Shown: piece by piece, positions 1 to 64,000 of the stretch
Layout: every line of letters starts with the position of its first letter
How positions within the stretch are numbered: position 1 is the first letter of the stretch
Assembly (NCBI GenBank): GCA_000993205.1
Contig: LBVU01000001.1
Location: 8,155 to 72,154, forward strand
Source: Candidatus Woesebacteria bacterium GW2011_GWB1_39_10
Lineage (GTDB): Bacteria > Patescibacteriota > Microgenomatia > UBA8517
Direction: 5' to 3'
DNA: 64,000 bases
Made by a program: the position numbers and the translations under genes
The notes under the pieces: generated by a model
Database searches by the model: none
What the model saw: the letters and a program-made list of their open reading frames with translations, nothing else
Told to the model about the DNA's origin: nothing

Positions 1-287
1 ATGGTGCTAGGGCCACTCCCATTTATAGAGATGTAAATGGCGATCCAATTCAGGAAATACAGTTTGTAATCACAAAACCCAACTGGAAAGGAACACTTCT
101 TGTTACAACCAATTGGGACTATCCCAAAACCCCGCCTCTAATTCAGGTAATTTCGGATGTCGATCCGACACGACCAGGAAAAGAGCTTCACGAGGTAAAG
201 TTGGATGCAGACGGCAAGCCAATTTGGACATCAGAATCGGATTTCATCGATGTGGTGTTTGAGTTGGAAAAGCTCGAGGAGTTGTAA
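1..287 (+). CDS. hypothetical protein, C-terminal fragment running in from the window edge; weak UBC/UEV-like (E2-fold) resemblance
   Basis: Frame-3 open reading from position 3 to the TAA at 285-287, which overlaps the ATG of the next gene (TAATG). The segment TLLVTTNWDYPKTPPLIQV resembles the E2 'F..YPF.PPKV' strand motif. No HPN-Cys active-site motif was seen in the downstream part of the fragment. Confidence 0.35.
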   Translation, partial: GARATPIYRDVNGDPIQEIQFVITKPNWKGTLLVTTNWDYPKTPPLIQVISDVDPTRPGKELHEVKLDADGKPIWTSESDFIDVVFELEKLEEL

Positions 288-1237
288 TGCAAACATTTCG
301 AACGCACGGGCTCCTTCCTTCTGAGGCATTGAAAAAGACGGTTGTCGTTTTAGGATTAGGAAGTGTGGGAGCAAGTTTTGTGGCTGACATACCTTACGAA
401 TTCGGTATGTTGGTCTTGGTTGACCCAGGTAAGTTAAAGGTCGAGAATGTCGAGAGACATCCCCTTGGAAAGTCTCATCTGGGTTGGAATAAAGCAGATG
501 CGGCCAAAGACTTTCTTGTCAAAGAAAAGGGAGTGCCTGCCGGACGTATTAAGGCGTTTTCCCAGACTGACAAGGAAGTATTGCCACTTTTTACCAATGC
601 CGATCTTGTGGTTTGTGCGATCGATGATAAGCCCTCTTGTCGTCGCGTAAATGACTGGTGTTTTGAGCATAGCACACCCAAGCACAATATTCCTGCTATT
701 TACGGAGGCGTATATCCACTGGGTTTGGGTGGGGAGGTTATCGCCATTCCAACTCCGAGGGAAGTTTGCTATCGTTGCGCTGAACGCCAGAGAGCAACCA
801 AAGTTCTCCCTCCGGCACATGCTGGGAATTATGGATTAAACCCCGAACTTCTTGGCAGCGCCGATAGTCCAAAAGCAATCCCGGCTCTTAAAGCGAGTAT
901 TACGGCGATTGTTTCCGAAATGGTGCCTTTGGCCTGGAGAATGCTTTTTCCTGGTGACGATCCAGTTACTCCTCAGATAAGATTTCGTGCGCTTGAGGGG
1001 TGGATCGAAGTTGCAAGGATACCACGGGGTTCTACTGAACTCGAAATTGAAGTCAGAGAAATCGGTATACACAAAAAGTTGCTTTTGGCCGAAAATAACG
1101 CTAAAATAACCCCTGTTGATCCGGAAGGATACCACGGATACCTTATCCGCAGGCAGCCTTGGCCGAAGTTAGTTGTTCAATGGTCGCGATGTCCGTCACC
1201 ACATGGTGGACAGAACGTCCAATTTTCAGATCTTTAA
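287..1237 (+). CDS. E1-like adenylating enzyme, ThiF/MoeB/HesA family
   Basis: Rossmann motif VVVLGLGSVGASF near the N-terminus. An AIDDKPSCRRVNDWC segment resembles the MoeB Mg/ATP site. A CYRC (CxxC) motif is present. Length of 316 aa fits stand-alone bacterial E1-like proteins. Confidence 0.7.
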   Translation: MQTFRTHGLLPSEALKKTVVVLGLGSVGASFVADIPYEFGMLVLVDPGKLKVENVERHPLGKSHLGWNKADAAKDFLVKEKGVPAGRIKAFSQTDKEVLPLFTNADLVVCAIDDKPSCRRVNDWCFEHSTPKHNIPAIYGGVYPLGLGGEVIAIPTPREVCYRCAERQRATKVLPPAHAGNYGLNPELLGSADSPKAIPALKASITAIVSEMVPLAWRMLFPGDDPVTPQIRFRALEGWIEVARIPRGSTELEIEVREIGIHKKLLLAENNAKITPVDPEGYHGYLIRRQPWPKLVVQWSRCPSPHGGQNVQFSDL

Positions 1238-1249
1238 AAGGAGATTGTT

Positions 1250-1576
1250 ATGACCGCCGTTTTGAATAATCGTATGCCCGAAAGTGTCAAGCTGGTTGAA
1301 GATGCCAAGGCGACCTATGAAGCCCTGGCCGCGATGGTCCTTGATGACAGCCATCCTGTCGTCGTTTTGCCAGCCGATGCCAAAGAGCTTCCAGGCGTTG
1401 AACTTCTGGTGAGCCTTGGTGGAGCGACTTTCGTTCCCGAAACCCGCGAGGTGACCCTCCTGGTCGAGGCGCCCGTCGCCCCCGAACAAAAACCGCCTGC
1501 AGGTGTCAAAGAAGCTGCCGCAGCGCAGTCTTCGTTCGCTGGTCAGGGACGCCGCGAAGAAGAACGCCGCGAGTAA
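1250..1576 (+). CDS. small acidic hypothetical protein (108 aa), GC-rich
   Basis: Strong SD (AAGGAG) 8 nt upstream of the ATG. Contains an internal LSLGG at residues about 55-59, followed by an Ala/Pro/Glu-rich tail. No recognisable family. Confidence 0.4.
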   Translation: MTAVLNNRMPESVKLVEDAKATYEALAAMVLDDSHPVVVLPADAKELPGVELLVSLGGATFVPETREVTLLVEAPVAPEQKPPAGVKEAAAAQSSFAGQGRREEERRE

Positions 1577-1806
1577 TTCGCCGGCACGATCTAGAATGAT
1601 CCAGTTTAAACTGGAGTGAGTGCATATACTGCAGTTTTCTAATCCCTCCTTGGGAAAAGAGAACTGCAGTATTTTTTTGGCCAAAACACTTGACCCATAG
1701 TTGATTTTTCTTCTTTTATCCTATAAACTCCCTAAGTTACTAAAGTTGTGATTTTCGTCACAATTGCTCTTTGTCAATTCAAACGTTTACCCAAAAGGAG
1801 TAATAA

Positions 1807-2772
1807 ATGGCTAAAAGTGATAGTAAACCTGCAGGTAAGGCCGACGCCTCATCGCCAAGGGATTCAGCTCCCGGTTCAGATCCTGTCAAGACCGTTTCCC
1901 AGGTCCCCGCGGTTCCTGCCGCACCTCCCGCGCCTGAAGTCATGAATGCCGCAGATCTGGTTGAACGCATTCTCGGTGATATGCTGTCCCTGCGACCTGT
2001 GAGGCCGCTCTTAAGTCGCGTTGCTGCGCTGCTTTCCTATAAGCAGATGGGTGTACCTGTGGAAGAGGCTCTTGCCGAACTGGATTTGGCAGATATCTCG
2101 CTGAGGACCATCACTCCTGGGATCGGTGCGATGATCAAGGCCGCCGATGAAGCTGACCTGGCTTTAGTGCGGGAATTCAATGAAAAAGCTGGCGAGGGTC
2201 GCTTGGTGAAAGTTGATGATATGGATCCTGGTCCCGCCAAAGAAGCAGAGCTAAAAGAGCATGCTGATAATCGCCAAAAGGCGGCAGCGCTTTTAGGTCG
2301 AGCGCAACCTCTTTTGACCGCAATTTTTGCGGTGGAAGATAAAGGTGGGGTAGCTGGCTGGTTCCGTAAGGCTGTGGACAAAGTTGACGAACTCACCTTG
2401 GTTAAACCTGGGGAAAGCCCCGCTGAATTTCCCGGGTGGCAGACTGCTCCCAAACTCAATGAGAGCATTCCTGCTGTGAAAGCCCTCCTGAGCGAGCTGA
2501 AGTTGATCGAGAGTACCTACGCCCGCGTTCGGGATCCCAGAAAGGCTCTCGCACAACTCGCCAACCTGAACATCAAGTTCACGGCTGAACGGGTTCGTTT
2601 CGTTCTCGATTCCTGTGTGGAATTGGCCAATGCTCAGGTTGCCCAGTCGGCGAAGGCGGAAGGAGTTGCTGAAGCCGATACTGCCGCTTTTGTGGCCAAA
2701 GCACAAAAGAATGACTCCGTTCGCGAGATCGCTCAAAGCGCTCAGGATTACCTGGATTCCGCCAAGAAGTAG
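1807..2772 (+). CDS. hypothetical protein with a disordered Pro/Ala-rich N-terminus and a helical C-terminus
   Basis: Long ORF with an RBS (AAAAGGAG) upstream. GC is about 58%, far above the window average. No recognisable motifs. Confidence 0.5.
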   Translation: MAKSDSKPAGKADASSPRDSAPGSDPVKTVSQVPAVPAAPPAPEVMNAADLVERILGDMLSLRPVRPLLSRVAALLSYKQMGVPVEEALAELDLADISLRTITPGIGAMIKAADEADLALVREFNEKAGEGRLVKVDDMDPGPAKEAELKEHADNRQKAAALLGRAQPLLTAIFAVEDKGGVAGWFRKAVDKVDELTLVKPGESPAEFPGWQTAPKLNESIPAVKALLSELKLIESTYARVRDPRKALAQLANLNIKFTAERVRFVLDSCVELANAQVAQSAKAEGVAEADTAAFVAKAQKNDSVREIAQSAQDYLDSAKK

Positions 2773-2803
2773 GGGAAAAAACGTTTGAAGTAAGAATTGC
2801 CGG

Positions 2804-3673
2804 ATGAGGCTTGTTTTTAGCCTTGTCCGGCAATATTTTTTTAATATTATGCAAATAGAACAAGAAATACATGATTCAGAACAAAAATTAGATTATGTTT
2901 TTGGAGTAATCCAAAAACCGGCCAGTCGTGGCAAAAACTTCATTATTGGATGGGACATAAGCGGAAATCCGGTAGTAAAATTGACTGTCAGGGAAGATGA
3001 AGCAATTACCAGGAAGGGTTATGAGACTCGAGGCAGAAATGCAGTGCTGGAGTTCCCTTTTAGCAGGGAAATTGCAGAATTTACGCCCAGAGCCCTTGAG
3101 TTTCTAGAGATGGCGAAGCCTCAGGACAATGCAGATCAAGGAAGGCAATTTACAGAAGATGTTGTTAACATTGCCTGTGCCAATGGGACTGGGTCTACAA
3201 GTTTCTTACAGGTAAAAGAAAGGGTTTTATTGGGTGCAATAATGGATACGCAGTTAACATGGGGGATAGGAAATCCGCCCAGGTCTTCATATAGTGTGGC
3301 CATTCCAGAAGAAGAAACAGGAACTTTGAACTTTTTGCTTTTTAGCCCTGGCAACGGCGCTTCTAACGAATTTGCATATAGAAGATTTTTACTTGGGGTG
3401 ATAAAAACTTTGGCCACAATTGATAGAAATCAGAATCCACCTGACCAAAAAGGATATGTGTATGTTGTAGAACAAGTAGTACAGAAACTTGAGAGTCTGG
3501 CTCAGGCTGAGAGATCGCAGGCTGGAGTTTTGGAAAAAATACAAATGGAAATGGGTGTTTTGGATCAAATTCGGGGTGTTGCGCTTCTTAACACACTTCC
3601 CGTAGATGGTTTACGAGTGGTTTTGAGGAACTTCAAAAATGTAGTAGACGAGAGTTTTGCTAACGGAAAGTAA
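2804..3673 (+). CDS. hypothetical protein (the true start is possibly the ATG near 2849)
   Basis: Long ORF followed by a hairpin terminator. No family recognised. Confidence 0.45.
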   Translation: MRLVFSLVRQYFFNIMQIEQEIHDSEQKLDYVFGVIQKPASRGKNFIIGWDISGNPVVKLTVREDEAITRKGYETRGRNAVLEFPFSREIAEFTPRALEFLEMAKPQDNADQGRQFTEDVVNIACANGTGSTSFLQVKERVLLGAIMDTQLTWGIGNPPRSSYSVAIPEEETGTLNFLLFSPGNGASNEFAYRRFLLGVIKTLATIDRNQNPPDQKGYVYVVEQVVQKLESLAQAERSQAGVLEKIQMEMGVLDQIRGVALLNTLPVDGLRVVLRNFKNVVDESFANGK

Positions 3674-3704
3674 TGCTTCTTCTTTTCGGATTTTGCCAAA
3701 AAAA

Positions 3705-3758
3705 GTGCCGGTACGGTTGTTGCTGACTGTGTGTCAACGTTAACCGCACCGGCATTTA
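3705..3758. terminator. bidirectional intrinsic terminator hairpin between convergent genes
   Basis: TGCCGGTACGGTT ... AACCGCACCGGCA forms a 13-bp stem with one mismatch. An A-run lies upstream and TTT downstream. Confidence 0.5.
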
Positions 3759-3787
3759 CTTACAAGAACCTATCTAGTCTTGCGCTC

Positions 3788-5626
3788 TTAGCGTAGTGAA
3801 CCGGGGTTAATCTTGACCTCGATTCGGACATAACGATCGGCCTGGTTAATGGCCGGATCGCAGGACAAAGTCCCGACCCGTGCGTACACAGAGATGAGCG
3901 GTGCGGGGATTCCTGCGCCTTGAATCAAGGCAAACTGGATGTTTGTAGCCCGCTGTAGAGCGAACTCTCGAACATATTCTTCACTATACTGGCACCACCC
4001 GGCTGCGCTACCCGTAATCAGGATAACGACGTTTTGTGTCTGCGCCATCAACTGCTGAAGCGATTTAGAACAGACAACGAGGTTGTCGTAGTCTGGTGTG
4101 TTTGGTCGGAGGAAATCCTCTCCAGCCTTGTAGCTGAGTTGGCTCACGCAGTTGAGCTCAAAAGCCGTGGGTAAGTTAACTAGCTGGGAGCCGTCCAACG
4201 CAGCAGAGGGCAAAACCTGGAAAGGTGTGTAACTGGTATTGGGCAGGGTCGTACCACTTCGAGGCCGAAGTTCCGGGTGCTGGGTGACGTATGTGGCCAA
4301 TTGCCCGAGATATTTAGTTTCACGCAAGTCGGCAACGTCATTAAGCGTTCCCAAAGGCACACCACCGTAGGCCCAAATAGCACCAAAGTCAACAAACCGT
4401 TTGTCCAGGATGTCAGTTTGGTTTGCCAGAAGTAGGTTGGAATCCAGGCTAGCCAGGCCATATGTATCAAGCCAAAGATGCATATCATTTTCGGCCGACT
4501 CTGGAAAGACATACGTCCAGTCGTTGGTATTGTATTCAATACCGTTGAAAGTAAATGTCCAACTGGCGATGGCTTCACCGGCTGCCTTCAGATTTTCCTG
4601 CTGAACCTTCAAACCTCCAAACCAATCAACCAGGAACCAGAAAACAGCATCAGGCTTTTCCGCGTTTGCCTTGTGGCTAACCACGATAATGTCTTTGAGG
4701 TTGCGGAGCCAGGTGCTGTTGACCAGAATTTGGCTTTGGGATGGGTCGCCTATTCCTTCGTCGATACAAGGAATCCAGCCGGCCACGGCGTCAGATTTGC
4801 CGTCAGCAAAGGCTTGGCATGCGTCTTCTACTGAAAAGTCGTGCCACATTCCACTGGTGTCGTACTCGCCTGTAAGCCAGGTGACGCTATTTGGAGACAT
4901 CCCTGCGGCACTCATAACAGAAAGCACTTGGAATTGACCGGCTGCGTTGGGGCTAACTGCGATAACGCAACCTTCCAGGTCATTGAACCGGGCGATGGGT
5001 TTGCCTGGACAACCAACTCGACCCACAAGGAGTGCTCGTGTTTTGTCGGCTCCGTCGGAAACACCTACATCAGTGATCCACTTACCCATCTGGGGGTTGA
5101 GCCTCAGTGTGTCACTGGTAGTCAAGATAATATCGCAAGTTCCATCCTGCATCCATCTTGCTTGGTCGCCCTCGTCATCACTTATCAAGACGTTTCCGTC
5201 AAGGTCGGTGAACCCCAGTGGGAGCACGTTCAAAATGTAGGGACGATTACTGTTGTCGGCGACAGCTGCCTGGAGAACCGAAAAATACGGTCCAAAGTAG
5301 AAAAGGCAAACCGTGATAGTTTGCTTTTCTGCGCCGGCAGGTGGAATCTGGGGAACGTTTTGTTGCTCACCATCATTACCTCCGGGTTGCGGCGCGGGCA
5401 CATAGGGCGTGTCGTTGGTTGGTGTCGTCGGTTCGGCGGGGAGGTTGTTATAGAGGTAAATACCTCCGGCGCTCACAATCAGACAAACAATGATCAGCAC
5501 ACTCAAACCTCCCCAGAATAGCCCGTTGCGTTGGCGACGGGGTGGGCGAGGGGTTTGGGGATTTCCCAAATCTCCAAGATCCAATGTCGTTGGTTGATTC
5601 AGTCCACGAAAACTTCGATTTGCCAT
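3788..5626 (-). CDS. membrane-anchored extracytoplasmic protein (N-terminal TM helix, large secreted domain)
   Basis: 612 aa. A hydrophobic segment GLSVLIIVCLIVSAGGIYL follows a basic N-terminus. Otherwise unknown; possibly a solute-binding-like domain. Confidence 0.55.
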   Translation of the reverse strand: MANRSFRGLNQPTTLDLGDLGNPQTPRPPRRQRNGLFWGGLSVLIIVCLIVSAGGIYLYNNLPAEPTTPTNDTPYVPAPQPGGNDGEQQNVPQIPPAGAEKQTITVCLFYFGPYFSVLQAAVADNSNRPYILNVLPLGFTDLDGNVLISDDEGDQARWMQDGTCDIILTTSDTLRLNPQMGKWITDVGVSDGADKTRALLVGRVGCPGKPIARFNDLEGCVIAVSPNAAGQFQVLSVMSAAGMSPNSVTWLTGEYDTSGMWHDFSVEDACQAFADGKSDAVAGWIPCIDEGIGDPSQSQILVNSTWLRNLKDIIVVSHKANAEKPDAVFWFLVDWFGGLKVQQENLKAAGEAIASWTFTFNGIEYNTNDWTYVFPESAENDMHLWLDTYGLASLDSNLLLANQTDILDKRFVDFGAIWAYGGVPLGTLNDVADLRETKYLGQLATYVTQHPELRPRSGTTLPNTSYTPFQVLPSAALDGSQLVNLPTAFELNCVSQLSYKAGEDFLRPNTPDYDNLVVCSKSLQQLMAQTQNVVILITGSAAGWCQYSEEYVREFALQRATNIQFALIQGAGIPAPLISVYARVGTLSCDPAINQADRYVRIEVKINPGSLR

Positions 5627-5678
5627 TTTCTTTCTCCTTTTGAGTGAAAATTGACCTGGTTTTGGAATTCAGCAGATA

Positions 5679-5722
5679 AAGAAATCACCTCTTTTTTGAG
5701 AAGTTGGATTAGGTGATTTCTT
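5679..5722. other. 12-bp-stem inverted repeat (AAGAAATCACCT / AGGTGATTTCTT) with a 20-nt loop in a divergent/terminal intergenic region
   Basis: Perfect inverted repeat read directly from the sequence. Function unknown. Confidence 0.35.
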
Positions 5723-5864
5723 GAGCATACACCACAGTTTGGAACTCAATTCATGGATGTGGTGTCTGTAGGTTTTGTTAAAGAACAACTAAACCTTATT
5801 AACCAGGGAGGATTAATTTGCTGGAAGATTTTATATCAAGAAGGGGTATTTGTCAAGCCTATAA

Positions 5865-7367
5865 TTATTTAAAAAGTGGTATAAAGCTGTCAGAAAATCC
5901 GACAATACCACTTTGTTCACGGATGGTGGCTCGGCCTCCACCTACGATACGTGTTCTACCAGAAGAATCTTTCCAAATATAGACCTGAACCGGTTCGGGC
6001 AAACCGCAATGGTTAACTATTTTTTGTTCTCTGGGATTGCCGACGCCGCCAAGAACGTCTTGGTAGGCTCCAATACAAGGCGCGGCGACAACCAGCCCTT
6101 TAAAGTTGTTGGTCATTACGACACTGGCCCTTGGATTGGCGGTTAACTGCTCTTTTGTAGGTACTGTACTATTCGAGTCGCAGCTCAAATCATGGAAACG
6201 GACGCGAGTGAGGGGGGAATTTGCGTTATTTGCAGGTATAAAATTGAAAGAGTCCTCCTGAATCCATAAATCCGGTATATTCAGTAAGTTTCCACCCAGC
6301 TCAAGCCATGGGATTCCGTCTGAACTATTAATAAATGTGTTGGTTATCGGATAAACGAGGTGTTCACAGTTTGTGGCTATAAAGCTTCCGCTTTCTATAA
6401 CTATTGTAGGTAATTCTACACCGTAACGTTCACAGATATTTTTAACGCCTCGCAAAAAGGGAACTAGGAATTCCTGGTGTTTGTATCCGCTATCAATTGA
6501 CGGAAATCCGCCACCGAGATTGAGGTCGGTGAGTGTTGGGTATTTACGCTTTAAAACAGCATATTGTTCGGCAGCGATTAGAGCACTTTTGGCAAAAGCT
6601 TCCGGGTTTACTGCGCTTGCGGCACTGCTCATGGCGTGAAGCATTGTAAATTTGAGATTTGGTGACGCCGCTATTTTAGCTGCCTCGTTTTGGACTCCTT
6701 CCCAATCGAATCCGAATGGAGACACCACACCCGGCAATTGTTTTTTGTCTTCCAAAACGGCAAATTTAGATCTTATACCCACACTCATTCTGCCTTTTCT
6801 GACATTTCGTCTAAAAAAGTCGGACTCACCTTGGACAAGAACGGGTGTAATATCGAGTCCTTTTTCAAATGCCTCAATTATGGTTTCTGCGTAGCCCTTA
6901 TCAAAGCGGTGAACACGCAGTTTTGGGCCATTACAAATTACTTTCTTGTCTTGCGCGATTAGACCTTTGCTTCTCAGCCACATAAAATTATGAAGGCCAA
7001 GTTCACCGCTTGTTTCCATGTGCAGCTCCTTAAGGGCGGCGGCCACAACAGGCGCCTTGAAGTTGGCTTTTTCGGCAAAATGAAATCGGAACTTGTCTTG
7101 AGGGTAACCAGCTACCTCTGCGGCTGTTTTGCAGATTCTTTTTATATCGCGCCCTCTTTTTTCAGGGATGGTGAGATCTGTAATCTGGGTTGGGGCATCG
7201 AATTTTTGGCCATGTTCTTGGTGAATGTCAATTACTCTTAATCCGTGTTCGCGAAAACAAAGATTCCAATCCCTGTCATAGGCAAAAATTTCCCAGACAG
7301 CAGGGTTTTTAAGTGTTTCTCTGAGTAATGTTTCTGCTGTTGTTTGACCGATTGTTCTTTCCCACAT
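5865..7367 (-). CDS. PLP-dependent decarboxylase, Orn/DAP/Arg decarboxylase fold (SpeA-like arginine decarboxylase candidate)
   Basis: 500 aa. Motifs ESGSFIATNCEHLVYPI and a C-terminal beta-domain CGLPEP... are typical of fold-III decarboxylases. Confidence 0.6.
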   Translation of the reverse strand: MWERTIGQTTAETLLRETLKNPAVWEIFAYDRDWNLCFREHGLRVIDIHQEHGQKFDAPTQITDLTIPEKRGRDIKRICKTAAEVAGYPQDKFRFHFAEKANFKAPVVAAALKELHMETSGELGLHNFMWLRSKGLIAQDKKVICNGPKLRVHRFDKGYAETIIEAFEKGLDITPVLVQGESDFFRRNVRKGRMSVGIRSKFAVLEDKKQLPGVVSPFGFDWEGVQNEAAKIAASPNLKFTMLHAMSSAASAVNPEAFAKSALIAAEQYAVLKRKYPTLTDLNLGGGFPSIDSGYKHQEFLVPFLRGVKNICERYGVELPTIVIESGSFIATNCEHLVYPITNTFINSSDGIPWLELGGNLLNIPDLWIQEDSFNFIPANNANSPLTRVRFHDLSCDSNSTVPTKEQLTANPRASVVMTNNFKGLVVAAPCIGAYQDVLGGVGNPREQKIVNHCGLPEPVQVYIWKDSSGRTRIVGGGRATIREQSGIVGFSDSFIPLFK

Positions 7368-7370
7368 ATG

Positions 7371-8081
7371 TTATTTGTCTTTTCCGGCGATATCTTTGGC
7401 CTTTTGGACCAAGGGGTTGTTGTCATCTAAGCCAAGCTTTTCTGCCTCAGAAAGCCACTCAGTTAGATGTCTTTCGATTATTTTTTCTTGGACAATCTGG
7501 GTAACGCGTTTGACTTTGAAAACCATGCTGTCACGGCTACCACCAAACCCCATAGGAGCGGTTTCGTCCAAGGTGTCGCTATCGGCACCACCTTGCCATT
7601 TAGCGTAATAACTTTGCAGAGCGTTAAGTCTATAAAGAAGTCTTTGATCGGCGGACAGACTATCCCAACCCGGAATCGACTCTTCGTTTAACTGCGCTAT
7701 TGCTCCCTTTTCAACAAAAACATCTATTGTCTCAAGTGTCTCTGGAGACACGGGGCTTGCTTCTGGGAAAACTGGTTTGACGTTGGGGAAGAGTAGTCCA
7801 ATGGTCTTTGAGGCTGCTGCGCCAAGTTCTTTCAATCTCCCGCGAAGTCTATTTTGGGATTCTTCATCCATGAGCCCGACTGCTGGACCTCCGCTTAGAC
7901 TTTGTATCTCAGCATTAATCATCCCATACCTTGCAAGATAAAAAGGTCTGGGTTGTTCACCCGAAAACGTCGGAAAAGCTTCGACTGTTAGGGCCTCCCA
8001 GTTTCCACTTTCGACAGCAGCTTTTAAGGCCTCTTGTTCCGGCACAAGCCCGACTTTGGCTGCGGACATCTCAGTTATCAT
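7371..8081 (-). CDS. hypothetical protein, probably co-transcribed upstream of the decarboxylase
   Basis: ORF ends 3 nt before the decarboxylase start. No family recognised. Confidence 0.45.
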   Translation of the reverse strand: MITEMSAAKVGLVPEQEALKAAVESGNWEALTVEAFPTFSGEQPRPFYLARYGMINAEIQSLSGGPAVGLMDEESQNRLRGRLKELGAAASKTIGLLFPNVKPVFPEASPVSPETLETIDVFVEKGAIAQLNEESIPGWDSLSADQRLLYRLNALQSYYAKWQGGADSDTLDETAPMGFGGSRDSMVFKVKRVTQIVQEKIIERHLTEWLSEAEKLGLDDNNPLVQKAKDIAGKDK

Positions 8082-8114
8082 AAGGCCTGTAGTATATAGA
8101 TAGGGTTTTGGGAT

Positions 8115-8142
8115 GTCAAGACTTTAAGATTGGTCGTATAAT
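8115..8142 (+). promoter_or_regulatory. putative sigma70-type promoter of epmA (perfect TATAAT -10 at 8137-8142)
   Basis: TATAAT sits 13 nt upstream of the ATG at 8156. The -35 candidate is weak. Confidence 0.3.
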
Positions 8143-8155
8143 AGCCTAGAAAAGT

Positions 8156-9187
8156 ATGATAAAAACTTGGCAAAGGATCAAAAACGATCCTAAACTCTTA
8201 AAAACTTATTTTATTCGTGAGCGGGTAATTCAAACCATCCGCGATTTTTTCAAAAAGGGAGGGTTTCATGAGGTTTTTACGCCAATTATGGTTCCGGTCC
8301 CTTCAATCGAACCCAATCTGGAAGTTTTTGAAACCCAGCTTAGAACCTCTCAAGGATTAAAGAAACGGGCCTTTTTGATTTCCAGTCCGGAATACGCGCA
8401 CAAAAGGCTTCTTGCTGCCGGGGTAGGGAGTTTGTTTGAGATCACCAGATCCTTTAGAAATGAGGAAGAGGTGAGCCGTCTACATTCACCAGAATTTACC
8501 ATACTTGAGTGGTATAGGGTTAATGCCGATTATAAGGACACAATGAAGGATTTTGAACAATTATTTTTGGAAATAATAGGTCATACTGAAATGCTGTATC
8601 AGGGACAAGAATATGATTTATCGCTACCCTGGCCAAGAATTACCGTGGCGGAAGCCTTCCAAAGATACTCGAGCATAGATACCGAGATACTCTTAGATGA
8701 GAAAAAACTAATAGAGGTGGGGAAAGAAAGGGGCTACAAAGTTGAGAGTAGTACAACGTGGGAACAAATGTTTTATCAGATATTTTTGAATGAGATTGAA
8801 ACTAAAATAAGAGATTCTCATAAGCCTACGTTTATTTACGATTATCCTTTAGCTCAGGCGTCCCTTAGCCGACCCAAGAAAGAAGACCTAGGGTTTGCGG
8901 AACGATTTGAAGTGTTTTTGGCCGGTGTGGAACTTGGAAATTGTTTTAGCGAATTAACGGATGCTGAGGCGCAACACAAAAGGTTCGAGGCAGATAAGAC
9001 CCTGAGACAAGCTCAGGGCAAGCTAGATTTTCCGATTGATGAAGATTTTGTTGAGGCCCTTAGGTCGGGAATGCCGATGTCATCCGGTATTGCCGTCGGC
9101 GTCGACCGCCTGGTAATGTTGGCTGCTGACGTTCCCAGCGTCTCCGACACAATTTTCTTCCCCGACAACGAACTCTTTAGCCTTTAA
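8156..9187 (+). CDS. epmA: EF-P beta-lysine ligase (EpmA/PoxA/GenX), a class II LysRS-like catalytic domain without the anticodon-binding domain
   Basis: 343 aa. Class II aaRS motifs are present (FRNEE, GxGxGxDR at the C-terminus). Lies immediately upstream of efp. Confidence 0.75.
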   Translation: MIKTWQRIKNDPKLLKTYFIRERVIQTIRDFFKKGGFHEVFTPIMVPVPSIEPNLEVFETQLRTSQGLKKRAFLISSPEYAHKRLLAAGVGSLFEITRSFRNEEEVSRLHSPEFTILEWYRVNADYKDTMKDFEQLFLEIIGHTEMLYQGQEYDLSLPWPRITVAEAFQRYSSIDTEILLDEKKLIEVGKERGYKVESSTTWEQMFYQIFLNEIETKIRDSHKPTFIYDYPLAQASLSRPKKEDLGFAERFEVFLAGVELGNCFSELTDAEAQHKRFEADKTLRQAQGKLDFPIDEDFVEALRSGMPMSSGIAVGVDRLVMLAADVPSVSDTIFFPDNELFSL

Positions 9188-9303
9188 AGGGTAACCCTTG
9201 CAAGGTAATGGGAAAGGACTTCTTCTTGTCAAGGTTATGGGTCTTGAGTTACAATATCGAGGCTGAGCTATTAGTTCTTCACTCTTAGCTTTTAGCTGTT
9301 TTT

Positions 9304-9870
9304 ATGATCACAGTTAACGCCGGCAATATTACCAAGGGAATGTATCTTATTTTTAAGGACAAACCGCATTTGGTCACAAAAACTGAATTTATGTCACCTG
9401 GAAAGGGGAGCGCGGTTATGCGGGTTAAGTATAGAAGCATAGAAAACGGCGCGGCTTTAGAGTTTACATATAAAACCAATGAACAAGTGGAAGTGGCCGA
9501 TGTTGAAAAGCGCGAAATGGAATTTCTTTACCGATCGGGAGATGATCTTTTTTTCATGAATTCCAAGACCTTTGATCAGGTCGAGGTTCCAATGAGTTTA
9601 ATTGAAGCTCAAATTGGCTATCTTATTCCGAATTTAAAATGCTGGGTGCTTTGGTATAAAGATAAGGCGATTGGTGTCGGACTTCCACCAAACGTAGTTT
9701 TAAAAGTTGTCGAATCCCCCAATGAAGTGGCGGGAAATAGAATCAACGCTCCTAAAAAAACTGTGAAGTTGGAAACGGGAATTGAAGCAATGGTGCCAAT
9801 ATTTATTAAAACCGGAGAAAAAGTGTTGATCGATACAACCTCGGGAGAGTATTTGGGAAGGGTTAAATGA
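9304..9870 (+). CDS. efp: translation elongation factor P
   Basis: 188 aa. KPG-loop-like SPGKGSA with a conserved Lys. Three-domain EF-P architecture. Confidence 0.85.
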   Translation: MITVNAGNITKGMYLIFKDKPHLVTKTEFMSPGKGSAVMRVKYRSIENGAALEFTYKTNEQVEVADVEKREMEFLYRSGDDLFFMNSKTFDQVEVPMSLIEAQIGYLIPNLKCWVLWYKDKAIGVGLPPNVVLKVVESPNEVAGNRINAPKKTVKLETGIEAMVPIFIKTGEKVLIDTTSGEYLGRVK

Positions 9871-10333
9871 GCTCGTCTAATTCCGATACCGGTAGATAGA
9901 ATTTTGCCAATTCAATTTCCGGCATACTATTTGTTATTTGTTCCCCCTTTTCGATATAAGTATGTGTAACCTCTTCCAATATTTGGGGCGGTGTGGCGTT
10001 TCCCGGGAAATTACCCTTTAATTTAGCTTCAGCTAGGGCTAGACGGTGAATTTCTTTATGGCAATCTTTACAAAGACAAACTGAATCATTTTTTCCGTTT
10101 TCGTAACCAATAACAGAGGATCTACTTATTGTTTTTCCTTTTAATATTGAATGTCCGCCGGATGCATGAGTAACTCTATATCTTGGTTTTTTTGAGTTCT
10201 CTTCTCTGACTAAATGTAAACCGGTTTTGGAATGAAGTTCGCCTTCATCGGGGGAGCTGAATTTTTTATCACACGCCGCGCAAGAGAATGTGGCAAGTTT
10301 TTCTTCACGACAAACGCGCTCTGGAAATGGCAT
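9863..10333 (-). CDS. HNH endonuclease-like zinc-finger protein
   Basis: N-terminal CxxC...CxxC zinc ribbon. A GYENGKNDSVCLCKDCHKEIH segment matches an HNH motif. Confidence 0.5.
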   Translation of the reverse strand: MPFPERVCREEKLATFSCAACDKKFSSPDEGELHSKTGLHLVREENSKKPRYRVTHASGGHSILKGKTISRSSVIGYENGKNDSVCLCKDCHKEIHRLALAEAKLKGNFPGNATPPQILEEVTHTYIEKGEQITNSMPEIELAKFYLPVSELDELI

Positions 10334-10383
10334 AATCCGGGATTATAACAAGGACTCGCAAAAAATAGTAATATCAACTAGAA

Positions 10384-11010
10384 TTGGAGCATATGACAAT
10401 GCAGAATTCCGACTCCGACTTTTTTGGTCGGCAGGGGGATGAAAAAATTCTCTACGTGGTTCGCCCACATCCTCTGGCAACTACGGCCGCTCTTATCAAA
10501 ATTTATATAATTTCACTTGCAATTTTTTTTGTTTTGGTGGTTCTCGGGAGTCAGATTCGCGTTGTATCCTCCATCTTTTATGTCGGGGGGATGGTCTTGG
10601 CTCTCCTGATAATAACCATAGGTACGAAAATCATGATGGATTATCAAAAACGGGATGTTGCATATATTACCGACCGCAGGCTGGTACGCTTTGAACCCAC
10701 AACTCTTTTTGCAACAAATTCCAGAACACTTACCTGGGATGAGGTAGTTAAAGTTAAAACCTATCCTCCCAATATGATTTGGAAACAGTTGGCAATTGGC
10801 AACGTGGTGGTACATGCCAGGACCCCTGCGCGCCCGGATGATTTTGGACACGGAGATGTTACGGCGGATGACATTTTATTAAATGATGTTTATTATTACC
10901 GGGATTTGGGCAACTATATAGATAAAATCCTTTTTACCTATAAACAAAAACCTAAAGAGATGGATGAGATCAGGCCGTTCATACCAAAACCTCGCGGCGA
11001 GAGATACTAA
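10384..11010 (+). CDS. membrane protein with a bacterial PH-like (bPH_2/YdbT-like) domain
   Basis: Two TM helices followed by a domain resembling DUF304/bPH. Confidence 0.45.
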   Translation: MEHMTMQNSDSDFFGRQGDEKILYVVRPHPLATTAALIKIYIISLAIFFVLVVLGSQIRVVSSIFYVGGMVLALLIITIGTKIMMDYQKRDVAYITDRRLVRFEPTTLFATNSRTLTWDEVVKVKTYPPNMIWKQLAIGNVVVHARTPARPDDFGHGDVTADDILLNDVYYYRDLGNYIDKILFTYKQKPKEMDEIRPFIPKPRGERY

Positions 11011-11063
11011 ATAAAATATAAAATTTAACATTATCCACTTAATTACTATATAGTATTGAAGTA

Positions 11064-11861
11064 CTAAAATTTGGATTCACAGGGTTTGCAGATGTTGCAT
11101 GGTCCAACCCAAGTAGAACCACCGCACACTCTGCATGTTCCGCTATGCCACCCAATGACATCAATATTGTACTCAAGACCGATTGTTGTATTCGAGTAGT
11201 TGTTATTTGAATTAGTAGATCCAGTTGGACAACTAATTGTGTTTTCTCCTAAAAAACCAGATCTTTGCATCTCTTCAATAACCGCGTAGGGAGACATGCC
11301 CGAAATAACTTGGTCTCTATAATAAATCGCTTTGGAAAATGATGTGGGATTGGGACATGTATCAACTGTTTTATTTGAAATCCTTTTTATCCAAGACAGT
11401 ATCTTAGAAATGTTTATTTCATTGTCTGATAACGTATACAATGTTTTTCGTTTGTACTCAGGATTAATAATTTCGGCCTCAAATAATATTGCGCTATTTA
11501 ATACAATCTTTTCTTGCCTCTGGTTGTAGGCGATTCTGTGAATAATAATTTTTGGGCAAGGGTAAACACCTTCTTTAGCCGGACTAACCCACAAAGCCAT
11601 TCCCTCTTCTGTTTTAGAAGCCCATTCTTGTAAGTCACGAGCCAAATTTTTTTCCGGGCCTTCTGCAATGAACTCTAAAATGTTTCTGTCGGTGTTTGGG
11701 TCTATTATTAGATTCTCCTTAACAACGAAATGGTATGAATCTGGTTTTCTGTTGGTTTCTTGGGAAATTGAAATGAGTTCCGCAAGGAGGCTGTTTGGAT
11801 CTGTGGAGTTCCAAGTTGATGAGAATCTAGTGATAGTGTTTATTGGATTTTCAGATACCAT
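11064..11861 (-). CDS. hypothetical protein with a C-terminal Cys-rich motif (CRVCGG...CNICKPC)
   Basis: 265-aa ORF. No family recognised. Confidence 0.45.
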   Translation of the reverse strand: MVSENPINTITRFSSTWNSTDPNSLLAELISISQETNRKPDSYHFVVKENLIIDPNTDRNILEFIAEGPEKNLARDLQEWASKTEEGMALWVSPAKEGVYPCPKIIIHRIAYNQRQEKIVLNSAILFEAEIINPEYKRKTLYTLSDNEINISKILSWIKRISNKTVDTCPNPTSFSKAIYYRDQVISGMSPYAVIEEMQRSGFLGENTISCPTGSTNSNNNYSNTTIGLEYNIDVIGWHSGTCRVCGGSTWVGPCNICKPCESKF

Positions 11862-12133
11862 TCTTCTTGCTCGAGAAATTAAAATTGGGCTCCGGGTATA
11901 GACGGTAGCGGCACTCCCACGGATGTTCGCCGTGATTCACCAATTGGTTAAATCTACTATATAATCATTTTGTGGTCAACCCTTTAATAATAATTCTGAT
12001 TCTTTCCCTCATTATTATTCCGGTCTATTTTAAAACAACCAGATTTAATGGTTTTTGGGGAATATTAATGTTTGTTTTTGGATTTTAGGCCTTTATAATA
12101 AGGAGACATTTTTCCCATCACTCCTTTTGATCG

Positions 12134-12454
12134 GTGCCCCTGCCGTATATTTTATTTGGAGGGTTACAGCAGATATTTTTTCTTTGGGTATTCACTGACA
12201 CATTTTATTATTTGTTTGGAAACATTAAATTTACCTTACTGGCCTCAATTATGTTTTTTCTTACTTTTCATTTGACAAGACGGTCATCAATTAAAAAATA
12301 TTGGATACTCTTAGGCATCTTTGAAGTAATTAATGTTTGGACGTACGTTGTCTTGGGAAATATACTACCGCAAATGCTTGTTCACGGACTTGCGGGGTCA
12401 ATTCTTTTTACTGAATTTACCGACCATGATGAGATAAAAGATAGGTTGGGGTGA
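12134..12454 (+). CDS. small hypothetical membrane protein
   Basis: Hydrophobic 106-aa ORF. Confidence 0.35.
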   Translation: MPLPYILFGGLQQIFFLWVFTDTFYYLFGNIKFTLLASIMFFLTFHLTRRSSIKKYWILLGIFEVINVWTYVVLGNILPQMLVHGLAGSILFTEFTDHDEIKDRLG

Positions 12455-12496
12455 GGCTTGCGGAGTTTCTGCGGTAAATATGCGGGAATCGGGGAC

Positions 12497-12525
12497 TTGA
12501 CAAAGATAGGGGACGGTGTTATCTT
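12497..12525 (+). promoter_or_regulatory. sigma70-like promoter (TTGACA, 17-nt spacer, TATCTT)
   Basis: Consensus -35 with 17-nt spacing, upstream of the ATG at 12534. Confidence 0.4.
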
Positions 12526-12533
12526 CGCTCAAG

Positions 12534-13022
12534 ATGAAAACGAGAGATATAATAGTTGGTTTTTTAGTTCTGGTTGTTCTTATTACCGGAGTTCTTCTTA
12601 TTAAAAATTCTAAAAAGAACAAGGCTGTCAATCTTCCCGCTCAAACTCCATCGATATCTCAAAAAATAACTGAAAAGTTCGGCGGTATAACTATTCCACC
12701 CAATGCGGACAAAGCTGATCTTTTGCCGGTTGCCGGAAATGAAGGGCTTGGAGAAGTTGTACGCGTGTTTGATAATGGAAAATTTGAACTCACGGTTCTT
12801 GCCGACCTCGGTCAATCTAAAAATGGTTATTTTTATCAGGCTTGGATGAGTGATGGTACAACGTTTATTTCTTTGGGCAAGCTTAATTTAGCCAAAGGGG
12901 GGTATCTGGTCAATTTTTCCTCCACCAAAAATTATTCGGGTTATAAAAAGATCGTGGTAACTCTCGAGAAAGTGTTCGATCAAACACCTGAAGAAGTTGT
13001 CCTCCAAGGTTCTTTCAATTAA
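12534..13022 (+). CDS. membrane-anchored hypothetical protein (start chosen downstream of the promoter rather than the upstream ATG 12516)
   Basis: N-terminal TM helix IIVGFLVLVVLITGVLLI. Unknown domain. Confidence 0.45.
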   Translation: MKTRDIIVGFLVLVVLITGVLLIKNSKKNKAVNLPAQTPSISQKITEKFGGITIPPNADKADLLPVAGNEGLGEVVRVFDNGKFELTVLADLGQSKNGYFYQAWMSDGTTFISLGKLNLAKGGYLVNFSSTKNYSGYKKIVVTLEKVFDQTPEEVVLQGSFN

Positions 13023-13276
13023 ACCCTAGGGGTAGCAAGAATTGAGTCCAGTTTTCCTTTATCAAAACCCAAAATAGTCTCTTTGCTTCCATCGTCTTTA
13101 GTAACAACACTAAAAGGAACCCCCAAAAAACCACCGGAAGATGCTGTCATTTCGTCCCTGGCTGCGTCATCGATATCAACAAACTTTTCAGTAAAAGGCA
13201 GATTCTTTTGTCCAAGATAATCCTTAAGCATCTTGCAGTAAGGGCATGTTGTGGTTGAATAAATTGTAATGGTCAT
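13019..13276 (-). CDS. glutaredoxin-like thiol-disulfide oxidoreductase
   Basis: 85 aa. CPYC active-site motif after a beta-strand (IYSTTTCPYC). Confidence 0.7.
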   Translation of the reverse strand: MTITIYSTTTCPYCKMLKDYLGQKNLPFTEKFVDIDDAARDEMTASSGGFLGVPFSVVTKDDGSKETILGFDKGKLDSILATPRV

Positions 13277-13327
13277 TTGGATATCGGGTAAATCATATAG
13301 TATTATGTAATTGTTATCAAATCAACA

Positions 13328-13987
13328 ATGATATTTGTTAATTACAAAACGTATGAAGAGGGAAGCGGGCAGAAAGCGGTCACTTTGACCAAGGTTTTGG
13401 AAGAGGTAGCCCGGGAGTCTCAAATAAAAATTATTCCCGTTGTGCAGGTAATTGATGCCGAAACAATTATAGCATCCACTACATTGGAGGTTTGGGTTCA
13501 ACATGTGGACCCTTTAAGTTACGGGGCTCACACGGGTTGGACATTACCCGAAGAGGTTGCCAGGATTGGTATCTCCGGGGTCTTTTTAAATCACTCCGAG
13601 CACAAATTTGATAATTTTGATGCGCTTTATACCGCCTGTGAAAAAGCAATAGCATCAAATCTTAAGACGCTGGTCTTTGCAGGAAGCTTAGATGAACTTA
13701 CCAAGGTTTCCGAGCTTGGGACAACATATGTTGCCTACGAACCGCCGGAGCTTATCGGTTCGACTACAACTTCAGTCACCCAGGCGCAGCCTGAAATTAT
13801 TTCCAAAGCCGCCGATATTGCCAGAAGTAAAGGACTACCATTAGTAGTTGGCGCGGGGGTTCATTCAATGGCTGACGTTAAAAAAAGCTTGGAGCTGGGG
13901 GCGGTTGGGGTTGCAGTAGCTACAGATATAGTTAAGTCGGAAGATCCAAGGCGCGAGTTAATGGATTTGGTGGAGGGATTTAAATGA
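13328..13987 (+). CDS. tpiA: triosephosphate isomerase
   Basis: 219 aa. LNHSEH catalytic motif. Sits in a glycolytic gene cluster. Confidence 0.8.
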   Translation: MIFVNYKTYEEGSGQKAVTLTKVLEEVARESQIKIIPVVQVIDAETIIASTTLEVWVQHVDPLSYGAHTGWTLPEEVARIGISGVFLNHSEHKFDNFDALYTACEKAIASNLKTLVFAGSLDELTKVSELGTTYVAYEPPELIGSTTTSVTQAQPEIISKAADIARSKGLPLVVGAGVHSMADVKKSLELGAVGVAVATDIVKSEDPRRELMDLVEGFK

Positions 13988-14433
13988 AGATATACTTAGG
14001 TGCGGATCACCGCGGATATTTACTCAAAGAAAAAATTGCAATCTGGCTTTTTGAGATGGAACATGCGTACATGGATCTTGGAGCCGAAAAGTTAGATCCC
14101 CATGACGATTACACAAAATATGCCGAGGAAGTTGCCTCGCTTGTTGCTAAAAATGAAGGATCCCGCGGTGTTCTTCTTTGCGGTAGCGGAGTAGGAGTGG
14201 ATGTGGTTGCAAATAAATTTGATGGAATAAGGGCTTCAATCGGAAAAAGCGTTTTACAGGTCGAGGCCGGAAGACGCGATGATGATATGAACGTTCTTGT
14301 GATCGCGGCTGACTACACAACTGAAAAAGAGACAAAGGCGATGTTGATTGCGTTTCTTGAGACAAAATTTTCCGGTAAGGCGCGGTACGAGGAACGACTT
14401 GAGGAGATAGAAAGAATCGAGGCAAACAACTAG
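13984..14433 (+). CDS. rpiB: ribose-5-phosphate isomerase B (RpiB/LacAB family)
   Basis: 149 aa. N-terminus MKIYLGADHRGY. 4-nt overlap with tpiA. Confidence 0.8.
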   Translation: MKIYLGADHRGYLLKEKIAIWLFEMEHAYMDLGAEKLDPHDDYTKYAEEVASLVAKNEGSRGVLLCGSGVGVDVVANKFDGIRASIGKSVLQVEAGRRDDDMNVLVIAADYTTEKETKAMLIAFLETKFSGKARYEERLEEIERIEANN

Positions 14434-14442
14434 ACTTCGAAC

Positions 14443-15402
14443 ATGGACTTGCCCAAGCTTACAAAATTAGACGTCTCAGGAAAAAGAGTTTTACTTCGGT
14501 TGGATCTTGACACGAGTCCAGACCCAAACGATTTAAGGATAAAGGCCTCGGAGGAAACTCTGAATTATCTAAAAGAAAAAGGTGCAGAAATTATTATTTT
14601 GGCTCATCGGGGAAGACCGGATGGAAAAGTAGACGAGGGTTTATCCCTTGCGCCATTTCAACCAATTTTTGACAAGTGGAGGGCAAAAGTAGAGGAGAAC
14701 CTGAGATTTGATGCAGGAGAAGAGAAGAACGATTTGGAATACGCCAAGAAGCTGGCTTCTCTCGGTGATGTTTATGTTAATGAAGCCTTTGGTTCATCTC
14801 ATCGCGAGCATGCTTCGATAGTTGGTCTTCCGAAGTTATTGCCCCATGCTGCAGGTTTTCATTTTTCTAAAGAAATTGAAAACTTAAGACGTGTCATGGA
14901 AAATCCGGAAAGACCGGTTGTAATTATAATTAGCGGGATAAAGAAAGACAAAGTGAACATGATTGGACCTCTGTCCGAAATCGCCGACAAGGTCCTCGTC
15001 GGGGGAAGGCTTCCGGAATTTTTGGGGGACTCGGCCCTGGAAAGTGTCAGGTCACAAAATGGGAAGGTGATTATTGGAAATTTAGTAATGGATAAAGAAG
15101 ATATTACTCTAAATACAATTGACAGATTCATTAAAGAAATAAAACTGGCAAAGACGATAGTTTTGGCAGGAGTACTGGGGAAGTATGAGGATGAAGGCCA
15201 CCGAATGGGGACAGAAAAAGTCTTTTCGGCGGTGGCTGATTCGAATACTTTCAAAATTGTTGGTGGCGGGGACAGTTTGGAAGCGGTACGGATATATCAT
15301 CTGGAAGATAAATTTAGTTGGATTTCGGTAGGCGGTGGTGCAATGCTTGAATTCCTCTCCAAAAAGACCCTACCAGGCATCGAAGCAATGAAAAATGGGT
15401 GA
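14443..15402 (+). CDS. pgk: phosphoglycerate kinase (compact 319-aa form)
   Basis: PGK signatures are present: LRLDLD, AHRGRP, NEAFGSSHREHAS, GGGD. Confidence 0.75.
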   Translation: MDLPKLTKLDVSGKRVLLRLDLDTSPDPNDLRIKASEETLNYLKEKGAEIIILAHRGRPDGKVDEGLSLAPFQPIFDKWRAKVEENLRFDAGEEKNDLEYAKKLASLGDVYVNEAFGSSHREHASIVGLPKLLPHAAGFHFSKEIENLRRVMENPERPVVIIISGIKKDKVNMIGPLSEIADKVLVGGRLPEFLGDSALESVRSQNGKVIIGNLVMDKEDITLNTIDRFIKEIKLAKTIVLAGVLGKYEDEGHRMGTEKVFSAVADSNTFKIVGGGDSLEAVRIYHLEDKFSWISVGGGAMLEFLSKKTLPGIEAMKNG

Positions 15403-15966
15403 AAAAGTCGTAATTGAACCACCATTTTTATCTCCAATAATCGCCGATCCGACTTTCTTGCCTCCAAAAGATTCACCTGATGGTAAATTTCACCTTTTTG
15501 CCCATTCTATTTGGGGATTGCATCATTATATTTCCGATGACGGAGTAAACTGGAAAAACTTTAAATTCGTAAAAGCGTTTTCCATCCGCCCATATATCTT
15601 CAAAGAAAAAAATACTTATTATCTTTTTTATGAAAAATTAAAATTTATTATTCCGGGTACAACAATATATTTTTCTGAAATCCAAGTCATTTCTTCATCA
15701 GACTTAATAAGTTGGAGTAAACCCAAAACTGTTTTAATGCCAACTCTGCCGTGGCAGGGGTATATTTGAATGGAAAAGAGTTTCTAAAACCCTCTCAAGA
15801 CTTCAAAAAAGCCTTTGTCTACGTTTGCGATGGTAAAAAAGTCGGCAAAAAGTTATATGTTTATTTCAACGCCCGTGATGGTTGGTTTTGGGGGAAGGAG
15901 AGAATAGGACTTGTTGTAGAGAAACAAAAAGTGGTAATGTTGAATAAGGGATTAGTGAGGGGGTGA
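15395..15966 (+). pseudogene. possible frameshifted beta-propeller glycoside-hydrolase-like gene (two adjacent ORFs in different frames, overlapping by 19 nt)
   Basis: ORFs 15395-15769 and 15751-15966 are contiguous and change frame. The first contains a DG..YYLFY-like motif typical of 5-bladed propeller hydrolases. Confidence 0.3.
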
Positions 15967-16166
15967 TTAATATGAAATTAAAAACCTTTTCTAAATGGTT
16001 GGTAGTTATAGGAGCCATAAACTGGGGTTTAGTAGGACTCTTTGACTTTAATTTGGTTACATTTTTGTTGGGTGGTTGGTCATGGTTGGTAACCTTGGTT
16101 TATATATTGGTCGGACTCTCCGGATTTTGGGGAGCATATGCGATGCTGATGGGTAATAAGAAATAA
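15963..16166 (+). CDS. small membrane protein, DUF378-like
   Basis: 67 aa. Two TM helices with an INWGLVG motif. Confidence 0.5.
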   Translation: MINMKLKTFSKWLVVIGAINWGLVGLFDFNLVTFLLGGWSWLVTLVYILVGLSGFWGAYAMLMGNKK

Positions 16167-16167
16167 T

Positions 16168-17352
16168 CTACTCCCCGAAGTGTAGGATATCTTTGTAGAG
16201 CCTCTCAAGTTTTTTGATTGAAAGGTTTGGTCTGTTTTTTAGTGCGATTTTCCTGTTGTATTTACCCATCTTGGCTCTTAACCCATCGTCTACAAGAATT
16301 TCGATAATTTTGTCTGCCATTTTGTGGCTATTTGGAGTCGGAATCAAAAAACCATTTACACCGTTTTTAATCATTCCCGCCACTCCGGCTTTATTGATTC
16401 CCACAATGGGAAGACCACATGACATTGCCTCCAATACTGTTAACGGTTGGACTTCCATTGCAGACCCAGTGGCAAAAATATCACACCTGTTGTAATAACT
16501 CACGAGTTTTTCTCTTGGAACATAGCCACAAAAAACAACCATTTTTGTCAAACCAAGTTTTTTAACCAAAATTTTTAACGTTTTCGCGGCCGGTCCATCA
16601 CCTACAATTTCCAGTGTTGCCTCATTAATCTTTTTGCGAATAATCTTGAATGCTTTTATGATCACGTCTACATTTTTTTCAGCGCTAAGTCTTCCTATAT
16701 ACAAAATTCTAAAATTTGTTTTAGTTCGTATTTTTGGTACAAATTTGTTGGTATCTACACCGTTTGAAATAACTACAATTTTACTTTTAGAGTTGTGTAA
16801 TATTAGTTCATCTTTGATAATATTTGCGGGAGAAATAATCACGTCACAATAATCAAAAATTTTATTACTGACTTTCCAAATTGTATCCCTAAGTAAATCA
16901 TCCTGACCAATTTGGTTTCTAAAGAAGCTATTGATTACTCTAAAAGGTGGAAGTGGGGGGAGTGTTTCGGACCAAAGAGTATGATATGTGGTAATTAAGG
17001 GAATTTTAAGATATTTGGCAATGATCATGGAGGAAATACCAATTGTTAAAGGGGTATGGAAGTGAATTACATCAGGGTTAAATTTTTTAACCGATCTATA
17101 CATTTTTCCGATATCAACAAAAGGTATATGAACTTCTTTGTAATAAATAACAGGACCGGAAGGATACCTTTCAATAATTAAATTTCCCTTTTCCAGTCTT
17201 TCGATCGAGCTTCTTAGACCATAAGCTGGCGCGTAAATTCTAACTTTATTTTTTTTGGCAAGAAATCTGGCGTGAGTATCGACTACGTACGTAACGCCAT
17301 TTACCTGGGGAATGTAAGTATCTGTAAAATATGCAATCTTCATTGGGTGCAT
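16168..17352 (-). CDS. glycosyltransferase family 4 (GT-B fold)
   Basis: 394 aa. N-terminal MKIAYFTDTY..NGV and a C-terminal E..G.P.V motif. Confidence 0.75.
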   Translation of the reverse strand: MHPMKIAYFTDTYIPQVNGVTYVVDTHARFLAKKNKVRIYAPAYGLRSSIERLEKGNLIIERYPSGPVIYYKEVHIPFVDIGKMYRSVKKFNPDVIHFHTPLTIGISSMIIAKYLKIPLITTYHTLWSETLPPLPPFRVINSFFRNQIGQDDLLRDTIWKVSNKIFDYCDVIISPANIIKDELILHNSKSKIVVISNGVDTNKFVPKIRTKTNFRILYIGRLSAEKNVDVIIKAFKIIRKKINEATLEIVGDGPAAKTLKILVKKLGLTKMVVFCGYVPREKLVSYYNRCDIFATGSAMEVQPLTVLEAMSCGLPIVGINKAGVAGMIKNGVNGFLIPTPNSHKMADKIIEILVDDGLRAKMGKYNRKIALKNRPNLSIKKLERLYKDILHFGE

Positions 17353-17384
17353 TTTACCATTTAATAATGATATTATGATTATAT

Positions 17385-18506
17385 ATGGTGAAAGTGGGCA
17401 TAAATGGTTTTGGTCGAATAGGTAGACTCGCTTTTAGAATCGGAGTTCTAAAGCATTCCGATGAAATTGAGTTTGGGGCAATTAACACTCCGGGGTCTAT
17501 GAATACGGCAAGTTGGGCACATCTTACGAATTTTGATACGATGTACAGAGAATTTCAGTACAAAGTACAAAGTACAGAGTACACCCCACTTCGCCAAGGC
17601 TCCGAGGGGCAAGGAGATCCGTTGATAGGTTATCTAATGGTGTCAGAAAAAAACCTAAAGGTGCCCGTTTTAGCACAGAAAGATCCCTCCTTGATTCCAT
17701 GGAGCAAATACGGAGTTGATGTGGTAATTGAAGCCACTGGGCACTTTATTGATGAAGAAGGTGCTAAAAAGCATGCAGTGGGAGGAGCTAAGCGAGTTGT
17801 GATTTCGGCTCCGGCCAAAGGGGGTAACGTCGGAACTTATGTTTTAGGAGTAAACGAAATGGACGGAAAGGATCCGGAGGGGATGGTAATAAGTAACGCT
17901 AGCTGTACAACAAATTGTGTTGCTCCGGTTGCCGCGGTTATGCAGGCAAAATTTGGAATTGAAAAGGCGATGATGACAACGATTCATAGTTATACGGACG
18001 ATCAAGTTTTGCAGGATAGCAGCCATAAAGATTTGAGAAGGGCGCGTGCGGCTGGGCAAAATATTATTCCAACAACAACAGGGGCTATAGTTGCAACTAC
18101 AGAAACGATACCGGAGCTCAAAGGACTTTTTGATGGTATGAGTTTAAGGGTCCCGACGACCACGGGGTCAATTACAGACTTTACATTTATTTTGAAAAGA
18201 AATGTAACTAAAGAAGAAGTAAATCAGGCATTTAAGGACGCCATAAATAACCCCATATACAAGGGTATATTGGCAGTTTCTGAGGGATTTTTGGTATCAA
18301 GCGATATCATTGGCAGAAGCGAGTCTGCAATAGTTGACTTGCCATTAACACAGGTGGTTGCGGGAAATATGGTTAAGGTTTTTGCATGGTACGACAACGA
18401 GTGGGGATACGCCAACCGCTTAGTAGAACAGGTGATACGGGTAGGAAGAACCCTGGAAGGAAACTCTGTGCCAACAGATCCGATTACACTTTCTTTTTCA
18501 AAATAA
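17385..18506 (+). CDS. gap: glyceraldehyde-3-phosphate dehydrogenase with an in-frame insertion of about 15 aa in the N-terminal domain
   Basis: INGFGRIGR and SNASCTTNC motifs. The extra segment QYKVQSTEYTPLRQGSEGQGD is encoded by repeat DNA. Confidence 0.85.
   Translation: MVKVGINGFGRIGRLAFRIGVLKHSDEIEFGAINTPGSMNTASWAHLTNFDTMYREFQYKVQSTEYTPLRQGSEGQGDPLIGYLMVSEKNLKVPVLAQKDPSLIPWSKYGVDVVIEATGHFIDEEGAKKHAVGGAKRVVISAPAKGGNVGTYVLGVNEMDGKDPEGMVISNASCTTNCVAPVAAVMQAKFGIEKAMMTTIHSYTDDQVLQDSSHKDLRRARAAGQNIIPTTTGAIVATTETIPELKGLFDGMSLRVPTTTGSITDFTFILKRNVTKEEVNQAFKDAINNPIYKGILAVSEGFLVSSDIIGRSESAIVDLPLTQVVAGNMVKVFAWYDNEWGYANRLVEQVIRVGRTLEGNSVPTDPITLSFSK
17557..17584 (+). repeat. tandem heptamer array (AGTACAR)x4 inside gap
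   Basis: agtacaa agtacaa agtacag agtacac, read directly from the sequence. Confidence 0.8.
17584..17610 (+). repeat. GC-rich 25-nt element, copy 1 (CCCACTTCGCCAAGGCTCCGAGGGG), inside gap
   Basis: Near-identical copies at 58004-58028 and 62047-62072. Confidence 0.8.
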
Positions 18507-18532
18507 AACATATCGGATAAATCAGAATTACC

Positions 18533-19198
18533 ATGATTAATATTATCCCTGCAATTCTTACAAATAACGTGACTGAACTTGAAGAAAAAGTTAAAAGGAT
18601 TAACGATGTTTCGTACATTGAGGGGACAACTGTTAGGACAATTCAAATCGACATAATCGACGGTGTGTTTGCAGACAACCGTACCGTTGATCCCGCAAAC
18701 CTAGTCGGACTGGATACAGATTTGGGGCTCGATTTTCATTTGATGGTAAAAGAACCGATTAATTGGATAGAAAAATGCGCCAACGCAGGTGCGGACCGTA
18801 TTATCGGTCAGATCGAAATGATGAAGAATCAGGTTGAATTTGTGGGGAAAGTACAGGAAACAGGATTATATGTTGGTTTGGCACTTGATCTCGAAACTCC
18901 GGTCACTGAGCTTGATTCCCTTATTTTAAATAATGTTGATGTCGTTCTTCTCATGGCTGTAAAAGCCGGTTGGGGAGGGCAAAGATTTGACAAGAGAGTA
19001 TTTGATAAAATTAAAGAATTGGATGAAATTAGATCCAGAGACAAGACACCATTTAAAATATGTGTAGATGGGGGGGAAACAACTGACGTTATTGATGACA
19101 CTCACTATGCGGGGGCAGATGAGGTTGTGATTGGGAAAAGATTGTTTGACGGAGATTTGGCAGCCAATTTTAAAAAATTTATAGAAGCAGCCCACTAA
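18533..19198 (+). CDS. rpe: ribulose-phosphate 3-epimerase
   Basis: IDIIDGVF and HLMV motifs. Confidence 0.8.
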   Translation: MINIIPAILTNNVTELEEKVKRINDVSYIEGTTVRTIQIDIIDGVFADNRTVDPANLVGLDTDLGLDFHLMVKEPINWIEKCANAGADRIIGQIEMMKNQVEFVGKVQETGLYVGLALDLETPVTELDSLILNNVDVVLLMAVKAGWGGQRFDKRVFDKIKELDEIRSRDKTPFKICVDGGETTDVIDDTHYAGADEVVIGKRLFDGDLAANFKKFIEAAH

Positions 19199-19199
19199 C

Positions 19200-19829
19200 A
19201 TGCCACAAGACTTTTTAGACAAAAAAATCAGACAAATTTCTTATTTTGGTTTTGCCGATGCAAAACCTGGAGACCCGCTTTTTGAGGAGGCTTTTGAATG
19301 CGCGAAATTTTTAACGAGTAAGGGTTATGTGGCAATAAATGGGGGAGGACCCGGAACAATGAGGGCTGTTTCGGAGGGGGCAAAAGCCGTTAACGGGACT
19401 GCGGTAGGGGTCACTTTTTATCCGAAAGATGTCGCCAATTATGAGGGTAGAGACAAAAATAACCCCTTTGATATTGAAATAAAAACGAAAAACTATTTGG
19501 AGCGGACTTTAAAATTATTAGAAATGGGAGATGCTTATGTTATTTTTAGAGGCGGAACGGGGACGATTTCAGAATTTGGAATGGCTTGGGGTTTGGCGCG
19601 TCTTTACTTTGGACACCATAAACCCCTTATTCTTTACGGCGAATTTTGGAATAACATAATTAAAGCCTTTGGTGAAAATATGAGAATAAGATCTGAAGAG
19701 CTTGAAGTTTTTAGAGTGGTTTCGACTCCCGAGGAAGCATATGCCGCGATTCAGATTTTTGAAGGAGCATTAAAAAGGAAAGAAGGGGCAAATAATGAAG
19801 AAAGCCCATTCCAAATTAAAGCCAGATAA
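19200..19829 (+). CDS. LOG-family protein (Rossmann-fold nucleotide-binding / cytokinin riboside 5'-monophosphate phosphoribohydrolase family)
   Basis: GGGPGTM and RGGTGT motifs. Confidence 0.7.
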   Translation: MPQDFLDKKIRQISYFGFADAKPGDPLFEEAFECAKFLTSKGYVAINGGGPGTMRAVSEGAKAVNGTAVGVTFYPKDVANYEGRDKNNPFDIEIKTKNYLERTLKLLEMGDAYVIFRGGTGTISEFGMAWGLARLYFGHHKPLILYGEFWNNIIKAFGENMRIRSEELEVFRVVSTPEEAYAAIQIFEGALKRKEGANNEESPFQIKAR

Positions 19830-19831
19830 AT

Positions 19832-20710
19832 ATGCAAAAATTCTCTGTTCACGAACTTGAAGAAAAGGCCAATATAATACGCGAAGATATAATTAAAATG
19901 CTTGTTGAAGCGGGGAGTGGTCATTCGGCAGGTCCCCTTGGAATGGCTGATGTTTTTGCGGCGCTCTACTTTCATATATTAAATCACGATTCACACAATC
20001 CCGCATGGGAAGAGCGCGACAGATTGATGCTTTCTAATGGTCATATTTGTCCGGTCCGTTATGCCGCCATGGCTGAAGCAGGATATTTTCCGGTTAGTGA
20101 GCTTTTAACTTTGAGAAAATTAGGGTCCAGACTTCAAGGTCATCCCGAAAGATTAAAACTTCCCGGAGTTGAAACGACATCGGGTCCTTTGGGGAGTGGG
20201 CTGGCTCAGGCTGCAGGATATGCTTATGCGGCCAAAATGGACGGCCGTAAATTTAGAGTTTACTGCGTGACAAGCGATGGAGAACACCAGGAGGGGAACC
20301 ATTGGGAAGCGGTTATGTTTGCAGCAAAATATAATCTTTCTAATTTAACCGCAATAGTCGACAGAAATAATATTCAGATTGATGGTTATACAGAAGACAT
20401 TATGCCACTTGAACCAATGGTCGAGAAATATAAAGCTTATAACTGGAGTGTTATTGAAATTGACGGGCACAATATGCAGGAAATTATCGATGCCACGGGC
20501 AAGGCAAAGGCAATATTTGAAAATCCGACAGTTATTATTGCTCACACCATTCCCGGAAAAGGAGTCGACTTTATGGAAGGGGATTATAAATGGCATGGAA
20601 ACCCTCCGGGAACAAATATTCCCGGTGAGCCGTCGAAAGACGAACAGGCAAAAATAGCTTTGCGGGAATTAAGAACATTGGGAGGAAAGATAAGATCTGA
20701 ACATCAGTAA
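19832..20710 (+). CDS. tktA: transketolase, N-terminal subunit
   Basis: GSGHSAGPLGMADVFAALYFH thiamine-diphosphate-binding region. Split-gene organisation. Confidence 0.8.
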   Translation: MQKFSVHELEEKANIIREDIIKMLVEAGSGHSAGPLGMADVFAALYFHILNHDSHNPAWEERDRLMLSNGHICPVRYAAMAEAGYFPVSELLTLRKLGSRLQGHPERLKLPGVETTSGPLGSGLAQAAGYAYAAKMDGRKFRVYCVTSDGEHQEGNHWEAVMFAAKYNLSNLTAIVDRNNIQIDGYTEDIMPLEPMVEKYKAYNWSVIEIDGHNMQEIIDATGKAKAIFENPTVIIAHTIPGKGVDFMEGDYKWHGNPPGTNIPGEPSKDEQAKIALRELRTLGGKIRSEHQ

Positions 20711-20800
20711 TTGACCTAATTATTCTAATTGCTCTAATTTTTAAATTGGGACTTATTTAGGACAATTAGATTAATTAGAACTTAGAAATTGTAGAGAGAT
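20701..20800. repeat. AT-rich CTAATT / AATTGGGA / AATTAGA intergenic repeat, copy 1 (between the tkt halves)
   Basis: Shares AATTGGGAyTTATTTAG...AATTAGA...TAATTAGAA with 60768-60865. Confidence 0.6.
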
Positions 20801-21791
20801 GTTGAATATGAAACTTAAACTAAATAATAAGCTGTTTGACGAAGATGTAGAACAATCACCAACCAGAAATGGTTACGGAGAAGGACTTGTCATCGCCGGG
20901 GAGAAAGATCCAAATGTTGTTGTTTTATGCGCAGATTTGACTGAATCCACGAGGTCTAATTTTTTCAAAGAAAAATTTCCGGGAAGATTTGTTGAAATGG
21001 GAGTGGCCGAGCAGGGGATGGCGACTGTTGCCGCCGGAATGGCAAATTACGGAAAAATTCCCTTTATCTCTTCTTACGCGGCCTTCTCGCCGGGACGTAA
21101 TTGGGAACAAATTAGAACAACAATTGCGTTAAACGACGTTCCCGTAAAAATTGCCGGGGCGCATGCTGGTTTAACTGTGGGACCGGATGGGGCAACACAT
21201 CAGATGTTGGAAGACATTGCATTAATGCGGGCAATGCCAAACATGATTGTGATTTACCCTGCGGATTCCATTGAAGCAAAGAAAGCAACTATCGCTGCAG
21301 CCACAAACGGAAAGCCAACATATATTCGTCTTGCCCGTGAGAAAACTCCCATTGTGACAATCGAGGCGACTCCTTTTAAAATCGGCAAAGCAGAAGTTTT
21401 TTGGACGTCTAAAGATCCTCAAGTTGCGATAATAGCCTCAGGCCCACTTCTTTACGAAGCACTTCTTGCTGCAAAAGAACTGACAGGGTCGCACCCTGTC
21501 ATTGTTCTCAATTGTCACACAATAAAACCGATCGATGAACAAACAATAATTCATGCAGCAAAAATATGCGGAGCAGTTGTAACTGTCGAAGAACATCAAA
21601 TCATGGGTGGGCTTGGAGGGGCAGTTGCCGAACTTTTGTCCAAAAATATTCCAACGCCGCAGGAATTTATTGGAATGCCTGATTGTTTTGGAGAATCAGG
21701 ACAACCAGACGAACTATTGGAAAAATATCATATGAAGGCAAAGGATATTATGGAAGCTGTTAAAAAAGCAATCGTCAGAAAAAACTCTTGA
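20799..21791 (+). CDS. tktB: transketolase, C-terminal subunit
   Basis: GVAEQGMATVAAGMA motif and a C-terminal domain. Confidence 0.8.
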   Translation: MLNMKLKLNNKLFDEDVEQSPTRNGYGEGLVIAGEKDPNVVVLCADLTESTRSNFFKEKFPGRFVEMGVAEQGMATVAAGMANYGKIPFISSYAAFSPGRNWEQIRTTIALNDVPVKIAGAHAGLTVGPDGATHQMLEDIALMRAMPNMIVIYPADSIEAKKATIAAATNGKPTYIRLAREKTPIVTIEATPFKIGKAEVFWTSKDPQVAIIASGPLLYEALLAAKELTGSHPVIVLNCHTIKPIDEQTIIHAAKICGAVVTVEEHQIMGGLGGAVAELLSKNIPTPQEFIGMPDCFGESGQPDELLEKYHMKAKDIMEAVKKAIVRKNS

Positions 21792-21816
21792 CAAATGTAT
21801 TGATATAGTATATACT
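21788..21816 (+). promoter_or_regulatory. sigma70 promoter (TTGACA, 17 nt, TATACT) for brnT
   Basis: Consensus hexamers ending 6 nt before the ATG at 21822. Confidence 0.5.
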
Positions 21817-21821
21817 CTTTT

Positions 21822-22133
21822 ATGAATTCAGACATTATCCCTGAACCAATTGAATTTGAATGGGACAAGGGGAACACAGATAAAAATTTCAAAAAACATG
21901 GTATCTCAAATGAAGAGGCTGAAGAAGTCTTTTTAAACGGGCCTTTTATATATAAAGACTTTGAACATTCAAAGATTGAGAAAAGATATAATTGTTTAGG
22001 AGAAACAGACAAAAGAAAGAAGATTTTTATAAGTTTCACCATCAGGGGGGATAAAACAAGATTAATATCGATAAGATTAATGAGCAAGAAAGAAAGACAA
22101 AAATATGCAAAAAATATACAAGAAAATTCCTAG
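21822..22133 (+). CDS. brnT: BrnT-like toxin (type II toxin-antitoxin ribonuclease, DUF497)
   Basis: FEWDKGNTDKNFKKHGISNEEAEEVF is the BrnT signature. Confidence 0.7.
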   Translation: MNSDIIPEPIEFEWDKGNTDKNFKKHGISNEEAEEVFLNGPFIYKDFEHSKIEKRYNCLGETDKRKKIFISFTIRGDKTRLISIRLMSKKERQKYAKNIQENS

Positions 22134-22383
22134 TTTTAAAACCGAAGATGACGAAAGAAAGTTCTGGGATACCCATGATTCTACAGATTATATAGATTGG
22201 TCAAAAGCAAAAAGGACAATATTCCCCAATTTACAATTAACCAGAAAGCCAATTTCATTAAGAATGACGACCAGTTTATTGGCCAAAATCAAGGTTATTG
22301 CAAACAAAAAAGACATGCCGTACCAAACTTTAATTAAACAATATATTTCGGAGGGGATAGATAAGGATTATCAAGTTTTCTGA
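22105..22383 (+). CDS. brnA: BrnA-like antitoxin
   Basis: Overlaps brnT. FWDTHDSTDY motif. RHH-like C-terminus. Confidence 0.65.
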   Translation: MQKIYKKIPSFKTEDDERKFWDTHDSTDYIDWSKAKRTIFPNLQLTRKPISLRMTTSLLAKIKVIANKKDMPYQTLIKQYISEGIDKDYQVF

Positions 22384-22392
22384 TTAAAACTT

Positions 22393-22545
22393 ATGAGCTA
22401 TACTGTGAAGGTAATTGAGTTTAAAGGACAGTTGTGTGTTCCTATCCCAAAACCCCTAGTGAAAAAATTGGGATGGAAAGAAGGTGATGAAATAATCGTT
22501 GACTACGACAAGGTTAAGAATGTGGTTACAATGCGCAAGAAATAA
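22393..22545 (+). CDS. small AbrB/MazE/SpoVT-like protein (50 aa), possible orphan antitoxin
   Basis: Translation MSYTVKVIEFKGQLCVPIPKPLVKKLGWKEGDEIIVDYDK resembles a swapped-hairpin domain. Below the ORF-track size cutoff. Confidence 0.3.
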   Translation: MSYTVKVIEFKGQLCVPIPKPLVKKLGWKEGDEIIVDYDKVKNVVTMRKK

Positions 22546-22587
22546 GCTCCAAATTTTTTCCTGTCTCAAAAAACATTCAAAGAAGAT

Positions 22588-23400
22588 CTAAGGGCAAGGA
22601 GCAAATTCACAATTTGGTCCGGTTCTACCTACATAACTTCCATCAGGGCAAAGTTTTGCTTCTTTTGTGCAAGCAATGGGTTTGGCTGATGGCGAGGCTA
22701 CTGGATTAATGAATTTGAAAGTAGAAAGGATTTGATCAAAAATTTCAAGATCGTTCTGACCCTCGCTGTTAATGTAGATGTTATATATCAAACCATCCTT
22801 GTGTCTAAAAACAAAATTTGTGCCGCTTACAACATTCGAATACTTAGTTTTATAACCACTTATACCATTAATGGTAACTGGTGTTTGTTTGATGATTTTC
22901 GATTCAGTAAGACTGTTGAAGTTTTGCGGTTCTGTCGGAATTTCTCGCACTTCAATACCACCGATTCCAGATTTGGAATCGGCATTTAATCCAAAGAGGG
23001 TGTTGGCACTTGCACTTTGACTAACAACAGCTGACCAATCAGATGGATATTTGAATTGATATTTATAGGTTGGATGTGTATATGTTTTCCAATTTGCAGT
23101 TGGATCCGCCGTCGCTAAAGCTGTGGCGGACGAAGTCGGTGTCGGAGCTACTTGGTAGTTAGCAAGCATTTTCTTTAACTGTTGATTTTGGTAATACAGG
23201 AAGCCAACAGCAGAGAGAGATAAAAGGACAAACACAGCCATGCTTATTACAGTAATATTGTGTGAGCCATTTGTAATTTGTGATTTGTCATTTGGAATTT
23301 GGTCTAGAATTGGTACTTGTGGATCCATATCCAAAGTATACAACATGCCGTTGAACTCCCCAACAGTTAACTGATAGACTGGAATATATATAAATATCAT
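22588..23400 (-). CDS. membrane-anchored hypothetical protein (true start probably the internal Met near 23346)
   Basis: TM helix ISMAVFVLLSLSAVGFLYY. A C-terminal Cys pair. Confidence 0.45.
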   Translation of the reverse strand: MIFIYIPVYQLTVGEFNGMLYTLDMDPQVPILDQIPNDKSQITNGSHNITVISMAVFVLLSLSAVGFLYYQNQQLKKMLANYQVAPTPTSSATALATADPTANWKTYTHPTYKYQFKYPSDWSAVVSQSASANTLFGLNADSKSGIGGIEVREIPTEPQNFNSLTESKIIKQTPVTINGISGYKTKYSNVVSGTNFVFRHKDGLIYNIYINSEGQNDLEIFDQILSTFKFINPVASPSAKPIACTKEAKLCPDGSYVGRTGPNCEFAPCP

Positions 23401-24361
23401 GGAAGAAACTGTTCAAAAACTACTCGTTTCTAGAAAAGGACTACTTGCCGCTGACGAATCGACTAAAACAATTACAAAAAGGTTTGCGGCTTTGGGTCTG
23501 ACTTCGACTCCCGAGCTTAATAAAAAATACAGGGAAATGCTATTTACCACACCCGGTGTGGAAAATTATATAAGTGGTGTTATTTTATTTGACGAATCTG
23601 TTCGCCAAGATCTTCACAAGATCTTGGAGTCAAAGCGAATTATTCCCGGCATCAAAGTTGACGAGGGACTCATGTCATTTAACGATACTCCCGAGCAAGT
23701 AACAGAAGGTTTGGAAACACTGGACGTACGGCTTAAAGAATACGCGCAGATGGGAATGAAATTTGCCAAATGGAGAGGTGTTTTTAAAATCACAGACATG
23801 TATCCATCAAAAGTTTTTTATGACGAAAACTTAGGAAGGATGGCTAAATATGCCAAGATTACCCAAGAAAACGGAATAGTCCCAATAGTTGAACCTGAGG
23901 TTCTTCTCGAAGGAAACCATACAACTACAAGATGCGGTGAAACTATGGACGCGACTTTAAAAATTCTTTTTGAAAAGTTGAATACCGAAGGAGTAGATCT
24001 TAAAAATCTGATAGTCAAAACCAGCATGGCCTTACCTGGTCCGGATAGTGGAGTAAAGGCACTTCCCTTGGAGGTGGCAAACGCGACTCTCAGGGCACTC
24101 AACAGATCTGTTCCGCCCGAAGTCCCGGGAATAGTTTTCCTTTCCGGCGGACAAACCTCGGATGAGGCAACTAACAATCTAAATGAAATAGTGAAACTTA
24201 AAGAAAATTCGCCTTGGGTTTTGACGTTTTCGTTTTCCCGGGCTTTACAAAACGAAGCAATGGAAACATGGGCCGGAAAAGATGAAAACACCGCTAACGC
24301 TCAGCAAGTTTTTATCAAAAGGCTTGAAATGGTTTCAAAAGCCGCGAAAGGAGAACTCTAA
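23399..24361 (+). CDS. fba: fructose-bisphosphate aldolase, class I
   Basis: LLAADESTKT and ILFDES motifs typical of class I (Schiff-base) aldolases. Confidence 0.8.
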   Translation: MEETVQKLLVSRKGLLAADESTKTITKRFAALGLTSTPELNKKYREMLFTTPGVENYISGVILFDESVRQDLHKILESKRIIPGIKVDEGLMSFNDTPEQVTEGLETLDVRLKEYAQMGMKFAKWRGVFKITDMYPSKVFYDENLGRMAKYAKITQENGIVPIVEPEVLLEGNHTTTRCGETMDATLKILFEKLNTEGVDLKNLIVKTSMALPGPDSGVKALPLEVANATLRALNRSVPPEVPGIVFLSGGQTSDEATNNLNEIVKLKENSPWVLTFSFSRALQNEAMETWAGKDENTANAQQVFIKRLEMVSKAAKGEL

Positions 24362-25360
24362 ATGAAACCATCAGATTTACTTTCAATAGGGGACTCTTCG
24401 ATTGACACATTCATGACCCCACTCGAAACCGAAACTCTTTGTACCATAGACAAAAAGCAGTGCCTAATAGCATTCGCCTATGGGGAAAAAATACCCGTTA
24501 AGAATTTAGAATTTGCTGTGGGTGGAAATGCCGGAAATAATGCTGTAGGAGCAAAGAGGTTGGGAATAAATTCTTCAATTGTTTTGACTTTGGGGGATGA
24601 CAGTATTGGAAATTTAATTGTTGAAAAATTGAAAAATGAAGGGGTAGATATGACCTTTGTGATTCAGCAACCCGGAACCACGTCTAACTACTCAACGGTA
24701 ATTAATTATATGGGAGAGCGCACAATTTTTGTTTATCATGCACCCCGAAGTTATGAATTTCCGGTACAGCTCCCGGTGGTACCTTGGGTTTATCTAACCA
24801 GTATGGGGGAAAGTTTCAGACCCTTTTACAACCATTTAACTGAGTGGTTTAAGAAAAACCCGACTGTTAAGGTGGCCTTTAATCCCGGAAGTTGGCAACT
24901 TAGGGAAGGGTACGATGCAATAAAAGAAATAATAAAAATCGCTCATATAATTTATGTGAATAGACAGGAAGCCGAAAAGCTTATCGGTTTTGGAGATTCT
25001 GCCGGACGCGATCGAGATCTACTAATTGCCTTAAATAAGCTTGGCCCCAAGATTTGTATCATAACGGATGGAGGCGCTGGGGCATTTGCCTATGACAGCA
25101 TAAACGGAAAATTTATAAAAGTCGGCATTCTTCCCGTTGACGCATACGAGCGGACGGGTGCGGGGGATGCGTTTGGGAGCGGTTCGCTTTCTGCAATAAT
25201 TCATGGGAAAACATTGGAAGAAGCGCTTCTTTGGGGAACAGTCAACTCCGCGTCAGTTATTGGTTATACGGGTCCGCAAAAAGGTCTTTTGAAACTTGAA
25301 GAGATGGAGGTGTGGCTTGCCAGATGCAAAAGTAGTGGGGTTTCTGTGACTGCAATATAA
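24362..25360 (+). CDS. PfkB-family carbohydrate kinase (ribokinase-like)
   Basis: GAGDAFGSG motif near the C-terminus. Confidence 0.7.
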   Translation: MKPSDLLSIGDSSIDTFMTPLETETLCTIDKKQCLIAFAYGEKIPVKNLEFAVGGNAGNNAVGAKRLGINSSIVLTLGDDSIGNLIVEKLKNEGVDMTFVIQQPGTTSNYSTVINYMGERTIFVYHAPRSYEFPVQLPVVPWVYLTSMGESFRPFYNHLTEWFKKNPTVKVAFNPGSWQLREGYDAIKEIIKIAHIIYVNRQEAEKLIGFGDSAGRDRDLLIALNKLGPKICIITDGGAGAFAYDSINGKFIKVGILPVDAYERTGAGDAFGSGSLSAIIHGKTLEEALLWGTVNSASVIGYTGPQKGLLKLEEMEVWLARCKSSGVSVTAI

Positions 25361-25367
25361 ATATAAT

Positions 25368-26354
25368 ATGAAGATTTTTGTTACAAGAAAAATCCCGGGA
25401 GATTTTATTGAAAGCTTGAAGGTTAACGGCAATGAAGTTGTGATTTCCGAATTTAATAGACCGCTTACCCAAGTAGAACTTCTCGAAAAAGCAAAGGGAG
25501 TAGACTTTCTTTTGGCTCTTTTGACCGACCGCATAGACGGAGACGTAATGGATGCTGTTGGTCCCCAACTCAAAATGATAAGTAATTATGCGGTTGGATT
25601 TGATAATGTGGATATTAAAGCTGCAAGTGATCGCGGAATTGTTGTGACCAATACCCCCAGTGACGAAGTGAACGAATCCGTTGCAGAACACACATGGGCT
25701 TTAATATTGGCGCTGGCCCGAAGAATTGTTGAGGCAGATGAAGCAACCAGACGCGGTGCATACAAAGGGTGGGAGCCGGATATCTTTCTGGGGCACAATA
25801 TAATAGGCAAGACGTTGGGAATTATAGGGCTGGGGAGAATCGGATCAATGGTTGCCAGGCGCTCCCAGGGTTATAAAATGACGGTTTTTTATAATAAGCG
25901 TGAACCAGATCCGAAAGCGGAACAGGAACTTGGAGTCAAATTTGTTTCACTCGACGATTTATATAAACAGAGTGATTTTATTTCGCTCCATGTTCCTTTG
26001 ACCGAAGAAACTAGACACATGATAAATAAGGACGCTTTTGTCAAAATGAAAAAAGGAGTTTTTTTGGTAAACACCGCAAGGGGTCCGGTTGTTGATGAAC
26101 GTGACTTAGTTGACGCCTTAAGAAATGGACAACTTGCCGGTGCCGGTCTTGATGTTTTTGATAACGAACCCAATATTTCTCCCGAGCTTTACAATGCTCC
26201 CAACGTCATAACAACCCCGCACATTGCCTCGGCAACCTGGGAAGCCAGAAACAAAATGGGCGAACAAGCAGTGGGGCAAATTTTATCCGTTATCACCGGC
26301 CAAAAACCAGAGAATCTGGTGAACCCTGAAGTTTGGGAGAAAAGAAGAAGATAG
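25368..26354 (+). CDS. D-isomer-specific 2-hydroxyacid dehydrogenase (glyoxylate / hydroxypyruvate reductase-like)
   Basis: NAD-binding GLGRIGSMVARR. Catalytic His region TPHIAS. Confidence 0.75.
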   Translation: MKIFVTRKIPGDFIESLKVNGNEVVISEFNRPLTQVELLEKAKGVDFLLALLTDRIDGDVMDAVGPQLKMISNYAVGFDNVDIKAASDRGIVVTNTPSDEVNESVAEHTWALILALARRIVEADEATRRGAYKGWEPDIFLGHNIIGKTLGIIGLGRIGSMVARRSQGYKMTVFYNKREPDPKAEQELGVKFVSLDDLYKQSDFISLHVPLTEETRHMINKDAFVKMKKGVFLVNTARGPVVDERDLVDALRNGQLAGAGLDVFDNEPNISPELYNAPNVITTPHIASATWEARNKMGEQAVGQILSVITGQKPENLVNPEVWEKRRR

Positions 26355-26359
26355 CCCCA

Positions 26360-26388
26360 TTGACATTATGACAAATTCGTCATAAAAT
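26360..26388 (+). promoter_or_regulatory. sigma70 promoter (TTGACA, 17 nt, TAAAAT) containing the palindrome TATGACAAATTCGTCATA (candidate HigA operator)
   Basis: Ends 1 nt before the ATG at 26390. Inverted repeat TATGAC..GTCATA. Confidence 0.5.
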
Positions 26389-26389
26389 T

Positions 26390-26689
26390 ATGAAAGTTAT
26401 ATATCATCCAGAAGTTGATAAAACAATTCGGGATTTATCGAATAAGGAAAATTCTAGGGTAGTAAAAGTAGTCGATTTTTTTGAGAGCAGTAAGTTTTTG
26501 TTAGATCAAAAATATCTCAAAAAGATAATGAAAGGCCTTTGGGAATTAAGAGCGGGGAGGTACAGATTATTATTTGGCATATCGGGTGGAAATGCGATTG
26601 TAACAAGATTATTTCTGAAGAAAACTCAAAAAACACCAGACAGGGAAATTAAATTGGCGATAAAAAGACTAAACGAATATGAACAATAA
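26390..26689 (+). CDS. higB: HigB/RelE-like toxin (Gp49-like family)
   Basis: 99 aa. Toxin-first order with the overlapping HTH gene. Confidence 0.6.
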   Translation: MKVIYHPEVDKTIRDLSNKENSRVVKVVDFFESSKFLLDQKYLKKIMKGLWELRAGRYRLLFGISGGNAIVTRLFLKKTQKTPDREIKLAIKRLNEYEQ

Positions 26690-26969
26690 AATTAAATGGG
26701 TTTCGCATGAAAAACTAAAGTCGGATTTAATGAAAGATCCGGAATTTCGTCGTGAGTACGATGCGCTTCAACCAGAATTTGAGATTGCAGAGCAAATAAT
26801 TAAAGCTAGGATTGAAAGAAAGATTTCTCAAGCGGAGCTTGCTAAAAGGATGAAGACCGGTCAAGCAGTTGTATCACGCCTTGAAGGCGCAAATGGAAGT
26901 CCTTCTTTAGCTTTATTAAAACGCCTTGCCCGTGCACTTGGGATTAAACTCCAATTAACTATTCAGTGA
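26679..26969 (+). CDS. higA: HigA-like XRE-family HTH antitoxin
   Basis: HTH segment ISQAELAKRMKTGQAVVSRLE. Confidence 0.65.
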   Translation: MNNKIKWVSHEKLKSDLMKDPEFRREYDALQPEFEIAEQIIKARIERKISQAELAKRMKTGQAVVSRLEGANGSPSLALLKRLARALGIKLQLTIQ

Positions 26970-27333
26970 CAACTTTCTGGAGTTCAGCAACTTTTTCTGG
27001 AGAAAGGTTGGGTTCTATCTTTGACATAAAACTTTCTAAAACAGATTTGGATGATTCGGCAATCGCGTTTTCCATATCAAAACCAGTTTCCTTGAGTTTT
27101 TCTTGGGCAAAAGCGATATTTTTATCGATATCCTCAACTGTTTTTGGGGGATTTGTTGCCATTTGATCCAAGAAAACTTTATTTTTTGGGTCAATACCAA
27201 TCTTTGCAGTCAAATCTAAATAAAGACTGGCTAATAAATTCGTTTTTAATTCTTTAATCTCTGATTCAGGGGTGGAACCAACAATTGAAATAATTTTATC
27301 TATTTTTTGAAGAAAATTTTGGGTGAGATTCAT
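26959..27333 (-). CDS. hypothetical helical protein
   Basis: 124-aa ORF in an operon with 27335-27775. Confidence 0.4.
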   Translation of the reverse strand: MNLTQNFLQKIDKIISIVGSTPESEIKELKTNLLASLYLDLTAKIGIDPKNKVFLDQMATNPPKTVEDIDKNIAFAQEKLKETGFDMENAIAESSKSVLESFMSKIEPNLSPEKVAELQKVVTE

Positions 27334-27334
27334 T

Positions 27335-27775
27335 TTATTCCTTTACAGTGCTCCCACTTTTTGCCGGATTTGATCGATCAACCCAGTCACGAAACATTGC
27401 AAGACTACCACTTGCTGGGATTGTAGCAAATGATGCATTAAGAGCGGCAAACATTATTCTTTGGCTTGGTTCAAGGGCTGGCGCATTATATGCGGCAACA
27501 CTAAGTAATACGGTTTGGGTGGCTGCTAAGGCCAAAAAACTAGCCATAGCAAACTCATCTTTATTGGGAAAATTTTTAAAAGCTTCAATTGCTTTATTTC
27601 TATAGTCAATCAGAACATTTCTAGATGCGCCTATCAAATCAGTAGCCTTCTCTTTTCCGGACTCGACTGCACGGCCAACCCCTCTTTTTATTTCTCTTCC
27701 GGCTGCACCCAGGCCAATTCCAACAGACTTAAGAGCAGTCTTTTTCCAATCAAATTGCTCGTTATTTTCTGACAT
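27335..27775 (-). CDS. hypothetical protein
   Basis: 146-aa ORF. No family recognised. Confidence 0.4.
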   Translation of the reverse strand: MSENNEQFDWKKTALKSVGIGLGAAGREIKRGVGRAVESGKEKATDLIGASRNVLIDYRNKAIEAFKNFPNKDEFAMASFLALAATQTVLLSVAAYNAPALEPSQRIMFAALNASFATIPASGSLAMFRDWVDRSNPAKSGSTVKE

Positions 27776-27790
27776 TCTACTGTGATTTTA

Positions 27791-27805
27791 GTGTGTGTGT
27801 GTGTG
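27791..27805. repeat. (GT)7.5 dinucleotide microsatellite in an intergenic region
   Basis: gtgtgtgtgtgtgtg. Confidence 0.8.
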
Positions 27806-27836
27806 AATGTCAATAATAGTTTGTTAGAATAGATTT

Positions 27837-28184
27837 ATGGGGATTTTTGGAAGAAAAAATGAGGAAGATTATGATGAGGAGGATGGTTTTCGTGAGGAAG
27901 AGGAACTAAAAGACCGGAAACTAACCAGAAAATTCAAAGATCTAAAACCTGAGAATAAAAAAAAGAGAAAAGAACCGCCCAAGCCCTGGGGCAGACGTGA
28001 GAGAATTACACTCTTAATAATAATTTTGATGACGGTATTGATTTCCGGGATTCTCACTCTCACTTCAGAAAGCAAAAGATTCTTGAATTTGCCCAAACTC
28101 AATTTTAGTTTTCCAAAGATAAATTTTGGCTCTCTTAACTTTTTTAAAGAGGAGACAATAACGATCAAAAAAAGCGGGAATTAG
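27837..28184 (+). CDS. small membrane protein with a highly charged N-terminus
   Basis: TM helix ITLLIIILMTVLISGILTL. Confidence 0.35.
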   Translation: MGIFGRKNEEDYDEEDGFREEEELKDRKLTRKFKDLKPENKKKRKEPPKPWGRRERITLLIIILMTVLISGILTLTSESKRFLNLPKLNFSFPKINFGSLNFFKEETITIKKSGN

Positions 28185-28194
28185 TCTTACACAG

Positions 28195-30564
28195 TCATTG
28201 ACTTCCGGTTGCGGCACCAGAATTCAGAATATTCCCTTCTTGGATAATTGGTGCGGGTGTGGCGCAAATGCGGTGGGTTGGTCTCTTTTCATCCAAAAAC
28301 CATTCCTGTTTTGTTGGACAGCCATTACAGGGAAGATTGCCGGTGAGTGTGCAAATATTAACCTTACTTATGCCCTCTGGCACTTTCCAGTCAATTGACG
28401 GCGCTTCTCCCAGAATCCCCGACATTATCTTATTCCATATTGGGGATGCTCCGGTTACACCTGAGGCAATGCGGCTCATTGGTGAATTGTCATTATTTCC
28501 TACCCAGGTTAATACCAGAAAGTTTTGATTAAATCCCACAGCCCAATTATCTCTAAGGTCATTACTTGTGCCGGTTTTTACTGCTACCTCGGGATGATTT
28601 TTAATAACAAGATATGAATTTAATCCAAATTCAGGGGCGCGGGCGAGGTTGTCTTTTAAAATATCAATAAGCATAAATGCTATGCGTGGATCAAGTATCC
28701 TTTCCCCGCTGACTTCATTCGATGTGTTGCGCGCAAGTAGAACCCTGCCTTTGTAGTCTTTGACTGTTAGAATCGGGATAAAATCCGGACGTTTTCCGTA
28801 ACTTGCGAGAACACTATATACTTTTGCCAAGTCAATTGCTTTGACGGCTCCTCCTCCCAAAGTCAGAGAAAGCCCGAATTTGGAGGGATCATTCCACGAA
28901 GTGATACCCATTTTTTGTCCCTGTTCGATCATTTTGGATACACCGTAACTTACAAGGATCTTGACTGCCGGAATGTTACGCGATTGGGCAAGGGCGTTTC
29001 TAAGAGGAATATTTCCGACGAATTTCCCGTCATAGTTTTGTGGCGAATAGGGAGGTGAACCGGGAGTAACATACGTAATCGGTGAATCATTGATGATTGT
29101 GGCAGGAGTAAAACCGTTACCTAGGGCGTAGGCGTAATTGACAACTTTTATTGAACTTCCGGGTTGTCTGAGTCTTGTCAAGACATTTACATTACCATCA
29201 CCTGTGGTATCAAAATAATTTTTGGAGCCCACCATGCTTAGAATCTCTCCTGTCTGTGGGTTGACGACTAAAGCGGCGCCGTTACCCACATGAAGACCTT
29301 TAATTTTATCGACTTCCTGCGATACCACTTTTTCTACCAAGTTCTGAACATTGAGGTCCAACGAAGTTGTCACTTCAAGTCCACCCTTTTCTACCATATC
29401 CTCGCCGTATTTGTCCACCAAAATTTGTCTGACATACATAACAAAATGGGGGGCCTTGATCTCGGTTTTTTTAGGTAGAAATTTTAGCTTTTGATTCATA
29501 GCTTCAGTTTCTTGGTTTTTTGTGATAAATTTGTTCACTACCATTAGGTGAAGGACTTCTTTTTGTCTTTCAAACGCTAGGTCCGGATTTTGTCCGAAAG
29601 GCGAATAAAGAGTTGGACTTTTGGGTAAACCGGCAAGTAATGCCGCTTCCCCAAGTGTTAAATCGGCAGCATCTTTTCCAAAATAAGAAAGACTTGCTTC
29701 CTCAATTCCGTAAGCGGTGCCTCCGTAACTTACTTCATTAAGGTACATTTCCAGTATTCGATCTTTTGTATAAGATGTTTCAACTTCGACGGACAAGACC
29801 ACTTCCTTTATTTTTCTAAGTATTGTTTTTTCGGGTGAGAGAAGGGTATTTTTGACGAGCTGTTGGGTTATGGTTGAGCCGCCCTGCAGAGACCCGTTTT
29901 GCAAATCAGTGACTGCCGCTCTAAAAATCCCTTTTATGGAAAATCCGGGGTGAGAATAAAATTCAGCATCCTCTGCGGCCAGAGTTGCAAGACGGACATG
30001 GGGAGGAATTTGAGTTAGTGGTACGATCGTCCGGTTTTTGTCTTTATAAATTTTATAAAGTAAATTACCGTTTCTATCATAAATTTTGGTGGACACTTCC
30101 GGTTCTCTGGTGCCAAGATCCTTAGGAGAGGGAAGACCGCGGAAAATTAATAAATAAGAATCAAGAATTAAGAATAATAGGACAGCAACAATGGCGAAAA
30201 ATTTGGATTTATAATTTGGCCTAAATTTTCTGATAGGGTTTACAATCTTTCCGATAATCCTTTTAAAATTAAAGAGAATTTTTAATTCAAGAAGTGCAAT
30301 CCTCAGGCTTTGGAGTTTGAAAATAATTTTGAAATTTGGAAAACTAGACCTTGGTAATTTTACCTTTCTCTTTTCTGTGTTTGTTTTTCGGGTAGTTTTG
30401 CCAACCGTAAATAAAATATAAAAGATCGCAATTACAGTATGGGATAAAACGAAGTAGATTGGTTTTCCAACCAGAGCCAGACCCTCAATAATTATTCTGA
30501 TGAGAGAGTGTCTAAAATTTTGGGCAGGCGTTTCATTTGGTTTGACGTTTGGCTGTTTCGCCAT
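28195..30564 (-). CDS. class A penicillin-binding protein (bifunctional transglycosylase / transpeptidase, PBP1A family)
   Basis: GT51 motifs (EDAEFYSHPGF, GGSTITQQL) and a transpeptidase domain. Confidence 0.8.
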   Translation of the reverse strand: MAKQPNVKPNETPAQNFRHSLIRIIIEGLALVGKPIYFVLSHTVIAIFYILFTVGKTTRKTNTEKRKVKLPRSSFPNFKIIFKLQSLRIALLELKILFNFKRIIGKIVNPIRKFRPNYKSKFFAIVAVLLFLILDSYLLIFRGLPSPKDLGTREPEVSTKIYDRNGNLLYKIYKDKNRTIVPLTQIPPHVRLATLAAEDAEFYSHPGFSIKGIFRAAVTDLQNGSLQGGSTITQQLVKNTLLSPEKTILRKIKEVVLSVEVETSYTKDRILEMYLNEVSYGGTAYGIEEASLSYFGKDAADLTLGEAALLAGLPKSPTLYSPFGQNPDLAFERQKEVLHLMVVNKFITKNQETEAMNQKLKFLPKKTEIKAPHFVMYVRQILVDKYGEDMVEKGGLEVTTSLDLNVQNLVEKVVSQEVDKIKGLHVGNGAALVVNPQTGEILSMVGSKNYFDTTGDGNVNVLTRLRQPGSSIKVVNYAYALGNGFTPATIINDSPITYVTPGSPPYSPQNYDGKFVGNIPLRNALAQSRNIPAVKILVSYGVSKMIEQGQKMGITSWNDPSKFGLSLTLGGGAVKAIDLAKVYSVLASYGKRPDFIPILTVKDYKGRVLLARNTSNEVSGERILDPRIAFMLIDILKDNLARAPEFGLNSYLVIKNHPEVAVKTGTSNDLRDNWAVGFNQNFLVLTWVGNNDNSPMSRIASGVTGASPIWNKIMSGILGEAPSIDWKVPEGISKVNICTLTGNLPCNGCPTKQEWFLDEKRPTHRICATPAPIIQEGNILNSGAATGSQ

Positions 30565-30612
30565 TACGGGGTATTGTACCAGCCAAGCCTGAATTTTAAA
30601 AGGAAATTATAC

Positions 30613-32880
30613 TTACTGAAGAGGATATCTGATTGTGGCGGATGAGCTGGCAATAGGGCAATCCAGACAATAAACCGCGCCGGTAGGGTCTGTATAAATT
30701 TGGCGGTTTTCTGCATGGATTTGTGACGGATCGGCATTTGCCGGGGCCTGTTGACCCGTGTCATTAAAAATGAAAATATCCTGATTTGTAATTAAAGAAG
30801 TGGCGGGAATGGTCCCGTCCAGGAAATATTCAAATCTTGTTTGACATCCGGGATTATTCGGGTCGCTTGAAGGGGGAGATCCTCCGGTATTGGTACATAT
30901 GTTGGCTCCAGTTACGCCTTCAGGTTGTTTTGGCCAGGCGTGACCACGGTTGCCGGCGGGTATGCTTTTTCCATCTAATTCATATGCACCAGCCTCAGCT
31001 TTATCAAGCACGGCTTTCATGACTTTATTCCAAATAGGGGAAGCGCCACTTATTCCCGATACGGCACCGCTCATTTGAGAGTTATCGTTGTTTCCTACCC
31101 AGGTGACTACAACCGCGTCTCCTGTATAACCAATAGTCCAATTGTCACGTCTGTCGTTGGTCGTTCCTGTTTTGACCGAAACTTCGGAATGACCCTTTAC
31201 ATTAAGTTGGGAATTTGTTCCAAAAGCCGCGCTTCTGGCCCCGTTATCAAGTAATATATGGGAAATAAGAAAAGTTACAGTTGGGTCAAGAACACGTGTT
31301 CCGGTCAGTTCTTGTTTTTTGACATCGGTTTGTTCAAGAGTAATTCCTTTCCAATCGGTTACTTTTGTTATGGCGATAAGAGGCTCTCTTATTCCTTGAT
31401 TTGCAAACACCCCAAAAGCTTCAGCCATGTCATATGGTCTAACTTCACCCCCACCAAGAGTCAGAGAAAGGCCGTAGTTCTTTGGATCAATGAAAGTCGA
31501 AATACCAATTTGATTAGCAAATCCGACAAAATTGTCAACACCGTTAATGGCAAGTATTTTGACTGCCGGGATATTAAATGAATTTCCTAAGGCGAAACGG
31601 GTTTGAACTAAACCGTGAAACATTCCATCATAATTAACTGGACAATAAAGAGGCTGTCCTGGAACTTGAAAACAAGAAGGAACGTCCGACAAGGCTGTTG
31701 CCAGTGTAATCTTTTTGTCCCTTATGGCAAGAGCGTAATTAAGAGGTTTAATTGAGCTCCCGGGCTGTCTTTGGGCCAGAATCACATTTACTTTTCCGTC
31801 TTCGTCTGACGCAAAATAATCCTTTGATCCGACCATGGCTAAGATTTCTCCCGTAGAAGGTTGTGTTACGATCACTGCGCCATTGTGGACATTTTGTTTT
31901 TTAAGTTTTCCGACTTCTGTAGCCACGGCTTGTTGGGCAATATCCTGGATATCAAGGTCGAGCGTTGTGTAAACCCTTAAACCCCCCTGTTCGACTTTTT
32001 GTACACCGTATTTATCGGTTAGTTGTTCTTTTATCCAGAGGGCGAAGTGAGGGGCGGCGGGAGGTTTAATGCTTGTATATTTTAACGTTTCTTTACCGGC
32101 ATTAGTAGCATCATCTGTGCTTATATATTTATTAGCCACCATCTGTTTTAGAACTTCTTCCTGCCTCAACTTTGCAAGTTCAGGGTGTGCCCCGAAGGGA
32201 GAATAAGTTGATGGTCTTTGCGGAAGCCCAACCAGCAGGGCCGCTTCGGCAAGATTTAGATCTTTGGCTTGTTTGCCGAAGTAGGTCTCGCTGGCAGTCT
32301 CGATTCCGTAGGCGGTTCCTCCGTATGGGATTTCGTTAAGGTACATTTCGAGTATTTGATCTTTTGTATATATACCCTCAACGATTATTGTTAGAACCAC
32401 TTCCTGAGCTTTACGTCTTATCGTTCGCTCTTGTGTTAAAAGGGCATTTTTAACGAGCTGTTGGCTAATTGTGGAACCTCCCTGAAGATCTCTCTTAAAC
32501 ACATTGTTGTAAATAGCCCTTGTAATTCCAGTTACAGAAAACCCTTGATGTTTATAAAAATCTTTATCCTCAATTGAGATTGTAGCCTCGGGGATAAATT
32601 TAGGAAGCTCAGAGAGCTTAATGGGGGAACGTTTTTTGTCAGTATAAATTTCATAAATTAATTTTTCATTACGGTCAAAAATTTTTGTTGAGACGGGTAG
32701 ATTTTGTGATGCAAGACGTGTTGGGAGGGGAATGCCCCAAAAAAGATACAGAAACGTTCCTCCGAAAATTCCAAAAAATATGATACGTTTGACATTCCGT
32801 CTAATCGAAAGATGTTCCTCGATTTTTTTAAGTATGTTTTTCATCTGCGGAAGGATTATATAATATAATAAGTATATCAA
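30613..32880 (-). CDS. class A penicillin-binding protein (second tandem paralog)
   Basis: EDKDFYKHQGF and GGSTISQQL motifs. Transpeptidase SxxK/SxN regions. Confidence 0.8.
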   Translation of the reverse strand: MIYLLYYIILPQMKNILKKIEEHLSIRRNVKRIIFFGIFGGTFLYLFWGIPLPTRLASQNLPVSTKIFDRNEKLIYEIYTDKKRSPIKLSELPKFIPEATISIEDKDFYKHQGFSVTGITRAIYNNVFKRDLQGGSTISQQLVKNALLTQERTIRRKAQEVVLTIIVEGIYTKDQILEMYLNEIPYGGTAYGIETASETYFGKQAKDLNLAEAALLVGLPQRPSTYSPFGAHPELAKLRQEEVLKQMVANKYISTDDATNAGKETLKYTSIKPPAAPHFALWIKEQLTDKYGVQKVEQGGLRVYTTLDLDIQDIAQQAVATEVGKLKKQNVHNGAVIVTQPSTGEILAMVGSKDYFASDEDGKVNVILAQRQPGSSIKPLNYALAIRDKKITLATALSDVPSCFQVPGQPLYCPVNYDGMFHGLVQTRFALGNSFNIPAVKILAINGVDNFVGFANQIGISTFIDPKNYGLSLTLGGGEVRPYDMAEAFGVFANQGIREPLIAITKVTDWKGITLEQTDVKKQELTGTRVLDPTVTFLISHILLDNGARSAAFGTNSQLNVKGHSEVSVKTGTTNDRRDNWTIGYTGDAVVVTWVGNNDNSQMSGAVSGISGASPIWNKVMKAVLDKAEAGAYELDGKSIPAGNRGHAWPKQPEGVTGANICTNTGGSPPSSDPNNPGCQTRFEYFLDGTIPATSLITNQDIFIFNDTGQQAPANADPSQIHAENRQIYTDPTGAVYCLDCPIASSSATIRYPLQ

Positions 32881-32883
32881 TTA

Positions 32884-33402
32884 ATGGAAACACTGGAACA
32901 ATTATCAGAAAAAATATGGTGGGGTTACCTTGGGGAGGATCTTCAAAAACTTCTTAAGGAGTCGGAATTTATTTATTCTACAGTAAAAAGCTGGGGCGCG
33001 GATTTACCGGGTGGAAGACGAGAATTTGATGATTACTCATTTGTTGTTTTTCCTGCAGCCAAAGCCTACGAAGGTTTTTTAAAGAAACTTTTCCTGGACT
33101 TAAATTTTATTACAGATATAGATTATTATGGAAAACATTTCAGGATTGGTAAGGCCCTAAATCCGTCTCTTCCGAAGGAATCCCGACGTGACGGAGTTTA
33201 CGACAAGATTGTCAAGTATTGTGGAGGCGCGGAGCTGGCCGAAAAGCTTTGGGAAACCTGGAAAGAGTCACGGAATCTGATTTTTCATTGGTTCCCAAAC
33301 GAAAAGAATGCTATTTCACTTGAGGAATCCGGCAAAAGAATCGAAATGATAATTGGGGCAATCGATAGAGCTTTCAGGGAATGCAGATTAGATACTAAGT
33401 GA
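32884..33402 (+). CDS. hypothetical protein with a possible HEPN-like R-x4-H motif (SRNLIFH)
   Basis: 172 aa. The last codons and stop (LDTK*) are formed by GATACTAAGTGA repeat DNA. Confidence 0.35.
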   Translation: METLEQLSEKIWWGYLGEDLQKLLKESEFIYSTVKSWGADLPGGRREFDDYSFVVFPAAKAYEGFLKKLFLDLNFITDIDYYGKHFRIGKALNPSLPKESRRDGVYDKIVKYCGGAELAEKLWETWKESRNLIFHWFPNEKNAISLEESGKRIEMIIGAIDRAFRECRLDTK

Positions 33403-33470
33403 CTCGATACTAAGATATTGAGTGGGCGTGACTTTTTTCCAGGATCCTAGTATCATAGTATCATAGTATC
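33390..33470. repeat. GATACTA-type tandem repeats plus a (TAGTATCA)x3 octamer array
   Basis: agatactaagtgactcgatactaag ... tagtatcatagtatcatagtatcc. Confidence 0.7.
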
Positions 33471-33482
33471 CTTTTTTACTTT

Positions 33483-34139
33483 ATGACTGTCAAAACATCA
33501 AATATTTCGATATTAAAAAACGTCACGATCTACGCTACGTATCTGATCATAATTTGGGCGTTTTACAGATTTCTTTTCCGCTTCCCCGATGAAATTGAGG
33601 AGTTGGTTATCAAACCGATTGTTTGGCTCATTCCTCTTTTTTACTTTGTTAAAAAAGAAGGGTTTGGAATTTCTTCACTTGGGTTTACTTTTAAGAATCT
33701 TTTTCCTGCAATCTATCTCTCGATAGGGTTAGGCGCGGTATTCGTGATGGAGGGGGTTTTAACCAATTTCGTAAAATACGGAAAATTAAATTTTGGAGCA
33801 AATATTGGAAGCACTCCGCTTATGATGTCGCTTGGACTTTCTTTTATTACAGCTTTTTCTGAAGAGGCTGCTTTTAGGGGATATATTTTTAGCAGGCTCT
33901 CTTTTGCTCTTAAAAATGAATGGTCAGCGAACATTATCCAGACTCTTCTCTGGACGGGGATCCATGTTCCGATAGCGTTTTTTATTTGGGGTTATACTCT
34001 ACCGCAAGGAATCGTGTACTTAAGCTTAACGGCGATATTCGGACTTGGGAGCGCGTTCATTTTCGGTAGGACCAAAAATATTTTTGGAAGTATATTATTG
34101 CATGTTTTGTGGGAATGGCCAATAATTCTTTTTAGGTAG
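33483..34139 (+). CDS. CPBP-family intramembrane metalloprotease (CAAX protease / Abi domain)
   Basis: EEAAFRGYIF and FxxxH/W motifs. Multiple TM helices. Confidence 0.7.
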   Translation: MTVKTSNISILKNVTIYATYLIIIWAFYRFLFRFPDEIEELVIKPIVWLIPLFYFVKKEGFGISSLGFTFKNLFPAIYLSIGLGAVFVMEGVLTNFVKYGKLNFGANIGSTPLMMSLGLSFITAFSEEAAFRGYIFSRLSFALKNEWSANIIQTLLWTGIHVPIAFFIWGYTLPQGIVYLSLTAIFGLGSAFIFGRTKNIFGSILLHVLWEWPIILFR

Positions 34140-34147
34140 CTTCAAAC

Positions 34148-34184
34148 TTGACAAATTATTTCAATGTGATATCATGATATCACT
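34148..34184 (+). promoter_or_regulatory. promoter (-35 TTGACA) plus the 18-bp perfect palindrome GTGATATCATGATATCAC, a candidate VapB operator
   Basis: Palindrome at 34166-34183, directly upstream of the ATG at 34185. Confidence 0.45.
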
Positions 34185-34442
34185 ATGGTAGCTACAATAA
34201 TCAGACTTCCAGAAGAAGAACATGAATTTTATAAAGAGTATGCCTACAAAAATGGTATGAGTCTAAATGATTTTTTTAGGTTTTCTGCCCGAGAAATAGC
34301 GGGTAAAAAAGCAATTAAGAGCAAACATTCCTTTTTTGATCTTGGAACAAAGGTTGTGTTTAAAAGTGGCCCAAAAGACGGATCGATAAATCATGATAAA
34401 TATCTTTACGAATTTGAAGATAAGAAAATGCATTCTAAATGA
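34185..34442 (+). CDS. VapB-like antitoxin
   Basis: 85-aa ORF overlapping the downstream PIN gene by 4 nt. Confidence 0.45.
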   Translation: MVATIIRLPEEEHEFYKEYAYKNGMSLNDFFRFSAREIAGKKAIKSKHSFFDLGTKVVFKSGPKDGSINHDKYLYEFEDKKMHSK

Positions 34443-34840
34443 TTTTTGTAGACACCTCTGCGATAGCTGCCTTAACTTTTACGAAAGATTCGTTTCATTC
34501 ACGCGCAGAATTATGGTTTTCGGATCACCAAAAAGAGAATTTCATTGTTACAAATTTAGTGATAATCGAAATTCTGAATTGGGTAAGATATAGACTTGGC
34601 AAAAATAAAGCCATTGAATTAGGAGAAAAACTCTATTCAGGCAATGGAATTAGTATTGTTAAAGTTTCTCCTGAGGATGAAAAGAATGCTTGGAGGCTCT
34701 TTAAGAAATTAGGCGGAAAGGGTATTTCGATGGTTGATTGCACTTCTTTTGTTGTAATGAAGAGACTAAAAATTAAAAAGGTGTTTGCATTTGACACCGA
34801 TTTTAAAAAAGCAGGGTTTGACCTCCTTCCCGCGACTTGA
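34439..34840 (+). CDS. vapC: VapC-like PIN-domain toxin
   Basis: N-terminal MIFVDTSAI with conserved acidic residues. Confidence 0.7.
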   Translation: MIFVDTSAIAALTFTKDSFHSRAELWFSDHQKENFIVTNLVIIEILNWVRYRLGKNKAIELGEKLYSGNGISIVKVSPEDEKNAWRLFKKLGGKGISMVDCTSFVVMKRLKIKKVFAFDTDFKKAGFDLLPAT

Positions 34841-34877
34841 CTTCGATTGAATACAGTCCTACCATTACAATTACCCG

Positions 34878-35507
34878 ATGTTTAAGAAATATTTGTACGG
34901 AATCCCCCTTTTTGTCCTTGCTTTCGCAATTCTTTCGGTTTCGGTCATGAGATCTACAGCCGTATCTTATGTTTTTGCAACCCCGTTGTCCTCTCCGACA
35001 GCTGTATTAAATAAGGTTACTGAAATAGATTACGAACTTCCATTTCCGGGCAAGGTCTTACCGGATAGTATGTTTTGGGTATTTAAAGTCATGAGGGACA
35101 AATTGTGGTACGGACTGTCATTCTCTCATTTAAAGAAAGCCGAGTTAGCTCTTCTTTTTTCGGACAAACGTCTGGGTGCCGCCAAAATTTTATTTGAAAA
35201 GAAAAAGCCGGATATCGCGCTTTCTACATTGTCTAAAAGCGAGAGATATGTGGAAATCGCAACCAATGAGGAGGATAGGGCGAGAAAAGAGGGGGTAGAC
35301 ACCTCAAAGTTTTTGGAGAAAATGACGGTCGCCGCTCTTAAACATAGGCAGGTTATCGAGGAGGAGATACTGCCGATTTCTCCCGAAGACGCAAAACCGG
35401 AAGTTATCAGACTTGAGAACTACAGTAAAAATGCATACAAGACGTCGAGAGATGCGTTATATTCAAAAGGTAGGTCTGTTCCAATTAATCCGTTTGATAG
35501 GCCATAA
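34878..35507 (+). CDS. secreted/membrane-anchored hypothetical protein (DUF5667-like)
   Basis: Signal-anchor sequence followed by a helical domain. Confidence 0.4.
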   Translation: MFKKYLYGIPLFVLAFAILSVSVMRSTAVSYVFATPLSSPTAVLNKVTEIDYELPFPGKVLPDSMFWVFKVMRDKLWYGLSFSHLKKAELALLFSDKRLGAAKILFEKKKPDIALSTLSKSERYVEIATNEEDRARKEGVDTSKFLEKMTVAALKHRQVIEEEILPISPEDAKPEVIRLENYSKNAYKTSRDALYSKGRSVPINPFDRP

Positions 35508-35742
35508 CCAGCGCTATTGTTTATCTTTTTTGAACCATTCTTTCTAATTTCAAATTTTTGATTTCCGCAAGATTCCCCGCGAGCAAAATAAATTCAAAAA
35601 AACTGGCCTCAATCGACGCCTAAGGTGATACGTTTTGCTATAAATGTTGGCAGTTGATAGTCTAGAGGTAGTGTCTAATAATCACCTTTATCACTAGTTG
35701 TAGAGCGTTTGCTTTACACAAGTGAAAAGATAAAAACTAAAT

Positions 35743-36177
35743 ATGAAATGTCCATTTTGCGGAGCGGCAGATACGAGCGTTCTCGAAAGCAGGACTGTTG
35801 ATGGAAAAGTTAGGCGGAGGCGGGAGTGCAGCAAATGTGAGAAAAGATTTACAACTTTTGAAGAAGTAAAAAAAACCTTCCTCTGGGTGATTAAAAAAGA
35901 TGGACGGCGCGAGCCGTTTGATAAGGAAAAGATCAGAAGGGGAATATTGAGGGCAATACTTAAGCGTCCGGTCTCGATGGATCAGGTAGAGGGGGTTTTG
36001 GAAGATGTCGAACGGGAAATGCTTAAAGCGGAGGAAGCTGAGGTCCAAAGTAGAGCTATAGGAAATGCAATTTTGAAAAGACTTAAGAAACTGGATAAAG
36101 TAGCGTGGTTAAGATTCGCCAGCGTCTATCTTGAATTTGAAGACCTAAGTGATTTTGAAAAAGCCATAGAGAAGTAG
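35743..36177 (+). CDS. nrdR: transcriptional repressor NrdR (zinc ribbon + ATP-cone)
   Basis: MKCPFCG...CSKCEKRFTTFE zinc ribbon. ATP-cone motif KRDG.REPF. Confidence 0.85.
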   Translation: MKCPFCGAADTSVLESRTVDGKVRRRRECSKCEKRFTTFEEVKKTFLWVIKKDGRREPFDKEKIRRGILRAILKRPVSMDQVEGVLEDVEREMLKAEEAEVQSRAIGNAILKRLKKLDKVAWLRFASVYLEFEDLSDFEKAIEK

Positions 36178-36205
36178 GACTTCTCTGGCACTAGGTTCAG
36201 TCGCG

Positions 36206-36223
36206 CACACAACAAGTTGTGTG
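36206..36223. promoter_or_regulatory. candidate NrdR box (CACACAACAAGTTGTGTG palindrome)
   Basis: The inner 16 bp match 13/16 positions of the NrdR-box consensus acaCwAtATaTwGtgt. Confidence 0.4.
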
Positions 36224-36257
36224 GCTTCTGAAATCTATTGTTGAGAAATAGAATAAG

Positions 36258-36278
36258 ATCCTGAAACAAGTTCAGGAT
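36258..36278 (+). repeat. hairpin element, copy 1 (ATCCTGAA-ACAAG-TTCAGGAT); overlaps the AGGA Shine-Dalgarno of nrdJ
   Basis: Second copy at 58734-58754, inside recF. Confidence 0.6.
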
Positions 36279-36286
36279 GACAAAAT

Positions 36287-38746
36287 ATGCCGGAAACAAT
36301 ACAAATACAAAAACCAAAAAAGAAACACACAAATGGGAAAAGCAAAAAACATTTAACGAATGCAGATTTTGTTTTTGAAGCTCCTGCAAATTCTACGTTA
36401 CTTGAAGGGATAAGAAAAGACGTTTTTCTTGACAGATATTCACTTAAGGACGAAACCGGCACACCGCTTGAGCAGTATCCCGAACAAATGTGGAAGAGAG
36501 TAGCTTTGGGGATTTCCCAACAAGAAAAACCGGCGCTAAGGAAAGTTTGGGAAGAAAAATTCTATAACGCGATGAGCGGATTTAAATTTGTCCCGGCGGG
36601 GCGTATTCTGTCCGGCGCCGGGACTCCTTATCAGGTTACTTATTACAACTGTTATGTAATTCCATCACCCAAAGACAGTCGTGGTGGAATTATGGAAAAC
36701 ATTACGATGACAGTAGAAATTCAGGCCAGAGGCGGTGGAGTCGGGGTGAATTTAAGTTCTTTAAGACCCAGGGGATCAAGAGTTAAAAAAGTAAATGGGA
36801 CCTCCTCCGGCCCTGTTAATTGGGCCGCTCTTTATTCAACGGCAAATCATGATGTGATCCAGCAGGGCGGTTCCCGCCGTGGGGCCCTGATGATAATGAT
36901 TAATGATTGGCACCCCGATGTTGAAGAATTTATTACAGTTAAACAGGATCTCACGAAAATTCCCGGCGCGAATCTTTCAGTATGTGTCTCCGACGCATTT
37001 ATGGATGCTGTTAAAACGGATGCCGATTGGAATTTAGTCTTTCCGGATAATGCCTATTATAAGTACGACGATGAGTGGGATGGAGACTTGGACAAATGGA
37101 AGGAGAAAGATTATCCGCTGATAGTTCACAAAACCATAAAAGCCAGAGAACTATGGAATTTGATTGGAGAAGCAGCATGGAAATCGGCCGAGCCGGGGGT
37201 GGTTTTTATTGACAGGTACAATAAATTGAGTAATACCTGGTATTTTGAAAAAATCATTGCCACCAACCCGTGTGGAGAGCAGGGCTTGGGAGCTTGGGGG
37301 GTTTGCAACCTGGGGCATTTGAATCTTCCGTCATTCATTCACGACGGGGCTGTCGACTTTAAACTTCTTGCAGAACACGCCTCAATTGCTACACGATTTT
37401 TAGACAATGTGGTAGATGCCAACTATTATTTTTATGAAGAAAATAAAAAGGCGCAACTGAATATAAGACGCACGGGACTCGGAACTTTGGGACTTGCGGA
37501 TGCATTAATCAAAATGAAACTTAAATACGGAAGCCCAGAATCCTTGGGGGTTATCGAAAAAATATACACAACGATTCGCGACGCGGCTTATACGACTTCA
37601 GCGCTTCTCGCCAAAGAAAAAGGATCTTTTGGAGGGTTCAGTAAAGAAAAATACCTAAAAGGTGTGTTTATCCAAAAACTTCCGGTAAAAATTAAACACA
37701 TGATTTCTAACCACGGAATAAGAAATGCTATAATTTTGACCCAAGCACCGACCGGTACAATCTCTCTTCTTGCGGGAGTTTCTTCCGGTATCGAGCCGGT
37801 TTACGAATTTAGTTATAAAAGAAACGATAGAACGGGGGAGCATATTGTTAATCACCCTCTTTACGACGAATGGTTTAAGAATCATCCGTCGGAAAAGATT
37901 CCGGATTATTTTGTCAGTGCCAGTGCCTTAACCCCAGAGGATCATGTGAAAGTTCAGGCAATGATCCAAAATTTAACTGACTCCTCGATAAGTAAGACCG
38001 TAAATGCTCCCAATTCTCACACGGTGGAAGATGTTAAAAAACTCTACCAGCTTGCATATGAACTTGGGTGTAAAGGTGTTACATATTTTAGAGACGGAAG
38101 TCGAACCGGAGTGTTATCCAAAGTTGACGACAAGCCTCAAGAAACTAAGTCAATCGTTACAGAACGCCCCTTAAGGGTTGACGGAGCAACATATAGAATT
38201 CCAACCCCGCTTGGTGTTGCCTTTATTACAGTAAATCAAGACCCGCTGGGAAATCCTTTTGAGGTATTTATTACCATAGGGAAGGCGGGAAGTGAGGTGG
38301 CTGCCCTTGCCGAGGCATTGGGTCGTATGATTTCTACAACTCTCAGATTTGGAAATCACAAGCCTCCTATCGAGCGGGCGCGTGAGATTATGGAACAACT
38401 TAAAGGAATTGGCGGAGGCAGATCGGTGGGGTTTGGACCGAATAAAATAAGATCGCTTCCCGATGCTGTGGCACGGGCGATATCTCTTCATTTTGGTTTC
38501 GGGGCTGACAAACACGATGCTGTAAACGGGGTTACTTTGCAGGTTGGAATGACTGTTTTGGCAGATGGTGCAGTACCAATGGACACGGCTTTAGTCGATT
38601 CAGCACCCGTTCCTGCCGCGCCCTCACCTTTGTTTGCTCAGGCACCTGTTAAAGCCGGAGACATTTGCCCTTCCTGCGGAAGTAGCGCCCTAGTTTATGA
38701 AGAGGGTTGTGCAAAGTGCCATGTGTGCGGACATTCAGAATGCTGA
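36287..38746 (+). CDS. nrdJ: adenosylcobalamin-dependent ribonucleotide reductase (class II, NrdJ) with a C-terminal zinc ribbon
   Basis: NPCGEQ active-site motif and CNLG. C-terminal CPSCG...CAKCHVCG. Confidence 0.85.
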   Translation: MPETIQIQKPKKKHTNGKSKKHLTNADFVFEAPANSTLLEGIRKDVFLDRYSLKDETGTPLEQYPEQMWKRVALGISQQEKPALRKVWEEKFYNAMSGFKFVPAGRILSGAGTPYQVTYYNCYVIPSPKDSRGGIMENITMTVEIQARGGGVGVNLSSLRPRGSRVKKVNGTSSGPVNWAALYSTANHDVIQQGGSRRGALMIMINDWHPDVEEFITVKQDLTKIPGANLSVCVSDAFMDAVKTDADWNLVFPDNAYYKYDDEWDGDLDKWKEKDYPLIVHKTIKARELWNLIGEAAWKSAEPGVVFIDRYNKLSNTWYFEKIIATNPCGEQGLGAWGVCNLGHLNLPSFIHDGAVDFKLLAEHASIATRFLDNVVDANYYFYEENKKAQLNIRRTGLGTLGLADALIKMKLKYGSPESLGVIEKIYTTIRDAAYTTSALLAKEKGSFGGFSKEKYLKGVFIQKLPVKIKHMISNHGIRNAIILTQAPTGTISLLAGVSSGIEPVYEFSYKRNDRTGEHIVNHPLYDEWFKNHPSEKIPDYFVSASALTPEDHVKVQAMIQNLTDSSISKTVNAPNSHTVEDVKKLYQLAYELGCKGVTYFRDGSRTGVLSKVDDKPQETKSIVTERPLRVDGATYRIPTPLGVAFITVNQDPLGNPFEVFITIGKAGSEVAALAEALGRMISTTLRFGNHKPPIERAREIMEQLKGIGGGRSVGFGPNKIRSLPDAVARAISLHFGFGADKHDAVNGVTLQVGMTVLADGAVPMDTALVDSAPVPAAPSPLFAQAPVKAGDICPSCGSSALVYEEGCAKCHVCGHSEC

Positions 38747-38768
38747 AAGCATTCTGAATATGAACTCA
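38744..38768. terminator. perfect palindrome TTCAGAATGCT-GAA-AGCATTCTGAA overlapping the nrdJ stop codon, followed by an imperfect long inverted repeat (38772-38855)
   Basis: Read directly from the sequence. No clear T-run. Confidence 0.35.
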
Positions 38769-38861
38769 AATCTAATATCTCAAATCTCAAAACTGTTCTG
38801 GATTTTAAATTTTAGATATAGATTTGAATTTTGATATTTGAGTTTTGAGTTATAATACTTC

Positions 38862-39431
38862 ATGTCAATTTACACAAAAACAGGAGATGAAGGAACTACA
38901 AAGGTTTTTGATAAAAAATCCGGTCAACTCGTTGGCATACGTAAAGATTCTTGTACGATCGCAGCGATTGGCGCCATTGACGAACTGAATTCTTTTTTGG
39001 GAATAATAAAAGCAGAGATATTAGGATATAAAGATACTAAGATATTAAGTGAGAAAAAAACTGCAATAAAAATAGAAGAAATACAGGGGAATCTTTTTAC
39101 GATAAATTCAATTCTTGCCGGGGCAAACCTGAGGTTTTCTAAAACAAAAACTAAAAAACTGGAAAAAGAGATTGATAAATGGGAGGGAGAGTTGCCCGTC
39201 CAAAAAAACTTCATTTTTTACGGGGGAACTCCAAGAGCTTCACAGCTCTTTTATGCGCGTGCCATCTGTCGCCGTGCTGAGCGTGCTCTGGTAGTACAGA
39301 GTACAGAGTACAAAGTACCTAGCGAGTTAATGATGTATATAAATCGCCTGTCTGATTATCTGTTTATGATGGCGAGAAGCGAAAACTTCAAAAATAAAGT
39401 TAAAGAAAATTTTTGGAAAAGTTCAAAATGA
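38862..39431 (+). CDS. pduO: ATP:cob(I)alamin adenosyltransferase, PduO-type, with an in-frame repeat insertion
   Basis: YTKTGDEGTT motif. The QSTEYKV segment is encoded by a heptamer array. Confidence 0.75.
   Translation: MSIYTKTGDEGTTKVFDKKSGQLVGIRKDSCTIAAIGAIDELNSFLGIIKAEILGYKDTKILSEKKTAIKIEEIQGNLFTINSILAGANLRFSKTKTKKLEKEIDKWEGELPVQKNFIFYGGTPRASQLFYARAICRRAERALVVQSTEYKVPSELMMYINRLSDYLFMMARSENFKNKVKENFWKSSK
39294..39318 (+). repeat. tandem heptamer array (AGTACAR)x3.5 inside pduO
   Basis: agtacag agtacag agtacaa agtacc. Confidence 0.8.
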
Positions 39432-39656
39432 ATCTTGCTTAAAATATTCTATCGAGAGTTTTTCGAAAACGCCATCCAGCATTTTTAGTTGCTTATGAAT
39501 ATTATCTAGCGTCTCTTTTAATTCAGGCTTCAGCCTAAAGTCCAACACATTGTTTATTTCAGCATACTGCATTAGCAATTGTTTCCTTCGGTTTTCCACC
39601 CTTTATCTTTTCCGAAAGTTCTTCAGGTTCCATGAATCAATTATACAGCACAGGAC

Positions 39657-39691
39657 TTGACAAACTTTAAGTAACATGTTACTTTATATGT
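39657..39691 (+). promoter_or_regulatory. promoter (-35 TTGACA) plus the 16-bp perfect palindrome AAGTAACATGTTACTT, a candidate antitoxin operator
   Basis: Palindrome at 39669-39684, upstream of the ATG at 39692. Confidence 0.4.
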
Positions 39692-39946
39692 ATGTTAACT
39701 AAACGCACTAATGTATTGTTCACGGAGGAAGATCATGCGATGCTTACCAATTTAGCCAGAGAGTCCAATAAAACAATAGGGGAGCTTGTGAGACATGCTG
39801 TTAAAAAGACATACAAAGCTAGGGTGGTAAAAGGTGGTATTAACAAAAGTTTGGAGCTAGCAATAAAGAAGTCTTGGAAAGCTGTTCTTCACCCCGAAAT
39901 ACCTATTGATTACAAAGCTCTGATTGAATATGGCCGCAAATATTAA
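39692..39946 (+). CDS. RHH (CopG-like) antitoxin
   Basis: 84 aa. N-terminal ribbon-helix-helix-like segment. Confidence 0.5.
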   Translation: MLTKRTNVLFTEEDHAMLTNLARESNKTIGELVRHAVKKTYKARVVKGGINKSLELAIKKSWKAVLHPEIPIDYKALIEYGRKY

Positions 39947-40325
39947 AAATTTTGTTTTAGATGCTTCATTTTTACTATCAGTATTACTTCCAGATGAACA
40001 AGGAACTCAGGTGGCAAAAGCAAACGCCAAACTATTAGTTGACGAAAAAAACAACTTTTTTGCACCCAAATTATTAGAGTTTGAAGTTTTAAATAGTATA
40101 AAAAGCGCAATAGTTAACAAAAGAATTAAGAAGGGTTCGATAAACGATGTACTACACGCGTTTGAAAAAACTAGAATTGTCTATGTAGATATAGATAGGA
40201 AAAAAGTTTTAAATCTTTCGATAAAGAATAGTCTCAGTTTTTACGATGCCTCATATTTATATCTTACTAGAGCAAATAAGACTAAACTACTTACTTTAGA
40301 CAAGAAGCTCAAGATGCTACTATAG
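39924..40325 (+). CDS. PIN-domain toxin (VapC-like)
   Basis: FVLDASFLL and a later SFYDASYL acidic motif. Confidence 0.65.
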   Translation: MNMAANIKNFVLDASFLLSVLLPDEQGTQVAKANAKLLVDEKNNFFAPKLLEFEVLNSIKSAIVNKRIKKGSINDVLHAFEKTRIVYVDIDRKKVLNLSIKNSLSFYDASYLYLTRANKTKLLTLDKKLKMLL

Positions 40326-40388
40326 CCTCCTAGGCTAGAGCTAAAAAGCCATAGCTAAAAAGCTATGGAAGTTTTACAATAAGGTTGT

Positions 40389-40736
40389 ATGGCTGCCACC
40401 CCTGAAACATTAAGACCGGAAGTTCCTCAAGTTGTTGAGCGACAAGAGGAGTTTGTTGTTCCCGAAACTCTTTCGGGGAGTGGGATCAAGGTGGTGCAGA
40501 AAAATTTTAAAGCTCAGGTTAAAAACGATAAAGGAGTTCCCGTCATCCAAACTCCTCCGACCCAAGTAATTACTGTTCAACCTCCTGCAGATACAGTTGC
40601 TCTTACAGCCTGGTCCAAAGGGGACACAACATTGGGAGCGACATGGCTTGGGGTTTTTTGGCTGCGAGTGATCAAAAAGGCATTGCATTTTGGTTGGAAG
40701 GTACTCGGGCTACGCCCGACGGATACTAGTAACTAG
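40389..40736 (+). CDS. small hypothetical protein with a C-terminal hydrophobic helix, upstream of the coupling-protein-like ATPase
   Basis: 115 aa. The last codons plus stop (PTDTSN*) are formed by GATACTAG repeat DNA. Confidence 0.4.
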   Translation: MAATPETLRPEVPQVVERQEEFVVPETLSGSGIKVVQKNFKAQVKNDKGVPVIQTPPTQVITVQPPADTVALTAWSKGDTTLGATWLGVFWLRVIKKALHFGWKVLGLRPTDTSN

Positions 40737-40758
40737 ATACTAGATACTGGCGGCTAGG
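40722..40758. repeat. GATACTA heptamer tandem array (GATACTA GTAACTA GATACTA GATACTG)
   Basis: Read directly from the sequence. Confidence 0.75.
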
Positions 40759-40767
40759 TTTCTAAAT

Positions 40768-43101
40768 ATGTTTATAGATCAGATAAATTTTACCGGCATA
40801 TTGTTTGCAGCGATCGCGATTGCGGTCTTGATTTTAATGCTATCGGCTCTGGGGTATGCAATTTTTATATTTTTTAAGAATAAGAATAGGGAAGAGGCAT
40901 CAATTGATTCGGTTCTTTTGCAGGTGGCGCTTCCCAGGAATAACGAATCAAAAATTGATGTGATGGAGCAGTTGTTTTCATCGCTTTACACCTTAAAGAA
41001 GGGGGGTTGGAAACAGAAGTTTTCAATTCAACCCACAGTTTCTTTTGAAATTGTTGCCAAACAGGAAGATATCAGGTTTTATGTTTGGTGTCCCAAGAAA
41101 ATAAAGGATTTGGTAGAAAAACAAATTAACGGCGCATACGCAGATGCTGAGATAATTGAAATTGACGAATATAACGTTTTTACAAAAGAGGGCAGAGTTG
41201 CTTATAAGTCATTCCAACTGGGTAAAGGCAATTTTTATCCAATCAAAACCTTTAAAGATTTACCCACGGATCCAATGAGCGCCATTACCTCGGCTTTGGC
41301 CAAAATGGGCCCTGAAGAGGCGGCTGTTATCCAGGTGCTACTTTCACCTGCGGAAAGCGATTGGCAAAAAGAAGGGGGAAAGTTTATCTCCGATACTAAA
41401 AAACAGGAAAGCGACCCCGAAAAGGCAAAATATTCTACCCCTGCAAAGACCTTAGAGGCTGTTGAAAATAAAATCGCAAAACCCGGTTTTGAAACCTCTG
41501 TTCGCATTGTGGTCGTTTCGACCGATGAAGATTCAGCAAAAAGCCATGTAACGAATATTGCAGGGGCCTTTGCCCTGTTTGCCGGTGACTTAAACAACCT
41601 AAAAAGCAGAAAAATATGGAGAAAGGGATCGTTTATGGAAGATTTTCTTTACAGGTACCAGCCAATGTTCAATCTTTTTGGGAATCACACATCAATTTTA
41701 AATTCCGAAGAACTTGCCACGATCTTTCATTTTCCCAATAGACAGATAACAACACCTCACATTTTTTGGTTAAATTCAAAAACAGCGCCGGCCCCGGCAC
41801 AAATTCCAACGGAAGGTCTCTATTTGGGGGTAAGCAATTACAGAGGAATAAAGCGTCCGGTATTTTTGGGAAATGAAGACAGAATGAGGCATGTTTACAT
41901 CATCGGAAAAACCGGAACCGGAAAGTCTGAGATTTTGAAGGATATGGTTATTCAGGATATTAAAGAGGGGAAAGGTGTTTGTTTTATGGATCCTCACGGT
42001 GACGCGATTGAAGATATTTTAAAAATGGTTCCGCCGGAGAGGGCCGAAGATGTAATTTATTTTAATCCCAGTGACACTGAAAGGCCTTTAGGGCTTAATC
42101 TTCTTGAAGCCAGAACCGAGGACGAAAAGCATTTTGCCGCAACAGCTGTAATTAACATGATGTACAAACTTTTTGACCCCTACAAAACGGGAATTGTAGG
42201 GCCCAGATTTGAACATGCAGTCAGAAATGCCATGCTTACGGCAATGTACGAGCCGGGAAGCACATTTGTCGAAATTATGAGGATTCTGACCGACTCAAAG
42301 TTTGTTCAAGAGCTTTTGCCAAAAGTTACAGACCCGATTATTAGACGTTATTGGACAGATCAAATTGCCCAGACTTCCGACTTTCATAAATCAGAAGTTT
42401 TGGATTACATTACATCAAAGTTCGGAAGATTCGTTACAAATAAATTAATTAGAAACATAATCGGGCAATCTCAAAGTTCTTTTGATCTACGTAAAGTTAT
42501 GGATGAAGGAAAAATTCTTTTAATTAATTTAGCCAAAGGAAGTTTAGGAGAGGAAAACTCAAACTTTTTAGGACTAATCCTTGTTCCACGCGTTTTAATG
42601 GCTGCCATGAGCAGGGTGGATATGCCGATGGAACAAAGAAAGGACTTTTATTTCTACGTAGACGAGTTTCAGAATTTTGCCACACCAGATTTTGCTGTAA
42701 TTTTGTCAGAGGCCCGTAAGTACCGGCTTGGGCTTTGTGTCGCCAACCAGTTTATAGGGCAAGTTGAAGAAGAGGTTAAAAACGCAGTCTTCGGAAATGT
42801 TGGTACGATTGTCGCTTTCAGAGTTGGTGTAACAGATGCTAATTATTTGGCTCACGAATTTGCTCCCGTTTTCGGTGAAGATGATTTACTTAATGTTGAG
42901 CGTTATCATGCGTTTTGTAAAACAATAGTTAGCAACGAACCCGTTCCTCCTTTTTCAATGGACCTTACAAAAGACATGAGTAAACAAAAAGCCGCCGAGA
43001 GTGAACGAATTGCAGAAATCATAAAAGAAATGAGCCGTCTTAAATATGGACGAGACGAAAAATTAGTGGAAGCGGAGATAACCCGCAGAGCGAAGCTCTG
43101 A
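40768..43101 (+). CDS. FtsK/HerA/TrwB-superfamily P-loop ATPase with an N-terminal TM anchor (type IV secretion coupling-protein-like, TraD/VirD4/TrwB_AAD_bind-like)
   Basis: Walker A YIIGKTGTGKSE and Walker B YFYVDEFQNF. N-terminal TM helix. 777 aa. Confidence 0.55.
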   Translation: MFIDQINFTGILFAAIAIAVLILMLSALGYAIFIFFKNKNREEASIDSVLLQVALPRNNESKIDVMEQLFSSLYTLKKGGWKQKFSIQPTVSFEIVAKQEDIRFYVWCPKKIKDLVEKQINGAYADAEIIEIDEYNVFTKEGRVAYKSFQLGKGNFYPIKTFKDLPTDPMSAITSALAKMGPEEAAVIQVLLSPAESDWQKEGGKFISDTKKQESDPEKAKYSTPAKTLEAVENKIAKPGFETSVRIVVVSTDEDSAKSHVTNIAGAFALFAGDLNNLKSRKIWRKGSFMEDFLYRYQPMFNLFGNHTSILNSEELATIFHFPNRQITTPHIFWLNSKTAPAPAQIPTEGLYLGVSNYRGIKRPVFLGNEDRMRHVYIIGKTGTGKSEILKDMVIQDIKEGKGVCFMDPHGDAIEDILKMVPPERAEDVIYFNPSDTERPLGLNLLEARTEDEKHFAATAVINMMYKLFDPYKTGIVGPRFEHAVRNAMLTAMYEPGSTFVEIMRILTDSKFVQELLPKVTDPIIRRYWTDQIAQTSDFHKSEVLDYITSKFGRFVTNKLIRNIIGQSQSSFDLRKVMDEGKILLINLAKGSLGEENSNFLGLILVPRVLMAAMSRVDMPMEQRKDFYFYVDEFQNFATPDFAVILSEARKYRLGLCVANQFIGQVEEEVKNAVFGNVGTIVAFRVGVTDANYLAHEFAPVFGEDDLLNVERYHAFCKTIVSNEPVPPFSMDLTKDMSKQKAAESERIAEIIKEMSRLKYGRDEKLVEAEITRRAKL

Positions 43102-43190
43102 CGGGGGAGACTAGAGCCTAGATACTTAGATACTGGCAACTTCACTACTTGAGTTTTTCCTTTTAATATCCTAGTATCGGGTATCTAATC
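43100..43190. repeat. TAGATACT repeats (CCTAGATACTTAGATACTGGC ... CCTAGTATCGGGTATC)
   Basis: Shares TAGATACT(T)AGATACTGGC with 40735-40755. Confidence 0.65.
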
Positions 43191-43192
43191 AT

Positions 43193-44056
43193 ATGAATAT
43201 CGGTGTTATTGGCTACGGTTTTGTTGGGCGGGCTACAGGAGAAGGTTTTGTGTCAAATCCAAAAAACAAGGTTTTTTGGTATGACAAATTCAAGGAATCT
43301 CCAAATACGCTGGAGGAGGTTGTAAAGAAGTCAGACTTCGTTTTTGTCTGTGTTCCAACCCCGATATTTGAAGATTACTCCGGAATGGACATGGGTATAG
43401 TTATTGGTGTGGTTGACCAAGTCGCGGAAATTTTGTCCTCCTCCGCTAAAGCTACGGAGGATAAAGTTTTAATTATCAAATCTACATCACTGCCTGGTAC
43501 AGCAAAGAAATTGGCCATCAAGTATCCAAAGATCAACTTTATTATGAATCCGGAGTTTCTTACTCAAAAAAATGCAAACCATGATTTTCTTAATCCTTCA
43601 CGAACCGTGATCGGGGCAGAATCAAAAGATGTTGCCTTAAAAGTAATAAAAATTTATAAAACGATCCTTTCAAAGAATCAGCCATACGTTGTTACTGACA
43701 CCACTAGCGCGGAAGTAATTAAGTATATGAGCAATTTGATGTTGGCCAGTAAAGTCCTTCTTGCCAATGAATTTTACGAATTGTCTAAAAAGGTCGGGGC
43801 AAATTATTTGGATGTTCAAAAAGCGGTCGAAAGTGATCCAAGAATTGGCACACACCTCGGGGTTCCCGGGCCGGATGGCGATATGGGATTCGGGGGAGCG
43901 TGTTTCCCCAAAGACATGGTTGGCATACTCGGATTGGCTAAAAAACTCAAACTGGATGTTTCCGCTCTCGAAGCCATTTGGAAGAAAAATCTCAAAGTTA
44001 GGAAACACAGAGATTGGGAAGAAATGCCACAGGCTTTTAAGAAAGATACTAAGTGA
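43193..44056 (+). CDS. UDP-glucose/GDP-mannose 6-dehydrogenase-family protein (short form lacking the C-terminal nucleotide-sugar-binding domain)
   Basis: N-terminal GYGFVGR Rossmann motif. Catalytic Cys motif GFGGACFPKD. Terminal codons KDTK* come from repeat DNA. Confidence 0.65.
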   Translation: MNIGVIGYGFVGRATGEGFVSNPKNKVFWYDKFKESPNTLEEVVKKSDFVFVCVPTPIFEDYSGMDMGIVIGVVDQVAEILSSSAKATEDKVLIIKSTSLPGTAKKLAIKYPKINFIMNPEFLTQKNANHDFLNPSRTVIGAESKDVALKVIKIYKTILSKNQPYVVTDTTSAEVIKYMSNLMLASKVLLANEFYELSKKVGANYLDVQKAVESDPRIGTHLGVPGPDGDMGFGGACFPKDMVGILGLAKKLKLDVSALEAIWKKNLKVRKHRDWEEMPQAFKKDTK

Positions 44057-44095
44057 TTAGATACTAAGATACTAAGTAGGGATACAAAGCAGCTT
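44040..44095. repeat. GATACTAAG(T) tandem repeats
   Basis: agatactaagtgattagatactaagatactaagtaggg. Homologous to 33397-33425. Confidence 0.7.
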
Positions 44096-44120
44096 CAGAA
44101 TGGTATAATAGCCTCATTAC

Positions 44121-44192
44121 AGGCCTGTCGTTCAACGGTTAGGACACTTGTCTTATAAACAGGTGACAATGGTTCGACTCCATTCAGGCCTA
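44121..44192 (+). tRNA. tRNA-Ile with anticodon UAU (CCA not encoded)
   Basis: Manual cloverleaf fold. Acceptor AGGCCTG/CAGGCCT with A73, close to the E. coli tRNA-Ile acceptor. D-stem GTTC/GGAC. Anticodon stem CTTGT/ACAGG with loop CTTATAA. T-arm AATGG-TTCGACT-CCATT. Confidence 0.65.
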
Positions 44193-44204
44193 CACAGAAT
44201 TAAA

Positions 44205-44240
44205 TTTGACCAATTTGGCTAATTAGTCTAACTTGGGTAT
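44205..44240. repeat. direct repeat, left copy (CCAATTTGGCTAATTAGTCTAACTTGGG), flanking the four-helix-bundle gene
   Basis: The right copy at 44765-44815 overlaps the last codons of the ORF. Confidence 0.6.
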
Positions 44241-44789
44241 ATGGGTGGCTACAAAAACCTTCTTGTTTACAGGCTATCTGTAACAATTTTTGATTTTACT
44301 GTTATTTTTTGTGATAAATATTTATTTGATTTGAAGTTCAAAAGAACCGTTGAGCAAATGGTTCAGGCCGGGAGAAGTGGCAAACAAAACATAGTCGAAG
44401 GCTCTAAGGAAATTTCTTCAGCCTCGGACATGATGCTTACCAGTGTTAGTAGGGCTTCTTACTCGGAACTTTCAGAAGACTATGAAGACTATTTAAGGCA
44501 ACGGCATTTACCAATTTGGGATAAAAATGATCCGAGAGTGTTAAAAATTAGAAGTTTTAAAGAAACAATTAGCAAGGAAACTAGTTTGTCCAATTTGTCA
44601 AAGTGGACCAATTTAGACTACAACAACTCTGAAAACTTTGCAAATTTAATGGTTTGTTTGTGTATGAAACAGGGCTATTTGTTAGATCAACTTATAAGGG
44701 CAAAAGAACAAAAATTCGTACAAGAGGGTGGATTTAGGGAAAACTTGTTTAAGAAGCGCAGGGAAAACAAATTTGGCAAATTGGACTAA
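44241..44789 (+). CDS. four-helix-bundle protein (23S rRNA intervening-sequence protein-like / TIGR02436-like)
   Basis: Core RTVEQMVQAGRSGKQNIVEGSKEISSASDMMLTSVSRASYSELSEDYEDYL resembles the four-helix-bundle family consensus (R.A.SI..NIAEG ... GS..EL). Confidence 0.5.
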   Translation: MGGYKNLLVYRLSVTIFDFTVIFCDKYLFDLKFKRTVEQMVQAGRSGKQNIVEGSKEISSASDMMLTSVSRASYSELSEDYEDYLRQRHLPIWDKNDPRVLKIRSFKETISKETSLSNLSKWTNLDYNNSENFANLMVCLCMKQGYLLDQLIRAKEQKFVQEGGFRENLFKKRRENKFGKLD

Positions 44790-44815
44790 TTAGTCTAATT
44801 GGGCAAATTAGAGTT
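44765..44815. repeat. direct repeat, right copy (CAAATTTGGCAAATTGGACTAATTAGTCTAATTGGG)
   Basis: Matches 44205-44240. Confidence 0.6.
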
Positions 44816-45671
44816 CTATAAGGGTTTGTTTCTTTCCAGGTTCGGTTATTTGGGCAAGCTCCAGATATCTTTCAGTAGTAGAAAGACGCTTGTGTCCTGA
44901 AACCTGAGAAAGAAGGACAATATCCACTCCGGCTTTAAGATTTTCCACCATAAAAGTTGTTCTTAAATCGTTTACAGAATAACTTGGAAGTTCGGCCCTT
45001 TGCATGTATCTGGAAATTGAGGCCCTGATGTTTCTTACTGCCAGTGGTTTACCGTTTTTGCTGATAAAAACATAAGGGGAATCGGATTTAGGCCTAATTT
45101 TCATATAAGAATCAAGAACCTCTTGGGCCGGTTTGTTCAAAGGAGCTGTTCTTTCCGGTTGGGTGGCATAAGATTCAATTTTAAGAGATCCGTCTGTTGA
45201 ACGTTCAATCTTGAGATTTGCAACCTCAGAGATTCTAAGGCCGGTTTGTAGGATAAGTTCGACTATGGCCGCAATTCTGACATCGTTTCTTACTACGTCC
45301 CTGAGGGCCCTGTACTCAAGCTGTGAGAGGAATTTGGGTAAGGCATTGTCAATCTTAGGGTGGGCAACAGAGGAACTTGGGTCAAAGCTGATTGCGTTTT
45401 CTGTAATCATCCATCTAAAAAATGTCTTAACGGCGTTTAGCTTGCGGCTAACGGACTTGGGTGTGTATTTGTCGGCCAAAAGCTGGTCACGGAATGAATC
45501 CAAATCCTCTGGTTTTACCTGATCGGGGGTGGCTCTTTCCCTTTTTAACAAATAGCCGGTAAGTTGTTCAAGATCGCTTCTATATGCAAGAATAGTCGCA
45601 GGAGAGCGCCCTTTAACTTTGAGGGACTCTATAAATTTGGGAAGCAGATTTTTGATTGTATCTTGTGTCAT
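44808..45671 (-). CDS. tyrosine site-specific recombinase, XerC/XerD-like
   Basis: N-terminal core-binding segment (ILAYRSDL). Catalytic R..H-x-x-R..Y segment (GLRISE, HKRLSTTERYL). Confidence 0.75.
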   Translation of the reverse strand: MTQDTIKNLLPKFIESLKVKGRSPATILAYRSDLEQLTGYLLKRERATPDQVKPEDLDSFRDQLLADKYTPKSVSRKLNAVKTFFRWMITENAISFDPSSSVAHPKIDNALPKFLSQLEYRALRDVVRNDVRIAAIVELILQTGLRISEVANLKIERSTDGSLKIESYATQPERTAPLNKPAQEVLDSYMKIRPKSDSPYVFISKNGKPLAVRNIRASISRYMQRAELPSYSVNDLRTTFMVENLKAGVDIVLLSQVSGHKRLSTTERYLELAQITEPGKKQTLIEL

Positions 45672-45740
45672 ACTATATGCTTAGAGGCTAATTATACCTC
45701 ATATTTTGTGAATGTCAACATTACAGGATGTAATTTACCT

Positions 45741-46139
45741 ATGAAAAACGATTTTGTCAAGAGGCTAAAAGTTAAGTTTGATAAGCTTGGCGGGTACGTT
45801 ATTTGGATTTTGGTCGTGCTTTTGACCCTTTCTTTGGTTCAAAATATAGGTAAAGTTAAGAGGATTAGAGGGGAAATTGCTGCCGAAAAGGCGAAAATTG
45901 TAAAGATGAAAGCCGCCAATGAGATTCTTGCCAACCAAGTTGCCCAGGCTCAAAAACCCGAGTTTATAGATAAAGAGATTAGGAATAAGCTTGGACTGGT
46001 TAAGACGGGGGAAACAATAGTTGTTTTGCCCAATGAGGAGGTTTTAAGAAGTTTGGCGCCAAAACTAGAAACTGAGCAGGAAGCCCTGCCTGATCCTAAT
46101 TGGAAGAAATGGGTAAATCTATTCTTGCTCCAAAAATAA
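45741..46139 (+). CDS. FtsB/DivIC-like septum formation initiator (start chosen at the ATG 45741 rather than 45564, which overlaps the recombinase)
   Basis: N-terminal TM helix followed by a coiled coil (RIRGEIAAEKAKIVKMKAANEILANQV). Confidence 0.55.
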   Translation: MKNDFVKRLKVKFDKLGGYVIWILVVLLTLSLVQNIGKVKRIRGEIAAEKAKIVKMKAANEILANQVAQAQKPEFIDKEIRNKLGLVKTGETIVVLPNEEVLRSLAPKLETEQEALPDPNWKKWVNLFLLQK

Positions 46140-46502
46140 CCTCCCCAGATTCTTGGATGAATCCACGTTCAGACGAACCGTGTTTTTCTGTTTGTTGCGG
46201 GGTCAGGAGTTGCGCCTGACCTGAAAGATTATGAGCCTTTCGTGCACTGTACACTACCCCGCATGTATCTAACCTCGGAATTATAACATTTTGTTCGTGT
46301 AACTCCAAAACCAAAACCACGCTACCATAATTCGAGTTATAGTAGTATGAGGCAAGCTATTGGTCATTTGAGTGTGAAATGCTAAAATAGCCGTATGTCA
46401 GGGTAGCCCCGCCTGCATCCGCCAGCAACTGCGTAGCTGTGGGCGGAAGCATTGCGGGCAGGTCAGTGGTAGTAGCGGACGTTTCATGATACATATTTGG
46501 AG

Positions 46503-46540
46503 CCTGGGTAGCTCAGTTGGTTAGAGCGTGGCAATCATGA
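46503..46540 (+). other. orphan partial copy of the tRNA-Met 5' half (acceptor 5' strand + D-arm + anticodon stem 5' side)
   Basis: CTGGGTAGCTCAGTTGGTTAGAGCGTGGCAATCAT duplicates the start of the tRNA at 46550 with 2 mismatches. Confidence 0.6.
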
Positions 46541-46549
46541 AATAAATTT

Positions 46550-46626
46550 GACTGGGTAGCTCAGTTGGTTAGAGCACGGCAATCATAACGCCGGGGTCGA
46601 GAGTCCGAATCTCTCCCCAGTCACCA
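46550..46626 (+). tRNA. tRNA-Met (anticodon CAU), CCA encoded
   Basis: Manual fold. Acceptor GACTGGG/CCCAGTC. D-arm GCTC-AGTTGGTTA-GAGC. Anticodon loop ATCATAA. T-arm GAGAG-TCCGAAT-CTCTC. 3' end ACCA. One A-C mismatch at the base of the anticodon stem. Confidence 0.7.
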
Positions 46627-46638
46627 AATTTATTGCTA

Positions 46639-46700
46639 ACAGGAATTTCATTTCTGTTATAACGCTGAGGTCGAGGGTTCGAATCCCTCCCCTGGCACCA
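46639..46700 (+). other. tRNA 3'-half-like fragment (anticodon-loop remnant through T-arm, acceptor 3' strand and CCA), preceded by a 7-bp-stem hairpin
   Basis: TTATAACGCTGAGGTCGAGGGTTCGAATCCCTCCCCTGGCACCA. No matching 5' acceptor strand upstream. Confidence 0.5.
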
Positions 46701-46712
46701 AATGCGCAACAG

Positions 46713-46773
46713 ACAGGAGTCGGGCTCCTGTCATAAGCGTCAGGTCACAGGTTCGATCCCTGTTGCCGGCACA
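46713..46773 (+). other. second tRNA 3'-half-like fragment preceded by a hairpin
   Basis: ACAGGAGTCGGGCTCCTGT hairpin, then CATAAGCGTCAGGTCACAGGTTCGATCCCTGTTGCCGGCACA. T-arm present. No 5' half. Confidence 0.45.
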
Positions 46774-46948
46774 GGGAATATGGGAGAAAAATTTGTTTCC
46801 AGTGTCTTAGATTTACCACCTTCCTACGAGGAGGTAGTGGCCATACAGGGGGAGCGGTTCACTTCGAAAATTCGATGAACACTCACAGTGTTGTAGTTTC
46901 TCAGAAATATGTTGAGTGAGATGAATGTAAAGTTAGTGTTAGGTATTC

Positions 46949-47986
46949 GTGATAAACTTAGTCATGGATAATAAGCAAAGCTTGCTATCAGATAGTAAGA
47001 GAATTTTAACCGGTGATAGGCCCACAGGCAAAATGCATCTGGGGCATTATGTTGGGAGCTTGAAGAATAGAGTAAAGCTTCAGGATAGTTATGACCAATT
47101 TGTGATGATCGCAGATGTCCAAGCGCTAACCGACAACTTTGAAAATCCCGAAAAAGTCCGCGCGAGTATTCGCGAAGTCCTTCTTGATTATCTTGCGGTT
47201 GGAATTGATCCAACTAAAACCACAATTTTAATTCAATCTATGATACCGGAAATTGCGGAGCTTACAGTTTATTACCTCAATTTGGTTACTCTTGAGCGCG
47301 TTTTAAGAAATCCTACTGTTAAAGATGAAATAAAACAAAAAAGGTTTGAAAAATCTCTTCCCGCAGGTTTTGCAATGTATCCGGTTTCCCAAGCTGCCGA
47401 CATTACAATTTTCAATGCAGACCTTGTTCCAGTGGGAGAGGACCAGGTTCCCATGATCGAGCAAACGCGAGAGATCGTCCGCAAATTCAATTCATTATAT
47501 GGTGACGTTTTTGTAGAACCGGAAGCATTGGTGGGGGAAGTTAAACGCCTCCCAGGAATTGACGGAAATAGTAAAATGGGCAAAAGTTTGGGGAATGCAA
47601 TTTATCTAAGCGACAGCGAAGAAGAGTTGAAGAAAAAAGTAATGGGAATGTATACGGATCCTACCAGAATTCATGCCACAGACCCGGGCAAAGTTGAAGG
47701 AAACCCTGTTTTTATTTATCACGATGTTTTTAATCCCGATAAAGATGAGGTGGAAGACTTGAAAGATCGTTATCAAAAAGGGACTGTGGGGGACGTTGAA
47801 GTTAAAGAAAAATTATTTGTCGCTCTTAATGATTTTCTCAAACCGATTAGAGAGAGAAGAAAAGACTTTGAAAATAATTCGGAAGAATTAAACAAAATTC
47901 TTAAAGTGGGAACAGAAAAAGCGAGAAATGTTGCTAAAGAAACAATGCAAAAAGTAAGAAAAGCTATGAAGATCGATTATTTTTGA
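46949..47986 (+). CDS. trpS: tryptophanyl-tRNA synthetase
   Basis: HIGH-like [10 protein letters not shown] and KMGKS (KMSKS) motifs. 345 aa. Confidence 0.8.
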
Positions 47987-47987
47987 C

Positions 47988-48380
47988 ATGGACGAAATTT
48001 CATTCGATCAGTTTGAAGCAGTGGATATAAGAATCGGAACTGTTGTTAAAGCAGAAGTTCCTGAGTGGAGTCATTGGGTAATTAGGTTGGAAGTAGATTT
48101 TGGGCCCTCCTTCGCTGAAGCTACGGACGGCAAATCCACGAGGATTTGTTTTTCCGGTATCATGAAGTTCTTCAAACCCGAAGATCTTGTCGGCAAACAA
48201 TTTCCATTTGTAGTCAACTTAAAACCCCGGCCAATCGGTCCTGATAAAGAACTCTCCGAGGCGATGATGATTATGGCCTGTCCGGGGGACACCTCGGAAG
48301 ATAAGAAAGTTCAGGAAGAAACTCCTACAGTTTTGTTTAATCTTCAGGAAAAAGTTCCGGATGGGACAAAAGTAAGATAA
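47988..48380 (+). CDS. tRNA-binding domain protein (CsaA / Trbp111-like OB fold)
   Basis: VDIRIGTVV...VVNLKPRPI resembles the tRNA_bind (Myf) domain. Confidence 0.65.
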   Translation: MDEISFDQFEAVDIRIGTVVKAEVPEWSHWVIRLEVDFGPSFAEATDGKSTRICFSGIMKFFKPEDLVGKQFPFVVNLKPRPIGPDKELSEAMMIMACPGDTSEDKKVQEETPTVLFNLQEKVPDGTKVR

Positions 48381-48401
48381 TAGGATATAATTGACGTTCG
48401 A

Positions 48402-50264
48402 ATGGATCCGAAACAATTACTCAAAACCAAAAACCCAAGTGGAAAGAAGCAAGTCCAATTCAAGTTAAAAATCAATCTTTGGACGGTTGCTTTGGGCTTC
48501 CTTGTAATATTTTTTGTGATTCCTCTTGTTGTGACCGGAGTTCAAATGGCTGGTGGTGACAATAATGTAGAAATTTCCCAACTCCTAAACGATATCAAGT
48601 CGAATAAAGTGGATAAAGTCCAGATTCAGGCTAATAAGATGATTGTGACATACAAAGATGGAACTACGAAGTTGTCCACAAAAGAAGATTCAGAAGGGTT
48701 TAGCCAGCTTCTTAAAGATTCGGGGATTGACCCTACAAGCGTAAAATTTGCAGTTCTTGACCAATCTTTAACAAAAACTCTTGCAGATATAGCGGGAATT
48801 GTTTTACCTTTAATTCTTATGGCGGCCTTCTTCTACTATATTATGAGGGCTCAAAGCAAGGGCGCTCAGGATATTTTCTCCTTCGGTAGAAGCAGAGCAA
48901 AAATTTTTGCCAAAGGTAAACAAGATACAACTTTTAAAGATGTTGCCGGTGTCGATGAAGCCAAAAAAGAACTCGAAGAGCTTGTAGACTTTCTTAAATT
49001 CCCGTCAAAATATAGAAAGATGGGTGCTAGAACTCCCAAAGGAGCACTTCTTTTTGGCCCCGCCGGAGTTGGTAAAACTCTTTTGGCAAAGGCCGTGGCG
49101 GGAGAGGCAGGAGTTCCATTTTTCAGTATGGCCGGATCGGAATTTATGGAAATGCTGGTTGGCGTTGGGGCCTCCCGAGTGCGTGATCTTTTTGGCCAGG
49201 CAAAGGCAAGCGCTCCTTCAATAATTTTTATTGACGAAATTGACGCAATTGGAAGGTCTCGCGGCCGCGGAATGATGGGTGGACACGACGAGCGTGAACA
49301 AACACTAAATCAGATATTGGTCGAGATGGACGGGTTTACACCGAACGATAATGTTGTGGTTCTTGCTGCCACAAACCGCGGAGATCTTCTTGACCCGGCA
49401 CTTCTTAGACCCGGGAGGTTTGACAGACGGGTGGTATTGGATATGCCGGACAAAGAGGGACGACTTGCAATTCTTTTGATCCATGCAAAAGGTAAAAAAT
49501 TTGCAAAGAAAATCGATTGGGGCAGAGTTGCGGACAGAACTGTAGGATTTTCCGGAGCGGATTTAGAGAACATGCTCAACGAAGCTGCGATCGGGGCGGC
49601 CAGAAACGGTAAAGAGGAAATTACAATGGAGGATATTGAAGAGTCTGCTACAAAAGTAAAACTTGGACCGGCAAAAAAGAGGCTTCAAAGCGACGAAGAT
49701 AAAAAAATCACCGCATACCACGAAGCAGGACATGGAATCGTTACACGGTTTTTGAAAGGGATGGATCCGGTTCACCGAATCTCAATCGTTGCCCGGGGAA
49801 TGAGTTTGGGACACACATTAATTCCTCCGGCCGCGGATAGAACCCATGAAACGAAATCGAGACTCCTAAATCAAATTACAGCAATGCTAGGAGGTCGAGC
49901 CGCCGAGGAACTTATTTTTAATGAGATGACTTCTGGCGCGAGTAATGATATCGCTCAGGCAACCAAAATCGCTAGGGCAATGGTTGTTGAATTTGGAATG
50001 AGTGAGTTGGGACCAATGAATTTTGGAGACGATATGGGAATGGGGGACTTTGGTCAGATGGAATGGTATGAAGGTGCAAAAAACTCACCTGCGTTTTTGG
50101 AAAAAATAGATAATGAAGTCAAGAAAATACTTGATTTTTGTTACAAAGTCGCAGTAAAAATGGTTAAAGAAAAAAGAAAGATTTTGGATAAAGTTTCTGA
50201 GGCTTTAATGATTAAAGAAACACTTGATAGGGACGAGTTTGAAAAGATAGTTGGTGCGAAGTAG
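48402..50264 (+). CDS. ftsH: ATP-dependent zinc metalloprotease FtsH
   Basis: N-terminal TM helix. AAA Walker A GPAGVGKT. Second region of homology. HEAGHG zinc site. Confidence 0.85.
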   Translation: MDPKQLLKTKNPSGKKQVQFKLKINLWTVALGFLVIFFVIPLVVTGVQMAGGDNNVEISQLLNDIKSNKVDKVQIQANKMIVTYKDGTTKLSTKEDSEGFSQLLKDSGIDPTSVKFAVLDQSLTKTLADIAGIVLPLILMAAFFYYIMRAQSKGAQDIFSFGRSRAKIFAKGKQDTTFKDVAGVDEAKKELEELVDFLKFPSKYRKMGARTPKGALLFGPAGVGKTLLAKAVAGEAGVPFFSMAGSEFMEMLVGVGASRVRDLFGQAKASAPSIIFIDEIDAIGRSRGRGMMGGHDEREQTLNQILVEMDGFTPNDNVVVLAATNRGDLLDPALLRPGRFDRRVVLDMPDKEGRLAILLIHAKGKKFAKKIDWGRVADRTVGFSGADLENMLNEAAIGAARNGKEEITMEDIEESATKVKLGPAKKRLQSDEDKKITAYHEAGHGIVTRFLKGMDPVHRISIVARGMSLGHTLIPPAADRTHETKSRLLNQITAMLGGRAAEELIFNEMTSGASNDIAQATKIARAMVVEFGMSELGPMNFGDDMGMGDFGQMEWYEGAKNSPAFLEKIDNEVKKILDFCYKVAVKMVKEKRKILDKVSEALMIKETLDRDEFEKIVGAK

Positions 50265-50308
50265 TAATAAGCTTTATGCTTTATGCTATATGGTGGTAAA
50301 ATAGCTTC

Positions 50309-51244
50309 ATGTCTTCTAAATTGGTAATCATCGATGGGAATGCCATAATGCATCGGGCGTTTCATGCCATTCCCCCCTTGACCACCCCAAAAGGGGAACC
50401 TATAAACGCGGTTTACGGTCTTACCTCTATGCTTCTTAAGGTAATCGGAGAAATTAAACCGACACATTTTGCCGTGGCATTTGACAGAAAAGAGCCGACT
50501 TTTAGACAAAAAGAATTACCCACATACCAAGCCCAGCGTCCGCCAATGGCCAGTGAACTCTCTTGCCAGTTTGAAAAAGCCAGAGAATTCTTAACTGCAG
50601 CCGGAATTCCTGTTTATTCAAAAGCGGGGTTTGAAGCGGATGATGTGATTGGTACGCTTGCTGAGCAAGCGACCAAAAATCCGAAATCCGAAATCCGAAA
50701 TCCGAAATTTGACGGAGTTGTGATAGTGACCGGAGACAGAGATCAATTACAACTTATAGATGACAAACTTAATATAAAACTTTACATGCCGGTTGCAGGA
50801 ATATTGAATGCAAAGTTATATGGAGAGGTGGATACGATTGAGAGAATGGGGGTTCCACCAACTCAAATTGTTGACCTCAAGGCGCTGACGGGAGATACCT
50901 CCGATAATTATTTTGGAGTTCCTGGTATTGGGCCAAAAACAGCGATCAATCTGTTACAGTGTTCTAGAACAATAGAACAGATATATAAGGATTTGGACAA
51001 ATTGCCTGGTAAATTGAGAGAGAAACTTGAGAAAGGGAAGAAGTCGGCTGATCAATCTTATTTCTTGGCGACGATAGATCGAAATGTTCCAATAGATATT
51101 GATTTCGAAGGAATGGGAAAGTGGAACATCGCCGGACAAAACGTATTAAACTTATTTGAAGAATTCGGATTTAAAACACTGACTAAAAGAATTCAAGACG
51201 TCGGACGCAAAATTGAAGAGGAAAAACAAGGGTCATTATTCTGA
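50309..51244 (+). CDS. 5'-3' exonuclease (stand-alone Pol I N-terminal / FEN-like domain) with an in-frame heptamer-repeat insertion
   Basis: VIIDGNAIMHRAFHA...INAVYG. The KNPKSEIRNPKF segment is encoded by (AAATCCG)x4. Confidence 0.75.
   Translation: MSSKLVIIDGNAIMHRAFHAIPPLTTPKGEPINAVYGLTSMLLKVIGEIKPTHFAVAFDRKEPTFRQKELPTYQAQRPPMASELSCQFEKAREFLTAAGIPVYSKAGFEADDVIGTLAEQATKNPKSEIRNPKFDGVVIVTGDRDQLQLIDDKLNIKLYMPVAGILNAKLYGEVDTIERMGVPPTQIVDLKALTGDTSDNYFGVPGIGPKTAINLLQCSRTIEQIYKDLDKLPGKLREKLEKGKKSADQSYFLATIDRNVPIDIDFEGMGKWNIAGQNVLNLFEEFGFKTLTKRIQDVGRKIEEEKQGSLF
50677..50708 (+). repeat. tandem heptamer array (AAATCCG)x4 inside the 5'-3' exonuclease gene
   Basis: aaatccg aaatccg aaatccg aaatccg aaat. 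Confidence 0.85.
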
Positions 51245-51249
51245 CTAAA

Positions 51250-51285
51250 ATACTTCAATACTATATAGTATTGAAGTGATGTAAT
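51250..51285. repeat. 26-nt perfect palindrome ACTTCAATACTATATAGTATTGAAGT (terminator-like); partial copy at 11040-11070
   Basis: Read directly. Shares ACTATATAGTATTGAAGT with 11048-11068. Confidence 0.6.
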
Positions 51286-51289
51286 AGAA

Positions 51290-52435
51290 ATGAAGAAATT
51301 AAAAATTGCCATAGTACATGATTATTTAAAAGAATATGGTGGGGCGGAAAGGGTAGTGGAGGCCATGCTTGAAATTTGGCCCGATGCCCCAGTTTATACG
51401 ACGGTTTTTTTGCCGGAATTTTTAGGTCCGCATAGAACGCGTGTCGAGAAATGGGATATAAGAACTTCTTTTTTGCAAAAAATCCCATTTAACGCAAAGC
51501 TTATAAGTTTGTTTAGGTTTATAGCTCCGTTTGTATTCTCGACGATGGATTTAACAAAGTATGACGTTGTGGTAGTGTCATCTGCCGGCACGTACACAAG
51601 CCCAAATTTTATACGAATGAATAAAAAAAGTACTCTAGTGTGTTATTATCATACACCTCCTAGATATCTGTACGGCTATCCTGTTGCAAATGACTGGAGA
51701 AATAATATTTTCCGCAGGATGTTATTAGCACTGGGTCAGATCCCGATGTTCTTTCTAAGGATTCTTGACAAACGCGCTGCACAAATTCCAGACTACGTGT
51801 TAGCTAATTCAAAGGAGGTGGCAGGGAGGATTAGAAGGTTTTATAACAGAGAAGCTACAGTAATTTATCCACCTGTGGAGATACCCAAACTCGAAATCCG
51901 AAACTCGAAATCCGAAACTCGAAACTACTACCTAATTGGGAGCAGGGTATCACGCCACAAAGGACACGATATTGCAATAAAAGCTTTTACAAAATTAGGT
52001 TATAAACTAAATGTTTTTGGTGGAACTTTTGCTTCGTATGGTTTGGACCAATTTAAAAAAGATGCCGGTGCAAATATTAAATTTTTGGGCGAAGTGACGG
52101 AAGACGAAAAATTGGATTTAATGAAAAATGCAAAAGCTTTTATTTATCCATCAGAACATGAGGATTTTGGAATCGTCCCTGTAGAAACTATGGCAGCAGG
52201 GACTCCCGTAATCGCATTAGCCCAAGGCGGCCCGCTCGAAACTATTATTGACGGCAAGACTGGGGTGTTTTTTAAAGAAAGGACGATTGAAAGTTTGATT
52301 GCTGCTGTTAAAAAATCTGAGAAGATGAAATTTAAATCTGAAGACTGTGTCTCTCAAGCAAAAAAATTTAGCAAGGAAAGATTTAAACGCGAAATGCTAC
52401 AATTTGTTGACACCCATGCCCAAAACGAAAAATAG
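51290..52435 (+). CDS. glycosyltransferase family 4 with an in-frame heptamer-repeat insertion
   Basis: C-terminal GT-B motifs (EDFGIVPVETMAAGTPVI). The LEIRNSKSETRN segment is encoded by a GAAAYYC array. Confidence 0.7.
   Translation: MKKLKIAIVHDYLKEYGGAERVVEAMLEIWPDAPVYTTVFLPEFLGPHRTRVEKWDIRTSFLQKIPFNAKLISLFRFIAPFVFSTMDLTKYDVVVVSSAGTYTSPNFIRMNKKSTLVCYYHTPPRYLYGYPVANDWRNNIFRRMLLALGQIPMFFLRILDKRAAQIPDYVLANSKEVAGRIRRFYNREATVIYPPVEIPKLEIRNSKSETRNYYLIGSRVSRHKGHDIAIKAFTKLGYKLNVFGGTFASYGLDQFKKDAGANIKFLGEVTEDEKLDLMKNAKAFIYPSEHEDFGIVPVETMAAGTPVIALAQGGPLETIIDGKTGVFFKERTIESLIAAVKKSEKMKFKSEDCVSQAKKFSKERFKREMLQFVDTHAQNEK
51887..51926 (+). repeat. tandem heptamer array (CGAAATC / CGAAACT) x about 5.5 inside the GT4 gene
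   Basis: aaactcgaaatccgaaactcgaaatccgaaactcgaaact. Confidence 0.85.
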
Positions 52436-52880
52436 GCTTTTTAGGTTGGTACAACTCCAGGCAATTGCTTTCGTAGTAGTTTACTTTCTTATTTCCAACT
52501 TGTTTGTTGTTAAATTTATTACCAATCCAAATATTTATATTTCTTTTTTCTCTTCATTAATTTTTGGTTCTGTTTCTGTGTTTGCTTTCCTATATCTTTT
52601 TTCTCATCAGAATTTCCTTCCGTTTTTTAAGAACCTACAAGGCAGTCAAGACAAAAAGGAAAAAAAGTATTTAAAAAGTTATATAAAATATGGAAAATTT
52701 TTAGCTTGCATAATTGTAGGAATATTGGGTGGGCCGATATTTTTGGCTTTAACAATTAGATTCTTGTTCCCGCGATCAAAGAATAAATATTTGATAGGTT
52801 TTGTTTCTACTTTTGTATCTACAGTAATAGTAATATTTTTTGGAAAGAGTATTTTGGAGTTAATTAGATTTAAATTTTAA
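52416..52880 (+). CDS. small polytopic membrane protein (paralog of 57350-57778)
   Basis: Shares FLY(L/F)FSH...KYGKF...G(I/V)..GP(I/L)...RFL with the other copy. Confidence 0.4.
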   Translation: MPKTKNRLFRLVQLQAIAFVVVYFLISNLFVVKFITNPNIYISFFSSLIFGSVSVFAFLYLFSHQNFLPFFKNLQGSQDKKEKKYLKSYIKYGKFLACIIVGILGGPIFLALTIRFLFPRSKNKYLIGFVSTFVSTVIVIFFGKSILELIRFKF

Positions 52881-52886
52881 AAAACA

Positions 52887-53750
52887 ATGCCGGAATTACC
52901 AGAGGTCGAGTCAATGAAACTTCAGCTTGCAAAGTTCCTTGTCGGGCACAAGATACTTGGCGTAGAAATTCGAAATCCGAAATACGAAATTCGAAAAGAT
53001 ATCATAGGAGGGAAGATAACAGGAATCAGAAGATTTGGGAAAGTTTCTGTGATAGATCTTGATAATGGTTATTCAATCCTTACACACGTAAAACTTACTG
53101 GCCAATATATTTATCGTGGTCCAAATTTACCTAAACCCTATACGCTATCCGCTAAAGTTATCGGAGGTATCCCCGGGCCACATACTTTGGTAATTTTCAA
53201 ATTAGATCACGATGGTGTTTTGTATTACAACGATGTTCGTCGTTTTGGGTGGATAAAAATTGTGGATAGCGGACAGGTGATAGCGGATAGGTTTATAGAT
53301 AAACTGGGACCAGAGCCCTTCGGCAAGCCTCAGGGTAAACCCTCTCTTCTAACCTTGGATTTGTTCAAACAAATATTATCCAAAACTTCCCGTCCAATTA
53401 AAATCGTTCTTATGGACCAGACGAAAGTGGGGGGGGTGGGGAATATTTATGCAAACGATGCGCTTTGGCTTGCCAAAATTAATCCAAAGCGAAAAGCGAA
53501 TAGTGTAGAAGGAAAAGAGGCTAAAGAATTATATGAAGCAATATTAACTGTATTAAGAGAAGGGTTAAAATACGGAGGGGCAAGTGAGCTTGCATTTGTG
53601 ACGCCGGATGGGAAAGAGGGAAAATATCAAAATCATACGTTGGCTTATGGACATGAAGGAGAACTTTGCGGCCGTTGTCATAAGGCTAAATTTATTAAAT
53701 ATTTTCTCGGCGGGCGCGGGACTTATGTTTGCCCAAACTGTCAGAAATAG
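52887..53750 (+). CDS. formamidopyrimidine-DNA glycosylase / endonuclease VIII family (Fpg/Nei) with an in-frame heptamer-repeat insertion
   Basis: N-terminal MPELPEVE. C-terminal zinc finger CGRCH...CPNCQ. The EIRNPKYEIRKD segment comes from a GAAAYYC array. Confidence 0.75.
   Translation: MPELPEVESMKLQLAKFLVGHKILGVEIRNPKYEIRKDIIGGKITGIRRFGKVSVIDLDNGYSILTHVKLTGQYIYRGPNLPKPYTLSAKVIGGIPGPHTLVIFKLDHDGVLYYNDVRRFGWIKIVDSGQVIADRFIDKLGPEPFGKPQGKPSLLTLDLFKQILSKTSRPIKIVLMDQTKVGGVGNIYANDALWLAKINPKRKANSVEGKEAKELYEAILTVLREGLKYGGASELAFVTPDGKEGKYQNHTLAYGHEGELCGRCHKAKFIKYFLGGRGTYVCPNCQK
52965..52998 (+). repeat. tandem heptamer array (GAAATYC)x about 5 inside the fpg gene
   Basis: gaaattc gaaatcc gaaatac gaaattc gaaaag. 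Confidence 0.85.
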
Positions 53751-53788
53751 GGAAACACAAGACAAAATATTGTCATTTGGCTTACAAT

Positions 53789-54397
53789 ATGGGTATGCAT
53801 TTGACCACACCGGAGATAATAGATCTTCTTTTTAAATTCAGATACGCAATCTTGTTTCCTGTTGCCTTTCTTGAGGGTCCGGCAGTGGCGGTTGTCGCCG
53901 GATTTATGATCGCCATTGGCTTTATGAGTTTTATACCCGCCTATCTAATTTTGATATCAGCTAATATTTTGGGAGATATTGTCTATTATTTTATAGGAAG
54001 ATTGACACCTCGTAAAAAGTTAGATAAAGCATTAATGTTTTTTAGAATTAACGATAAGAGCATAAAAAGAGCTGAGGAATTGTTTGTCAAAAACAGAAAA
54101 AAGGCAATAATTTTTGGTAAAATTGCGCATGCGGTCGGTAGTGTCTTTTTAATAACGGCGGGAATAGTAAAGATTCCTCTGAATGAGTATTTAAAGCTGG
54201 GTACATTAATCGAACTGCCGAAGGCACTTATTTTCTTAATGATCGGCTACTATTTAGGCCACTCGGTGAGTAATCTTGGCAAAGTTGTTGACTACTCTAT
54301 AATAGGCTTTATATTGGTAACGATAATACTAATTGTGATTGGTCACTTAGTCAGTAAATATGCAGATAAACAGATAGAGAATCCAGATATAAAATGA
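53789..54397 (+). CDS. DedA-family (VTT domain) membrane protein (start chosen at the internal ATG 53789; the ORF-track start 53729 overlaps fpg)
   Basis: LFPVAFLEGPAVAVVAGF motif. Multiple TM helices. Confidence 0.65.
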   Translation: MGMHLTTPEIIDLLFKFRYAILFPVAFLEGPAVAVVAGFMIAIGFMSFIPAYLILISANILGDIVYYFIGRLTPRKKLDKALMFFRINDKSIKRAEELFVKNRKKAIIFGKIAHAVGSVFLITAGIVKIPLNEYLKLGTLIELPKALIFLMIGYYLGHSVSNLGKVVDYSIIGFILVTIILIVIGHLVSKYADKQIENPDIK

Positions 54398-55785
54398 AGA
54401 TAATTTTTGCGACAGATTTTTACTATCCACAGACCGGTGGTATTGAGGTGTCTACCCGTAGGCTATCTCAGAAGTTGTCTGAGGCTTGTAATCAGGTTTT
54501 TATAATCGCACCTTCGAAATCGTTTCGCGATAAAACATATAGGGAGGGGTCTGTGACAATATTTGGAATGGGGTCTATTCAGATACCTTTTTACAAGAGT
54601 GCTAGATATTCACCTTCGTTGCTATTAAAAAACAAAATTTCCAAAATACTTACTGAAATTAAACCAGACGTGGTCCATGTACAGACCAATTTGTCGATTG
54701 GGCGTTTGGCGAGTGTATGCGCACAAAGGTTGGGAATTTCTACTGTTGCAACTGGCCATTTTATGGCAGAGGATTTTGTACGCACCTTGAAATTGCCTCA
54801 TTTTTCATGGAAATTTATTAACGATATTTCGCACACTTTCTCTTATTCGATTTGGAAGAAGGTTGATATCTTTACAGTGCCAACAGACACAGCTGCCAAC
54901 TATTTTGCTGAAAAACATGGTTTTGAGAAGAAGATCTTAACAATTTCAAATGGCGTTGATATAAAGAAATTTAAATCGAACAGGTCAAATCAGAAGCAAG
55001 TTCCTACAATCGCAGTAGTTGGGAGATTGGATTCAGCAAAAAGAGTCGATGTAGTAATAAAAGCTTTACCGGATATCTTAAAGAAGATGAGAGTGAATTT
55101 AATTATTGTTGGATCTGGTTTAGAAATGCAAAATCTTAAAAACATGGCTAGAAATTTAGGAGTTAGAGGACATGTACGTTTTAAGGGTTTTTTGCCGGAA
55201 CAAAAAGTAGCGGAATTATATAGAAGAGTAAATCTCCTAGCGACCGCTTCGGTAATAGAGACACAAGGTTTAGCAGTATTAGAAGCGTTAGCGTCCGGTT
55301 TACCGGTAGTGGCGGCTAATGCTGGGGCAACTCCAGAGCTTGTAAGAGAAGGTGTCAATGGATACCTATTCAACCCGGATGACCCAGCTTCATTTGCAAC
55401 CAGGGTGATTAAGATTCTCTCAAATAAAAAATTGATGATTAAAATGGGTAAAGAAAGTGTAAAAATAGCCAAAAAACACGATATCGACGAAGTTGTTGTA
55501 AAGATGCAGGGTTTGTATCAAAAGGCAATAGCAATTAATTCGATGCGGGCATTAAACACGAAGTATGTACCTTTCTATAGATCAAAAGGTTTTATTGTAA
55601 GGCTCGCAGTTGTCGGACTTGTGTTATCATTCCTTTTCAGAAACGTTCTGGCGTCACCATCCAAAGTTAGTGCCAGGGAGCTGGTAATCAAAAATAAAAT
55701 AATGAATTCTAAGATTGTTAAAAAGATAGAGAATTTGGACATAAAAGTGAAAGAAAAATTTCCCCTTCGTAACCCTTCAAGATAG
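54394..55785 (+). CDS. glycosyltransferase family 4
   Basis: MKIIFATDFYYPQTGG N-terminus. C-terminal E..A.G.PVV motif. Confidence 0.7.
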   Translation: MKIIFATDFYYPQTGGIEVSTRRLSQKLSEACNQVFIIAPSKSFRDKTYREGSVTIFGMGSIQIPFYKSARYSPSLLLKNKISKILTEIKPDVVHVQTNLSIGRLASVCAQRLGISTVATGHFMAEDFVRTLKLPHFSWKFINDISHTFSYSIWKKVDIFTVPTDTAANYFAEKHGFEKKILTISNGVDIKKFKSNRSNQKQVPTIAVVGRLDSAKRVDVVIKALPDILKKMRVNLIIVGSGLEMQNLKNMARNLGVRGHVRFKGFLPEQKVAELYRRVNLLATASVIETQGLAVLEALASGLPVVAANAGATPELVREGVNGYLFNPDDPASFATRVIKILSNKKLMIKMGKESVKIAKKHDIDEVVVKMQGLYQKAIAINSMRALNTKYVPFYRSKGFIVRLAVVGLVLSFLFRNVLASPSKVSARELVIKNKIMNSKIVKKIENLDIKVKEKFPLRNPSR

Positions 55786-57357
55786 TTGTGTTATTATAAT
55801 TTAATGCTCAAGGATATCGAGAATTCAAGTTATGAAATTTTAGGGGATGATAATCTTCAGATAGACAGAATTATTTCAAAAGAAAATAACAATTTAATAC
55901 TTCAACTACGGGCGCGAAACACTTCAAATAAACCGGTTAAGATTTTTTCTTTTGTGGTTGCGGATTTTATTCTTCCCAGCAAAATCGAAAAAGTCTTGGA
56001 ACATGGCTGGCTTCAGTGCAGTGAAGTTTCTTGGAAAAACCCCGATGAGCCCACGAAAGAAACCAAACTGTTCCTGCAACGGGACCAGAATCATTTTTCG
56101 TTTAAGAAAGAGTATGGATATATAGAAAACTCAGTTATTAGCGAGTGGTTTACGTTAATAAAAATGTATGGAGGTGATTTGTTTATCGGGGCGGTTACCA
56201 CCGCTGATCAGTTCTCTCAAATTTTTGTTAAAAAAGAAGAGGGTGGGACAAGGGTTAGGGTTACATGCCAATACGACGGACTAACTTTAAGTCCGGGACA
56301 AGTTGTAAAAAGCGAGAAAATATTTTTTGCGGTTGGGGAGGAGAGCAAAATTAAAAAAGATTTTGCTGAAAGCCTGGCGAAACATATGAATGTAAAAAAA
56401 GTCGCCCCACCAATCCGAGCGATGTGTAATTCATATTATTGGAATGAGAATAAGATAGACGACAAAATAATAAACAATGAGTTAGACGCTATCGAGAAGA
56501 TGTCAGAACATCTCAATCTTGATTATTTTGAGCTCGATGCAGGTTATACAAAATATTTTGGTGACTGGTTGGATTATAAGGATCGGTTTCCAAAAGGTTT
56601 TGAACGAATTATAAGCAAGATTGAAGCTCTTGGTTATAAGCCTGCTATATGGATTTCTCCCTTTGCAATAAGCCCTGCTACCAAACTTCATGACCACCAC
56701 GCAAGTTGGCTTTTGAAAAGCAGCCACAAAAAACATTTTGAAGGAAGATGGACAAGCCCGGTAGATAACTTGTCCAACGATATAGACCTTGAGGTTTTGG
56801 ATCCGACTAACGATGAAGTCAAAAAATATCTCAAGGGAGTTTTAACTCATTTTATGGACTTGGGATTTGAACTTTTTAATACCGATTTTATGTATCCTGT
56901 ATGTTTGGCTGAAAAATATTCAAAACCTGTCACGAGGGCCCAAGCATTGCGGGAGGGGGTACAGTTTATTAGGGATACCGTAGGTGACCTAAAGTTAAAA
57001 TCCTGCATAACCCAACTTTCTCCAATGGTTGGATTGATAGATTATGTAAGAACCGGAATTGACACATTAAATCCGTTCGTTTGTTTCATCCCTGGGGTTA
57101 ACAGGATGATAAACGACTTCATGCTTGAGAAAAATATTCAAGAAAGTGAGGAACGATTATTCCTAAACAGGGTAGTGTGGAATGCAGATCCCGACGTATT
57201 GGTTTTTAGAGACGGAACAGGAATCGACGAAGCCGTGATTAGTAAGCATAAAAAAATGGCCAAGGAAAATAATATGTCGCTTTGGTTTGGGGACAGTGTT
57301 GCCAACATGGACGAGGTCACCAGAGAAAAGGTTTTGAAATTTTTCAATAATGTTTAA
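55786..57357 (+). CDS. hypothetical protein, possible TIM-barrel glycoside hydrolase (alpha-galactosidase-like)
   Basis: A LDAGYTKYFGDW...KPAIWISPF segment resembles GH27/36-type barrels. Weak call. Confidence 0.35.
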   Translation: MCYYNLMLKDIENSSYEILGDDNLQIDRIISKENNNLILQLRARNTSNKPVKIFSFVVADFILPSKIEKVLEHGWLQCSEVSWKNPDEPTKETKLFLQRDQNHFSFKKEYGYIENSVISEWFTLIKMYGGDLFIGAVTTADQFSQIFVKKEEGGTRVRVTCQYDGLTLSPGQVVKSEKIFFAVGEESKIKKDFAESLAKHMNVKKVAPPIRAMCNSYYWNENKIDDKIINNELDAIEKMSEHLNLDYFELDAGYTKYFGDWLDYKDRFPKGFERIISKIEALGYKPAIWISPFAISPATKLHDHHASWLLKSSHKKHFEGRWTSPVDNLSNDIDLEVLDPTNDEVKKYLKGVLTHFMDLGFELFNTDFMYPVCLAEKYSKPVTRAQALREGVQFIRDTVGDLKLKSCITQLSPMVGLIDYVRTGIDTLNPFVCFIPGVNRMINDFMLEKNIQESEERLFLNRVVWNADPDVLVFRDGTGIDEAVISKHKKMAKENNMSLWFGDSVANMDEVTREKVLKFFNNV

Positions 57358-57778
57358 ATCGGTTCACCTAAAGGCCTTATTTGTATGGATAGTTTATTCG
57401 GTAATCACAAAAGCATCTTTTTTGGCTGGTTCCATTAAAACCGAGGTTATGTCCGCCTTTTCATTAAATGTTTTTTTAAGTGTATTCTTTGGAATTTTAT
57501 TTTTATATTTTTTTAGTCACGAAGATTTTTTTAAATTTGCAAAAGAAATCGAAAACAAAAACATCAAAAGCGAGAGGCGATGGGAACACAGGTTTTTACA
57601 TTATGGAAAATTGACATCGGCTATATTAATTGGAGTTGCGACAGGGCCCTTGATTGGGGCCTTGGCAGCGAGGTTTTTATTGGTAAAATTTAAGTATAAA
57701 TATTTGACAGTAAGTTTGTCTTCAGCTTTAGGGTCAATTTTTTGGCTTGGGGTTGCAAGAGGTATCATCCGCATTTAA
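57350..57778 (+). CDS. small polytopic membrane protein (paralog of 52416-52880)
   Basis: See the paralog. Also follows a sugar-active enzyme gene. Confidence 0.4.
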   Translation: MFKSVHLKALFVWIVYSVITKASFLAGSIKTEVMSAFSLNVFLSVFFGILFLYFFSHEDFFKFAKEIENKNIKSERRWEHRFLHYGKLTSAILIGVATGPLIGALAARFLLVKFKYKYLTVSLSSALGSIFWLGVARGIIRI

Positions 57779-57790
57779 ACTTACGTCTCA

Positions 57791-58909
57791 ATGATATCCA
57801 GCATAAAACTTTCCAATTTCAGAAATTTTAAATCTAAGAATTTTGAATTTTCTGACAAAATCACAACAATTGTCGGGCCGAACGCTTCAGGGAAAACTAA
57901 TATTTTAGAAGCTCTTTACCTTCTTTCGACGGGAAAAAGTTTCAAAGCCAGAACTGAGGTGGAAATGATTCAATATGGGAGTGAATTAGCTAGTGTAGAA
58001 GGGTCCCACTTCGCCAAGGCTACGAGGGACGACCGATCTCTTTTAAAGGTAATTATTACAAATAAAATTAATGGATGGCCCGGAAAAAGAGTTTTATTAA
58101 ATAATGTACCCAAGAGATTGGTCGATTTTGCGGGAAATTTTAAGACGGTTTTGTTTGGACCTTGGGACATGGATTTGGTAACAGATTCCCCGTCGCTTCG
58201 GCGAAAATTTTTAGATACGGTTTTATCCCAGACTGATAGAGAATATCGCCGCTCAATTCTTTCTTATGAAAAAGGAATAAGACAAAGAAACAAACTTTTG
58301 TGGAGAATACGCGAGGACCCTTCATTACATTCAGGGCGAGAGGGGTTATTGCTTTTTTGGAACCAGCTGTTAATTAAATCCGGCAATTATATTACCGATC
58401 AAAGGGAAAAATTTATTGTTTTCGCGAATACTACCAATGAACACCAATTCCAAAGTGTTCACGCTGGTGCGATAAATACCAATTACCAATTGAAATACGA
58501 TCAGTCCACAATATCTGAAGGACGGTTGGAACAGTATTCTAAAGAAGAGGTGATGGCGGCGACAACTTTAGTTGGACCACATAGGGATGATATGCAATTT
58601 AAAATTAATAATTCAAAATTTAAAATTGAGAGGAACTTGGCCGCATTCGGGAGCAGGGGGGAGCAAAGAATGGGAGTTTTGTGGTTAAAGTTGGCGGAGT
58701 TGGATTATATTGAACTTCAAAGCAAGAATGAAGGTCCTGAAACAAGTTCAGGACGTCCAACGTTGTTGTTGGACGACATATTTTCCGAACTTGACCATGA
58801 ACACAGAGACGTTGTAATGGAGTTGGCCAAGAGACAACAGACGGTAATAACAACCGCAGATGAGCATTTTTTGAACAAAGGTAAATTTGGTGGTAAAATC
58901 GAACTCTAA
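57791..58909 (+). CDS. recF: DNA replication and repair protein RecF carrying two in-frame repeat-element insertions
   Basis: Walker A GPNASGKTN. Walker B / D-loop LLLDDIFSELD. Extra segments SHFAKATRDD and GPETSSGRP come from repeat elements. Confidence 0.8.
   Translation: MISSIKLSNFRNFKSKNFEFSDKITTIVGPNASGKTNILEALYLLSTGKSFKARTEVEMIQYGSELASVEGSHFAKATRDDRSLLKVIITNKINGWPGKRVLLNNVPKRLVDFAGNFKTVLFGPWDMDLVTDSPSLRRKFLDTVLSQTDREYRRSILSYEKGIRQRNKLLWRIREDPSLHSGREGLLLFWNQLLIKSGNYITDQREKFIVFANTTNEHQFQSVHAGAINTNYQLKYDQSTISEGRLEQYSKEEVMAATTLVGPHRDDMQFKINNSKFKIERNLAAFGSRGEQRMGVLWLKLAELDYIELQSKNEGPETSSGRPTLLLDDIFSELDHEHRDVVMELAKRQQTVITTADEHFLNKGKFGGKIEL
58004..58028 (+). repeat. GC-rich 25-nt element, copy 2 (TCCCACTTCGCCAAGGCTACGAGGG), inside recF
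   Basis: Matches 17584-17610 and 62047-62072. Confidence 0.8.
58734..58754 (+). repeat. hairpin element, copy 2 (GTCCTGAA-ACAAG-TTCAGGAC), inside recF
   Basis: Matches 36258-36278. Confidence 0.7.
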
Positions 58910-59184
58910 TGGAGGCCAATAGAGGACCACAATACACAGAAAGGCAATTATTACTTTTGAAGGGAGAAGTCGAACCGAAAGACGATGAAGAGTGGAAATA
59001 TTTGCATGATCATGCCAACGATGTTCTCCCAAAGGATCAAAAAACATTCCGTCCGTTTAGTATTACGGGGGAAGATTTAGAAAGAAGCAGACAATTTGAC
59101 AAGGGGTCCACTCAGGCTGGACATATAGGTGAAGCTTTAGATAGGAAGACTAAATTTAAGTATGGAAAGAGAAATACAGTTTGA
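58909..59184 (+). CDS. hypothetical protein
   Basis: 91-aa ORF with an ATG overlapping the recF stop. Confidence 0.3.
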   Translation: MEANRGPQYTERQLLLLKGEVEPKDDEEWKYLHDHANDVLPKDQKTFRPFSITGEDLERSRQFDKGSTQAGHIGEALDRKTKFKYGKRNTV

Positions 59185-59656
59185 TCCGGCGGAAACCAAA
59201 AAATTGTTTAGTCCGGAAGACGGAACTAAAAATGGACAAATTACAATAATTGGTGGATCCGAACTTTTCCACGGCGCACCGCTTTTGTCATTAACAGTTG
59301 CTTCAAAAATTGTTGATATGGTTTATTTTTCCTCACCTGACCCATCTGTTGGGGAGGTGGCCAACGCCGCCAAGTCAAAACTATTTTCATTTATATGGGT
59401 TCCATGGGAAGATGTTGGTAAGTGTATTGAGGTTTCCGGGGGTAATGCCGGAATGGCAAAGGGAGGAACGGGAGATACACTTGCCGGGCTTGTCGTCGCT
59501 TTGTTTGCAAAAAATGAAGCATCTCTTGCAGCTTCGTGCGCATCATATATAACCAAAACCGCCGGTGATGAATTGTACGGAAAAGTTAGAACCAATTTTA
59601 ATGCAGATGATTTGGCGGCAAAAGTGCCGGAGGTTTTGGGTAGACTTCAAAGATAG
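59162..59656 (+). CDS. YjeF C-terminal-like (NAD(P)H-hydrate dehydratase family) protein, truncated 164-aa form
   Basis: GGSELFHGAP and GTGDTLAG motifs. Confidence 0.4.
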   Translation: MEREIQFDPAETKKLFSPEDGTKNGQITIIGGSELFHGAPLLSLTVASKIVDMVYFSSPDPSVGEVANAAKSKLFSFIWVPWEDVGKCIEVSGGNAGMAKGGTGDTLAGLVVALFAKNEASLAASCASYITKTAGDELYGKVRTNFNADDLAAKVPEVLGRLQR

Positions 59657-59702
59657 TTAGTATCTTGTTTTCTCCGCAGAAAATGCGTTAATATGAAGTG
59701 AT

Positions 59703-60767
59703 ATGTATTCCCCTAAGTTTACAATTTCAAATAAAGTTCTCAAAAACATTGGGTCTATTGAAGCGAGTAAGGAGGTAATTGAAAACGCCCCGCTTGTGCC
59801 TTCATTTGAAAAACAGTTTCAGTCAGACGCGATGATCCGGACCATCCATCACGGCACACACATTGAGGGGAATGATTTAACTCTTTATCAGACTAAAAGA
59901 ATTCTTGAAGGGGAAGAAGTTTACGCTCGGGCGCGTGACATCCAAGAGGTTGTTAACTATCGGAATGTAACACAACTTCTTGACGAACTGGCAGTCAAAA
60001 GGGGCGGGTATGACCCCGATATGCTTCGCGATATTCATAAATCGACGGTTGATAGAATTATTGTTCCAGAAAAAGTTGGAGTTTTTAGAACTACGGAAGT
60101 GGTAATTAAAGAAGAAGGTACAGGAAGAGTTATTTTTTCTCCGCCTCCGGCTAACGAAGTCCCATATCTTGTTGAAGATTTTTTTGAATGGCTAAATGAT
60201 TCTTCCGGAAAAGAGATCCATCCGATTCTCCGCGCCGGTATTGCTCACTATATTCTGGTTGCAATTCATCCTTTTGTGGAAGGGAACGGCAGAACCGTGC
60301 GCGCTTTTTCTACACTTATTCTTATGAGGGAAAGCTATAATATTAAAAAGTTTTTTTCACTTGAGGAACATTTTGATCAGGACCCCGCCGCTTATTATGA
60401 AGCAATTTCAATAGTTGATAGACAATCTTCAAACCTTGGAAACCGAGACGTTACTTTGTGGTTGGAATATTTTACGGAAGTTGTGGCGATAGAGCTTGCG
60501 AAAGTCAAAGAAAAAGTCAGGAAACTTTCGGTCGACTCGCGTTTGAAGGTTAAATTTGGTGAACAGATTTCTTTATCCGAGCGTCAGATGAGGCTTATTG
60601 AATATGTATCCGATCAGGGTAGCGGAGGAATGGGAGAGCTCAAAAAAGTTTTACCTATGGTTTCTGAGGACACAATCTTGAGGGAATTAAGAGACCTTTT
60701 GGAAAAAGGGATCTTGAAGAAAACAGGAAGCACGAAGGCCAGCAAGTATGTGATAGCGAGTAAGTAG
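59703..60767 (+). CDS. Fic-family protein (AMPylator-type Fic motif) with a C-terminal wHTH-like domain
   Basis: HPFVEGNGRTVRA matches HxFx(D/E)GNGRxxR. Confidence 0.75.
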   Translation: MYSPKFTISNKVLKNIGSIEASKEVIENAPLVPSFEKQFQSDAMIRTIHHGTHIEGNDLTLYQTKRILEGEEVYARARDIQEVVNYRNVTQLLDELAVKRGGYDPDMLRDIHKSTVDRIIVPEKVGVFRTTEVVIKEEGTGRVIFSPPPANEVPYLVEDFFEWLNDSSGKEIHPILRAGIAHYILVAIHPFVEGNGRTVRAFSTLILMRESYNIKKFFSLEEHFDQDPAAYYEAISIVDRQSSNLGNRDVTLWLEYFTEVVAIELAKVKEKVRKLSVDSRLKVKFGEQISLSERQMRLIEYVSDQGSGGMGELKKVLPMVSEDTILRELRDLLEKGILKKTGSTKASKYVIASK

Positions 60768-60865
60768 AATTAACCTAATTACTAATTAACCTAATTGACC
60801 TAAACAAGCTCCAATTGGGATTTATTTAGAAATTAGAATAATTAGAGTAATTAGAAATTTAAATA
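60768..60865. repeat. AT-rich CTAATT/AATTGGGA/AATTAGA intergenic repeat, copy 2
   Basis: Matches 20701-20800. Confidence 0.6.
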
Positions 60866-61077
60866 TGAGTACAACTGATCCGCAATTTTTGTATATGATT
60901 TTGGTATTACCGAGCTTGTTCGGATTGACCCTTTTGGGTGAAGGACTCAATAAGGTCGTTCATGAGGAATGGGGAGGTGGAGTTCTTTCAATAATTTTCG
61001 GATTGATTTTTTTGGGAGCAGTCGTTTTTGCCTATCTATTCTTCTCAACTTATCTTGTTACACATAAAGCGATTTAA
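60865..61077 (+). CDS. small membrane protein (70 aa, two TM helices)
   Basis: Hydrophobic ORF. Confidence 0.3.
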   Translation: MSTTDPQFLYMILVLPSLFGLTLLGEGLNKVVHEEWGGGVLSIIFGLIFLGAVVFAYLFFSTYLVTHKAI

Positions 61078-61144
61078 GGCGACACGAATACGCTGATTGC
61101 ACGCGAATGACACGAATTTTTGATGTGTCGTATAATGTAACGAA

Positions 61145-62869
61145 ATGAAATTTAAAGTATTTGCTGAATATTTAGAAAAACTGGAGAAGACGCCTTCGAG
61201 GCTGGAAATAACCAGGATTTTGACTGACCTTTTTAAAGATACTTCTTCAGGTGAAATCCAAAAAACCGTATATTTATCGCTTGGTGTTTTGGCCCCGAAT
61301 TATGAAGGTGTTTTATTAAATCTGGCTGAGAAGATGGTGGCGAGAGCCATTGCAATCGCGTATAAACAAGATCTTCAGACGGTCTCGAAGACGTATAAGG
61401 AAAAAGGGGATATGGGGGATGTTGCGGAACACTACCATAATTCGAATTATGGTAGTGCTATGAATAAAAATTTGTCTGTTACAGATGTATACGAAAAGTT
61501 ATTAGAAATTGCGAGGGATGACGGGGAGGGGAGTGCGGATCGGAAAATAAAAAAAATGGCAGACATACTTGCGAGGGTTGATCCCTTGTCTGCGAGGTAT
61601 TTAGCCAGAATTCCGGTCGGAAAACTCAGACTTGGATTTTCTGAAAAAACTGTGATAGCTGCTTTAGCGAAAAGTGACAAGAAACAAGAGGTGGAGATAG
61701 AAAAGGCCTACAACATTAGACCGGATATTGGCTATATTGCCCGGTTGGTAAAAAGTAACAAGTTACAAGAAACAAGACCGGAGGTGGGGGTTCCGGTAGT
61801 TCCTATGCTTGCACAAAGACTGAACTCAACTAGCGAAATGATAAAAAAGATGAGAGAGGTGTCGGTTGAACCAAAATTCGATGGGCTTAGAATTTTTATT
61901 CATTTTCGGCGCAAGGACAATCTAATCAAAATATTCACACGCAATATGAATGCGATTGATATAAACACTTTTCCGGAACTCCTAGATGTTGGCAAGTACA
62001 TCAAAGCTGATGAGACCATTTTGGATACTGAAGCAATTGGTCTGGACCCCACTTCGCCAAGGCTTCGCGGGGCAGGCCCCGTTTTTCTTGACTTTCAAAG
62101 AACTATCCAACGTCGTCGTAAACATGATATTGCAAAAAACGCCTCAGAAATTCCACTCCAATTTCAGGTATTCGATATACTTCTTGTCAACGGAAAAAGT
62201 CTTATCAATACCCCGTATGTTGCCAGAAGAGAAGAGTTAGAGAAGGTTGTTGTTAATGGAGGTCTACTCAGAGTGGACGAGAATACAATAACAGATAATC
62301 CTGAGGTAATTAAAAAGTATCACGAAAAATATTTAAAAATGGGACTTGAAGGCGTTGTTGTTAAAAAAGCTAATGCAGGCTATGTCTCGGGAAGAACTGG
62401 ATGGAACTGGATAAAGATGAAGGAGGCCGAGGGTCAGTCGGGAAGATTATCCGATACAGTCGATTGCGTTGTAATGGGGTATTCAGTTGGGAAGGGTAAG
62501 CGATCCGGTTTTGGGGTTGGACAATTTTTAGTTGGCGTTAAAGATGGAGATGTATTCAAATCTGTTACAAAAGTTGGTACAGGGCTTACAGATGAACAGT
62601 TTAGGGAATTAAACACAAGACTCAGAAAACTTTCGACAAAAGAAAAACCCAAAGAGTACGAAGTTCACAATGATCTAACTCCCGATTATTGGGTCAGCCC
62701 CAGTCTTGTAGTAGAGCTTGCGGCCGATGAGATTACGAAAAGCCCTAAACACACTTCGGGTCTTGCCCTCCGGTTCCCGCGGCTCGTCAATTTCCGTGAT
62801 GACAAAAGTGTCGGCGAAGCCACAACTATCAAAGAGCTTCGAGAAATGTTAAGAATGCAGAAAGTCTAA
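61145..62869 (+). CDS. ATP-dependent DNA ligase carrying an in-frame repeat-element insertion
   Basis: Motif I KFDGLR. Adenylation and OB domains. The extra segment DPTSPRLRGAGP comes from the 25-nt element. Confidence 0.8.
   Translation: MKFKVFAEYLEKLEKTPSRLEITRILTDLFKDTSSGEIQKTVYLSLGVLAPNYEGVLLNLAEKMVARAIAIAYKQDLQTVSKTYKEKGDMGDVAEHYHNSNYGSAMNKNLSVTDVYEKLLEIARDDGEGSADRKIKKMADILARVDPLSARYLARIPVGKLRLGFSEKTVIAALAKSDKKQEVEIEKAYNIRPDIGYIARLVKSNKLQETRPEVGVPVVPMLAQRLNSTSEMIKKMREVSVEPKFDGLRIFIHFRRKDNLIKIFTRNMNAIDINTFPELLDVGKYIKADETILDTEAIGLDPTSPRLRGAGPVFLDFQRTIQRRRKHDIAKNASEIPLQFQVFDILLVNGKSLINTPYVARREELEKVVVNGGLLRVDENTITDNPEVIKKYHEKYLKMGLEGVVVKKANAGYVSGRTGWNWIKMKEAEGQSGRLSDTVDCVVMGYSVGKGKRSGFGVGQFLVGVKDGDVFKSVTKVGTGLTDEQFRELNTRLRKLSTKEKPKEYEVHNDLTPDYWVSPSLVVELAADEITKSPKHTSGLALRFPRLVNFRDDKSVGEATTIKELREMLRMQKV
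62047..62072 (+). repeat. GC-rich 25-nt element, copy 3 (CCCCACTTCGCCAAGGCTTCGCGGGG), inside the ligase gene
   Basis: Matches 17584-17610 and 58004-58028. Confidence 0.8.
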
Positions 62870-62889
62870 TGTTTTGTTAACATTAATTA

Positions 62890-64000
62890 ATGCTTGAGGA
62901 TCACAAAATCGGAACGATGCCCGATGCCCCAAAATTCAGAAGTCTTTTTGGACCTTCTTTTATTCTTCTTGGTTTGGGGCTGGGGAGCGGGGAAGTAATT
63001 CTTTGGCCGTATCTTACCGCGAACTTTGGAATGGGAATAATTTGGGCCGCAATACTTGGGATCACGCTCCAATTTTTTATCAATATGGAAATTGAAAGAT
63101 ATTCTTTAGTTCGCGGCGAAAGTATTTTTGTGGGATTTGCCAGAAAGTTCAAATACGCTCCTGTCTGGTTTATTTTTTCTACACTTGCGGGATTCATTTG
63201 GCCCGGAATTGTAGCGGCTTCAGCAAAGTTGATTGGTATCGTTTTTGGTATAGCCGAAACACATTTTATTGCAATCGGAATGTTGGTTTTAATGGGTTTA
63301 ATTCTAACTTTGGGACCGATTTTGTACAAAACTATGGAAAAATTTTCAATGATTCTCATTGGACTCGGAGTACCTGCAATTTTTGTGTTGACTGTATATT
63401 TGGCCAATTCGGCCGATTGGACAAGTTTGTTTAAGGGCATAATAGGAATTGGAGAGGGATACAATTTTTTGCCGGCGGGTATTCCCATTGCTTCATTTTT
63501 AGCTGCATTTGCCTTTTCGGGCGCCGGGGGAAATCTTAATTTGGCTCAATCTTTTTATATTAAGGAAAAAGGATACGGAATGGGAAAGTTTGGCGGACGT
63601 ATTACAAGTATCTTGACGGGGAAAGTTGAAGATATTCGACTTGAAGGAACGAGATTTGAAATAAATAACGACAATTTGAGGAAATTTAAGACTTGGTGGA
63701 ATTTGATAAACAAAGAACATTTCATGGTATTTTGGGCAACGGGGGCGTTCACAATCTGTTTATTGGCTCTCTTGTCATATTCGACCGTGTTTGGGAACGT
63801 TACCCCGGGATCCGGAATCAATTTTGTTATCTTTGAGGCCGCAGCAATTGCCAAAGCCTCCGCTCCTTTTGTTGGGACACTGTTCCTTATAATTGGAGGA
63901 ATAATGCTTTTTTCAACTCAAATGACCGTGATGGACGCAACCAGCAGAATCATGTCCGAAAATCTTTTAATTTTGAATAGACACAAATGGGAGACAAAAA
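62890..64000 (+). CDS. NRAMP-family-like polytopic metal-ion transporter, 5' partial (runs off the window end); the canonical DPGN motif is replaced by GSGE
   Basis: No stop before the window end. GPSFILLGLGLGSGEVILWPYL...ITLQFFINMEIERY parallels MntH GPG..DPGN...LLQ...E..R. Antisense ORFs 62901-63488 and 63555-63854 are rejected. Confidence 0.45.
   Translation, partial: MLEDHKIGTMPDAPKFRSLFGPSFILLGLGLGSGEVILWPYLTANFGMGIIWAAILGITLQFFINMEIERYSLVRGESIFVGFARKFKYAPVWFIFSTLAGFIWPGIVAASAKLIGIVFGIAETHFIAIGMLVLMGLILTLGPILYKTMEKFSMILIGLGVPAIFVLTVYLANSADWTSLFKGIIGIGEGYNFLPAGIPIASFLAAFAFSGAGGNLNLAQSFYIKEKGYGMGKFGGRITSILTGKVEDIRLEGTRFEINNDNLRKFKTWWNLINKEHFMVFWATGAFTICLLALLSYSTVFGNVTPGSGINFVIFEAAAIAKASAPFVGTLFLIIGGIMLFSTQMTVMDATSRIMSENLLILNRHKWETK

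Follow-up and report, generated by a model that had tools for sequence, protein, structure and literature searches.

A Woesebacteria genome of the candidate phyla radiation (CPR) carries a GC-rich 30-nt hairpin repeat that lies in frame within essential enzymes. The element also occurs beyond this genome, as one subfamily within a hairpin family that spans several phyla, and it is REP/RPE-like in behaviour but has a new tag. We give a probability of roughly 60% to the reading of the 30-nt hairpin as a REP-like, non-autonomous mobile element, copied in the form of a single-stranded hairpin and kept only where it falls in frame in permissive loops. A literature search found no description of the element in CPR genomes, and the hairpin family and its occurrence in CPR do not appear to have been described.

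A hairpin repeat inside conserved enzymes

The window analysed here is a 64-kb stretch (64,000 nt) of the Woesebacteria genome, and all positions refer to it. A first-pass annotation had reported a 25-nt repeat in gap, recF and the DNA ligase gene, and a sequence search finds all three copies. The 25-mer CCCACTTCGCCAAGGCTNCGNGGG[G/A] occurs on the + strand at 17585-17609, 58005-58029 (one mismatch) and 62048-62072, compared with zero matches in 100 dinucleotide shuffles. Its host ORFs encode GAPDH, RecF and ATP-dependent DNA ligase, and it is read in a different frame in each. The reported coordinates were right to within one base, but the unit is 30 nt rather than 25 (17584-17613, 58004-58033 and 62047-62076). 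Its GC-richness was correctly noted, with the element at ~67-70% G+C versus ~40% for the window. The count of three was incomplete: besides these copies of what we call family A there are three diverged copies and a second hairpin family, family B, with three members. The window thus holds nine hairpin copies, all singletons and eight of them intragenic:

9000..9023, + strand: family B, CCCTGAG ACAAG CTCAGGG CAAGC, in a class II aminoacyl-tRNA-synthetase-like gene, translated LRQAQGK
17385-18506: ORF of type I GAPDH, carrying a family A copy
17557..17583, + strand: heptamer array AGTACAR x4, coding QYKVQSTEY, directly adjoining the GAPDH copy
17584..17613, + strand: family A in the GAPDH gene, CCCCAC TTCGCCAAGGCT CCGA GGGG CAAG, translated TPLRQGSEGQ(G)
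23105..23134, + strand: diverged family A, TCCGCC GTCGCTAAAGCT GTG GCGGA CGAA, antisense to a PsbP-like gene (- strand)
36258..36278, + strand: family B, ATCCTGAA ACAAG TTCAGGAT, between genes, 8 nt before the start codon of ribonucleotide reductase
43436..43465, + strand: diverged family A, TCCTCC TCCGCTAAAGCT ACG GAGGA TAAA, in a UDP-glucose dehydrogenase-like gene, translated SSSAKATEDK; fold z = -3.0
48105..48134, + strand: diverged family A, CCCTCC TTCGCTGAAGCT ACG GACGG CAAA, in a tRNA-binding-domain gene, translated GPSFAEATDGK
57791-58909: RecF ORF, carrying one family A and one family B hairpin
58004..58033, + strand: family A in recF, TCCCAC TTCGCCAAGGCT ACGA GGGA CGAC, translated SHFAKATRDD
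58733..58756, + strand: family B in recF, GGTCCTGAA ACAAG TTCAGGACGT, translated GPETSSGR; fold z = -4.1
61145-62869: ORF of ATP-dependent DNA ligase, carrying a family A copy
62047..62076, + strand: family A in the ligase gene, CCCCAC TTCGCCAAGGCT TCGC GGGG CAGG, translated PTSPRLRGAG
62067..62092, + strand: terminator-like hairpin, GCGGGG CAGG CCCCGT then TTTTCTT, made up of the ligase copy's 3' half plus neighbouring bases

The family A unit spans ten codons: a 6-bp stem encloses the loop TTCGCYRARGCT and is followed on its 3' side by the tail CARG. The conserved loop region comprises 14 nt, namely TTCGCYRARGCT plus xC. The stem is free in sequence but must pair, and in the exact-core subfamily it takes the form NCCCAC/GyGGGN'. 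The unit is a multiple of three in length and free of stop codons in all sense frames, so a protein that receives a copy in a tolerant surface loop stays intact and gains ~7-10 residues. As DNA, none of the three main copies folds into a thermodynamically strong hairpin (fold z of +0.35, -1.5 and +0.6).

Alignment to orthologs, which the first-pass annotation had proposed, shows the ligase copy to be an insertion that is absent from 115/120 close homologs. Relative to orthologs, the net gain is 21 nt for the window copy and 18 nt for the copy of another carrier, P0121. The window copy lies at the start of a low-confidence stretch of the predicted structure (residues 302-337). The GAPDH event is instead a replacement in which ~23 nt were lost and ~29 nt gained, for a net change of +6 nt or +2 aa. 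The element is absent from 116/120 GAPDHs, and close relatives already possess a loop of similar length (KDPKEVTDE/KASDQATDG), which the element replaces. The claim that equivalent residues are missing from homologs is thus borne out by comparison with solved structures and with close ligase homologs, but not with close relatives of the GAPDH. RecF has two hypervariable loops that host many element families, and its family B hairpin is a clean in-frame insertion of 24 nt relative to orthologs. The first-pass annotation had also suggested checking sister genomes for the insertion. The family A copy of recF is shared with the sister genome CP066686, which has an orthologous, diverged copy in which the stem is kept and the loop changed.

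A large family dispersed across phyla

Exact-core copies occur at more than 119 loci in Patescibacteria, Verrucomicrobiota, Geomonas and some Proteobacteria. The family is very large and dispersed, and the 25-mer of the window is the core of one of its subfamilies. Copies in intact ORFs come from independent sources (NCBI, JGI, ENA and Logan assemblies), as well as from a closed 1.08-Mb genome and the genome of a Geomonas paludis isolate.

To characterize the stem, we used an unbiased metagenome sample gathered by a search that fixes the loop and tail only. Among the cells of the stem, 87.7% were paired versus 69.2% in shuffles, with 0/500 shuffles as high, and pairing fell to 31-49% when the partner was slid. 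Five of the six stem pairs change on both sides, and G-T pairs are rare. Most copies in this sample were single (132), while 14 had a direct neighbour and 11 an inverted neighbour.

The borders of the unit and its closing pair were defined with 120 exact-core copies from genome contigs. Beyond NCC...N'CARG their flanks are unrelated, with only a weak consensus (A at -4 in 43% and G at -5 in 36% of copies). The closing pair N/N' is Watson-Crick in 117 of the 120, and all four pair types are present. In the tail, C was found in 108 copies, A in 99, A/G in 74/29 and G in 90.

About 70% of exact-core copies (87/124) fall within open frames that are 120 codons or longer. Coding copies favour the sense orientation by 64:23 overall and 33:7 in low-GC loci, a strand bias that is inseparable from gene orientation. 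The 64 sense copies use all three frames (33:16:15), in agreement with the first-pass view of a nucleotide-level repeat. DNA-repair enzymes, aminoacyl-tRNA synthetases and tRNA-modification enzymes are over-represented among the hosts. Intergenic copies can form tandem and inverted clusters, including a BIME-like cluster in Geomonas with both orientations, and where copies are in tandem, which is rare, they repeat every 37 nt, leaving ~6-7 nt between units.

These observations bear on whether the repeat could be a motif shared at the protein level, or an artefact of sequencing, adapters or assembly; the first-pass annotation had raised the possibility of such an artefact. Only the short length and high G+C speak for either. 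We rejected both, and consider their probability negligible, given three frames within one genome and all frames in both orientations elsewhere, intact ORFs in independent assemblies and in the closed and isolate genomes, and stems that covary.

The same loops are occupied repeatedly

Occupation of the same loops of ligase, GAPDH, RecF and UvrC has happened repeatedly, as independent events in different lineages. Carriers of the element in ligase, GAPDH and RecF are not monophyletic but scattered in neighbour-joining trees. Among ligase and GAPDH carriers the element DNA is near-identical, synonymous positions included, even though the genes are only 65-72% identical, and the flanks of carriers are no more alike than those of non-carriers. 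Scattered carriers with a near-identical element at the same site argue for recurrent, site-preferring insertion or replacement. One UvrC loop is occupied in both orientations. A single one of these loops is sometimes taken by different hairpin families, and resident loop codons are sometimes replaced.

Two further settings reveal the pattern of entry. Nested copies enter older copies in mid-loop, at TTCGCY^RARGCT (L024, L050, L052, L071, L085 and L097). Insertions into heptamer arrays are clean and lack target duplication (L022, L054, L055, L062 and L101), and in these arrays the flank base N has its complement in the closing base N'. Decayed copies of the element also exist.

The near-identity of synonymous positions among carriers could alternatively reflect a functional cis-element selected at each site rather than a selfish insert that is merely tolerated. 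As an RNA or DNA structure, such an element might recruit a conserved factor, cause transcription or translation to pause, or govern how stable the mRNAs of repair and translation genes are. The unchanged recF stem would fit this explanation, since both the loop and the flanking codons differ between the window and the sister genome, as would the strong sense bias and the enrichment of repair, synthetase and tRNA-modification hosts. In addition, one family B copy overlaps the ribosome-binding region of the ribonucleotide reductase gene, and the ligase copy makes the terminator-like hairpin. Nevertheless, we regard selection at each site as unlikely in view of the many ligases (115/120) and GAPDHs (116/120) that lack the element, the scatter of carriers in trees, the swapping of families and frames within one loop, and the decayed copies. 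The paucity of G-T pairs is not suggestive of an RNA helix, and there was no match to a known RNA family: with Rfam 15, only two tRNA matches reached the gathering threshold in the window, and nothing relevant was found around the ligase copy at E <= 10.

The unequal exchanges raise a different explanation, spread by templated repair or gene conversion instead of transposition. A break or stalled fork at a hairpin-prone or microhomologous site would be mended from another copy, overwriting resident bases. This would account for the replacement of ~10-13 nt by ~28-34 nt in ligase and ~23 nt by ~29 nt in GAPDH, for the exchange of resident elements for other families at the same loop, and for the lack of target duplication and of a nearby transposase. 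Both empty sites read GAC CCN AAG and have ACCC and AAG in common with the element, although by our own estimate from only these two sites such microhomologies are short enough to arise by chance. Against repair, insertions between heptamer units are clean and leave the flanks whole, nested copies always enter the outer loop at one point, and the match of N' to the flank base is not predicted from a copied template. Overall, we judge this route improbable.

Relationship to known repeats

The parallel with Rickettsia palindromic elements (RPEs) drawn in the first-pass annotation is apt, as the element behaves like RPEs and intragenic REP elements (PMC3733652). REPs and REPINs are repetitive extragenic palindromes with a GTAG or CGTC tag (Di Nocera et al. 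2013, PMC3733652; Bertels and Rainey 2011, PMC3116915), and intragenic REPs in DNA-repair genes, DNA ligase and tRNA synthetases have already been described (PMC3733652). Like the present element, they are imperfect palindromes of 20-40 nt with a conserved tetranucleotide beside the stem, sub-families with alternative complementary stem bases, and singletons as well as tandem or inverted clusters (in Geomonas for our element). Both lack target duplication and have part of their copies in genes, notably those for DNA repair, DNA ligase and tRNA synthetases, although for REPs this part is a minority. The present element differs in its tag, which is CARG (CYTG on the other strand) rather than GTAG or CGTC, and in conserving the loop as well as the tag across phyla. 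Moreover, 8/9 window copies are intragenic whereas REPs are mostly extragenic, and no RAYT gene was found in ~1.7 Mb of loci. The element sequence is absent from the text and supplements of PMC3733652.

RPEs are palindromic repeats found in frame in Rickettsia housekeeping genes (Ogata et al. 2000, as cited in PMC3733652); of these, RPE-4 and RPE-6 are REPs of the CGTC type, and RPE-1 is described as longer (PMC3733652). They share with our element in-frame palindromic insertion into loops of conserved ORFs in a small genome, compatible with protein function. RPE-1 measures ~100-150 nt, far more than the 30 nt of the present unit. RPEs and the present element have no sequence relationship, and the present family spans several phyla. 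The three host proteins had no RPE domain model among their NCBIfam matches at E <= 0.1.

Transposition of the IS200/IS605 type offers a recognised hairpin, a conserved tetranucleotide at the 3' end, no target duplication, complementarity between flank and element bases, and an orientation bias. However, IS200/IS605-type elements have two different ends, are at least ~100 nt long and insert 3' of a fixed 4-5-nt target, while the mobility of our element is putative and no TnpA, TnpB or RAYT was detected here. The mobile GC clusters and 'byp' inserts of yeast mitochondria are likewise short GC-rich palindromes in protein-coding genes of AT-rich compact genomes, albeit with other sequences and in another domain of life. 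Ribosomes bypass byp elements, whereas the stop-free, 3n design of the present unit argues for translation. We rejected a MITE on the basis of length (30 nt versus 70-300 nt) and of clean heptamer-array insertions without target-site duplication, and a CRISPR repeat because copies are dispersed singletons and rare tandems leave only ~6-7 nt in place of ~30-nt spacers.

How the element may spread

As a REP-like mobile element, the repeat would be copied as single-stranded hairpin DNA by an enzyme acting in trans that reads the loop and CARG tail, possibly a Y1/HUH transposase (RAYT or IS200-type). Preferred targets would be single-stranded or hairpin-prone, and selection would then retain only in-frame events in permissive loops. 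A phmmer search with E. coli RayT found no RayT-like ORF in the ~1.7 Mb of DNA flanking the loci, and no protein family recurs beside the copies. These negative results are weak evidence either way because one such gene is expected per genome. Counting against a REP-like element, besides the transposase that was not found, are the weak folds of the three main copies, a tag other than GTAG or CGTC, genic events that are unequal-length replacements rather than clean insertions, and the inseparability of strand bias from gene orientation. Furthermore, recurrence at the same site and in the same frame exceeds the precision predicted from the weak flank consensus.

A bolder and more tentative possibility is a new class of minimal mobile DNA: ten stop-free codons inserted with homing-like precision by an enzyme that works across phyla and reads the loop plus CARG. 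It is raised by the recurrence of the same site, orientation and frame in independent lineages, by entry into the loops of other hairpins, and by a closing base that complements the target.

Implications

These results extend the RPE and intragenic-REP phenomenon to the candidate phyla radiation, with one hairpin family of conserved loop and tail and free stem common to very distant phyla. In predicted CPR proteins, the family may account for short peptides of low complexity, for example PTSPRLRGAG, HFAKASRGK, PLRQGFAGQA and GPETSSG. These are translated from nucleotide repeats, a point to consider when such proteins are annotated, aligned or used in phylogenies. The repeated occupation of the same loops provides a natural system for studying both target choice by short mobile DNA and the tolerance or recruitment of new loops by proteins. 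If a mobilising enzyme were found, it would be a compact, sequence-programmable inserter of single-strand DNA. If the repeat is indeed minimal mobile DNA, small genomes would systematically gain protein loops in their repair and translation enzymes.

A GC-rich repeat at three sites in the window

The first-pass annotation had reported one GC-rich motif at three sites in three reading frames, and its positions, ORFs, shuffles and translations bore this out. The motif CCCACTTCGCCAAGGCTNCGNGGG[G/A] lies on the + strand at 17585-17609, 58005-58029 (one mismatch) and 62048-62072, with 0 occurrences expected from 100 dinucleotide-preserving shuffles of the window. G+C content of the window is ~40% outside its first 8 kb. 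The main copies of this family (family A), three diverged copies and the members of a second hairpin family (family B) are listed below; all nine hairpin copies in the window are on the + strand. Family B has a 7-8 bp stem, an ACAAG loop and, in some copies, the same CAAGC tail as family A.

Hairpin copies in the window
17584-17613, + strand, family A, in type I GAPDH (ORF 17385-18506), read TPLRQGSEGQG
58004-58033, + strand, family A, in RecF (ORF 57791-58909), read SHFAKATRDD
62047-62076, + strand, family A, in ATP-dependent DNA ligase (ORF 61145-62869), read PTSPRLRGAG
23105-23134, + strand, diverged family A, antisense in a PsbP-like gene
43436-43465, + strand, diverged family A, in a UDP-glucose-dehydrogenase-like gene
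48105-48134, + strand, diverged family A, in a tRNA-binding-domain gene
9000-9023, + strand, family B, in a class II aminoacyl-tRNA-synthetase-like gene
36258-36278, + strand, family B (ATCCTGAA-ACAAG-TTCAGGAT), 8 nt upstream of the ribonucleotide reductase ATG
58733-58756, + strand, family B, in recF

The GAPDH, recF and ligase copies are read in three different frames, which rules out a shared protein motif. Frame conservation suggests that the inserts are translated, DPTSPRLRGAGPVFLDFQR being an example of the peptide predicted from a 30-nt insert. An adapter or assembly artefact was ruled out, as the element is present across independent assemblies and also in a closed genome and in the genome of an isolate. 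The GAPDH of the window is 100% identical to a protein from a Candidatus Woesebacteria GW2011 genome.

The 3' arm of the family B copy at 36258-36278 includes AGGA at the expected ribosome-binding-site position. Together with its adjoining bases, the 3' half of the family A unit in the ligase forms GCGGGG-CAGG-CCCCGT followed by TTTTCTT (62067-62092). By sequence, this site resembles an intrinsic terminator; it is in sense orientation and lies within an apparently intact ligase gene. A similar sequence, GGGGCAGGTCCCATTTTT, occurs in the carrier P0207.

Anatomy of the unit

Scanning one genome per GTDB species with the exact core CACTTCGCCAAGGCTNCGNGGG returned at least 119 loci. Among the matches listed, we aligned 120 exact-core copies with their flanks. 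The borders were sharp: likeness begins at N-CC 5' of the core and stops at N'-CARG(C) 3' of it, and the flanks beyond share no similarity. N and N', the outermost bases, were Watson-Crick partners in 117 of the 120 copies (C-G 79, T-A 31, A-T 4, G-C 3), with no pairing seen at the next positions outward. Together, the terminal pairing, its abrupt end and the sharp borders define a unit of 30 nt.

Because the exact-core search had fixed most of the stem, we ran a second, unbiased scan of metagenome contigs in which only the loop, CG and tail were specified (TTCGCYRARGCTNCGNNNNNCARG). This yielded 122 distinct units, in which the six bases preceding the loop paired with the six before CARG in 87.7% of cells, compared with 69.2% for shuffled stems (0 of 500 shuffles reached the observed value) and 31-49% when the partner was shifted by 1-3 columns. 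Both sides varied in five of the six stem pairs, and G-T pairs were rare. The general form is therefore a free but complementary stem, a conserved loop TTCGCYRARGCT-x-C and a conserved 3' tail CARG. The three main copies in the window belong to a subfamily with the stem NCCCAC/GyGGGN', whose A-y mismatch accounts for their weak folding (z = +0.35, -1.5 and +0.6). By eye, the consensus contains no stop codon in any sense-strand frame.

Relation to known repeat families

Described REPs carry a GTAG or CGTC tag and include sub-families with alternative complementary stems (PMC3733652). They occasionally lie in frame in repair genes, DNA ligase (Opitutus terrae) and tRNA synthetases, and RPE-4 and RPE-6 are identical with CGTC REPs (PMC3733652). 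Family A shares the architecture and behaviour of REPs but differs in its tag (CARG/CYTG) and its conserved loop. Its sequences were not found by literature search or in the supplements of PMC3733652, and the REP surveys consulted, including one from 2025, make no mention of CPR/Patescibacteria. No Rfam family matched the element, excluding a known RNA family, and no RPE domain model matched the host proteins. Given its different tag, conserved loop and lack of Rfam or RPE matches, family A works like a REP or RPE and stands outside the GTAG, CGTC and RPE families. A CRISPR repeat, MITE or tRNA-derived element was rejected on anatomy, and a phage-borne element was rejected because viral contigs held only one match. 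The initial reading was thus essentially right and too narrow in scope: the repeat in the window is one subfamily within a family of REP-like hairpins that spans phyla and that, being 30 nt long and free of stop codons, can live inside genes.

The hosts of family A agree with the preference of intragenic REPs for repair genes and tRNA synthetases (PMC3733652).

Host genes of family A copies
Replication and repair: DNA polymerase I, UvrD-like helicase-nuclease, UvrA, UvrC (3), RecJ (2), DNA ligase (3), polymerase X, RecF, ribonucleotide reductase (2), type I restriction subunit
tRNA-related: LeuRS (5), ThrRS, AlaRS, ArgRS, MnmG, MiaB, TGT
Metabolic enzymes: GAPDH, transketolase, PFOR, CTP synthase, phosphoglucomutase

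Evidence for a spread outside the CPR comes chiefly from long contigs of Verrucomicrobiota, from the isolate Geomonas paludis, and from rumen Alphaproteobacteria MAGs and Rickettsiales. Several MAGs titled as uncultured Gammaproteobacteria or Pseudomonadales are probably Patescibacteria, and such mislabelling would make the phylum spread somewhat narrower than record titles suggest. Among these MAGs, locus L055 has a CPR-like gene order in which Fic adjoins ATP-dependent DNA ligase, as it does in the window, and loci L017 and L097 group with RpsB/Tsf of Saccharibacteria.

Geomonas paludis carries an intergenic, BIME-like cluster of direct and inverted family A units. Longer conserved repeats enclose the hairpin in five loci of rumen Alphaproteobacteria MAGs (L008, L018, L065, L075, L113; ACCCCCGCCAT-hairpin-CCGTGGTCCCCTCCCCACG) and six of Verrucomicrobiota (L043, L059, L073, L084, L086, L119; CGCA-hairpin-AAGCCGCA). 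This embedding implies that larger, composite elements reuse the hairpin as one of their modules.

Heptamer arrays and other features of the window

A/T-rich tandem heptamer arrays lie in frame within genes at 17557-17583, 23269-23301, 39293-39318, 50677-50708, 51887-51926, 52965-52996 and 61748-61776. Each array has 3-6 units, such as AAATCCG, AAACTCG, GAAATTC, AGTACAR, GTAACAA and ATTTGTA. Their hosts are GAPDH, the PsbP-like protein, a cobalamin-adenosyltransferase-like protein, a 5'-3' exonuclease, a glycosyltransferase, Fpg/Nei and the ligase, and their translations include KNPKSEIRNPK and QYKVQSTEY. The arrays look like another type of nucleotide repeat that has been made into protein loops, in addition to the hairpins. 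In other genomes, some hairpin copies are flanked by similar arrays.

Positions 1-8000 have 45-49% G+C, compared with ~37-44% elsewhere, and far more GC-rich islands; this segment could be of different origin (an island or assembly join). Two tRNA-Met genes are encoded in opposite directions at 46194-46626; just upstream of the second, 35 nt partially duplicate its 5' part (46504-46538 versus 46552-46586). A 34-nt inverted repeat links 46322-46355 with 61422-61455, the latter within the ligase gene.

Insertion, orientation and a candidate mechanism

Copies situated within heptamer arrays (loci L022, L054, L055, L062, L101) were used mainly to read borders; the association itself is modest (4 of 116 copies versus 0.6% of control positions). 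With N counted as the final base of the heptamer before it, the array keeps its phase across the element. It follows that insertion is clean and duplicates no bases, N' being the complement of a flanking base. In all six nested cases (L024, L050, L052, L071, L085, L097), the inner copy enters the outer loop at one point, with TTCGCY before it and RARGCT after it.

With a minimum length of 120 codons, open frames hold 87 of 124 exact-core copies, a crude measure given that 88% of random positions also fall in such frames; open-frame calls are unreliable in GC-rich contigs. Among these 87, sense outnumbered antisense by 64 to 23, with the sense frames divided 33:16:15. Copies more often faced the G-rich strand (73:41). 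As causes of the orientation bias, replication strand and gene strand are not separable in the joint counts (sense/skew+ 27, sense/skew- 6, antisense/skew+ 3, antisense/skew- 4).

Mobilization by a Y1/HUH single-strand transposase may underlie these patterns. Such an enzyme would recognize the conserved loop and terminal tetranucleotide, leaving the stem free, and the lack of target duplication and preference for single-stranded loops would fit its action. When 2409 ORFs from 119 loci were clustered all against all, only housekeeping families emerged, with no transposase beside the copies, and E. coli RayT as query had no match in ~1.7 Mb of flanks.

Comparison with orthologs

Alignment to solved structures confirmed that the element regions are extra, comprising ~16 residues in GAPDH, 4 (family A site) and 8 (family B site) in RecF, and 7 in the ligase. 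At the ligase insert site, 115 of 120 close homologs read D-P-[KE]-R-E-[MG]-F-L-D-F-Q, and only four, plus the window, read DPTSPRLRGAG. In an AlphaFold model from 56 sequences, the insert begins a stretch (residues 302-337) predicted with pLDDT <50. In the Woesebacteria clade, GAPDH already possesses a long loop (QSTEY-KDPKEVTDE-DPLIG); TPLRQGS[EA]GQ replaces it in the window and three homologs (P0039, P0068, P0080), which thereby gain 2 aa net. Different GC-rich inserts occupy the site in further lineages, for example PSTSSGQDSA and SSTKASEGLSS.

The expectation that sister genomes lack the insertions held in part. Relative to the closed sister genome CP066686, the ligase of the window has a net gain of 21 nt, and the family B hairpin in recF is a clean 24-nt insertion absent from the sister. 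The recF family A copy is common to both: its ortholog, TCCCACTTCGCTGAAGCTTTGAGGGACGAC, keeps both stem arms, with the loop and neighboring codons changed.

Aligning 120 homologs (P0241-P0360) with the window RecF (57791-58909) revealed two hypervariable loops, at residues ~70-80 and 309-322. Depending on lineage, these hold family A (SHFA[KE]A or, in another frame, LRQGFAGQA), family B (G[PT]ETSS[GA]) or other repeat-derived peptides, and many homologs have no insert at either loop. At least five unrelated repeat-derived inserts occur in Woesebacteria RecF loops, including ICHMPYAL...HN, ...GAQRDSLRSRHP, STSLTIRR and PSTSSG types. RecF length ranges from 334 to 398 aa across homologs.

Recurrence at preferred sites

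In neighbor-joining trees of the ligase, GAPDH and RecF built with the loops left out, the nearest neighbors of every carrier were non-carriers, and carriers were not monophyletic. This scatter rules out a single ancient insertion followed by vertical descent. Ligase carriers whose genes are 65-69% identical to that of the window have the same 30 nt save one base and an identical left junction, GAC|CCCAC. Such identity could also reflect transfer of the carrier allele by homologous recombination; however, at the DNA level carrier flanks resemble each other no more than non-carrier flanks, which excludes it. GAPDH carriers likewise have near-identical element DNA and no extra flank similarity. 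A RecF 84% identical to that of the window has a different insert at the family A site, and in UvrC the same loop is occupied in opposite orientations in two Paceibacterota.

These sequence comparisons suggest preferred sites at which insertion or replacement has happened repeatedly. We conclude that family A, other hairpin families and heptamer arrays repeatedly colonize the same loops of housekeeping enzymes in Woesebacteria.

Follow-up and report, generated by a model that had tools for sequence, protein, structure and literature searches.

Heptamer runs in gap and pduO of a Candidatus Woesebacteria genome, apparently part of a wider class of 7- and 8-nt arrays

The essential genes gap and pduO of Candidatus Woesebacteria, a tiny groundwater bacterium, each contain a short run of the tandem heptamer AGTACAR. 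Sequence comparisons indicate that both runs are old, fixed, inherited and stable, and are not frameshift switches. The descriptive part of this reading (inherited, fixed runs that are not insertions at gap or pduO and are members of a wider class) is very probably correct, and 7- and 8-base repeat runs in ordinary protein genes are apparently a wider, undescribed habit of these bacteria. The whole statement, in which the two runs are fixed and inherited, belong to a class of 7- and 8-nt arrays found across the lineage, and arose by slippage or conversion, has in our estimate a probability of about 0.5.

The AGTACAR runs in gap and pduO

The two genes, their runs and one further claimed unit lie as follows in the window (the whole 64-kb stretch of DNA analysed).

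17385..18506, + strand: gap, type I glyceraldehyde-3-phosphate dehydrogenase (GAPDH); ORF with Pfam Gp_dh_N + Gp_dh_C
17543..17549, + strand: GTACAGA, claimed as an isolated unit; codons of the conserved M-Y-R, outside the array
17557..17584, + strand: AGTACAR array 1, AGTACAA AGTACAA AGTACAG AGTACAC; codes Y59-Y66/T67 (YKVQSTEY)
38862..39431, + strand: pduO, PduO-type ATP:cob(I)alamin adenosyltransferase; ORF with Pfam Cob_adeno_trans
39293..39318, + strand: AGTACAR array 2, AGTACAG AGTACAG AGTACAA AGTAC; found by TRF; codes V144-P153 (VVQSTEYKVP)

The original prediction had placed four AGTACAR units in gap at 17557-17584 and 3.5 units in pduO at 39294-39318. Both runs are real and the gap coordinates hold, but the last gap unit ends in C, not R, and the pduO run begins at 39293 and comprises 3.7 units. 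The GTACAGA claimed as an isolated unit at 17543 is present in the sequence. It is a coincidence and not an array unit, because it consists of the codons ATG TAC AGA of the invariant DTMYR motif, which all GAPDH orthologs spell ATGTAYMGN.

Chance is ruled out as the origin of the runs by shuffle expectation (with up to one mismatch, AGTACARAGTACAR gave five matches, all within the gap and pduO runs, against 0.05 expected) and by the period-7 counts given below. The runs are also not an assembly artefact, because the same sequence is found in many independent assemblies and in near-identical variants. Identical proteins are encoded in three GW2011 Woesebacteria MAGs and on 11-15 contigs (NCBI, JGI, ENA, Logan), the gap protein being 100% identical to Candidatus Woesebacteria GW2011 proteins, and three near-identical (99%) variants retain the same run. 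It had been pointed out that any change in unit number would shift the frame; no copy-number variant was found among the 11-15 public contigs, and neither the variants nor the relatives show any sign of a change in unit number at the AGTACAR runs.

The tandem heptamer DNA is a genuine feature, as predicted, and does not simply follow from the peptide: the runs use TAC, GTA and GAG, less common codons that the periodicity requires. In relatives that share the peptide, the run DNA is either identical or has partly decayed. The peptide ..QSTEY.. does occur in both proteins. The common reading frame, to which the prediction had also pointed, carries no information: because 7 and 3 have no common factor, one array strand codes the same cyclic heptapeptide in all its frames, and only the strand is shared (1 in 2).

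The claim that the runs were inserted in the two genes did not survive alignment with 120 orthologs of each, which revealed no length change at the gap array and no indel at the pduO array. In GAPDH, YKVQSTEY aligns with YEVKSEEL of orthologs on a conserved β-strand, and most of the run falls on the strand aligned with E. coli GTVEVKD. In PduO, VVQSTEYKVP aligns with SFSKEQKVP. AlphaFold2 (AF2) models, with a mean pLDDT of 68 and 61 and used solely for local secondary structure at pLDDT >70, place GAPDH Q62-E65 in a β-strand and the pduO array at the end of a helix (124-146) and in the following loop (147-153).

Both runs occur in relatives that are only 70-80% identical in DNA, and their synonymous sites are more conserved than those of the remaining gene. 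The gap array is present in five relatives (L173, L172, L082, L083, L089) in states that range from perfect to decayed; decayed arrays occur in several lineages (L083, L089, L171, L172). Against L173, 27/27 nt of the gap array are identical compared with 71% of the remaining gene, and codons for the same amino acid are identically spelled at 9/9 positions in the array versus 43% elsewhere (p = 6e-4). The pduO array is present in CP066686.1, which has AGTACAG x3 + AGTAC at the same place, and in L171. Same-amino-acid codons of pduO agree at 9/9 positions in the array versus 62% elsewhere (p = 0.017) and, in a second comparison, at 8/8 versus 60% (p = 0.019). Measured against an ancestor-like spelling, the pduO array is a multi-nucleotide replacement that includes a TCT -> AGT serine switch.

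The gap array is missing altogether from the closest relative (GAPDH 91% identical) and from many orthologs, and other lineages use different units at this site (AATTTCC, AAATCTC). AGTACAR x3-4 is found there in the window, L173 and L082; other spellings are internally homogeneous as well (AGTTAAA x3-4 in L105 and L005, AGTTCAA x2 in L086), and orthologs often have a weaker heptamer-like spelling in the same register (AGTATGA AGTTAAA AGTGAAG). Among the 61 orthologs without QST, the lag-7 excess at the site is 0.36 versus 0.23, and 3.7% of control windows score at least as high. A QSTEY(K)V-type peptide recurs among many GAPDH orthologs.

A wider class of 7- and 8-nt arrays and a GC-rich mini-element

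Further arrays and three copies of a GC-rich mini-element are present in the window.

17584..17615, + strand: GC-rich mini-element copy 1, CCCCACTTCGCCAAGGCTCCGAGGGGCAAGGA, 32 nt, in gap; read (T)PLRQGSEGQG
23266..23301, − strand: (ATTTGTN)n array within ORF 22588-23400; TRF
38765..38851, no strand assigned: inverted arrays (CTCAAAT)n + (ATTTGAG)n, a hairpin in the nrdJ-pduO spacer; TRF
39016..39049, + strand: octamer array in pduO, AGATATTA/AAGATACT type; TRF; codes GYKDTKILS
40722..40748, + strand: (GATACTA)n array at the end of ORF 40389-40736; TRF; conserved in CP066686.1
50674..50708, + strand: (AAATCCG)4.6 array in a 5'-3' exonuclease gene; TRF; codes KNPKSEIRNPK
51887..51926, + strand: (AAACTCG/AAATCCG) array in a GT1/GT4 glycosyltransferase gene; TRF; codes KLEIRNSKSETRN
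52963..52996, + strand: (GAAATTC/GAAATCC) array in an Fpg/MutM gene; TRF; codes VEIRNPKYEIRK
58004..58029, + strand: GC-rich mini-element copy 2 in a recF-like gene; second frame, HFAKATRD; also in L169
62047..62076, + strand: GC-rich mini-element copy 3 in an ATP-dependent DNA ligase gene; third frame, PTSPRLRGAG

Period-7 arrays number 9 in the window, where 0.2 would be expected, and CPR loci hold 23 (in 0.69 Mb) and 36 (in 1.1 Mb) against 0, while periods 8-12 yield 0-2. CPR relatives carry 3.3 period-7 arrays per 100 kb; 200 kb of E. coli contained none. In this Woesebacterium and in other CPR bacteria alike, arrays are found within coding sequence and outside it; 40/67 lie in long ORFs. 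The runs had been called unusual for essential genes, yet 7- or 8-nt arrays are present in at least five further housekeeping genes of the window. No relevant report of heptamer repeats in Patescibacteria/CPR was found in the literature searched.

Units recur between loci. Within the 64-kb window AGTACAR is found at 2 loci and the GAAATCC type at 3, the latter in neighbouring genes, and across genomes AGTACAR occurs in three unrelated genes (gap, pduO and the exonuclease gene of L167), always on the same strand. Exact unit identity among arrays was found for 24 pairs versus 3.4-9.1 expected (p ~0.002), an excess that partly reflects orthology. A looser measure of unit similarity (distance <=1, rotation, either strand) was not significant, with 222 pairs versus 148 expected and a random maximum of 261.

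Some arrays do add length. The pduO octamer array is a true insertion at the turn between helix 1 and helix 2 and is missing from orthologs of 168-170 aa; the octamer AAGATACT is also found in intergenic DNA and, inserted as an inverted array pair, in the L174 exonuclease. The prediction that heptamer arrays enter genes in frame holds elsewhere: another Woesebacterium (L167) has AGTACAR x4 in its 5'-3' exonuclease at a hypervariable site, where it adds exactly 21 nt (+7 aa). Many unrelated array-type inserts occupy this site across orthologs, the (AAATCCG)4.6 array of the window belongs to a +13 aa insert there, and the inserts are wholly unrelated between genomes that are ~80% identical, including the window and a relative. 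Two other arrays differ from CP066686.1: the (ATTTGTN)n array is equally long and less regular in that genome, and ~104 nt around the spacer hairpin (RNA fold z = -2.9) are missing from it.

The hairpin in the nrdJ-pduO spacer stands exactly where L170 has a PF05635-type cassette. In relatives, inverted repeats of 17-31 nt border the PF05635 gene in 7/7 testable cases, a count made without a matched random control, and several of these repeats are composed of 6-7-nt units. The window has no PF05635 gene by tblastn. Diversity-generating retroelements were considered, since relatives have bAvd/PF05635-type genes close to these loci, and were set aside: no template/variable-repeat pair or reverse transcriptase was seen.

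The GC-rich element is present in three genes of the window and is read in three frames, with related copies in L172 and L144. Its ends are complementary over 4-5 bp (CCCC..GGGG), changed in copy 2 to TCCC..GGGA by one compensatory change, and the three copies fold no better than shuffles (z = +0.5, -0.5, +0.3). Copy 1 forms the tip of a Microgenomates-specific GAPDH loop of low pLDDT in the AF2 model. It is not a simple insertion, having 32 nt in place of 26 nt in L173, and it is common to the window, P0039, P0068 and P0080 and absent from most GAPDH orthologs. The gap array and this element had been described as one composite insertion. They are contiguous, but this is juxtaposition, as each occurs without the other: the heptamer array without the element in L173, L082, L083 and L089, and the element without the array in P0068. 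The comparison indicates that the GC element in gap is a separate, independent dispersed element. An association of arrays with GC elements may nevertheless be real, because in two further cases (L144, L167) GC elements lie within or beside heptamer arrays. Recent transfer of the gap array-plus-element segment was also considered and rejected; the segment is 86% identical to L172 (hand count) versus 72% for the remaining gene.

Origin of the arrays

At gap and pduO the arrays occupy, base for base, segments that other orthologs spell differently. The origin that we favour is misalignment in replication or repair, which would account for both the birth and the homogeneity of the arrays, by whole-unit slippage, by correction of quasi-repeats or by short-patch conversion among same-unit arrays. 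With three units spanning 21 nt, or 7 codons, the frame is kept if the net change is a multiple of 3. Selection would pass only frame-keeping, stop-free versions in tolerant surface segments, here presumably the strand edge and loop in GAPDH and the helix end and loop in PduO, and the arrays would remain thereafter as coding microsatellites with little or no effect on fitness, not as switches. The GC-rich element would later have replaced the adjoining 26 nt of the GAPDH loop.

Several observations are left unexplained by slippage alone: the presence of AGTACAR in three unrelated genes, the recurrence of exact units above chance, the multi-nucleotide replacement in pduO and the unrelated exonuclease inserts in ~80% identical genomes. 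Four copies of a 7-mer are also short for efficient slippage, and the synonymous-site conservation could instead mean a function at the DNA or RNA level.

The strongest alternative, which we regard as possible although rather unlikely, is active copy-and-paste, in which a dedicated mechanism deposits arrays and the GC mini-element at new sites. Candidates would be array-armed hairpin elements related to PF05635 (23S rRNA IVS protein) cassettes, or break synthesis that adds repeats, and selection would retain only in-frame, stop-free copies in tolerant loops. The exact 21-nt insert in the L167 exonuclease, the swapping of unrelated inserts at that site between the window and its 80%-identical relative, and the three kinds of location of octamer AAGATACT all speak for deposition, as do the exact sharing of units above chance, the GC elements in or beside arrays in three cases and read in three frames, the inverted repeats around the PF05635 genes (uncontrolled, as noted) and the array hairpin at the L170 cassette position. 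Against it, no enzyme was identified and the window has no PF05635 gene, target-site duplications and length change are absent at gap and pduO, where the arrays are old, and the looser unit-similarity test was not significant. The bolder statement that CPR bacteria, at least Microgenomates, harbour an active micro-element system is in our view equally doubtful; such a system would comprise 7-8-nt arrays, often hairpins and linked to PF05635 cassettes, and ~30-nt GC elements, copied to new sites and repeatedly rewriting surface loops of housekeeping enzymes at hot spots, with the gap and pduO runs as two old footprints.

Less likely still is that (AGTACAR)n is a functional DNA or RNA element, a putative binding platform for protein or RNA whose nucleotides are under selection and whose placement inside genes is attributed to the compact genome. 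The conserved synonymous sites, the same unit and strand in three genes and a palindromic GTAC core every 7 nt are consistent with such an element. The absence of the gap array from the 91%-identical relative and many orthologs, the other units at the gap site in other lineages and the decayed arrays argue against it. Folding is unremarkable for the gap array (z = -0.6) and only modest for the pduO array (z = -2.2), and an Rfam search found only two tRNAs; on these grounds a known RNA family or an RNA structure was rejected. The window contains 96 GTAC sites versus 107 expected, neither a depletion nor an enrichment. This count weighs against a functional element, and GTAC as a restriction or methylation target was rejected on it. 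The cyanobacterial LexA box is RGTAC-N3-DGTWCB; the array resembles it with a spacing that is off by one base from this consensus, and the resemblance was set aside.

The view originally put forward, that these are recent in-frame, frameshift-prone (phase-variable) insertions with the gap locus as one composite, appears very improbable. A unit length indivisible by 3 inside ORFs, the phase-variable behaviour of heptanucleotide arrays in E. coli K1 neuO and the contiguity of the gap array with the GC element would favour it; the alignments without indels, the occurrence of the arrays in relatives of 70-80% DNA identity, the constant copy number on 11-15 contigs and in three near-identical variants, the separation of array and GC element in other genomes and the mere 3.7-4 units, hosted by housekeeping genes, speak against it. 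Most doubtful of all is convergence at the protein level, with QSTEY(K)V selected for itself in both enzymes and the DNA periodicity secondary: the peptide does occur in many GAPDH orthologs and in three enzymes, but it is necessarily dictated by the unit, its codons are periodic rather than commonest and are conserved at synonymous sites, its contexts differ (a β-strand of GAPDH, the end of a helix plus a loop in PduO and a loop insert in the exonuclease), and the majority of orthologs have quite different residues at these positions.

Should the class of inherited 7- and 8-nt arrays be real, it would be a simple, previously unremarked source of novelty in protein loops of reduced CPR genomes. 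Even a unit length indivisible by three would not bar repeats from essential genes, since the frame is regained after three units, and each array of a family would write the same peptide anywhere. In practice, GAPDH, Fpg and the Pol I exonuclease are among the markers with which uncultured lineages are placed in phylogenies and annotated, and in such proteins the arrays and the GC element yield apparent insertions, odd peptides of low complexity and mosaic segments.

Comparison with known systems

Heptanucleotide arrays in E. coli K1 neuO are long and polymorphic and switch a dispensable surface-modification gene. The runs described here share with neuO a 7-nt unit in an ORF, three units of which code a heptad peptide and a change in the number of which shifts the frame. 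They differ in having 3.7-4 units, invariant in all assemblies, in housekeeping genes. The neuO heptanucleotide VNTR (in the capsule O-acetyltransferase gene) belongs with other contingency loci (PMC13001214; PMC2651432). Of the features of such loci, a unit not divisible by 3 inside an ORF is found in gap and pduO. Repeat-number polymorphism is absent across the contigs, the 3 MAGs and the three variants, and the hosts are not dispensable or surface genes: they encode GAPDH and a corrinoid adenosyltransferase, the latter beside the gene for a B12-dependent ribonucleotide reductase, and, for other arrays, Fpg and the 5'-3' exonuclease. The tandem repeats of Borg elements, which in ORFs (as amino-acid tandem repeats) all have unit lengths divisible by three and whose unit sequences are virtually unique to each locus (PMC9879509), are likewise pervasive, lie in ORFs in about half of cases, create new peptide segments and have slippage discussed as their origin, whereas the units here are 7 or 8 nt and common to several loci.

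The arrays also share with Rickettsia palindromic elements (RPE) the character of small repeated DNA lying in frame in conserved genes, where it adds surface peptide and spares function. RPE, attributed to work of Ogata and colleagues in 2000, are reportedly palindromes of ~100-150 bp that always add length. The closest resemblance is that of the inverted-array insert in the L174 exonuclease; the AGTACAR arrays in gap and pduO add no length, whereas the pduO octamer and the exonuclease inserts do.

The STRR (short tandemly repeated repetitive) heptanucleotide sequences of heterocystous cyanobacteria, said to have been described by Mazel and colleagues in 1990, are reportedly mainly intergenic, with CCCCAGT and others as units. 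Shared with them are tandem 7-nt units, lineage specificity and no established function, and perhaps also the dispersal of a few unit families over one genome, of which the window shows AGTACAR at two loci and the GAAATCC type at three. The differences are that STRRs are cyanobacterial and mainly intergenic, whereas here many arrays lie in frame inside housekeeping genes of CPR bacteria, and that the units (here AGTACAR, GAAATCC, AAATCTC and AAGATACT) are unrelated. Since the organism is Candidatus Woesebacteria and 40/67 arrays lie in long ORFs, the arrays are STRR-like in their working and not members of the described families.

For the GC element the nearest counterparts are the small dispersed repeats (SDR) of Nostoc punctiforme, which are said to measure 21-27 nt and to lie in conserved genes and also within tandem heptamer repeats. 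The GC element (26-32 nt) is likewise small and dispersed over three genes in three frames, lies in or beside heptamer arrays in three cases, and varies in presence at orthologous sites, including sites inside conserved genes. The SDR work of Elhai et al. (2008, Genome Res 18:1484) is cited in PMC3116915. Compared with SDR, the GC element differs in phylum and sequence and has no significant stem-loop energy. To our knowledge the mechanism of the cyanobacterial heptamer and small dispersed repeats is still unknown, and the CPR would offer a second, much smaller genomic system in which to seek it.

Two AGTACAR runs in gap and pduO

The DNA comes from Candidatus Woesebacteria (CPR/Microgenomates), and three GW2011 MAGs have entries identical to its GAPDH, adenosyltransferase and exonuclease. 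Two genes carry runs of the heptamer AGTACAR:

17385..18506: gap, host of the first run
17557-17584: gap run, AGTACAA AGTACAA AGTACAG AGTACAC
38862..39431: PduO-type adenosyltransferase gene (pduO), host of the second run
39293-39318: pduO run, AGTACAG AGTACAG AGTACAA AGTAC

The original prediction had recognized both runs, and their existence is borne out (5 matches to a two-unit AGTACAR pattern, 0.05 expected), with the start of the pduO run moved one base earlier, to 39293. The GTACAGA at 17543, taken for an isolated unit, belongs to codons (ATG TAC AGA) of the invariant DTMYR motif; the resemblance is coincidental.

Both runs had also been described as in-frame insertions. In an alignment of 120 GAPDH orthologs, YKVQSTEY stands ungapped against YEVKSEEL and similar segments, and among 120 PduO orthologs VVQSTEYKVP stands ungapped against SFSKEQKVP and similar segments. 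What we take to be the sequence of B. subtilis YvqK also aligns ungapped to the PduO segment. Alignment with E. coli GapA and 150 CPR sequences places the gap run on the strand matching GTVEVKD, and of its units just the last one reaches a loop of 14-24 residues present in Microgenomates and absent from Saccharibacteria and E. coli. In the AF2 model of GAPDH, Q62-E65 form a β-strand and residues 66-79 a low-confidence loop; the PduO run is modeled where helix 124-146 ends and in the loop that follows, 147-153. Judged from these alignments, neither run is an insertion.

The frame and the QSTEYKV peptide are indeed shared, as had been claimed, but the sharing carries no special meaning. Because 7 and 3 have no common factor, 21 nt (three units) traverse all three codon phases and a frame shift by one base amounts to a shift by whole units, so each strand of a heptamer array encodes one cyclic heptapeptide whatever the frame (Q-S-T-E-Y-K-V for AGTACAR). 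Arrays with a common unit and strand thus have a common peptide and the 'same frame' automatically, and the peptide common to gap and pduO is arithmetic.

The related complete genome CP066686.1, syntenic with the window across ~37 kb at ~80% DNA identity, has AGTACAG x3 + AGTAC at the pduO site, and neither array nor GC element (see below) in gap. Among loci of other relatives, L171 holds the pduO array in a decayed state, and the more distant L170 reads GTG TCT TTT TCT AAA GAA CAA AAA GTT CCA at the site, so that the pduO array arose by multi-nucleotide replacement, including a TCT -> AGT serine switch. L173 has the gap array in perfect form (27/27 nt as in the window, versus 71% identity over the rest of the gene), and L172, L082, L083 and L089 have it partly decayed. 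Codons for the same amino acid are identical at 9/9 positions within the gap array versus 43% elsewhere (p = 6e-4); for pduO the values are 9/9 versus 62% and 8/8 versus 60% (p ~0.02). The QST state is scattered on a tree built from the rest of the GAPDH protein, where the window's nearest relatives lack it. Copy-number variants of the runs were absent among 11-15 contigs and three 99%-identical variants. By these comparisons, both runs are old and stable.

A 28-residue segment of GAPDH (17550-17640, compared with 120 orthologs) falls into a few haplotypes (QSTEY..IGE, KSEEL..IGN and ..IGY), also scattered on the rest-of-protein tree. The pattern suggests that the segment is mosaic or has been replaced repeatedly.

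A wider class of 7- and 8-nt arrays

Rather than two oddities, the runs are members of a class. The window contains 9 period-7 arrays of at least three units (0.2 expected). We found 23 such arrays in 0.69 Mb of Woesebacteria-like loci and 36 in 1.1 Mb of other CPR loci (shuffles, 0); periods 8-12 gave 0-2 arrays in CPR loci, and E. coli K-12, sampled as four pieces of 50 kb, gave zero period-7 arrays. Long ORFs contain 40 of 67 arrays. AGTACAR itself is present in three unrelated genes (gap, pduO and the exonuclease gene of L167). Exact unit identity among 76 arrays exceeded chance (24 pairs, 3.4-9.1 expected), and a looser test of unit similarity among arrays was not significant. In other CPR lineages the gap site carries other units: L022 and L137 have AATTTCC there, L135 and L144 have AAATCTC. 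Further arrays in the window are:

50674-50708, coding strand: (GAAATCC)-type array, here (AAATCCG)4.6, 5'-3' exonuclease gene
51887-51926, coding strand: (GAAATCC)-type array, GT1 glycosyltransferase gene
52963-52996, coding strand: (GAAATCC)-type array, Fpg gene
39016-39049: pduO octamer array, AGATATTA/AAGATACT type, encoding GYKDTKILS

The (GAAATCC)-type arrays, ~1.1-1.2 kb apart in three consecutive unrelated genes, encode EIRNPKS-type peptides by the same heptapeptide rule as AGTACAR (E-I-R-N-P-K-S); the sequence of L169 is unrelated at each of these sites. The pduO octamer array is a true insertion, in the turn between helix 1 and helix 2, relative to orthologs of 168-170 aa. Its family is also intergenic (43119-43134 and 44043-44076), with a heptamer variant at 40722-40748.

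The 5'-3' exonuclease has an insertion hot spot between TKAKE and DVVIVTGDRD (window 50670-50715), where its orthologs (P0241-P0360) hold 0 to 44 extra residues; the base state, TKAKE-DVVIVTGDRD, has 298 aa. The window protein has 13 extra residues there, and the insert of its 80%-identical relative is unrelated. In L167 the insert is AGTACAC AGTACAG AGTACAG AGTACAA, adding exactly 21 nt, and L174 carries (AAGATACT)4, of the pduO octamer family, followed by inverted (AGTATCN)4. Other array-type inserts occupy this spot in dozens of orthologs; of all the inserts, many look as if derived from arrays (KIKNLKFKI, KDTKILRYKDT, VQSTEYK, QSTINNQQ).

Several other features of the window were observed. 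An octamer array and a period-9 array lie on either side of the tRNA gene at 44121-44192 (within 44043-44236), and more period-9 arrays, of CAAATTGGG and AATTAACCT types, lie nearby (44585-44809) and at 60768-60859. The start of the ribonucleotide reductase gene (36293-36349) contains a 28-nt unit x2 (TRF, 79% match) coding for a lysine-rich N-terminal tail. G+C is 47-49% in 1-6000 versus 37-43% across most of the remainder.

The GC element, PF05635 cassettes and an array hairpin

The window contains three copies of the GC-rich mini-element CCCACTTCGCCAAGGCTNCGNGGG:

17584-17615, + strand: inside gap
58004-58029, + strand: inside a recF-like gene, HFAKATRD; also in L169
62047-62076, + strand: inside an ATP-dependent DNA ligase gene, PTSPRLRGAG

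It is read in a different frame in each host, and its terminal pairing changes from CCCC/GGGG to TCCC/GGGA in the recF copy. The gap copy starts directly after AGTACA and places 32 nt where the L173-type loop has 26 nt. Array and element are contiguous, as had been noted, but do not form a single composite unit: the element occurs alone in the ortholog P0068, and the array alone in L173 and others. Heptamer arrays of L144 and of the L167 Fpg gene (6116-7003) enclose GC-rich pieces resembling the element. The L167 piece, 27 nt (GTCAGCAGCAGGGCTGGCCGTGGATTC) within a CAAATTC-type array with the direct repeat AAATTCCAAAT on both sides, looks like an insertion with target duplication. The GAPDH loop of other orthologs holds other GC-type inserts, NPSTSSGQDSA and PSGQG.

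Relatives also carry small-cassette-like genes of the 23S rRNA IVS protein family:

L163 3954-4366, L167 3906-4346, L170 1045-1495; also L014, L106, L110 and L116: PF05635/bAvd-like genes

In an uncontrolled survey, all seven testable PF05635 genes are flanked by inverted repeats of 17-31 nt, several built from 6-7-nt units; tblastn found no PF05635 gene in the window. The nrdJ-pduO spacer (38750-38853) is ~104 nt longer than the 9-nt spacer of CP066686.1, the excess being two inverted heptamer arrays that fold as a hairpin (z = -2.9). At the same spot, L170 has a PF05635 gene between inverted AGATACT-type arrays. A GCTTTAT x3 array of the L167 arm type lies just upstream of the window exonuclease gene (50271-50292).

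Origin of the arrays and comparison with known systems

At the gap site of 61 orthologs without QST, AGT recurs every 7 nt (lag-7 match 0.36 versus 0.23), a weak heptamer ghost, and alternative spellings of the site are internally homogeneous. These observations suggest concerted change with length unchanged. On such indirect evidence we favor, at about even odds (0.5), an origin in which arrays would be born and homogenized by misalignment when DNA is replicated or repaired, or by short-patch conversion from one array to another like it, filtered by the need to keep the reading frame, to avoid stop codons and to be tolerated structurally. The main rival, an active copy-paste process depositing arrays, is supported by units common to several loci, the exonuclease hot spot, inserts of inverted arrays, the inverted repeats around PF05635 genes and the position of the L170 cassette exactly at the window's array hairpin; we consider it unlikely, at less than half the weight of misalignment or conversion. 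A function of the arrays at the nucleotide level is less probable again: synonymous conservation within arrays speaks for it, but arrays are lost in close relatives, and neither structure nor known motifs were found in them. Phase variation of these constant-length runs, and selection on a peptide that follows from the unit itself, are both unlikely.

The gap and pduO runs as originally noted are largely explained; it is the surrounding array pattern that merits genome-wide attention. A search of the available literature turned up no account of arrays like these from CPR bacteria. The nearest known systems are the cyanobacterial heptamer short tandemly repeated repetitive sequences and Elhai's small dispersed repeats, which behave in the same way but in another phylum and in other contexts. 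Next come the heptanucleotide VNTR of neuO, which follows the same arithmetic but is polymorphic, unlike the gap and pduO runs; Rickettsia palindromic elements, which are similar in their in-frame insertion; and Borg repeats, whose unit lengths are multiples of three, each locus having units of its own.

Follow-up and report, generated by a model that had tools for sequence, protein, structure and literature searches.

GATACTA repeat clusters at gene boundaries of a Woesebacteria genome and their possible kinship with S23p-type cassettes

Repeat clusters and the gene ends within them

The window, a stretch of 64,000 nucleotides of Candidatus Woesebacteria bacterium GW2011_GWB1_39_10, contained 15 exact matches to GATACTA on the two strands together, compared with 3.48 ± 1.8 in shuffled sequences (0 of 100 shuffles reached 15). 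Eleven of these matches fell into four intergenic clusters, and one more, at 39033, into an array that is in frame within a gene. The clusters all sit between protein-coding or tRNA genes and none in a 23S rRNA helix. A search of the whole window against Rfam at gathering thresholds returned two tRNAs only, with no rRNA and no match at the arrays. The exact-match count and the period-7/8 arrays identified by TRF (33444–33470, 40722–40748, 43119–43134 and 44043–44076) confirmed the four clusters that had been described in the sequence-only reading. The description as tandem arrays needs correcting for clusters 1 and 3, which are inverted pairs: forward units are followed by a loop and then by reverse units. 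Clusters 2 and 4 each consist of one forward arm.

Cluster 1 (33391–33470) follows the HEPN-like ORF. Its left arm (33390–33420, plus strand), with forward units at 33391 and 33406, reads AGATACTAAG-TGACTC-GATACTAAG-ATATTGAG. The loop (33421–33447, plus strand), which carries a −35-like GTGACT (33428–33433) and a T-run, includes GCGTGACTTT, also kept in relative L004. The right arm (33448–33477, minus strand) has three TAGTATC units with a period of 8, at 33448, 33456 and 33464, and is complementary to the left arm; read on the plus strand, it contains a −10-like TATCAT hexamer and then six T residues (33472–33477), with the next ATG at 33483. Cluster 3 (43107–43185) lies between the coupling-ATPase gene and the DH-like gene. 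Its left arm (43107–43134, plus strand) reads GAGACTA GAGCCTA GATACTTA GATACT; the forward units at 43121 and 43129 are GATACTT and GATACTG, not exact GATACTA. In the loop (43135–43171, plus strand), a −35-like TTGAGT (43149–43154) stands 17 nt ahead of TAGTAT, and this TTGAnT is invariant in five genomes. The right arm (43172–43185, minus strand) comprises TAGTATC and GGGTATC, at 43172 and 43180, and its TAGTAT would act as the −10-like hexamer of the DH-like gene, whose ATG is at 43193. The loops of both inverted clusters are about 27–37 nt long and hold no ORF, nor was an ORF found inside either of the other two clusters.

Cluster 2 (40722–40749, plus strand) is a single forward array, GATACTA GTAACTA GATACTA GATACTG, and an almost identical array was found in relative L002. 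Cluster 4 (44045–44087, plus strand) reads GATACTAAG-TGATTA-GATACTAA-GATACTAA-GTAGGGATACA and adjoins the promoter-like TGGTATAAT (44101–44109) of tRNA-Ile. The left arm of cluster 1 is nearly a copy of that of cluster 4: from AGATACTAAGTGA on, 29 of 32 bases agree. We also considered an integrative element at tRNA-Ile and rejected it, the order coupling ATPase–(DH)–tRNA-Ile being conserved across Woesebacteria.

Three ORFs end inside the clusters, as the sequence-only reading had stated. In the HEPN-like ORF (32884–33402), the last codons, DTK, and the TGA stop (33400–33402) come from the left arm of cluster 1; the DH-like ORF (43193–44056) takes DTK and its TGA stop (44054–44056) from cluster 4, and the ORF for a 115-aa protein (40389–40736) takes DTSN and its TAG stop (40734–40736) from cluster 2. 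The DNA concerned is gat act aag TGA at 33391–33402 and again at 44045–44056, and gat act agt aac TAG at 40722–40736. The coupling-ATPase stop (43099–43101) lies outside cluster 3, 5 nt upstream of the array. Comparison with orthologues at 80 Woesebacteria loci showed that none of the three proteins is truncated and that the conserved protein is intact up to the array. DH-like orthologues run to MPQAFKK followed by one to four variable residues (K, AK, TK, ATSR), and a GATACT-encoded tail occurs only in the window (DTK) and in L007 (DTE, then TTAGATATTGAG), both with an array. HEPN-like orthologues end in KEC(K/R)(I/L). The same element extends this end by DTK in the window and by DTRRPDPA in L004; in L002, another array contributes NTNNPTTTNAQ. 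In the 115-aa protein, conservation reaches HFGWKxxG and a variable tail follows. No orthologue ended in DTK without the repeat, the finding that would have counted against the sequence-only reading.

In every forward arm, at least two of the three frames run into a stop within seven codons, because the unit carries TAA or TAG and has a period not divisible by three. A cassette lying over a native stop therefore gives the upstream ORF 3–8 extra residues and a new stop. The three genes end in arrays only because the arrays overlie the old stops and hold stop triplets in nearly every frame. The proposal that the repeats had re-engineered C-termini and defined stop codons is thus correct in that the last codons and the stop are supplied by the array; functional re-engineering is not borne out, since the tails are 3–8 unconserved residues.

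GATACTA-family units also occur inside a gene. At 39016–39049 on the plus strand, the units GATATTAG GATATAAA GATACTAA GATATTAA, translated in frame as AEILGYKDTKIL, make up a 9-residue insertion in the cobalamin adenosyltransferase relative to six orthologues. The reading frame stays open across this array because TAA has become AAA in one unit.

Inverted arrays around S23p and four-helix-bundle genes

The arrays are part of a wider class of 7–9-nt tandem arrays in Woesebacteria genomes. At least five unit families are present within the 64 kb (GATAYTA, CTAATT/AATTGG, CTCAAAT, AGTACAR and GAAATCC), none of them dominant, and the array density in non-coding DNA is about twice that expected from its 16% share. 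A sister cassette that bears an ORF lies at 44195–44812 on the plus strand, next to cluster 4. There, inverted 9-nt arrays (44203–44236, of AATTTGRCY type, and 44768–44809) surround a gene at 44241–44789, whose product matched the TIGR04258 four-helix-bundle suffix domain at 47 bits and TIGR02436/PF05635 weakly. Three other plus-strand elements have a like architecture. Four CTCAAAT units, a loop and four ATTTGAG units lie at 38765–38851, between the RNR and adenosyltransferase genes, and fold as RNA at −25 kcal/mol (z = −3.3). Elements of CTAATT/AATTAG units at 20711–20798 and 60768–60862 share the core AATTGGGAYTTATTTAG.

In relatives, such arrays enclose genes for S23p, the "23S rRNA intervening-sequence protein" (PF05635/TIGR02436), of which TIGR04258 is a four-helix-bundle variant. 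All six small genes found between inverted arrays matched PF05635 (E-values 1e-31 to 1e-37) as well as TIGR02436, and six of the seven S23p genes in Woesebacteria had flanking arrays. Ten of 1367 genes had arrays on both sides; seven of the ten encode four-helix bundles, four being S23p and three the four-helix-bundle suffix type (TIGR04258). The association of S23p with arrays on both sides was highly significant (Fisher p = 5e-8 over the 1367 genes). For the upstream and downstream arrays around S23p-type genes, predicted duplexes are −35 to −55 kcal/mol.

The unit itself links these cassettes to the clusters in the window, a connection that the sequence-only reading had missed along with the inverted architecture. 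GATAYTA-unit cassettes enclose S23p in L001, L037 and L044; in the latter two, the arrays beside S23p mix GATACTA with GATATTA units. In L001, GATATTAA occurs around S23p and again in a hairpin without an ORF that separates the coupling gene from the DH gene. The site orthologous to the window's 38765–38851 element holds an S23p cassette in these same three relatives, and full, empty and one-arm states were found at three orthologous sites (RNR to adenosyltransferase, coupling to DH, and FtsH-like to PolA-like). In this genome, the window and a further 10 kb to its left contained no S23p gene with GATACTA on its flanks, and an exact-protein look-up at the right edge gave no match. Outside Woesebacteria, 13 S23p genes on plasmids from four further phyla (Cyanobacteriota, Bacteroidota, Alphaproteobacteria and Gemmatimonadota) were compared; 12 lay between tandem arrays of short repeats, heptamers for the most part, and in about ten of these 12 the two arrays were an inverted pair of a single unit. 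A gene for Avd, an accessory protein of DGRs, taken as a control, had no flanking arrays.

Units vary widely in sequence, and a few families turn up again at several sites and in several genomes. Units were shared about twofold more often within a genome than between genomes (p = 0.02); we dropped the stronger claim that each genome has its own unit, as families are shared across Woesebacteria and the enrichment is only about twofold. An exact-pattern scan of metagenome contigs for GATACTANGATACTANGATACTA gave 119 matches, mostly one-orientation arrays, with only a few in inverted form (L089, L130). The matches came from very mixed organisms (GC 15–60%), and we therefore rejected a GATACTA-type unit as diagnostic by itself.

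Origin of the clusters

On balance, these comparisons favor reading the GATACTA clusters as ORF-less relatives of IVS-like (S23p-type) cassettes, situated at gene boundaries of a very compact genome. We prefer this reading because the same GATAYTA unit encloses S23p in relatives, because a sister cassette lies in the window, and because the same layout recurs in four phyla. That they derive from such a cassette is inferred from the unit, architecture and sites in common, not from a traced deletion. Each cluster would represent one or both arms of a small cassette with inverted tandem end arrays of 7–9-nt units, clusters 1 and 3 being complete ORF-less hairpin forms and clusters 2 and 4 single forward arms. 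In RNA transcribed through clusters 1 and 3, the arms would pair into a stem of 17–27 bp, like the terminal repeats of rRNA IVSs; such a stem might be an RNase III substrate or serve as transcript punctuation, and in cluster 1 a U6 tail follows. The loop, together with the first unit of the right arm, would give the next gene a −35/−10-like promoter. Arm–arm duplexes were calculated at about −20 to −28 kcal/mol, with A+U-rich stems, and the T6 tail occurs in cluster 1 only. The folds of clusters 1 and 3 were no better than those of shuffled sequences (z = −1.0 and −0.5), and these two clusters had no sense-strand bias in duplex stability, which was compared to probe RNA-level selection, the antisense duplex being slightly more stable if anything; such a bias is present in the ORF-bearing cassettes. 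A scan for an RNase III signature in about 20 kb per genome gave no match, too little sequence to bear on its presence.

The clusters might instead have evolved locally as punctuation, the right units being duplicated −10-like hexamers and the left arm a later inverted copy that made a terminator or insulator, with no insertion and with S23p merely settling there. We regard this as rather unlikely, although several details fit it. TTGAnT-17-TAGTAT is kept in the window and in L010, L012, L014 and L061, whereas the left arm of cluster 3 is missing in all four relatives. GTGACT-17-TATCAT occurs in both the window and L004, the stem of cluster 1 is followed by T6, and −10-like hexamers 6–8 nt ahead of the ATG are common in this region. 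Promoter-like consensus matches were nevertheless at chance level (26 against 27 expected), and the terminator scan flagged no array as Rho-independent. The near-identical 32-mers in the left arms of clusters 1 and 4 stand at unrelated genes and so point to copying from site to site instead of an origin in place; a unit of the same family is in frame within the adenosyltransferase gene; and the excess of four-helix bundles (7 of 10 array-bracketed genes) would be left unexplained. Counting against the cassette reading, the right arm of cluster 3 may be an old promoter region to which the left arm was added locally, because the four relatives just named have only the right-hand units and the −35-like box. 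It is quite improbable that the arrays are plain slippage-prone simple-sequence repeats, neutral or contingency, that are unrelated to S23p and intergenic because coding DNA is intolerant of them. Heptamer repeats are over-represented in many bacteria (cited in PMC4692102), and the diversity of units and the roughly twofold non-coding density would agree with such an origin. The arrays were, however, identical across eight independent assemblies from different samples, one of them 1.6% diverged (66 mismatches in 4065 bases); they are therefore not hypervariable, and the copy-number variation of contingency repeats was not seen among these assemblies. Inverted pairing and four-helix-bundle bracketing are also far from random, and unit families recur.

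A MITE-type element, which we consider decidedly unlikely, would account for the inverted ends, a length of about 80 nt, several copies per genome, and presence or absence at orthologous sites. Against it, the copies have only their repeat arms in common, internal sequence being conserved only between orthologous copies (the window and L004), and single-arm arrays are common. No target-site duplication was found at the junctions inspected, and no linked transposase or other mobility function was identified, which weighs against the cassette reading too; the integrase at 44808–45671 is a XerC/D-like tyrosine recombinase that occupies the same place in relatives. That the repeats are operators or iterons, bound by a regulator of the neighborhood of the coupling ATPase (VirD4-like), is very unlikely. 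The clusters on both sides of that gene, near neighboring promoters, suggested such a role, and the sequence-only reading had tied the repeats to this locus. The comparative data do not show such a tie: orthologous intergenic regions in 80 relatives have different units or none, although the coupling gene is 70–97% identical. The unit is also found within the adenosyltransferase gene and where the HEPN-like and CAAX-protease genes meet, the 7–8-bp period is off helical phasing, and no regulator gene is linked. The earlier view that insertions adaptively reshaped protein C-termini is extremely improbable. Three ORFs and the DH-like gene of L007 do end in array-encoded residues, but the 3–8-residue tails differ by genome (DTK, DTE, ATSR, DTRRPDPA, NTNNPTTTNAQ) and come after native tails that are themselves variable and unconserved.

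Relation to known repeats and intervening sequences

The closest known structures are the IVSs in the 23S rRNA of Coxiella burnetii and Leptospira (PMC4990558). There, as in the cassettes described here, inverted repeats form a long stem around an ORF for a PF05635 four-helix bundle. In the Coxiella IVS, S23p occurs together with a terminal stem of 28 bp that RNase III cuts and with tandem GACAGAT heptamers, two to three of which adjoin the ORF (PMC4990558), much as short-repeat arrays do in the S23p cassettes compared here. ORF-less and ORF-decaying versions of rRNA IVSs exist, and their stem is an RNase III substrate (PMC4990558). In contrast to rRNA IVSs, the elements described here occupy gaps between protein-coding genes instead of rRNA helices 9, 25 or 45, their arms consist entirely of tandem 7–9-nt arrays, and the four GATACTA copies are without an ORF.

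Overlap of stop codons by heptamer arrays is already known from TAACTGA in Beggiatoaceae (PMC4679880). This heptamer of Beggiatoaceae, Cyanobacteria and Bacteroidetes forms two to six tandem intergenic copies near start codons (MacGregor 2015, PMC4679880). Thirteen or 14 sets run over the stop of the ORF ahead of them, since every frame meets a stop within forward repeats, and some copies are in frame at protein ends (PMC4679880). TAACTGA is, however, a single unit genome-wide, inverted in one case, whereas several unit families occur here and inverted pairing is common; no S23p link was reported for it (PMC4679880). GGGAATC in Xanthomonas, GGGGA(T/C)T in Nostoc and the cyanobacterial STRR are likewise intergenic tandem heptamers, found between the same gene pairs in related species with varying length and sequence (PMC4692102). 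Xanthomonas has 70–75 convergent GGGAATC pairs on opposite strands (Rehm 2015, PMC4692102), an inverted-array architecture like that seen here. GGGAATC and GGGGA(T/C)T are G-rich and were discussed as G-quadruplex formers with no cargo gene noted, whereas our units are rich in A+T and include stop triplets. In open-access literature, we found no published description of a link between heptamer arrays and S23p or other four-helix bundles beyond Coxiella.

Avd (bAvd) is a sequence relative of S23p (weak matches to PF22296 and NF033474). The control Avd gene had a reverse transcriptase next door and no heptamer arrays, whereas the cassettes here have no linked reverse transcriptase. REP/BIME, MIRU and MITE-type families are small palindromic or repeated intergenic elements within operons, and MIRUs overlap the stop and start codons of neighboring genes. 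Each of these families has a conserved unique sequence; the cassettes here are instead defined by an inverted short-unit architecture in which the unit sequence varies.

More tentatively, and with rather less confidence than for the clusters themselves, we suggest that S23p (PF05635/TIGR02436) and inverted heptamer arrays may constitute one cassette type, ranging from Patescibacteria to Cyanobacteriota, Bacteroidota, Proteobacteria and Gemmatimonadota. The rRNA IVSs would then be a special case that landed in rRNA, and intergenic heptamer arrays (cyanobacterial STRR, the Xanthomonas GGGAATC pairs, TAACTGA and GATACTA) would be ORF-less forms or footprints, with S23p binding, making or moving the arrays. 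Intergenic tandem heptamers have been on record for cyanobacteria since 1990 and were recognized afterwards in Xanthomonas and Beggiatoaceae. The role of the S23p/IVS protein and the purpose of these heptamers are two old puzzles, which this locus and its relatives bring together in one structure; at corresponding sites, related genomes have it full, empty or with one arm. For annotation, the results mean that short C-terminal tails and stops in compact CPR genomes can be by-products of cassettes, and that short-repeat arrays can also sit in frame within genes.

Layout and setting of the GATACTA clusters

Counting both strands, the 64-kb window has 15 matches to the heptamer GATACTA, compared with 3.5 ± 1.8 in 100 dinucleotide-preserving shuffles of the window, none of which reached 15. 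Eleven of the matches lie inside four intergenic clusters at 33390–33477, 40722–40749, 43107–43185 and 44045–44087 (clusters 1–4), and TRF found period-7/8 arrays at 33444–33470, 40722–40748, 43119–43134 and 44043–44076. The arrays described in the sequence-only reading are thus real, but in clusters 1 and 3 the units form inverted pairs, not plain tandem runs: forward units directly past the upstream gene are followed by a loop of ≈27–37 nt and then by reverse-complement units (three TAGTATC at 33448–33470 in cluster 1; TAGTATC and GGGTATC at 43172–43185 in cluster 3). Clusters 1 and 4 have nearly the same left arm: from AGATACTAAGTGA on, 29 of 32 bases agree. Elsewhere between genes of the window, other units have the same inverted layout, namely CTCAAAT/ATTTGAG at 38765–38851 (RNA fold −25 kcal/mol, z = −3.3) and CTAATT/AATTAG at 20711–20798 and 60768–60862. 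The arrays did not differ among eight independent assemblies, including one at 1.6% divergence; the GATACTA arrays are not hypervariable.

The window carries ordinary chromosomal genes of Patescibacteria (CPR), encoding PBPs, a weak HEPN-like protein, a CAAX protease, PIN toxin pairs, NrdR, ribonucleotide reductase (RNR), cobalamin adenosyltransferase, a VirD4/TrwB-like coupling ATPase, a short UDP-sugar-dehydrogenase-like (DH-like) protein, tRNA-Ile(TAT) and a Xer-like recombinase. When species-representative genomes were scanned with the ATPase, 80 loci (62–97% identity) were obtained, nearly all labeled as Woesebacteria or Microgenomates. The order ATPase–(DH)–tRNA-Ile was conserved across the Woesebacteria loci, ruling out a mobile island. 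The tRNA-Ile gene (anticodon TAT, 44121–44193) lies 3′ of the locus across Woesebacteria, and its extended −10 element, TGGTATAAT (44101–44109), adjoins the last degenerate GATACA unit of cluster 4. The long "intergenic" stretch at 45672–46948 in fact contains a DivIC-like ORF (about 45741–46139, from gene calls) and two tRNA-Met genes, with duplicate tRNA-like fragments (GGGTAGCTCAGTTGGTTAGAGC twice) at ≈46500–46630. A 26-nt palindrome, ACTTCAATACTATATAGTATTGAAGT, with one intergenic copy and a near-copy in another intergenic region (51252–51277 and 11037–11062), resembles an operator or a member of a further family of small repeats.

Stop codons and C-termini

Three ORFs end inside the arrays as had been claimed, 32884–33402 and 43193–44056 with gat act aag TGA and 40389–40736 with gat act agt aac TAG; the coupling ATPase's own stop is just 5′ of cluster 3, outside it. 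Orthologues of the DH-like protein end in ...MPQAFKK plus one to four variable residues (K, AK, TK). A GATACT tail was present only in the window (DTK*) and in the related locus L007 (DTE*, then TTAGATATTGAG), and L001 and L002 end in ATSR*, read into another array of ACTAGT units. The HEPN-like orthologues end in ...KEC(K/R)(I/L)*, with additions of DTK in the window, DTRRPDPA in L004, supplied by the homologous element, and NTNNPTTTNAQ in L002, supplied by another array. Conservation of the 115-aa protein stops at HFGWKxxG and gives way to a variable-length tail, with the ...PTDTSN* end common to the window and L002. These comparisons show that the arrays replaced the native stop and added 3–8 residues, but the tails are unconserved, and none of the three proteins is truncated relative to its orthologues.

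Since the unit contains TAA/TAG and has a period of 7 or 8, each forward array puts a stop in at least two of the three frames within 7 codons. The cause of the new stops and tails is mechanical; the earlier interpretation holds for the stop codons but not for the significance it gave them. MacGregor made the same argument for TAACTGA heptamers, of which 13–14 sets overlap upstream stop codons (PMC4679880), as the GATACTA arrays do.

In the adenosyltransferase gene, a run of GATAYTA-family octamers, GATATTAG-GATATAAA-GATACTAA-GATATTAA (39016–39049), is read in frame, and the frame stays open because one unit changed from TAA to AAA. The resulting 9-residue insertion also occurs in L001, but six other orthologues lack it. 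In-frame heptamer arrays of GAAATCC type (...KNPKSEIRNPK...) were also seen in three neighboring genes (50677–50708, 51887–51926, 52965–52996), and of AGTACAR (...QSTEYK...) in two unrelated genes (17557–17583, 39293–39318).

Arrays around four-helix-bundle genes

A census of arrays with at least 2.8 copies and periods of 7 and 8 in 1.48 Mb of Woesebacteria sequence gave 55 non-coding versus 45 coding arrays, with non-coding DNA making up only 16% of the total. Many of the arrays enclose a small gene. All six array-bracketed small genes in relatives matched PF05635, "23S rRNA intervening-sequence protein" (E 1e-31 to 1e-37), and TIGR02436, "four helix bundle protein" (S23p in the following), and their up- and downstream flanks pair at −35 to −55 kcal/mol. 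The window gene at 44241–44789 (182 aa), with inverted 9-nt arrays on both sides, matched TIGR04258, the suffix-domain variant of this family. Two-sided arrays (≤70 nt) were found at 10 of 1367 called genes, comprising four S23p and three suffix-variant genes (Fisher p = 5e-8 for S23p alone).

Orthologous intergenic regions are array hotspots and are polymorphic. Between the RNR and adenosyltransferase genes, the unit differs in almost every genome; L001, L037 and L044 have S23p there, in either orientation, and the window has an empty hairpin. The S23p cassettes of these three mix GATATTA with GATACTA units, and in L001 GATATTAA occurs both around S23p and in the ORF-less ATPase–DH hairpin. 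The spacer between the ATPase and DH genes is ≈16 nt (TGATATTCTTCAAACTATG) in several genomes and holds arrays of GATATTAA, TAGAATC, GTAGTTA or GTAGTGAAG in others. Three of seven Woesebacteria S23p genes adjoin the RNR gene. A perfect 12-bp hairpin (ATTCAGAATGCT gaa AGCATTCTGAAT, 38733–38759), its left arm coding, spans the RNR stop codon and is kept in L001, immediately 5′ of the S23p cassette. L117 (100–820) and L186 (8600–9180), unrelated metagenome contigs picked solely for a GATACTA array, each have an S23p-like gene between tandem arrays (CTAGGATA type and TTTAAAT type).

A tblastn search of plasmids with Woesebacteria S23p returned 38 records, mostly Nostocales, from which 13 S23p genes were sampled, with one DGR Avd gene as control. 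Tandem short-repeat arrays, mostly heptamers, were present on both sides of 12 of the 13, about ten of these as inverted pairs of one unit, and absent from the single control. Units included GGGTGTA/TACACCC in Calothrix, GTAGGGA/TCCCTAC in Nostoc, GGAGATA in Picosynechococcus, AGGTGAC in Anabaena, AAGGGAA in Geminocystis, GGCAGAA in Stanieria, AAGGTTY in Riemerella, GGACAGA type in Azospirillum and CTCCTGC type in Gemmatirosa; Pseudanabaena had two arrays in direct orientation, and Nostoc PCC 7120 different units on the two sides. On the cyanobacterial plasmids L202, L204, L205 and L211, S23p cassettes are lodged within operons (cas6/cas4 twice, cmr2/cmr3, RNR beta/alpha).

Possible function and origin

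By analogy with the stems of 23S rRNA intervening sequences (IVS), the arms would pair in read-through RNA, and the resulting stem may be a substrate for RNase III or terminate the transcript of the upstream gene; a T6 tail follows the stem in cluster 1. The GATACTA hairpins gave fold z-scores of −1.0 and −0.5 and no sense-strand advantage in duplex stability, and signs of RNA-level selection on them are weak; ORF-bearing cassettes have a sense bias (e.g., −43.5 vs −27.6 kcal/mol). Judged by sequence, the loop and first right-arm unit resemble a promoter for the next gene: TTGAnT-17-TAGTAT 5′ of the DH gene is conserved in the window, L010, L012, L014 and L061, and GTGACT-17-TATCAT is common to the window and L004. 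Many genes have a −10-like hexamer 6–8 nt 5′ of the ATG without a Shine–Dalgarno sequence, giving a leaderless look, and in L003, L011, L026, L032 and L055 the ATPase TGA overlaps the next gene's −10 (TGATATTCTTCAAACTATG).

The presence of relatives with right-hand units only would fit a local origin, in which a −10 region was duplicated to give the right arm and later copied in inverted orientation to give the left arm. We consider this doubtful, as unrelated genes carry almost the same left arm and arrays enclose four-helix-bundle genes, neither of which it explains. Operators for the ATPase locus are unlikely because the same sites in relatives have other units or none. That the arrays are MITEs seems improbable, given that the internal sequence is not conserved, the inspected junctions have no duplication and no transposase is linked. 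Stable arrays and their non-random pairing contradict plain SSRs or contingency loci.

The GATACTA feature is a CPR variant of repeats of a known kind, namely tandem heptamer arrays between genes and stems of IVS type. Xanthomonas has 70–75 convergent GGGAATC array pairs (Rehm et al., PMC4692102), and the Coxiella IVS combines S23p with a 28-bp terminal stem, which RNase III cuts, and with two to three tandem GACAGAT heptamers at the cut site (PMC4990558). We found no paper in the open-access literature searched stating the S23p–array association as a general rule. Based on small samples of 7 and 13 genes, what our analysis adds is that such arrays are tied to S23p cassettes across phyla.
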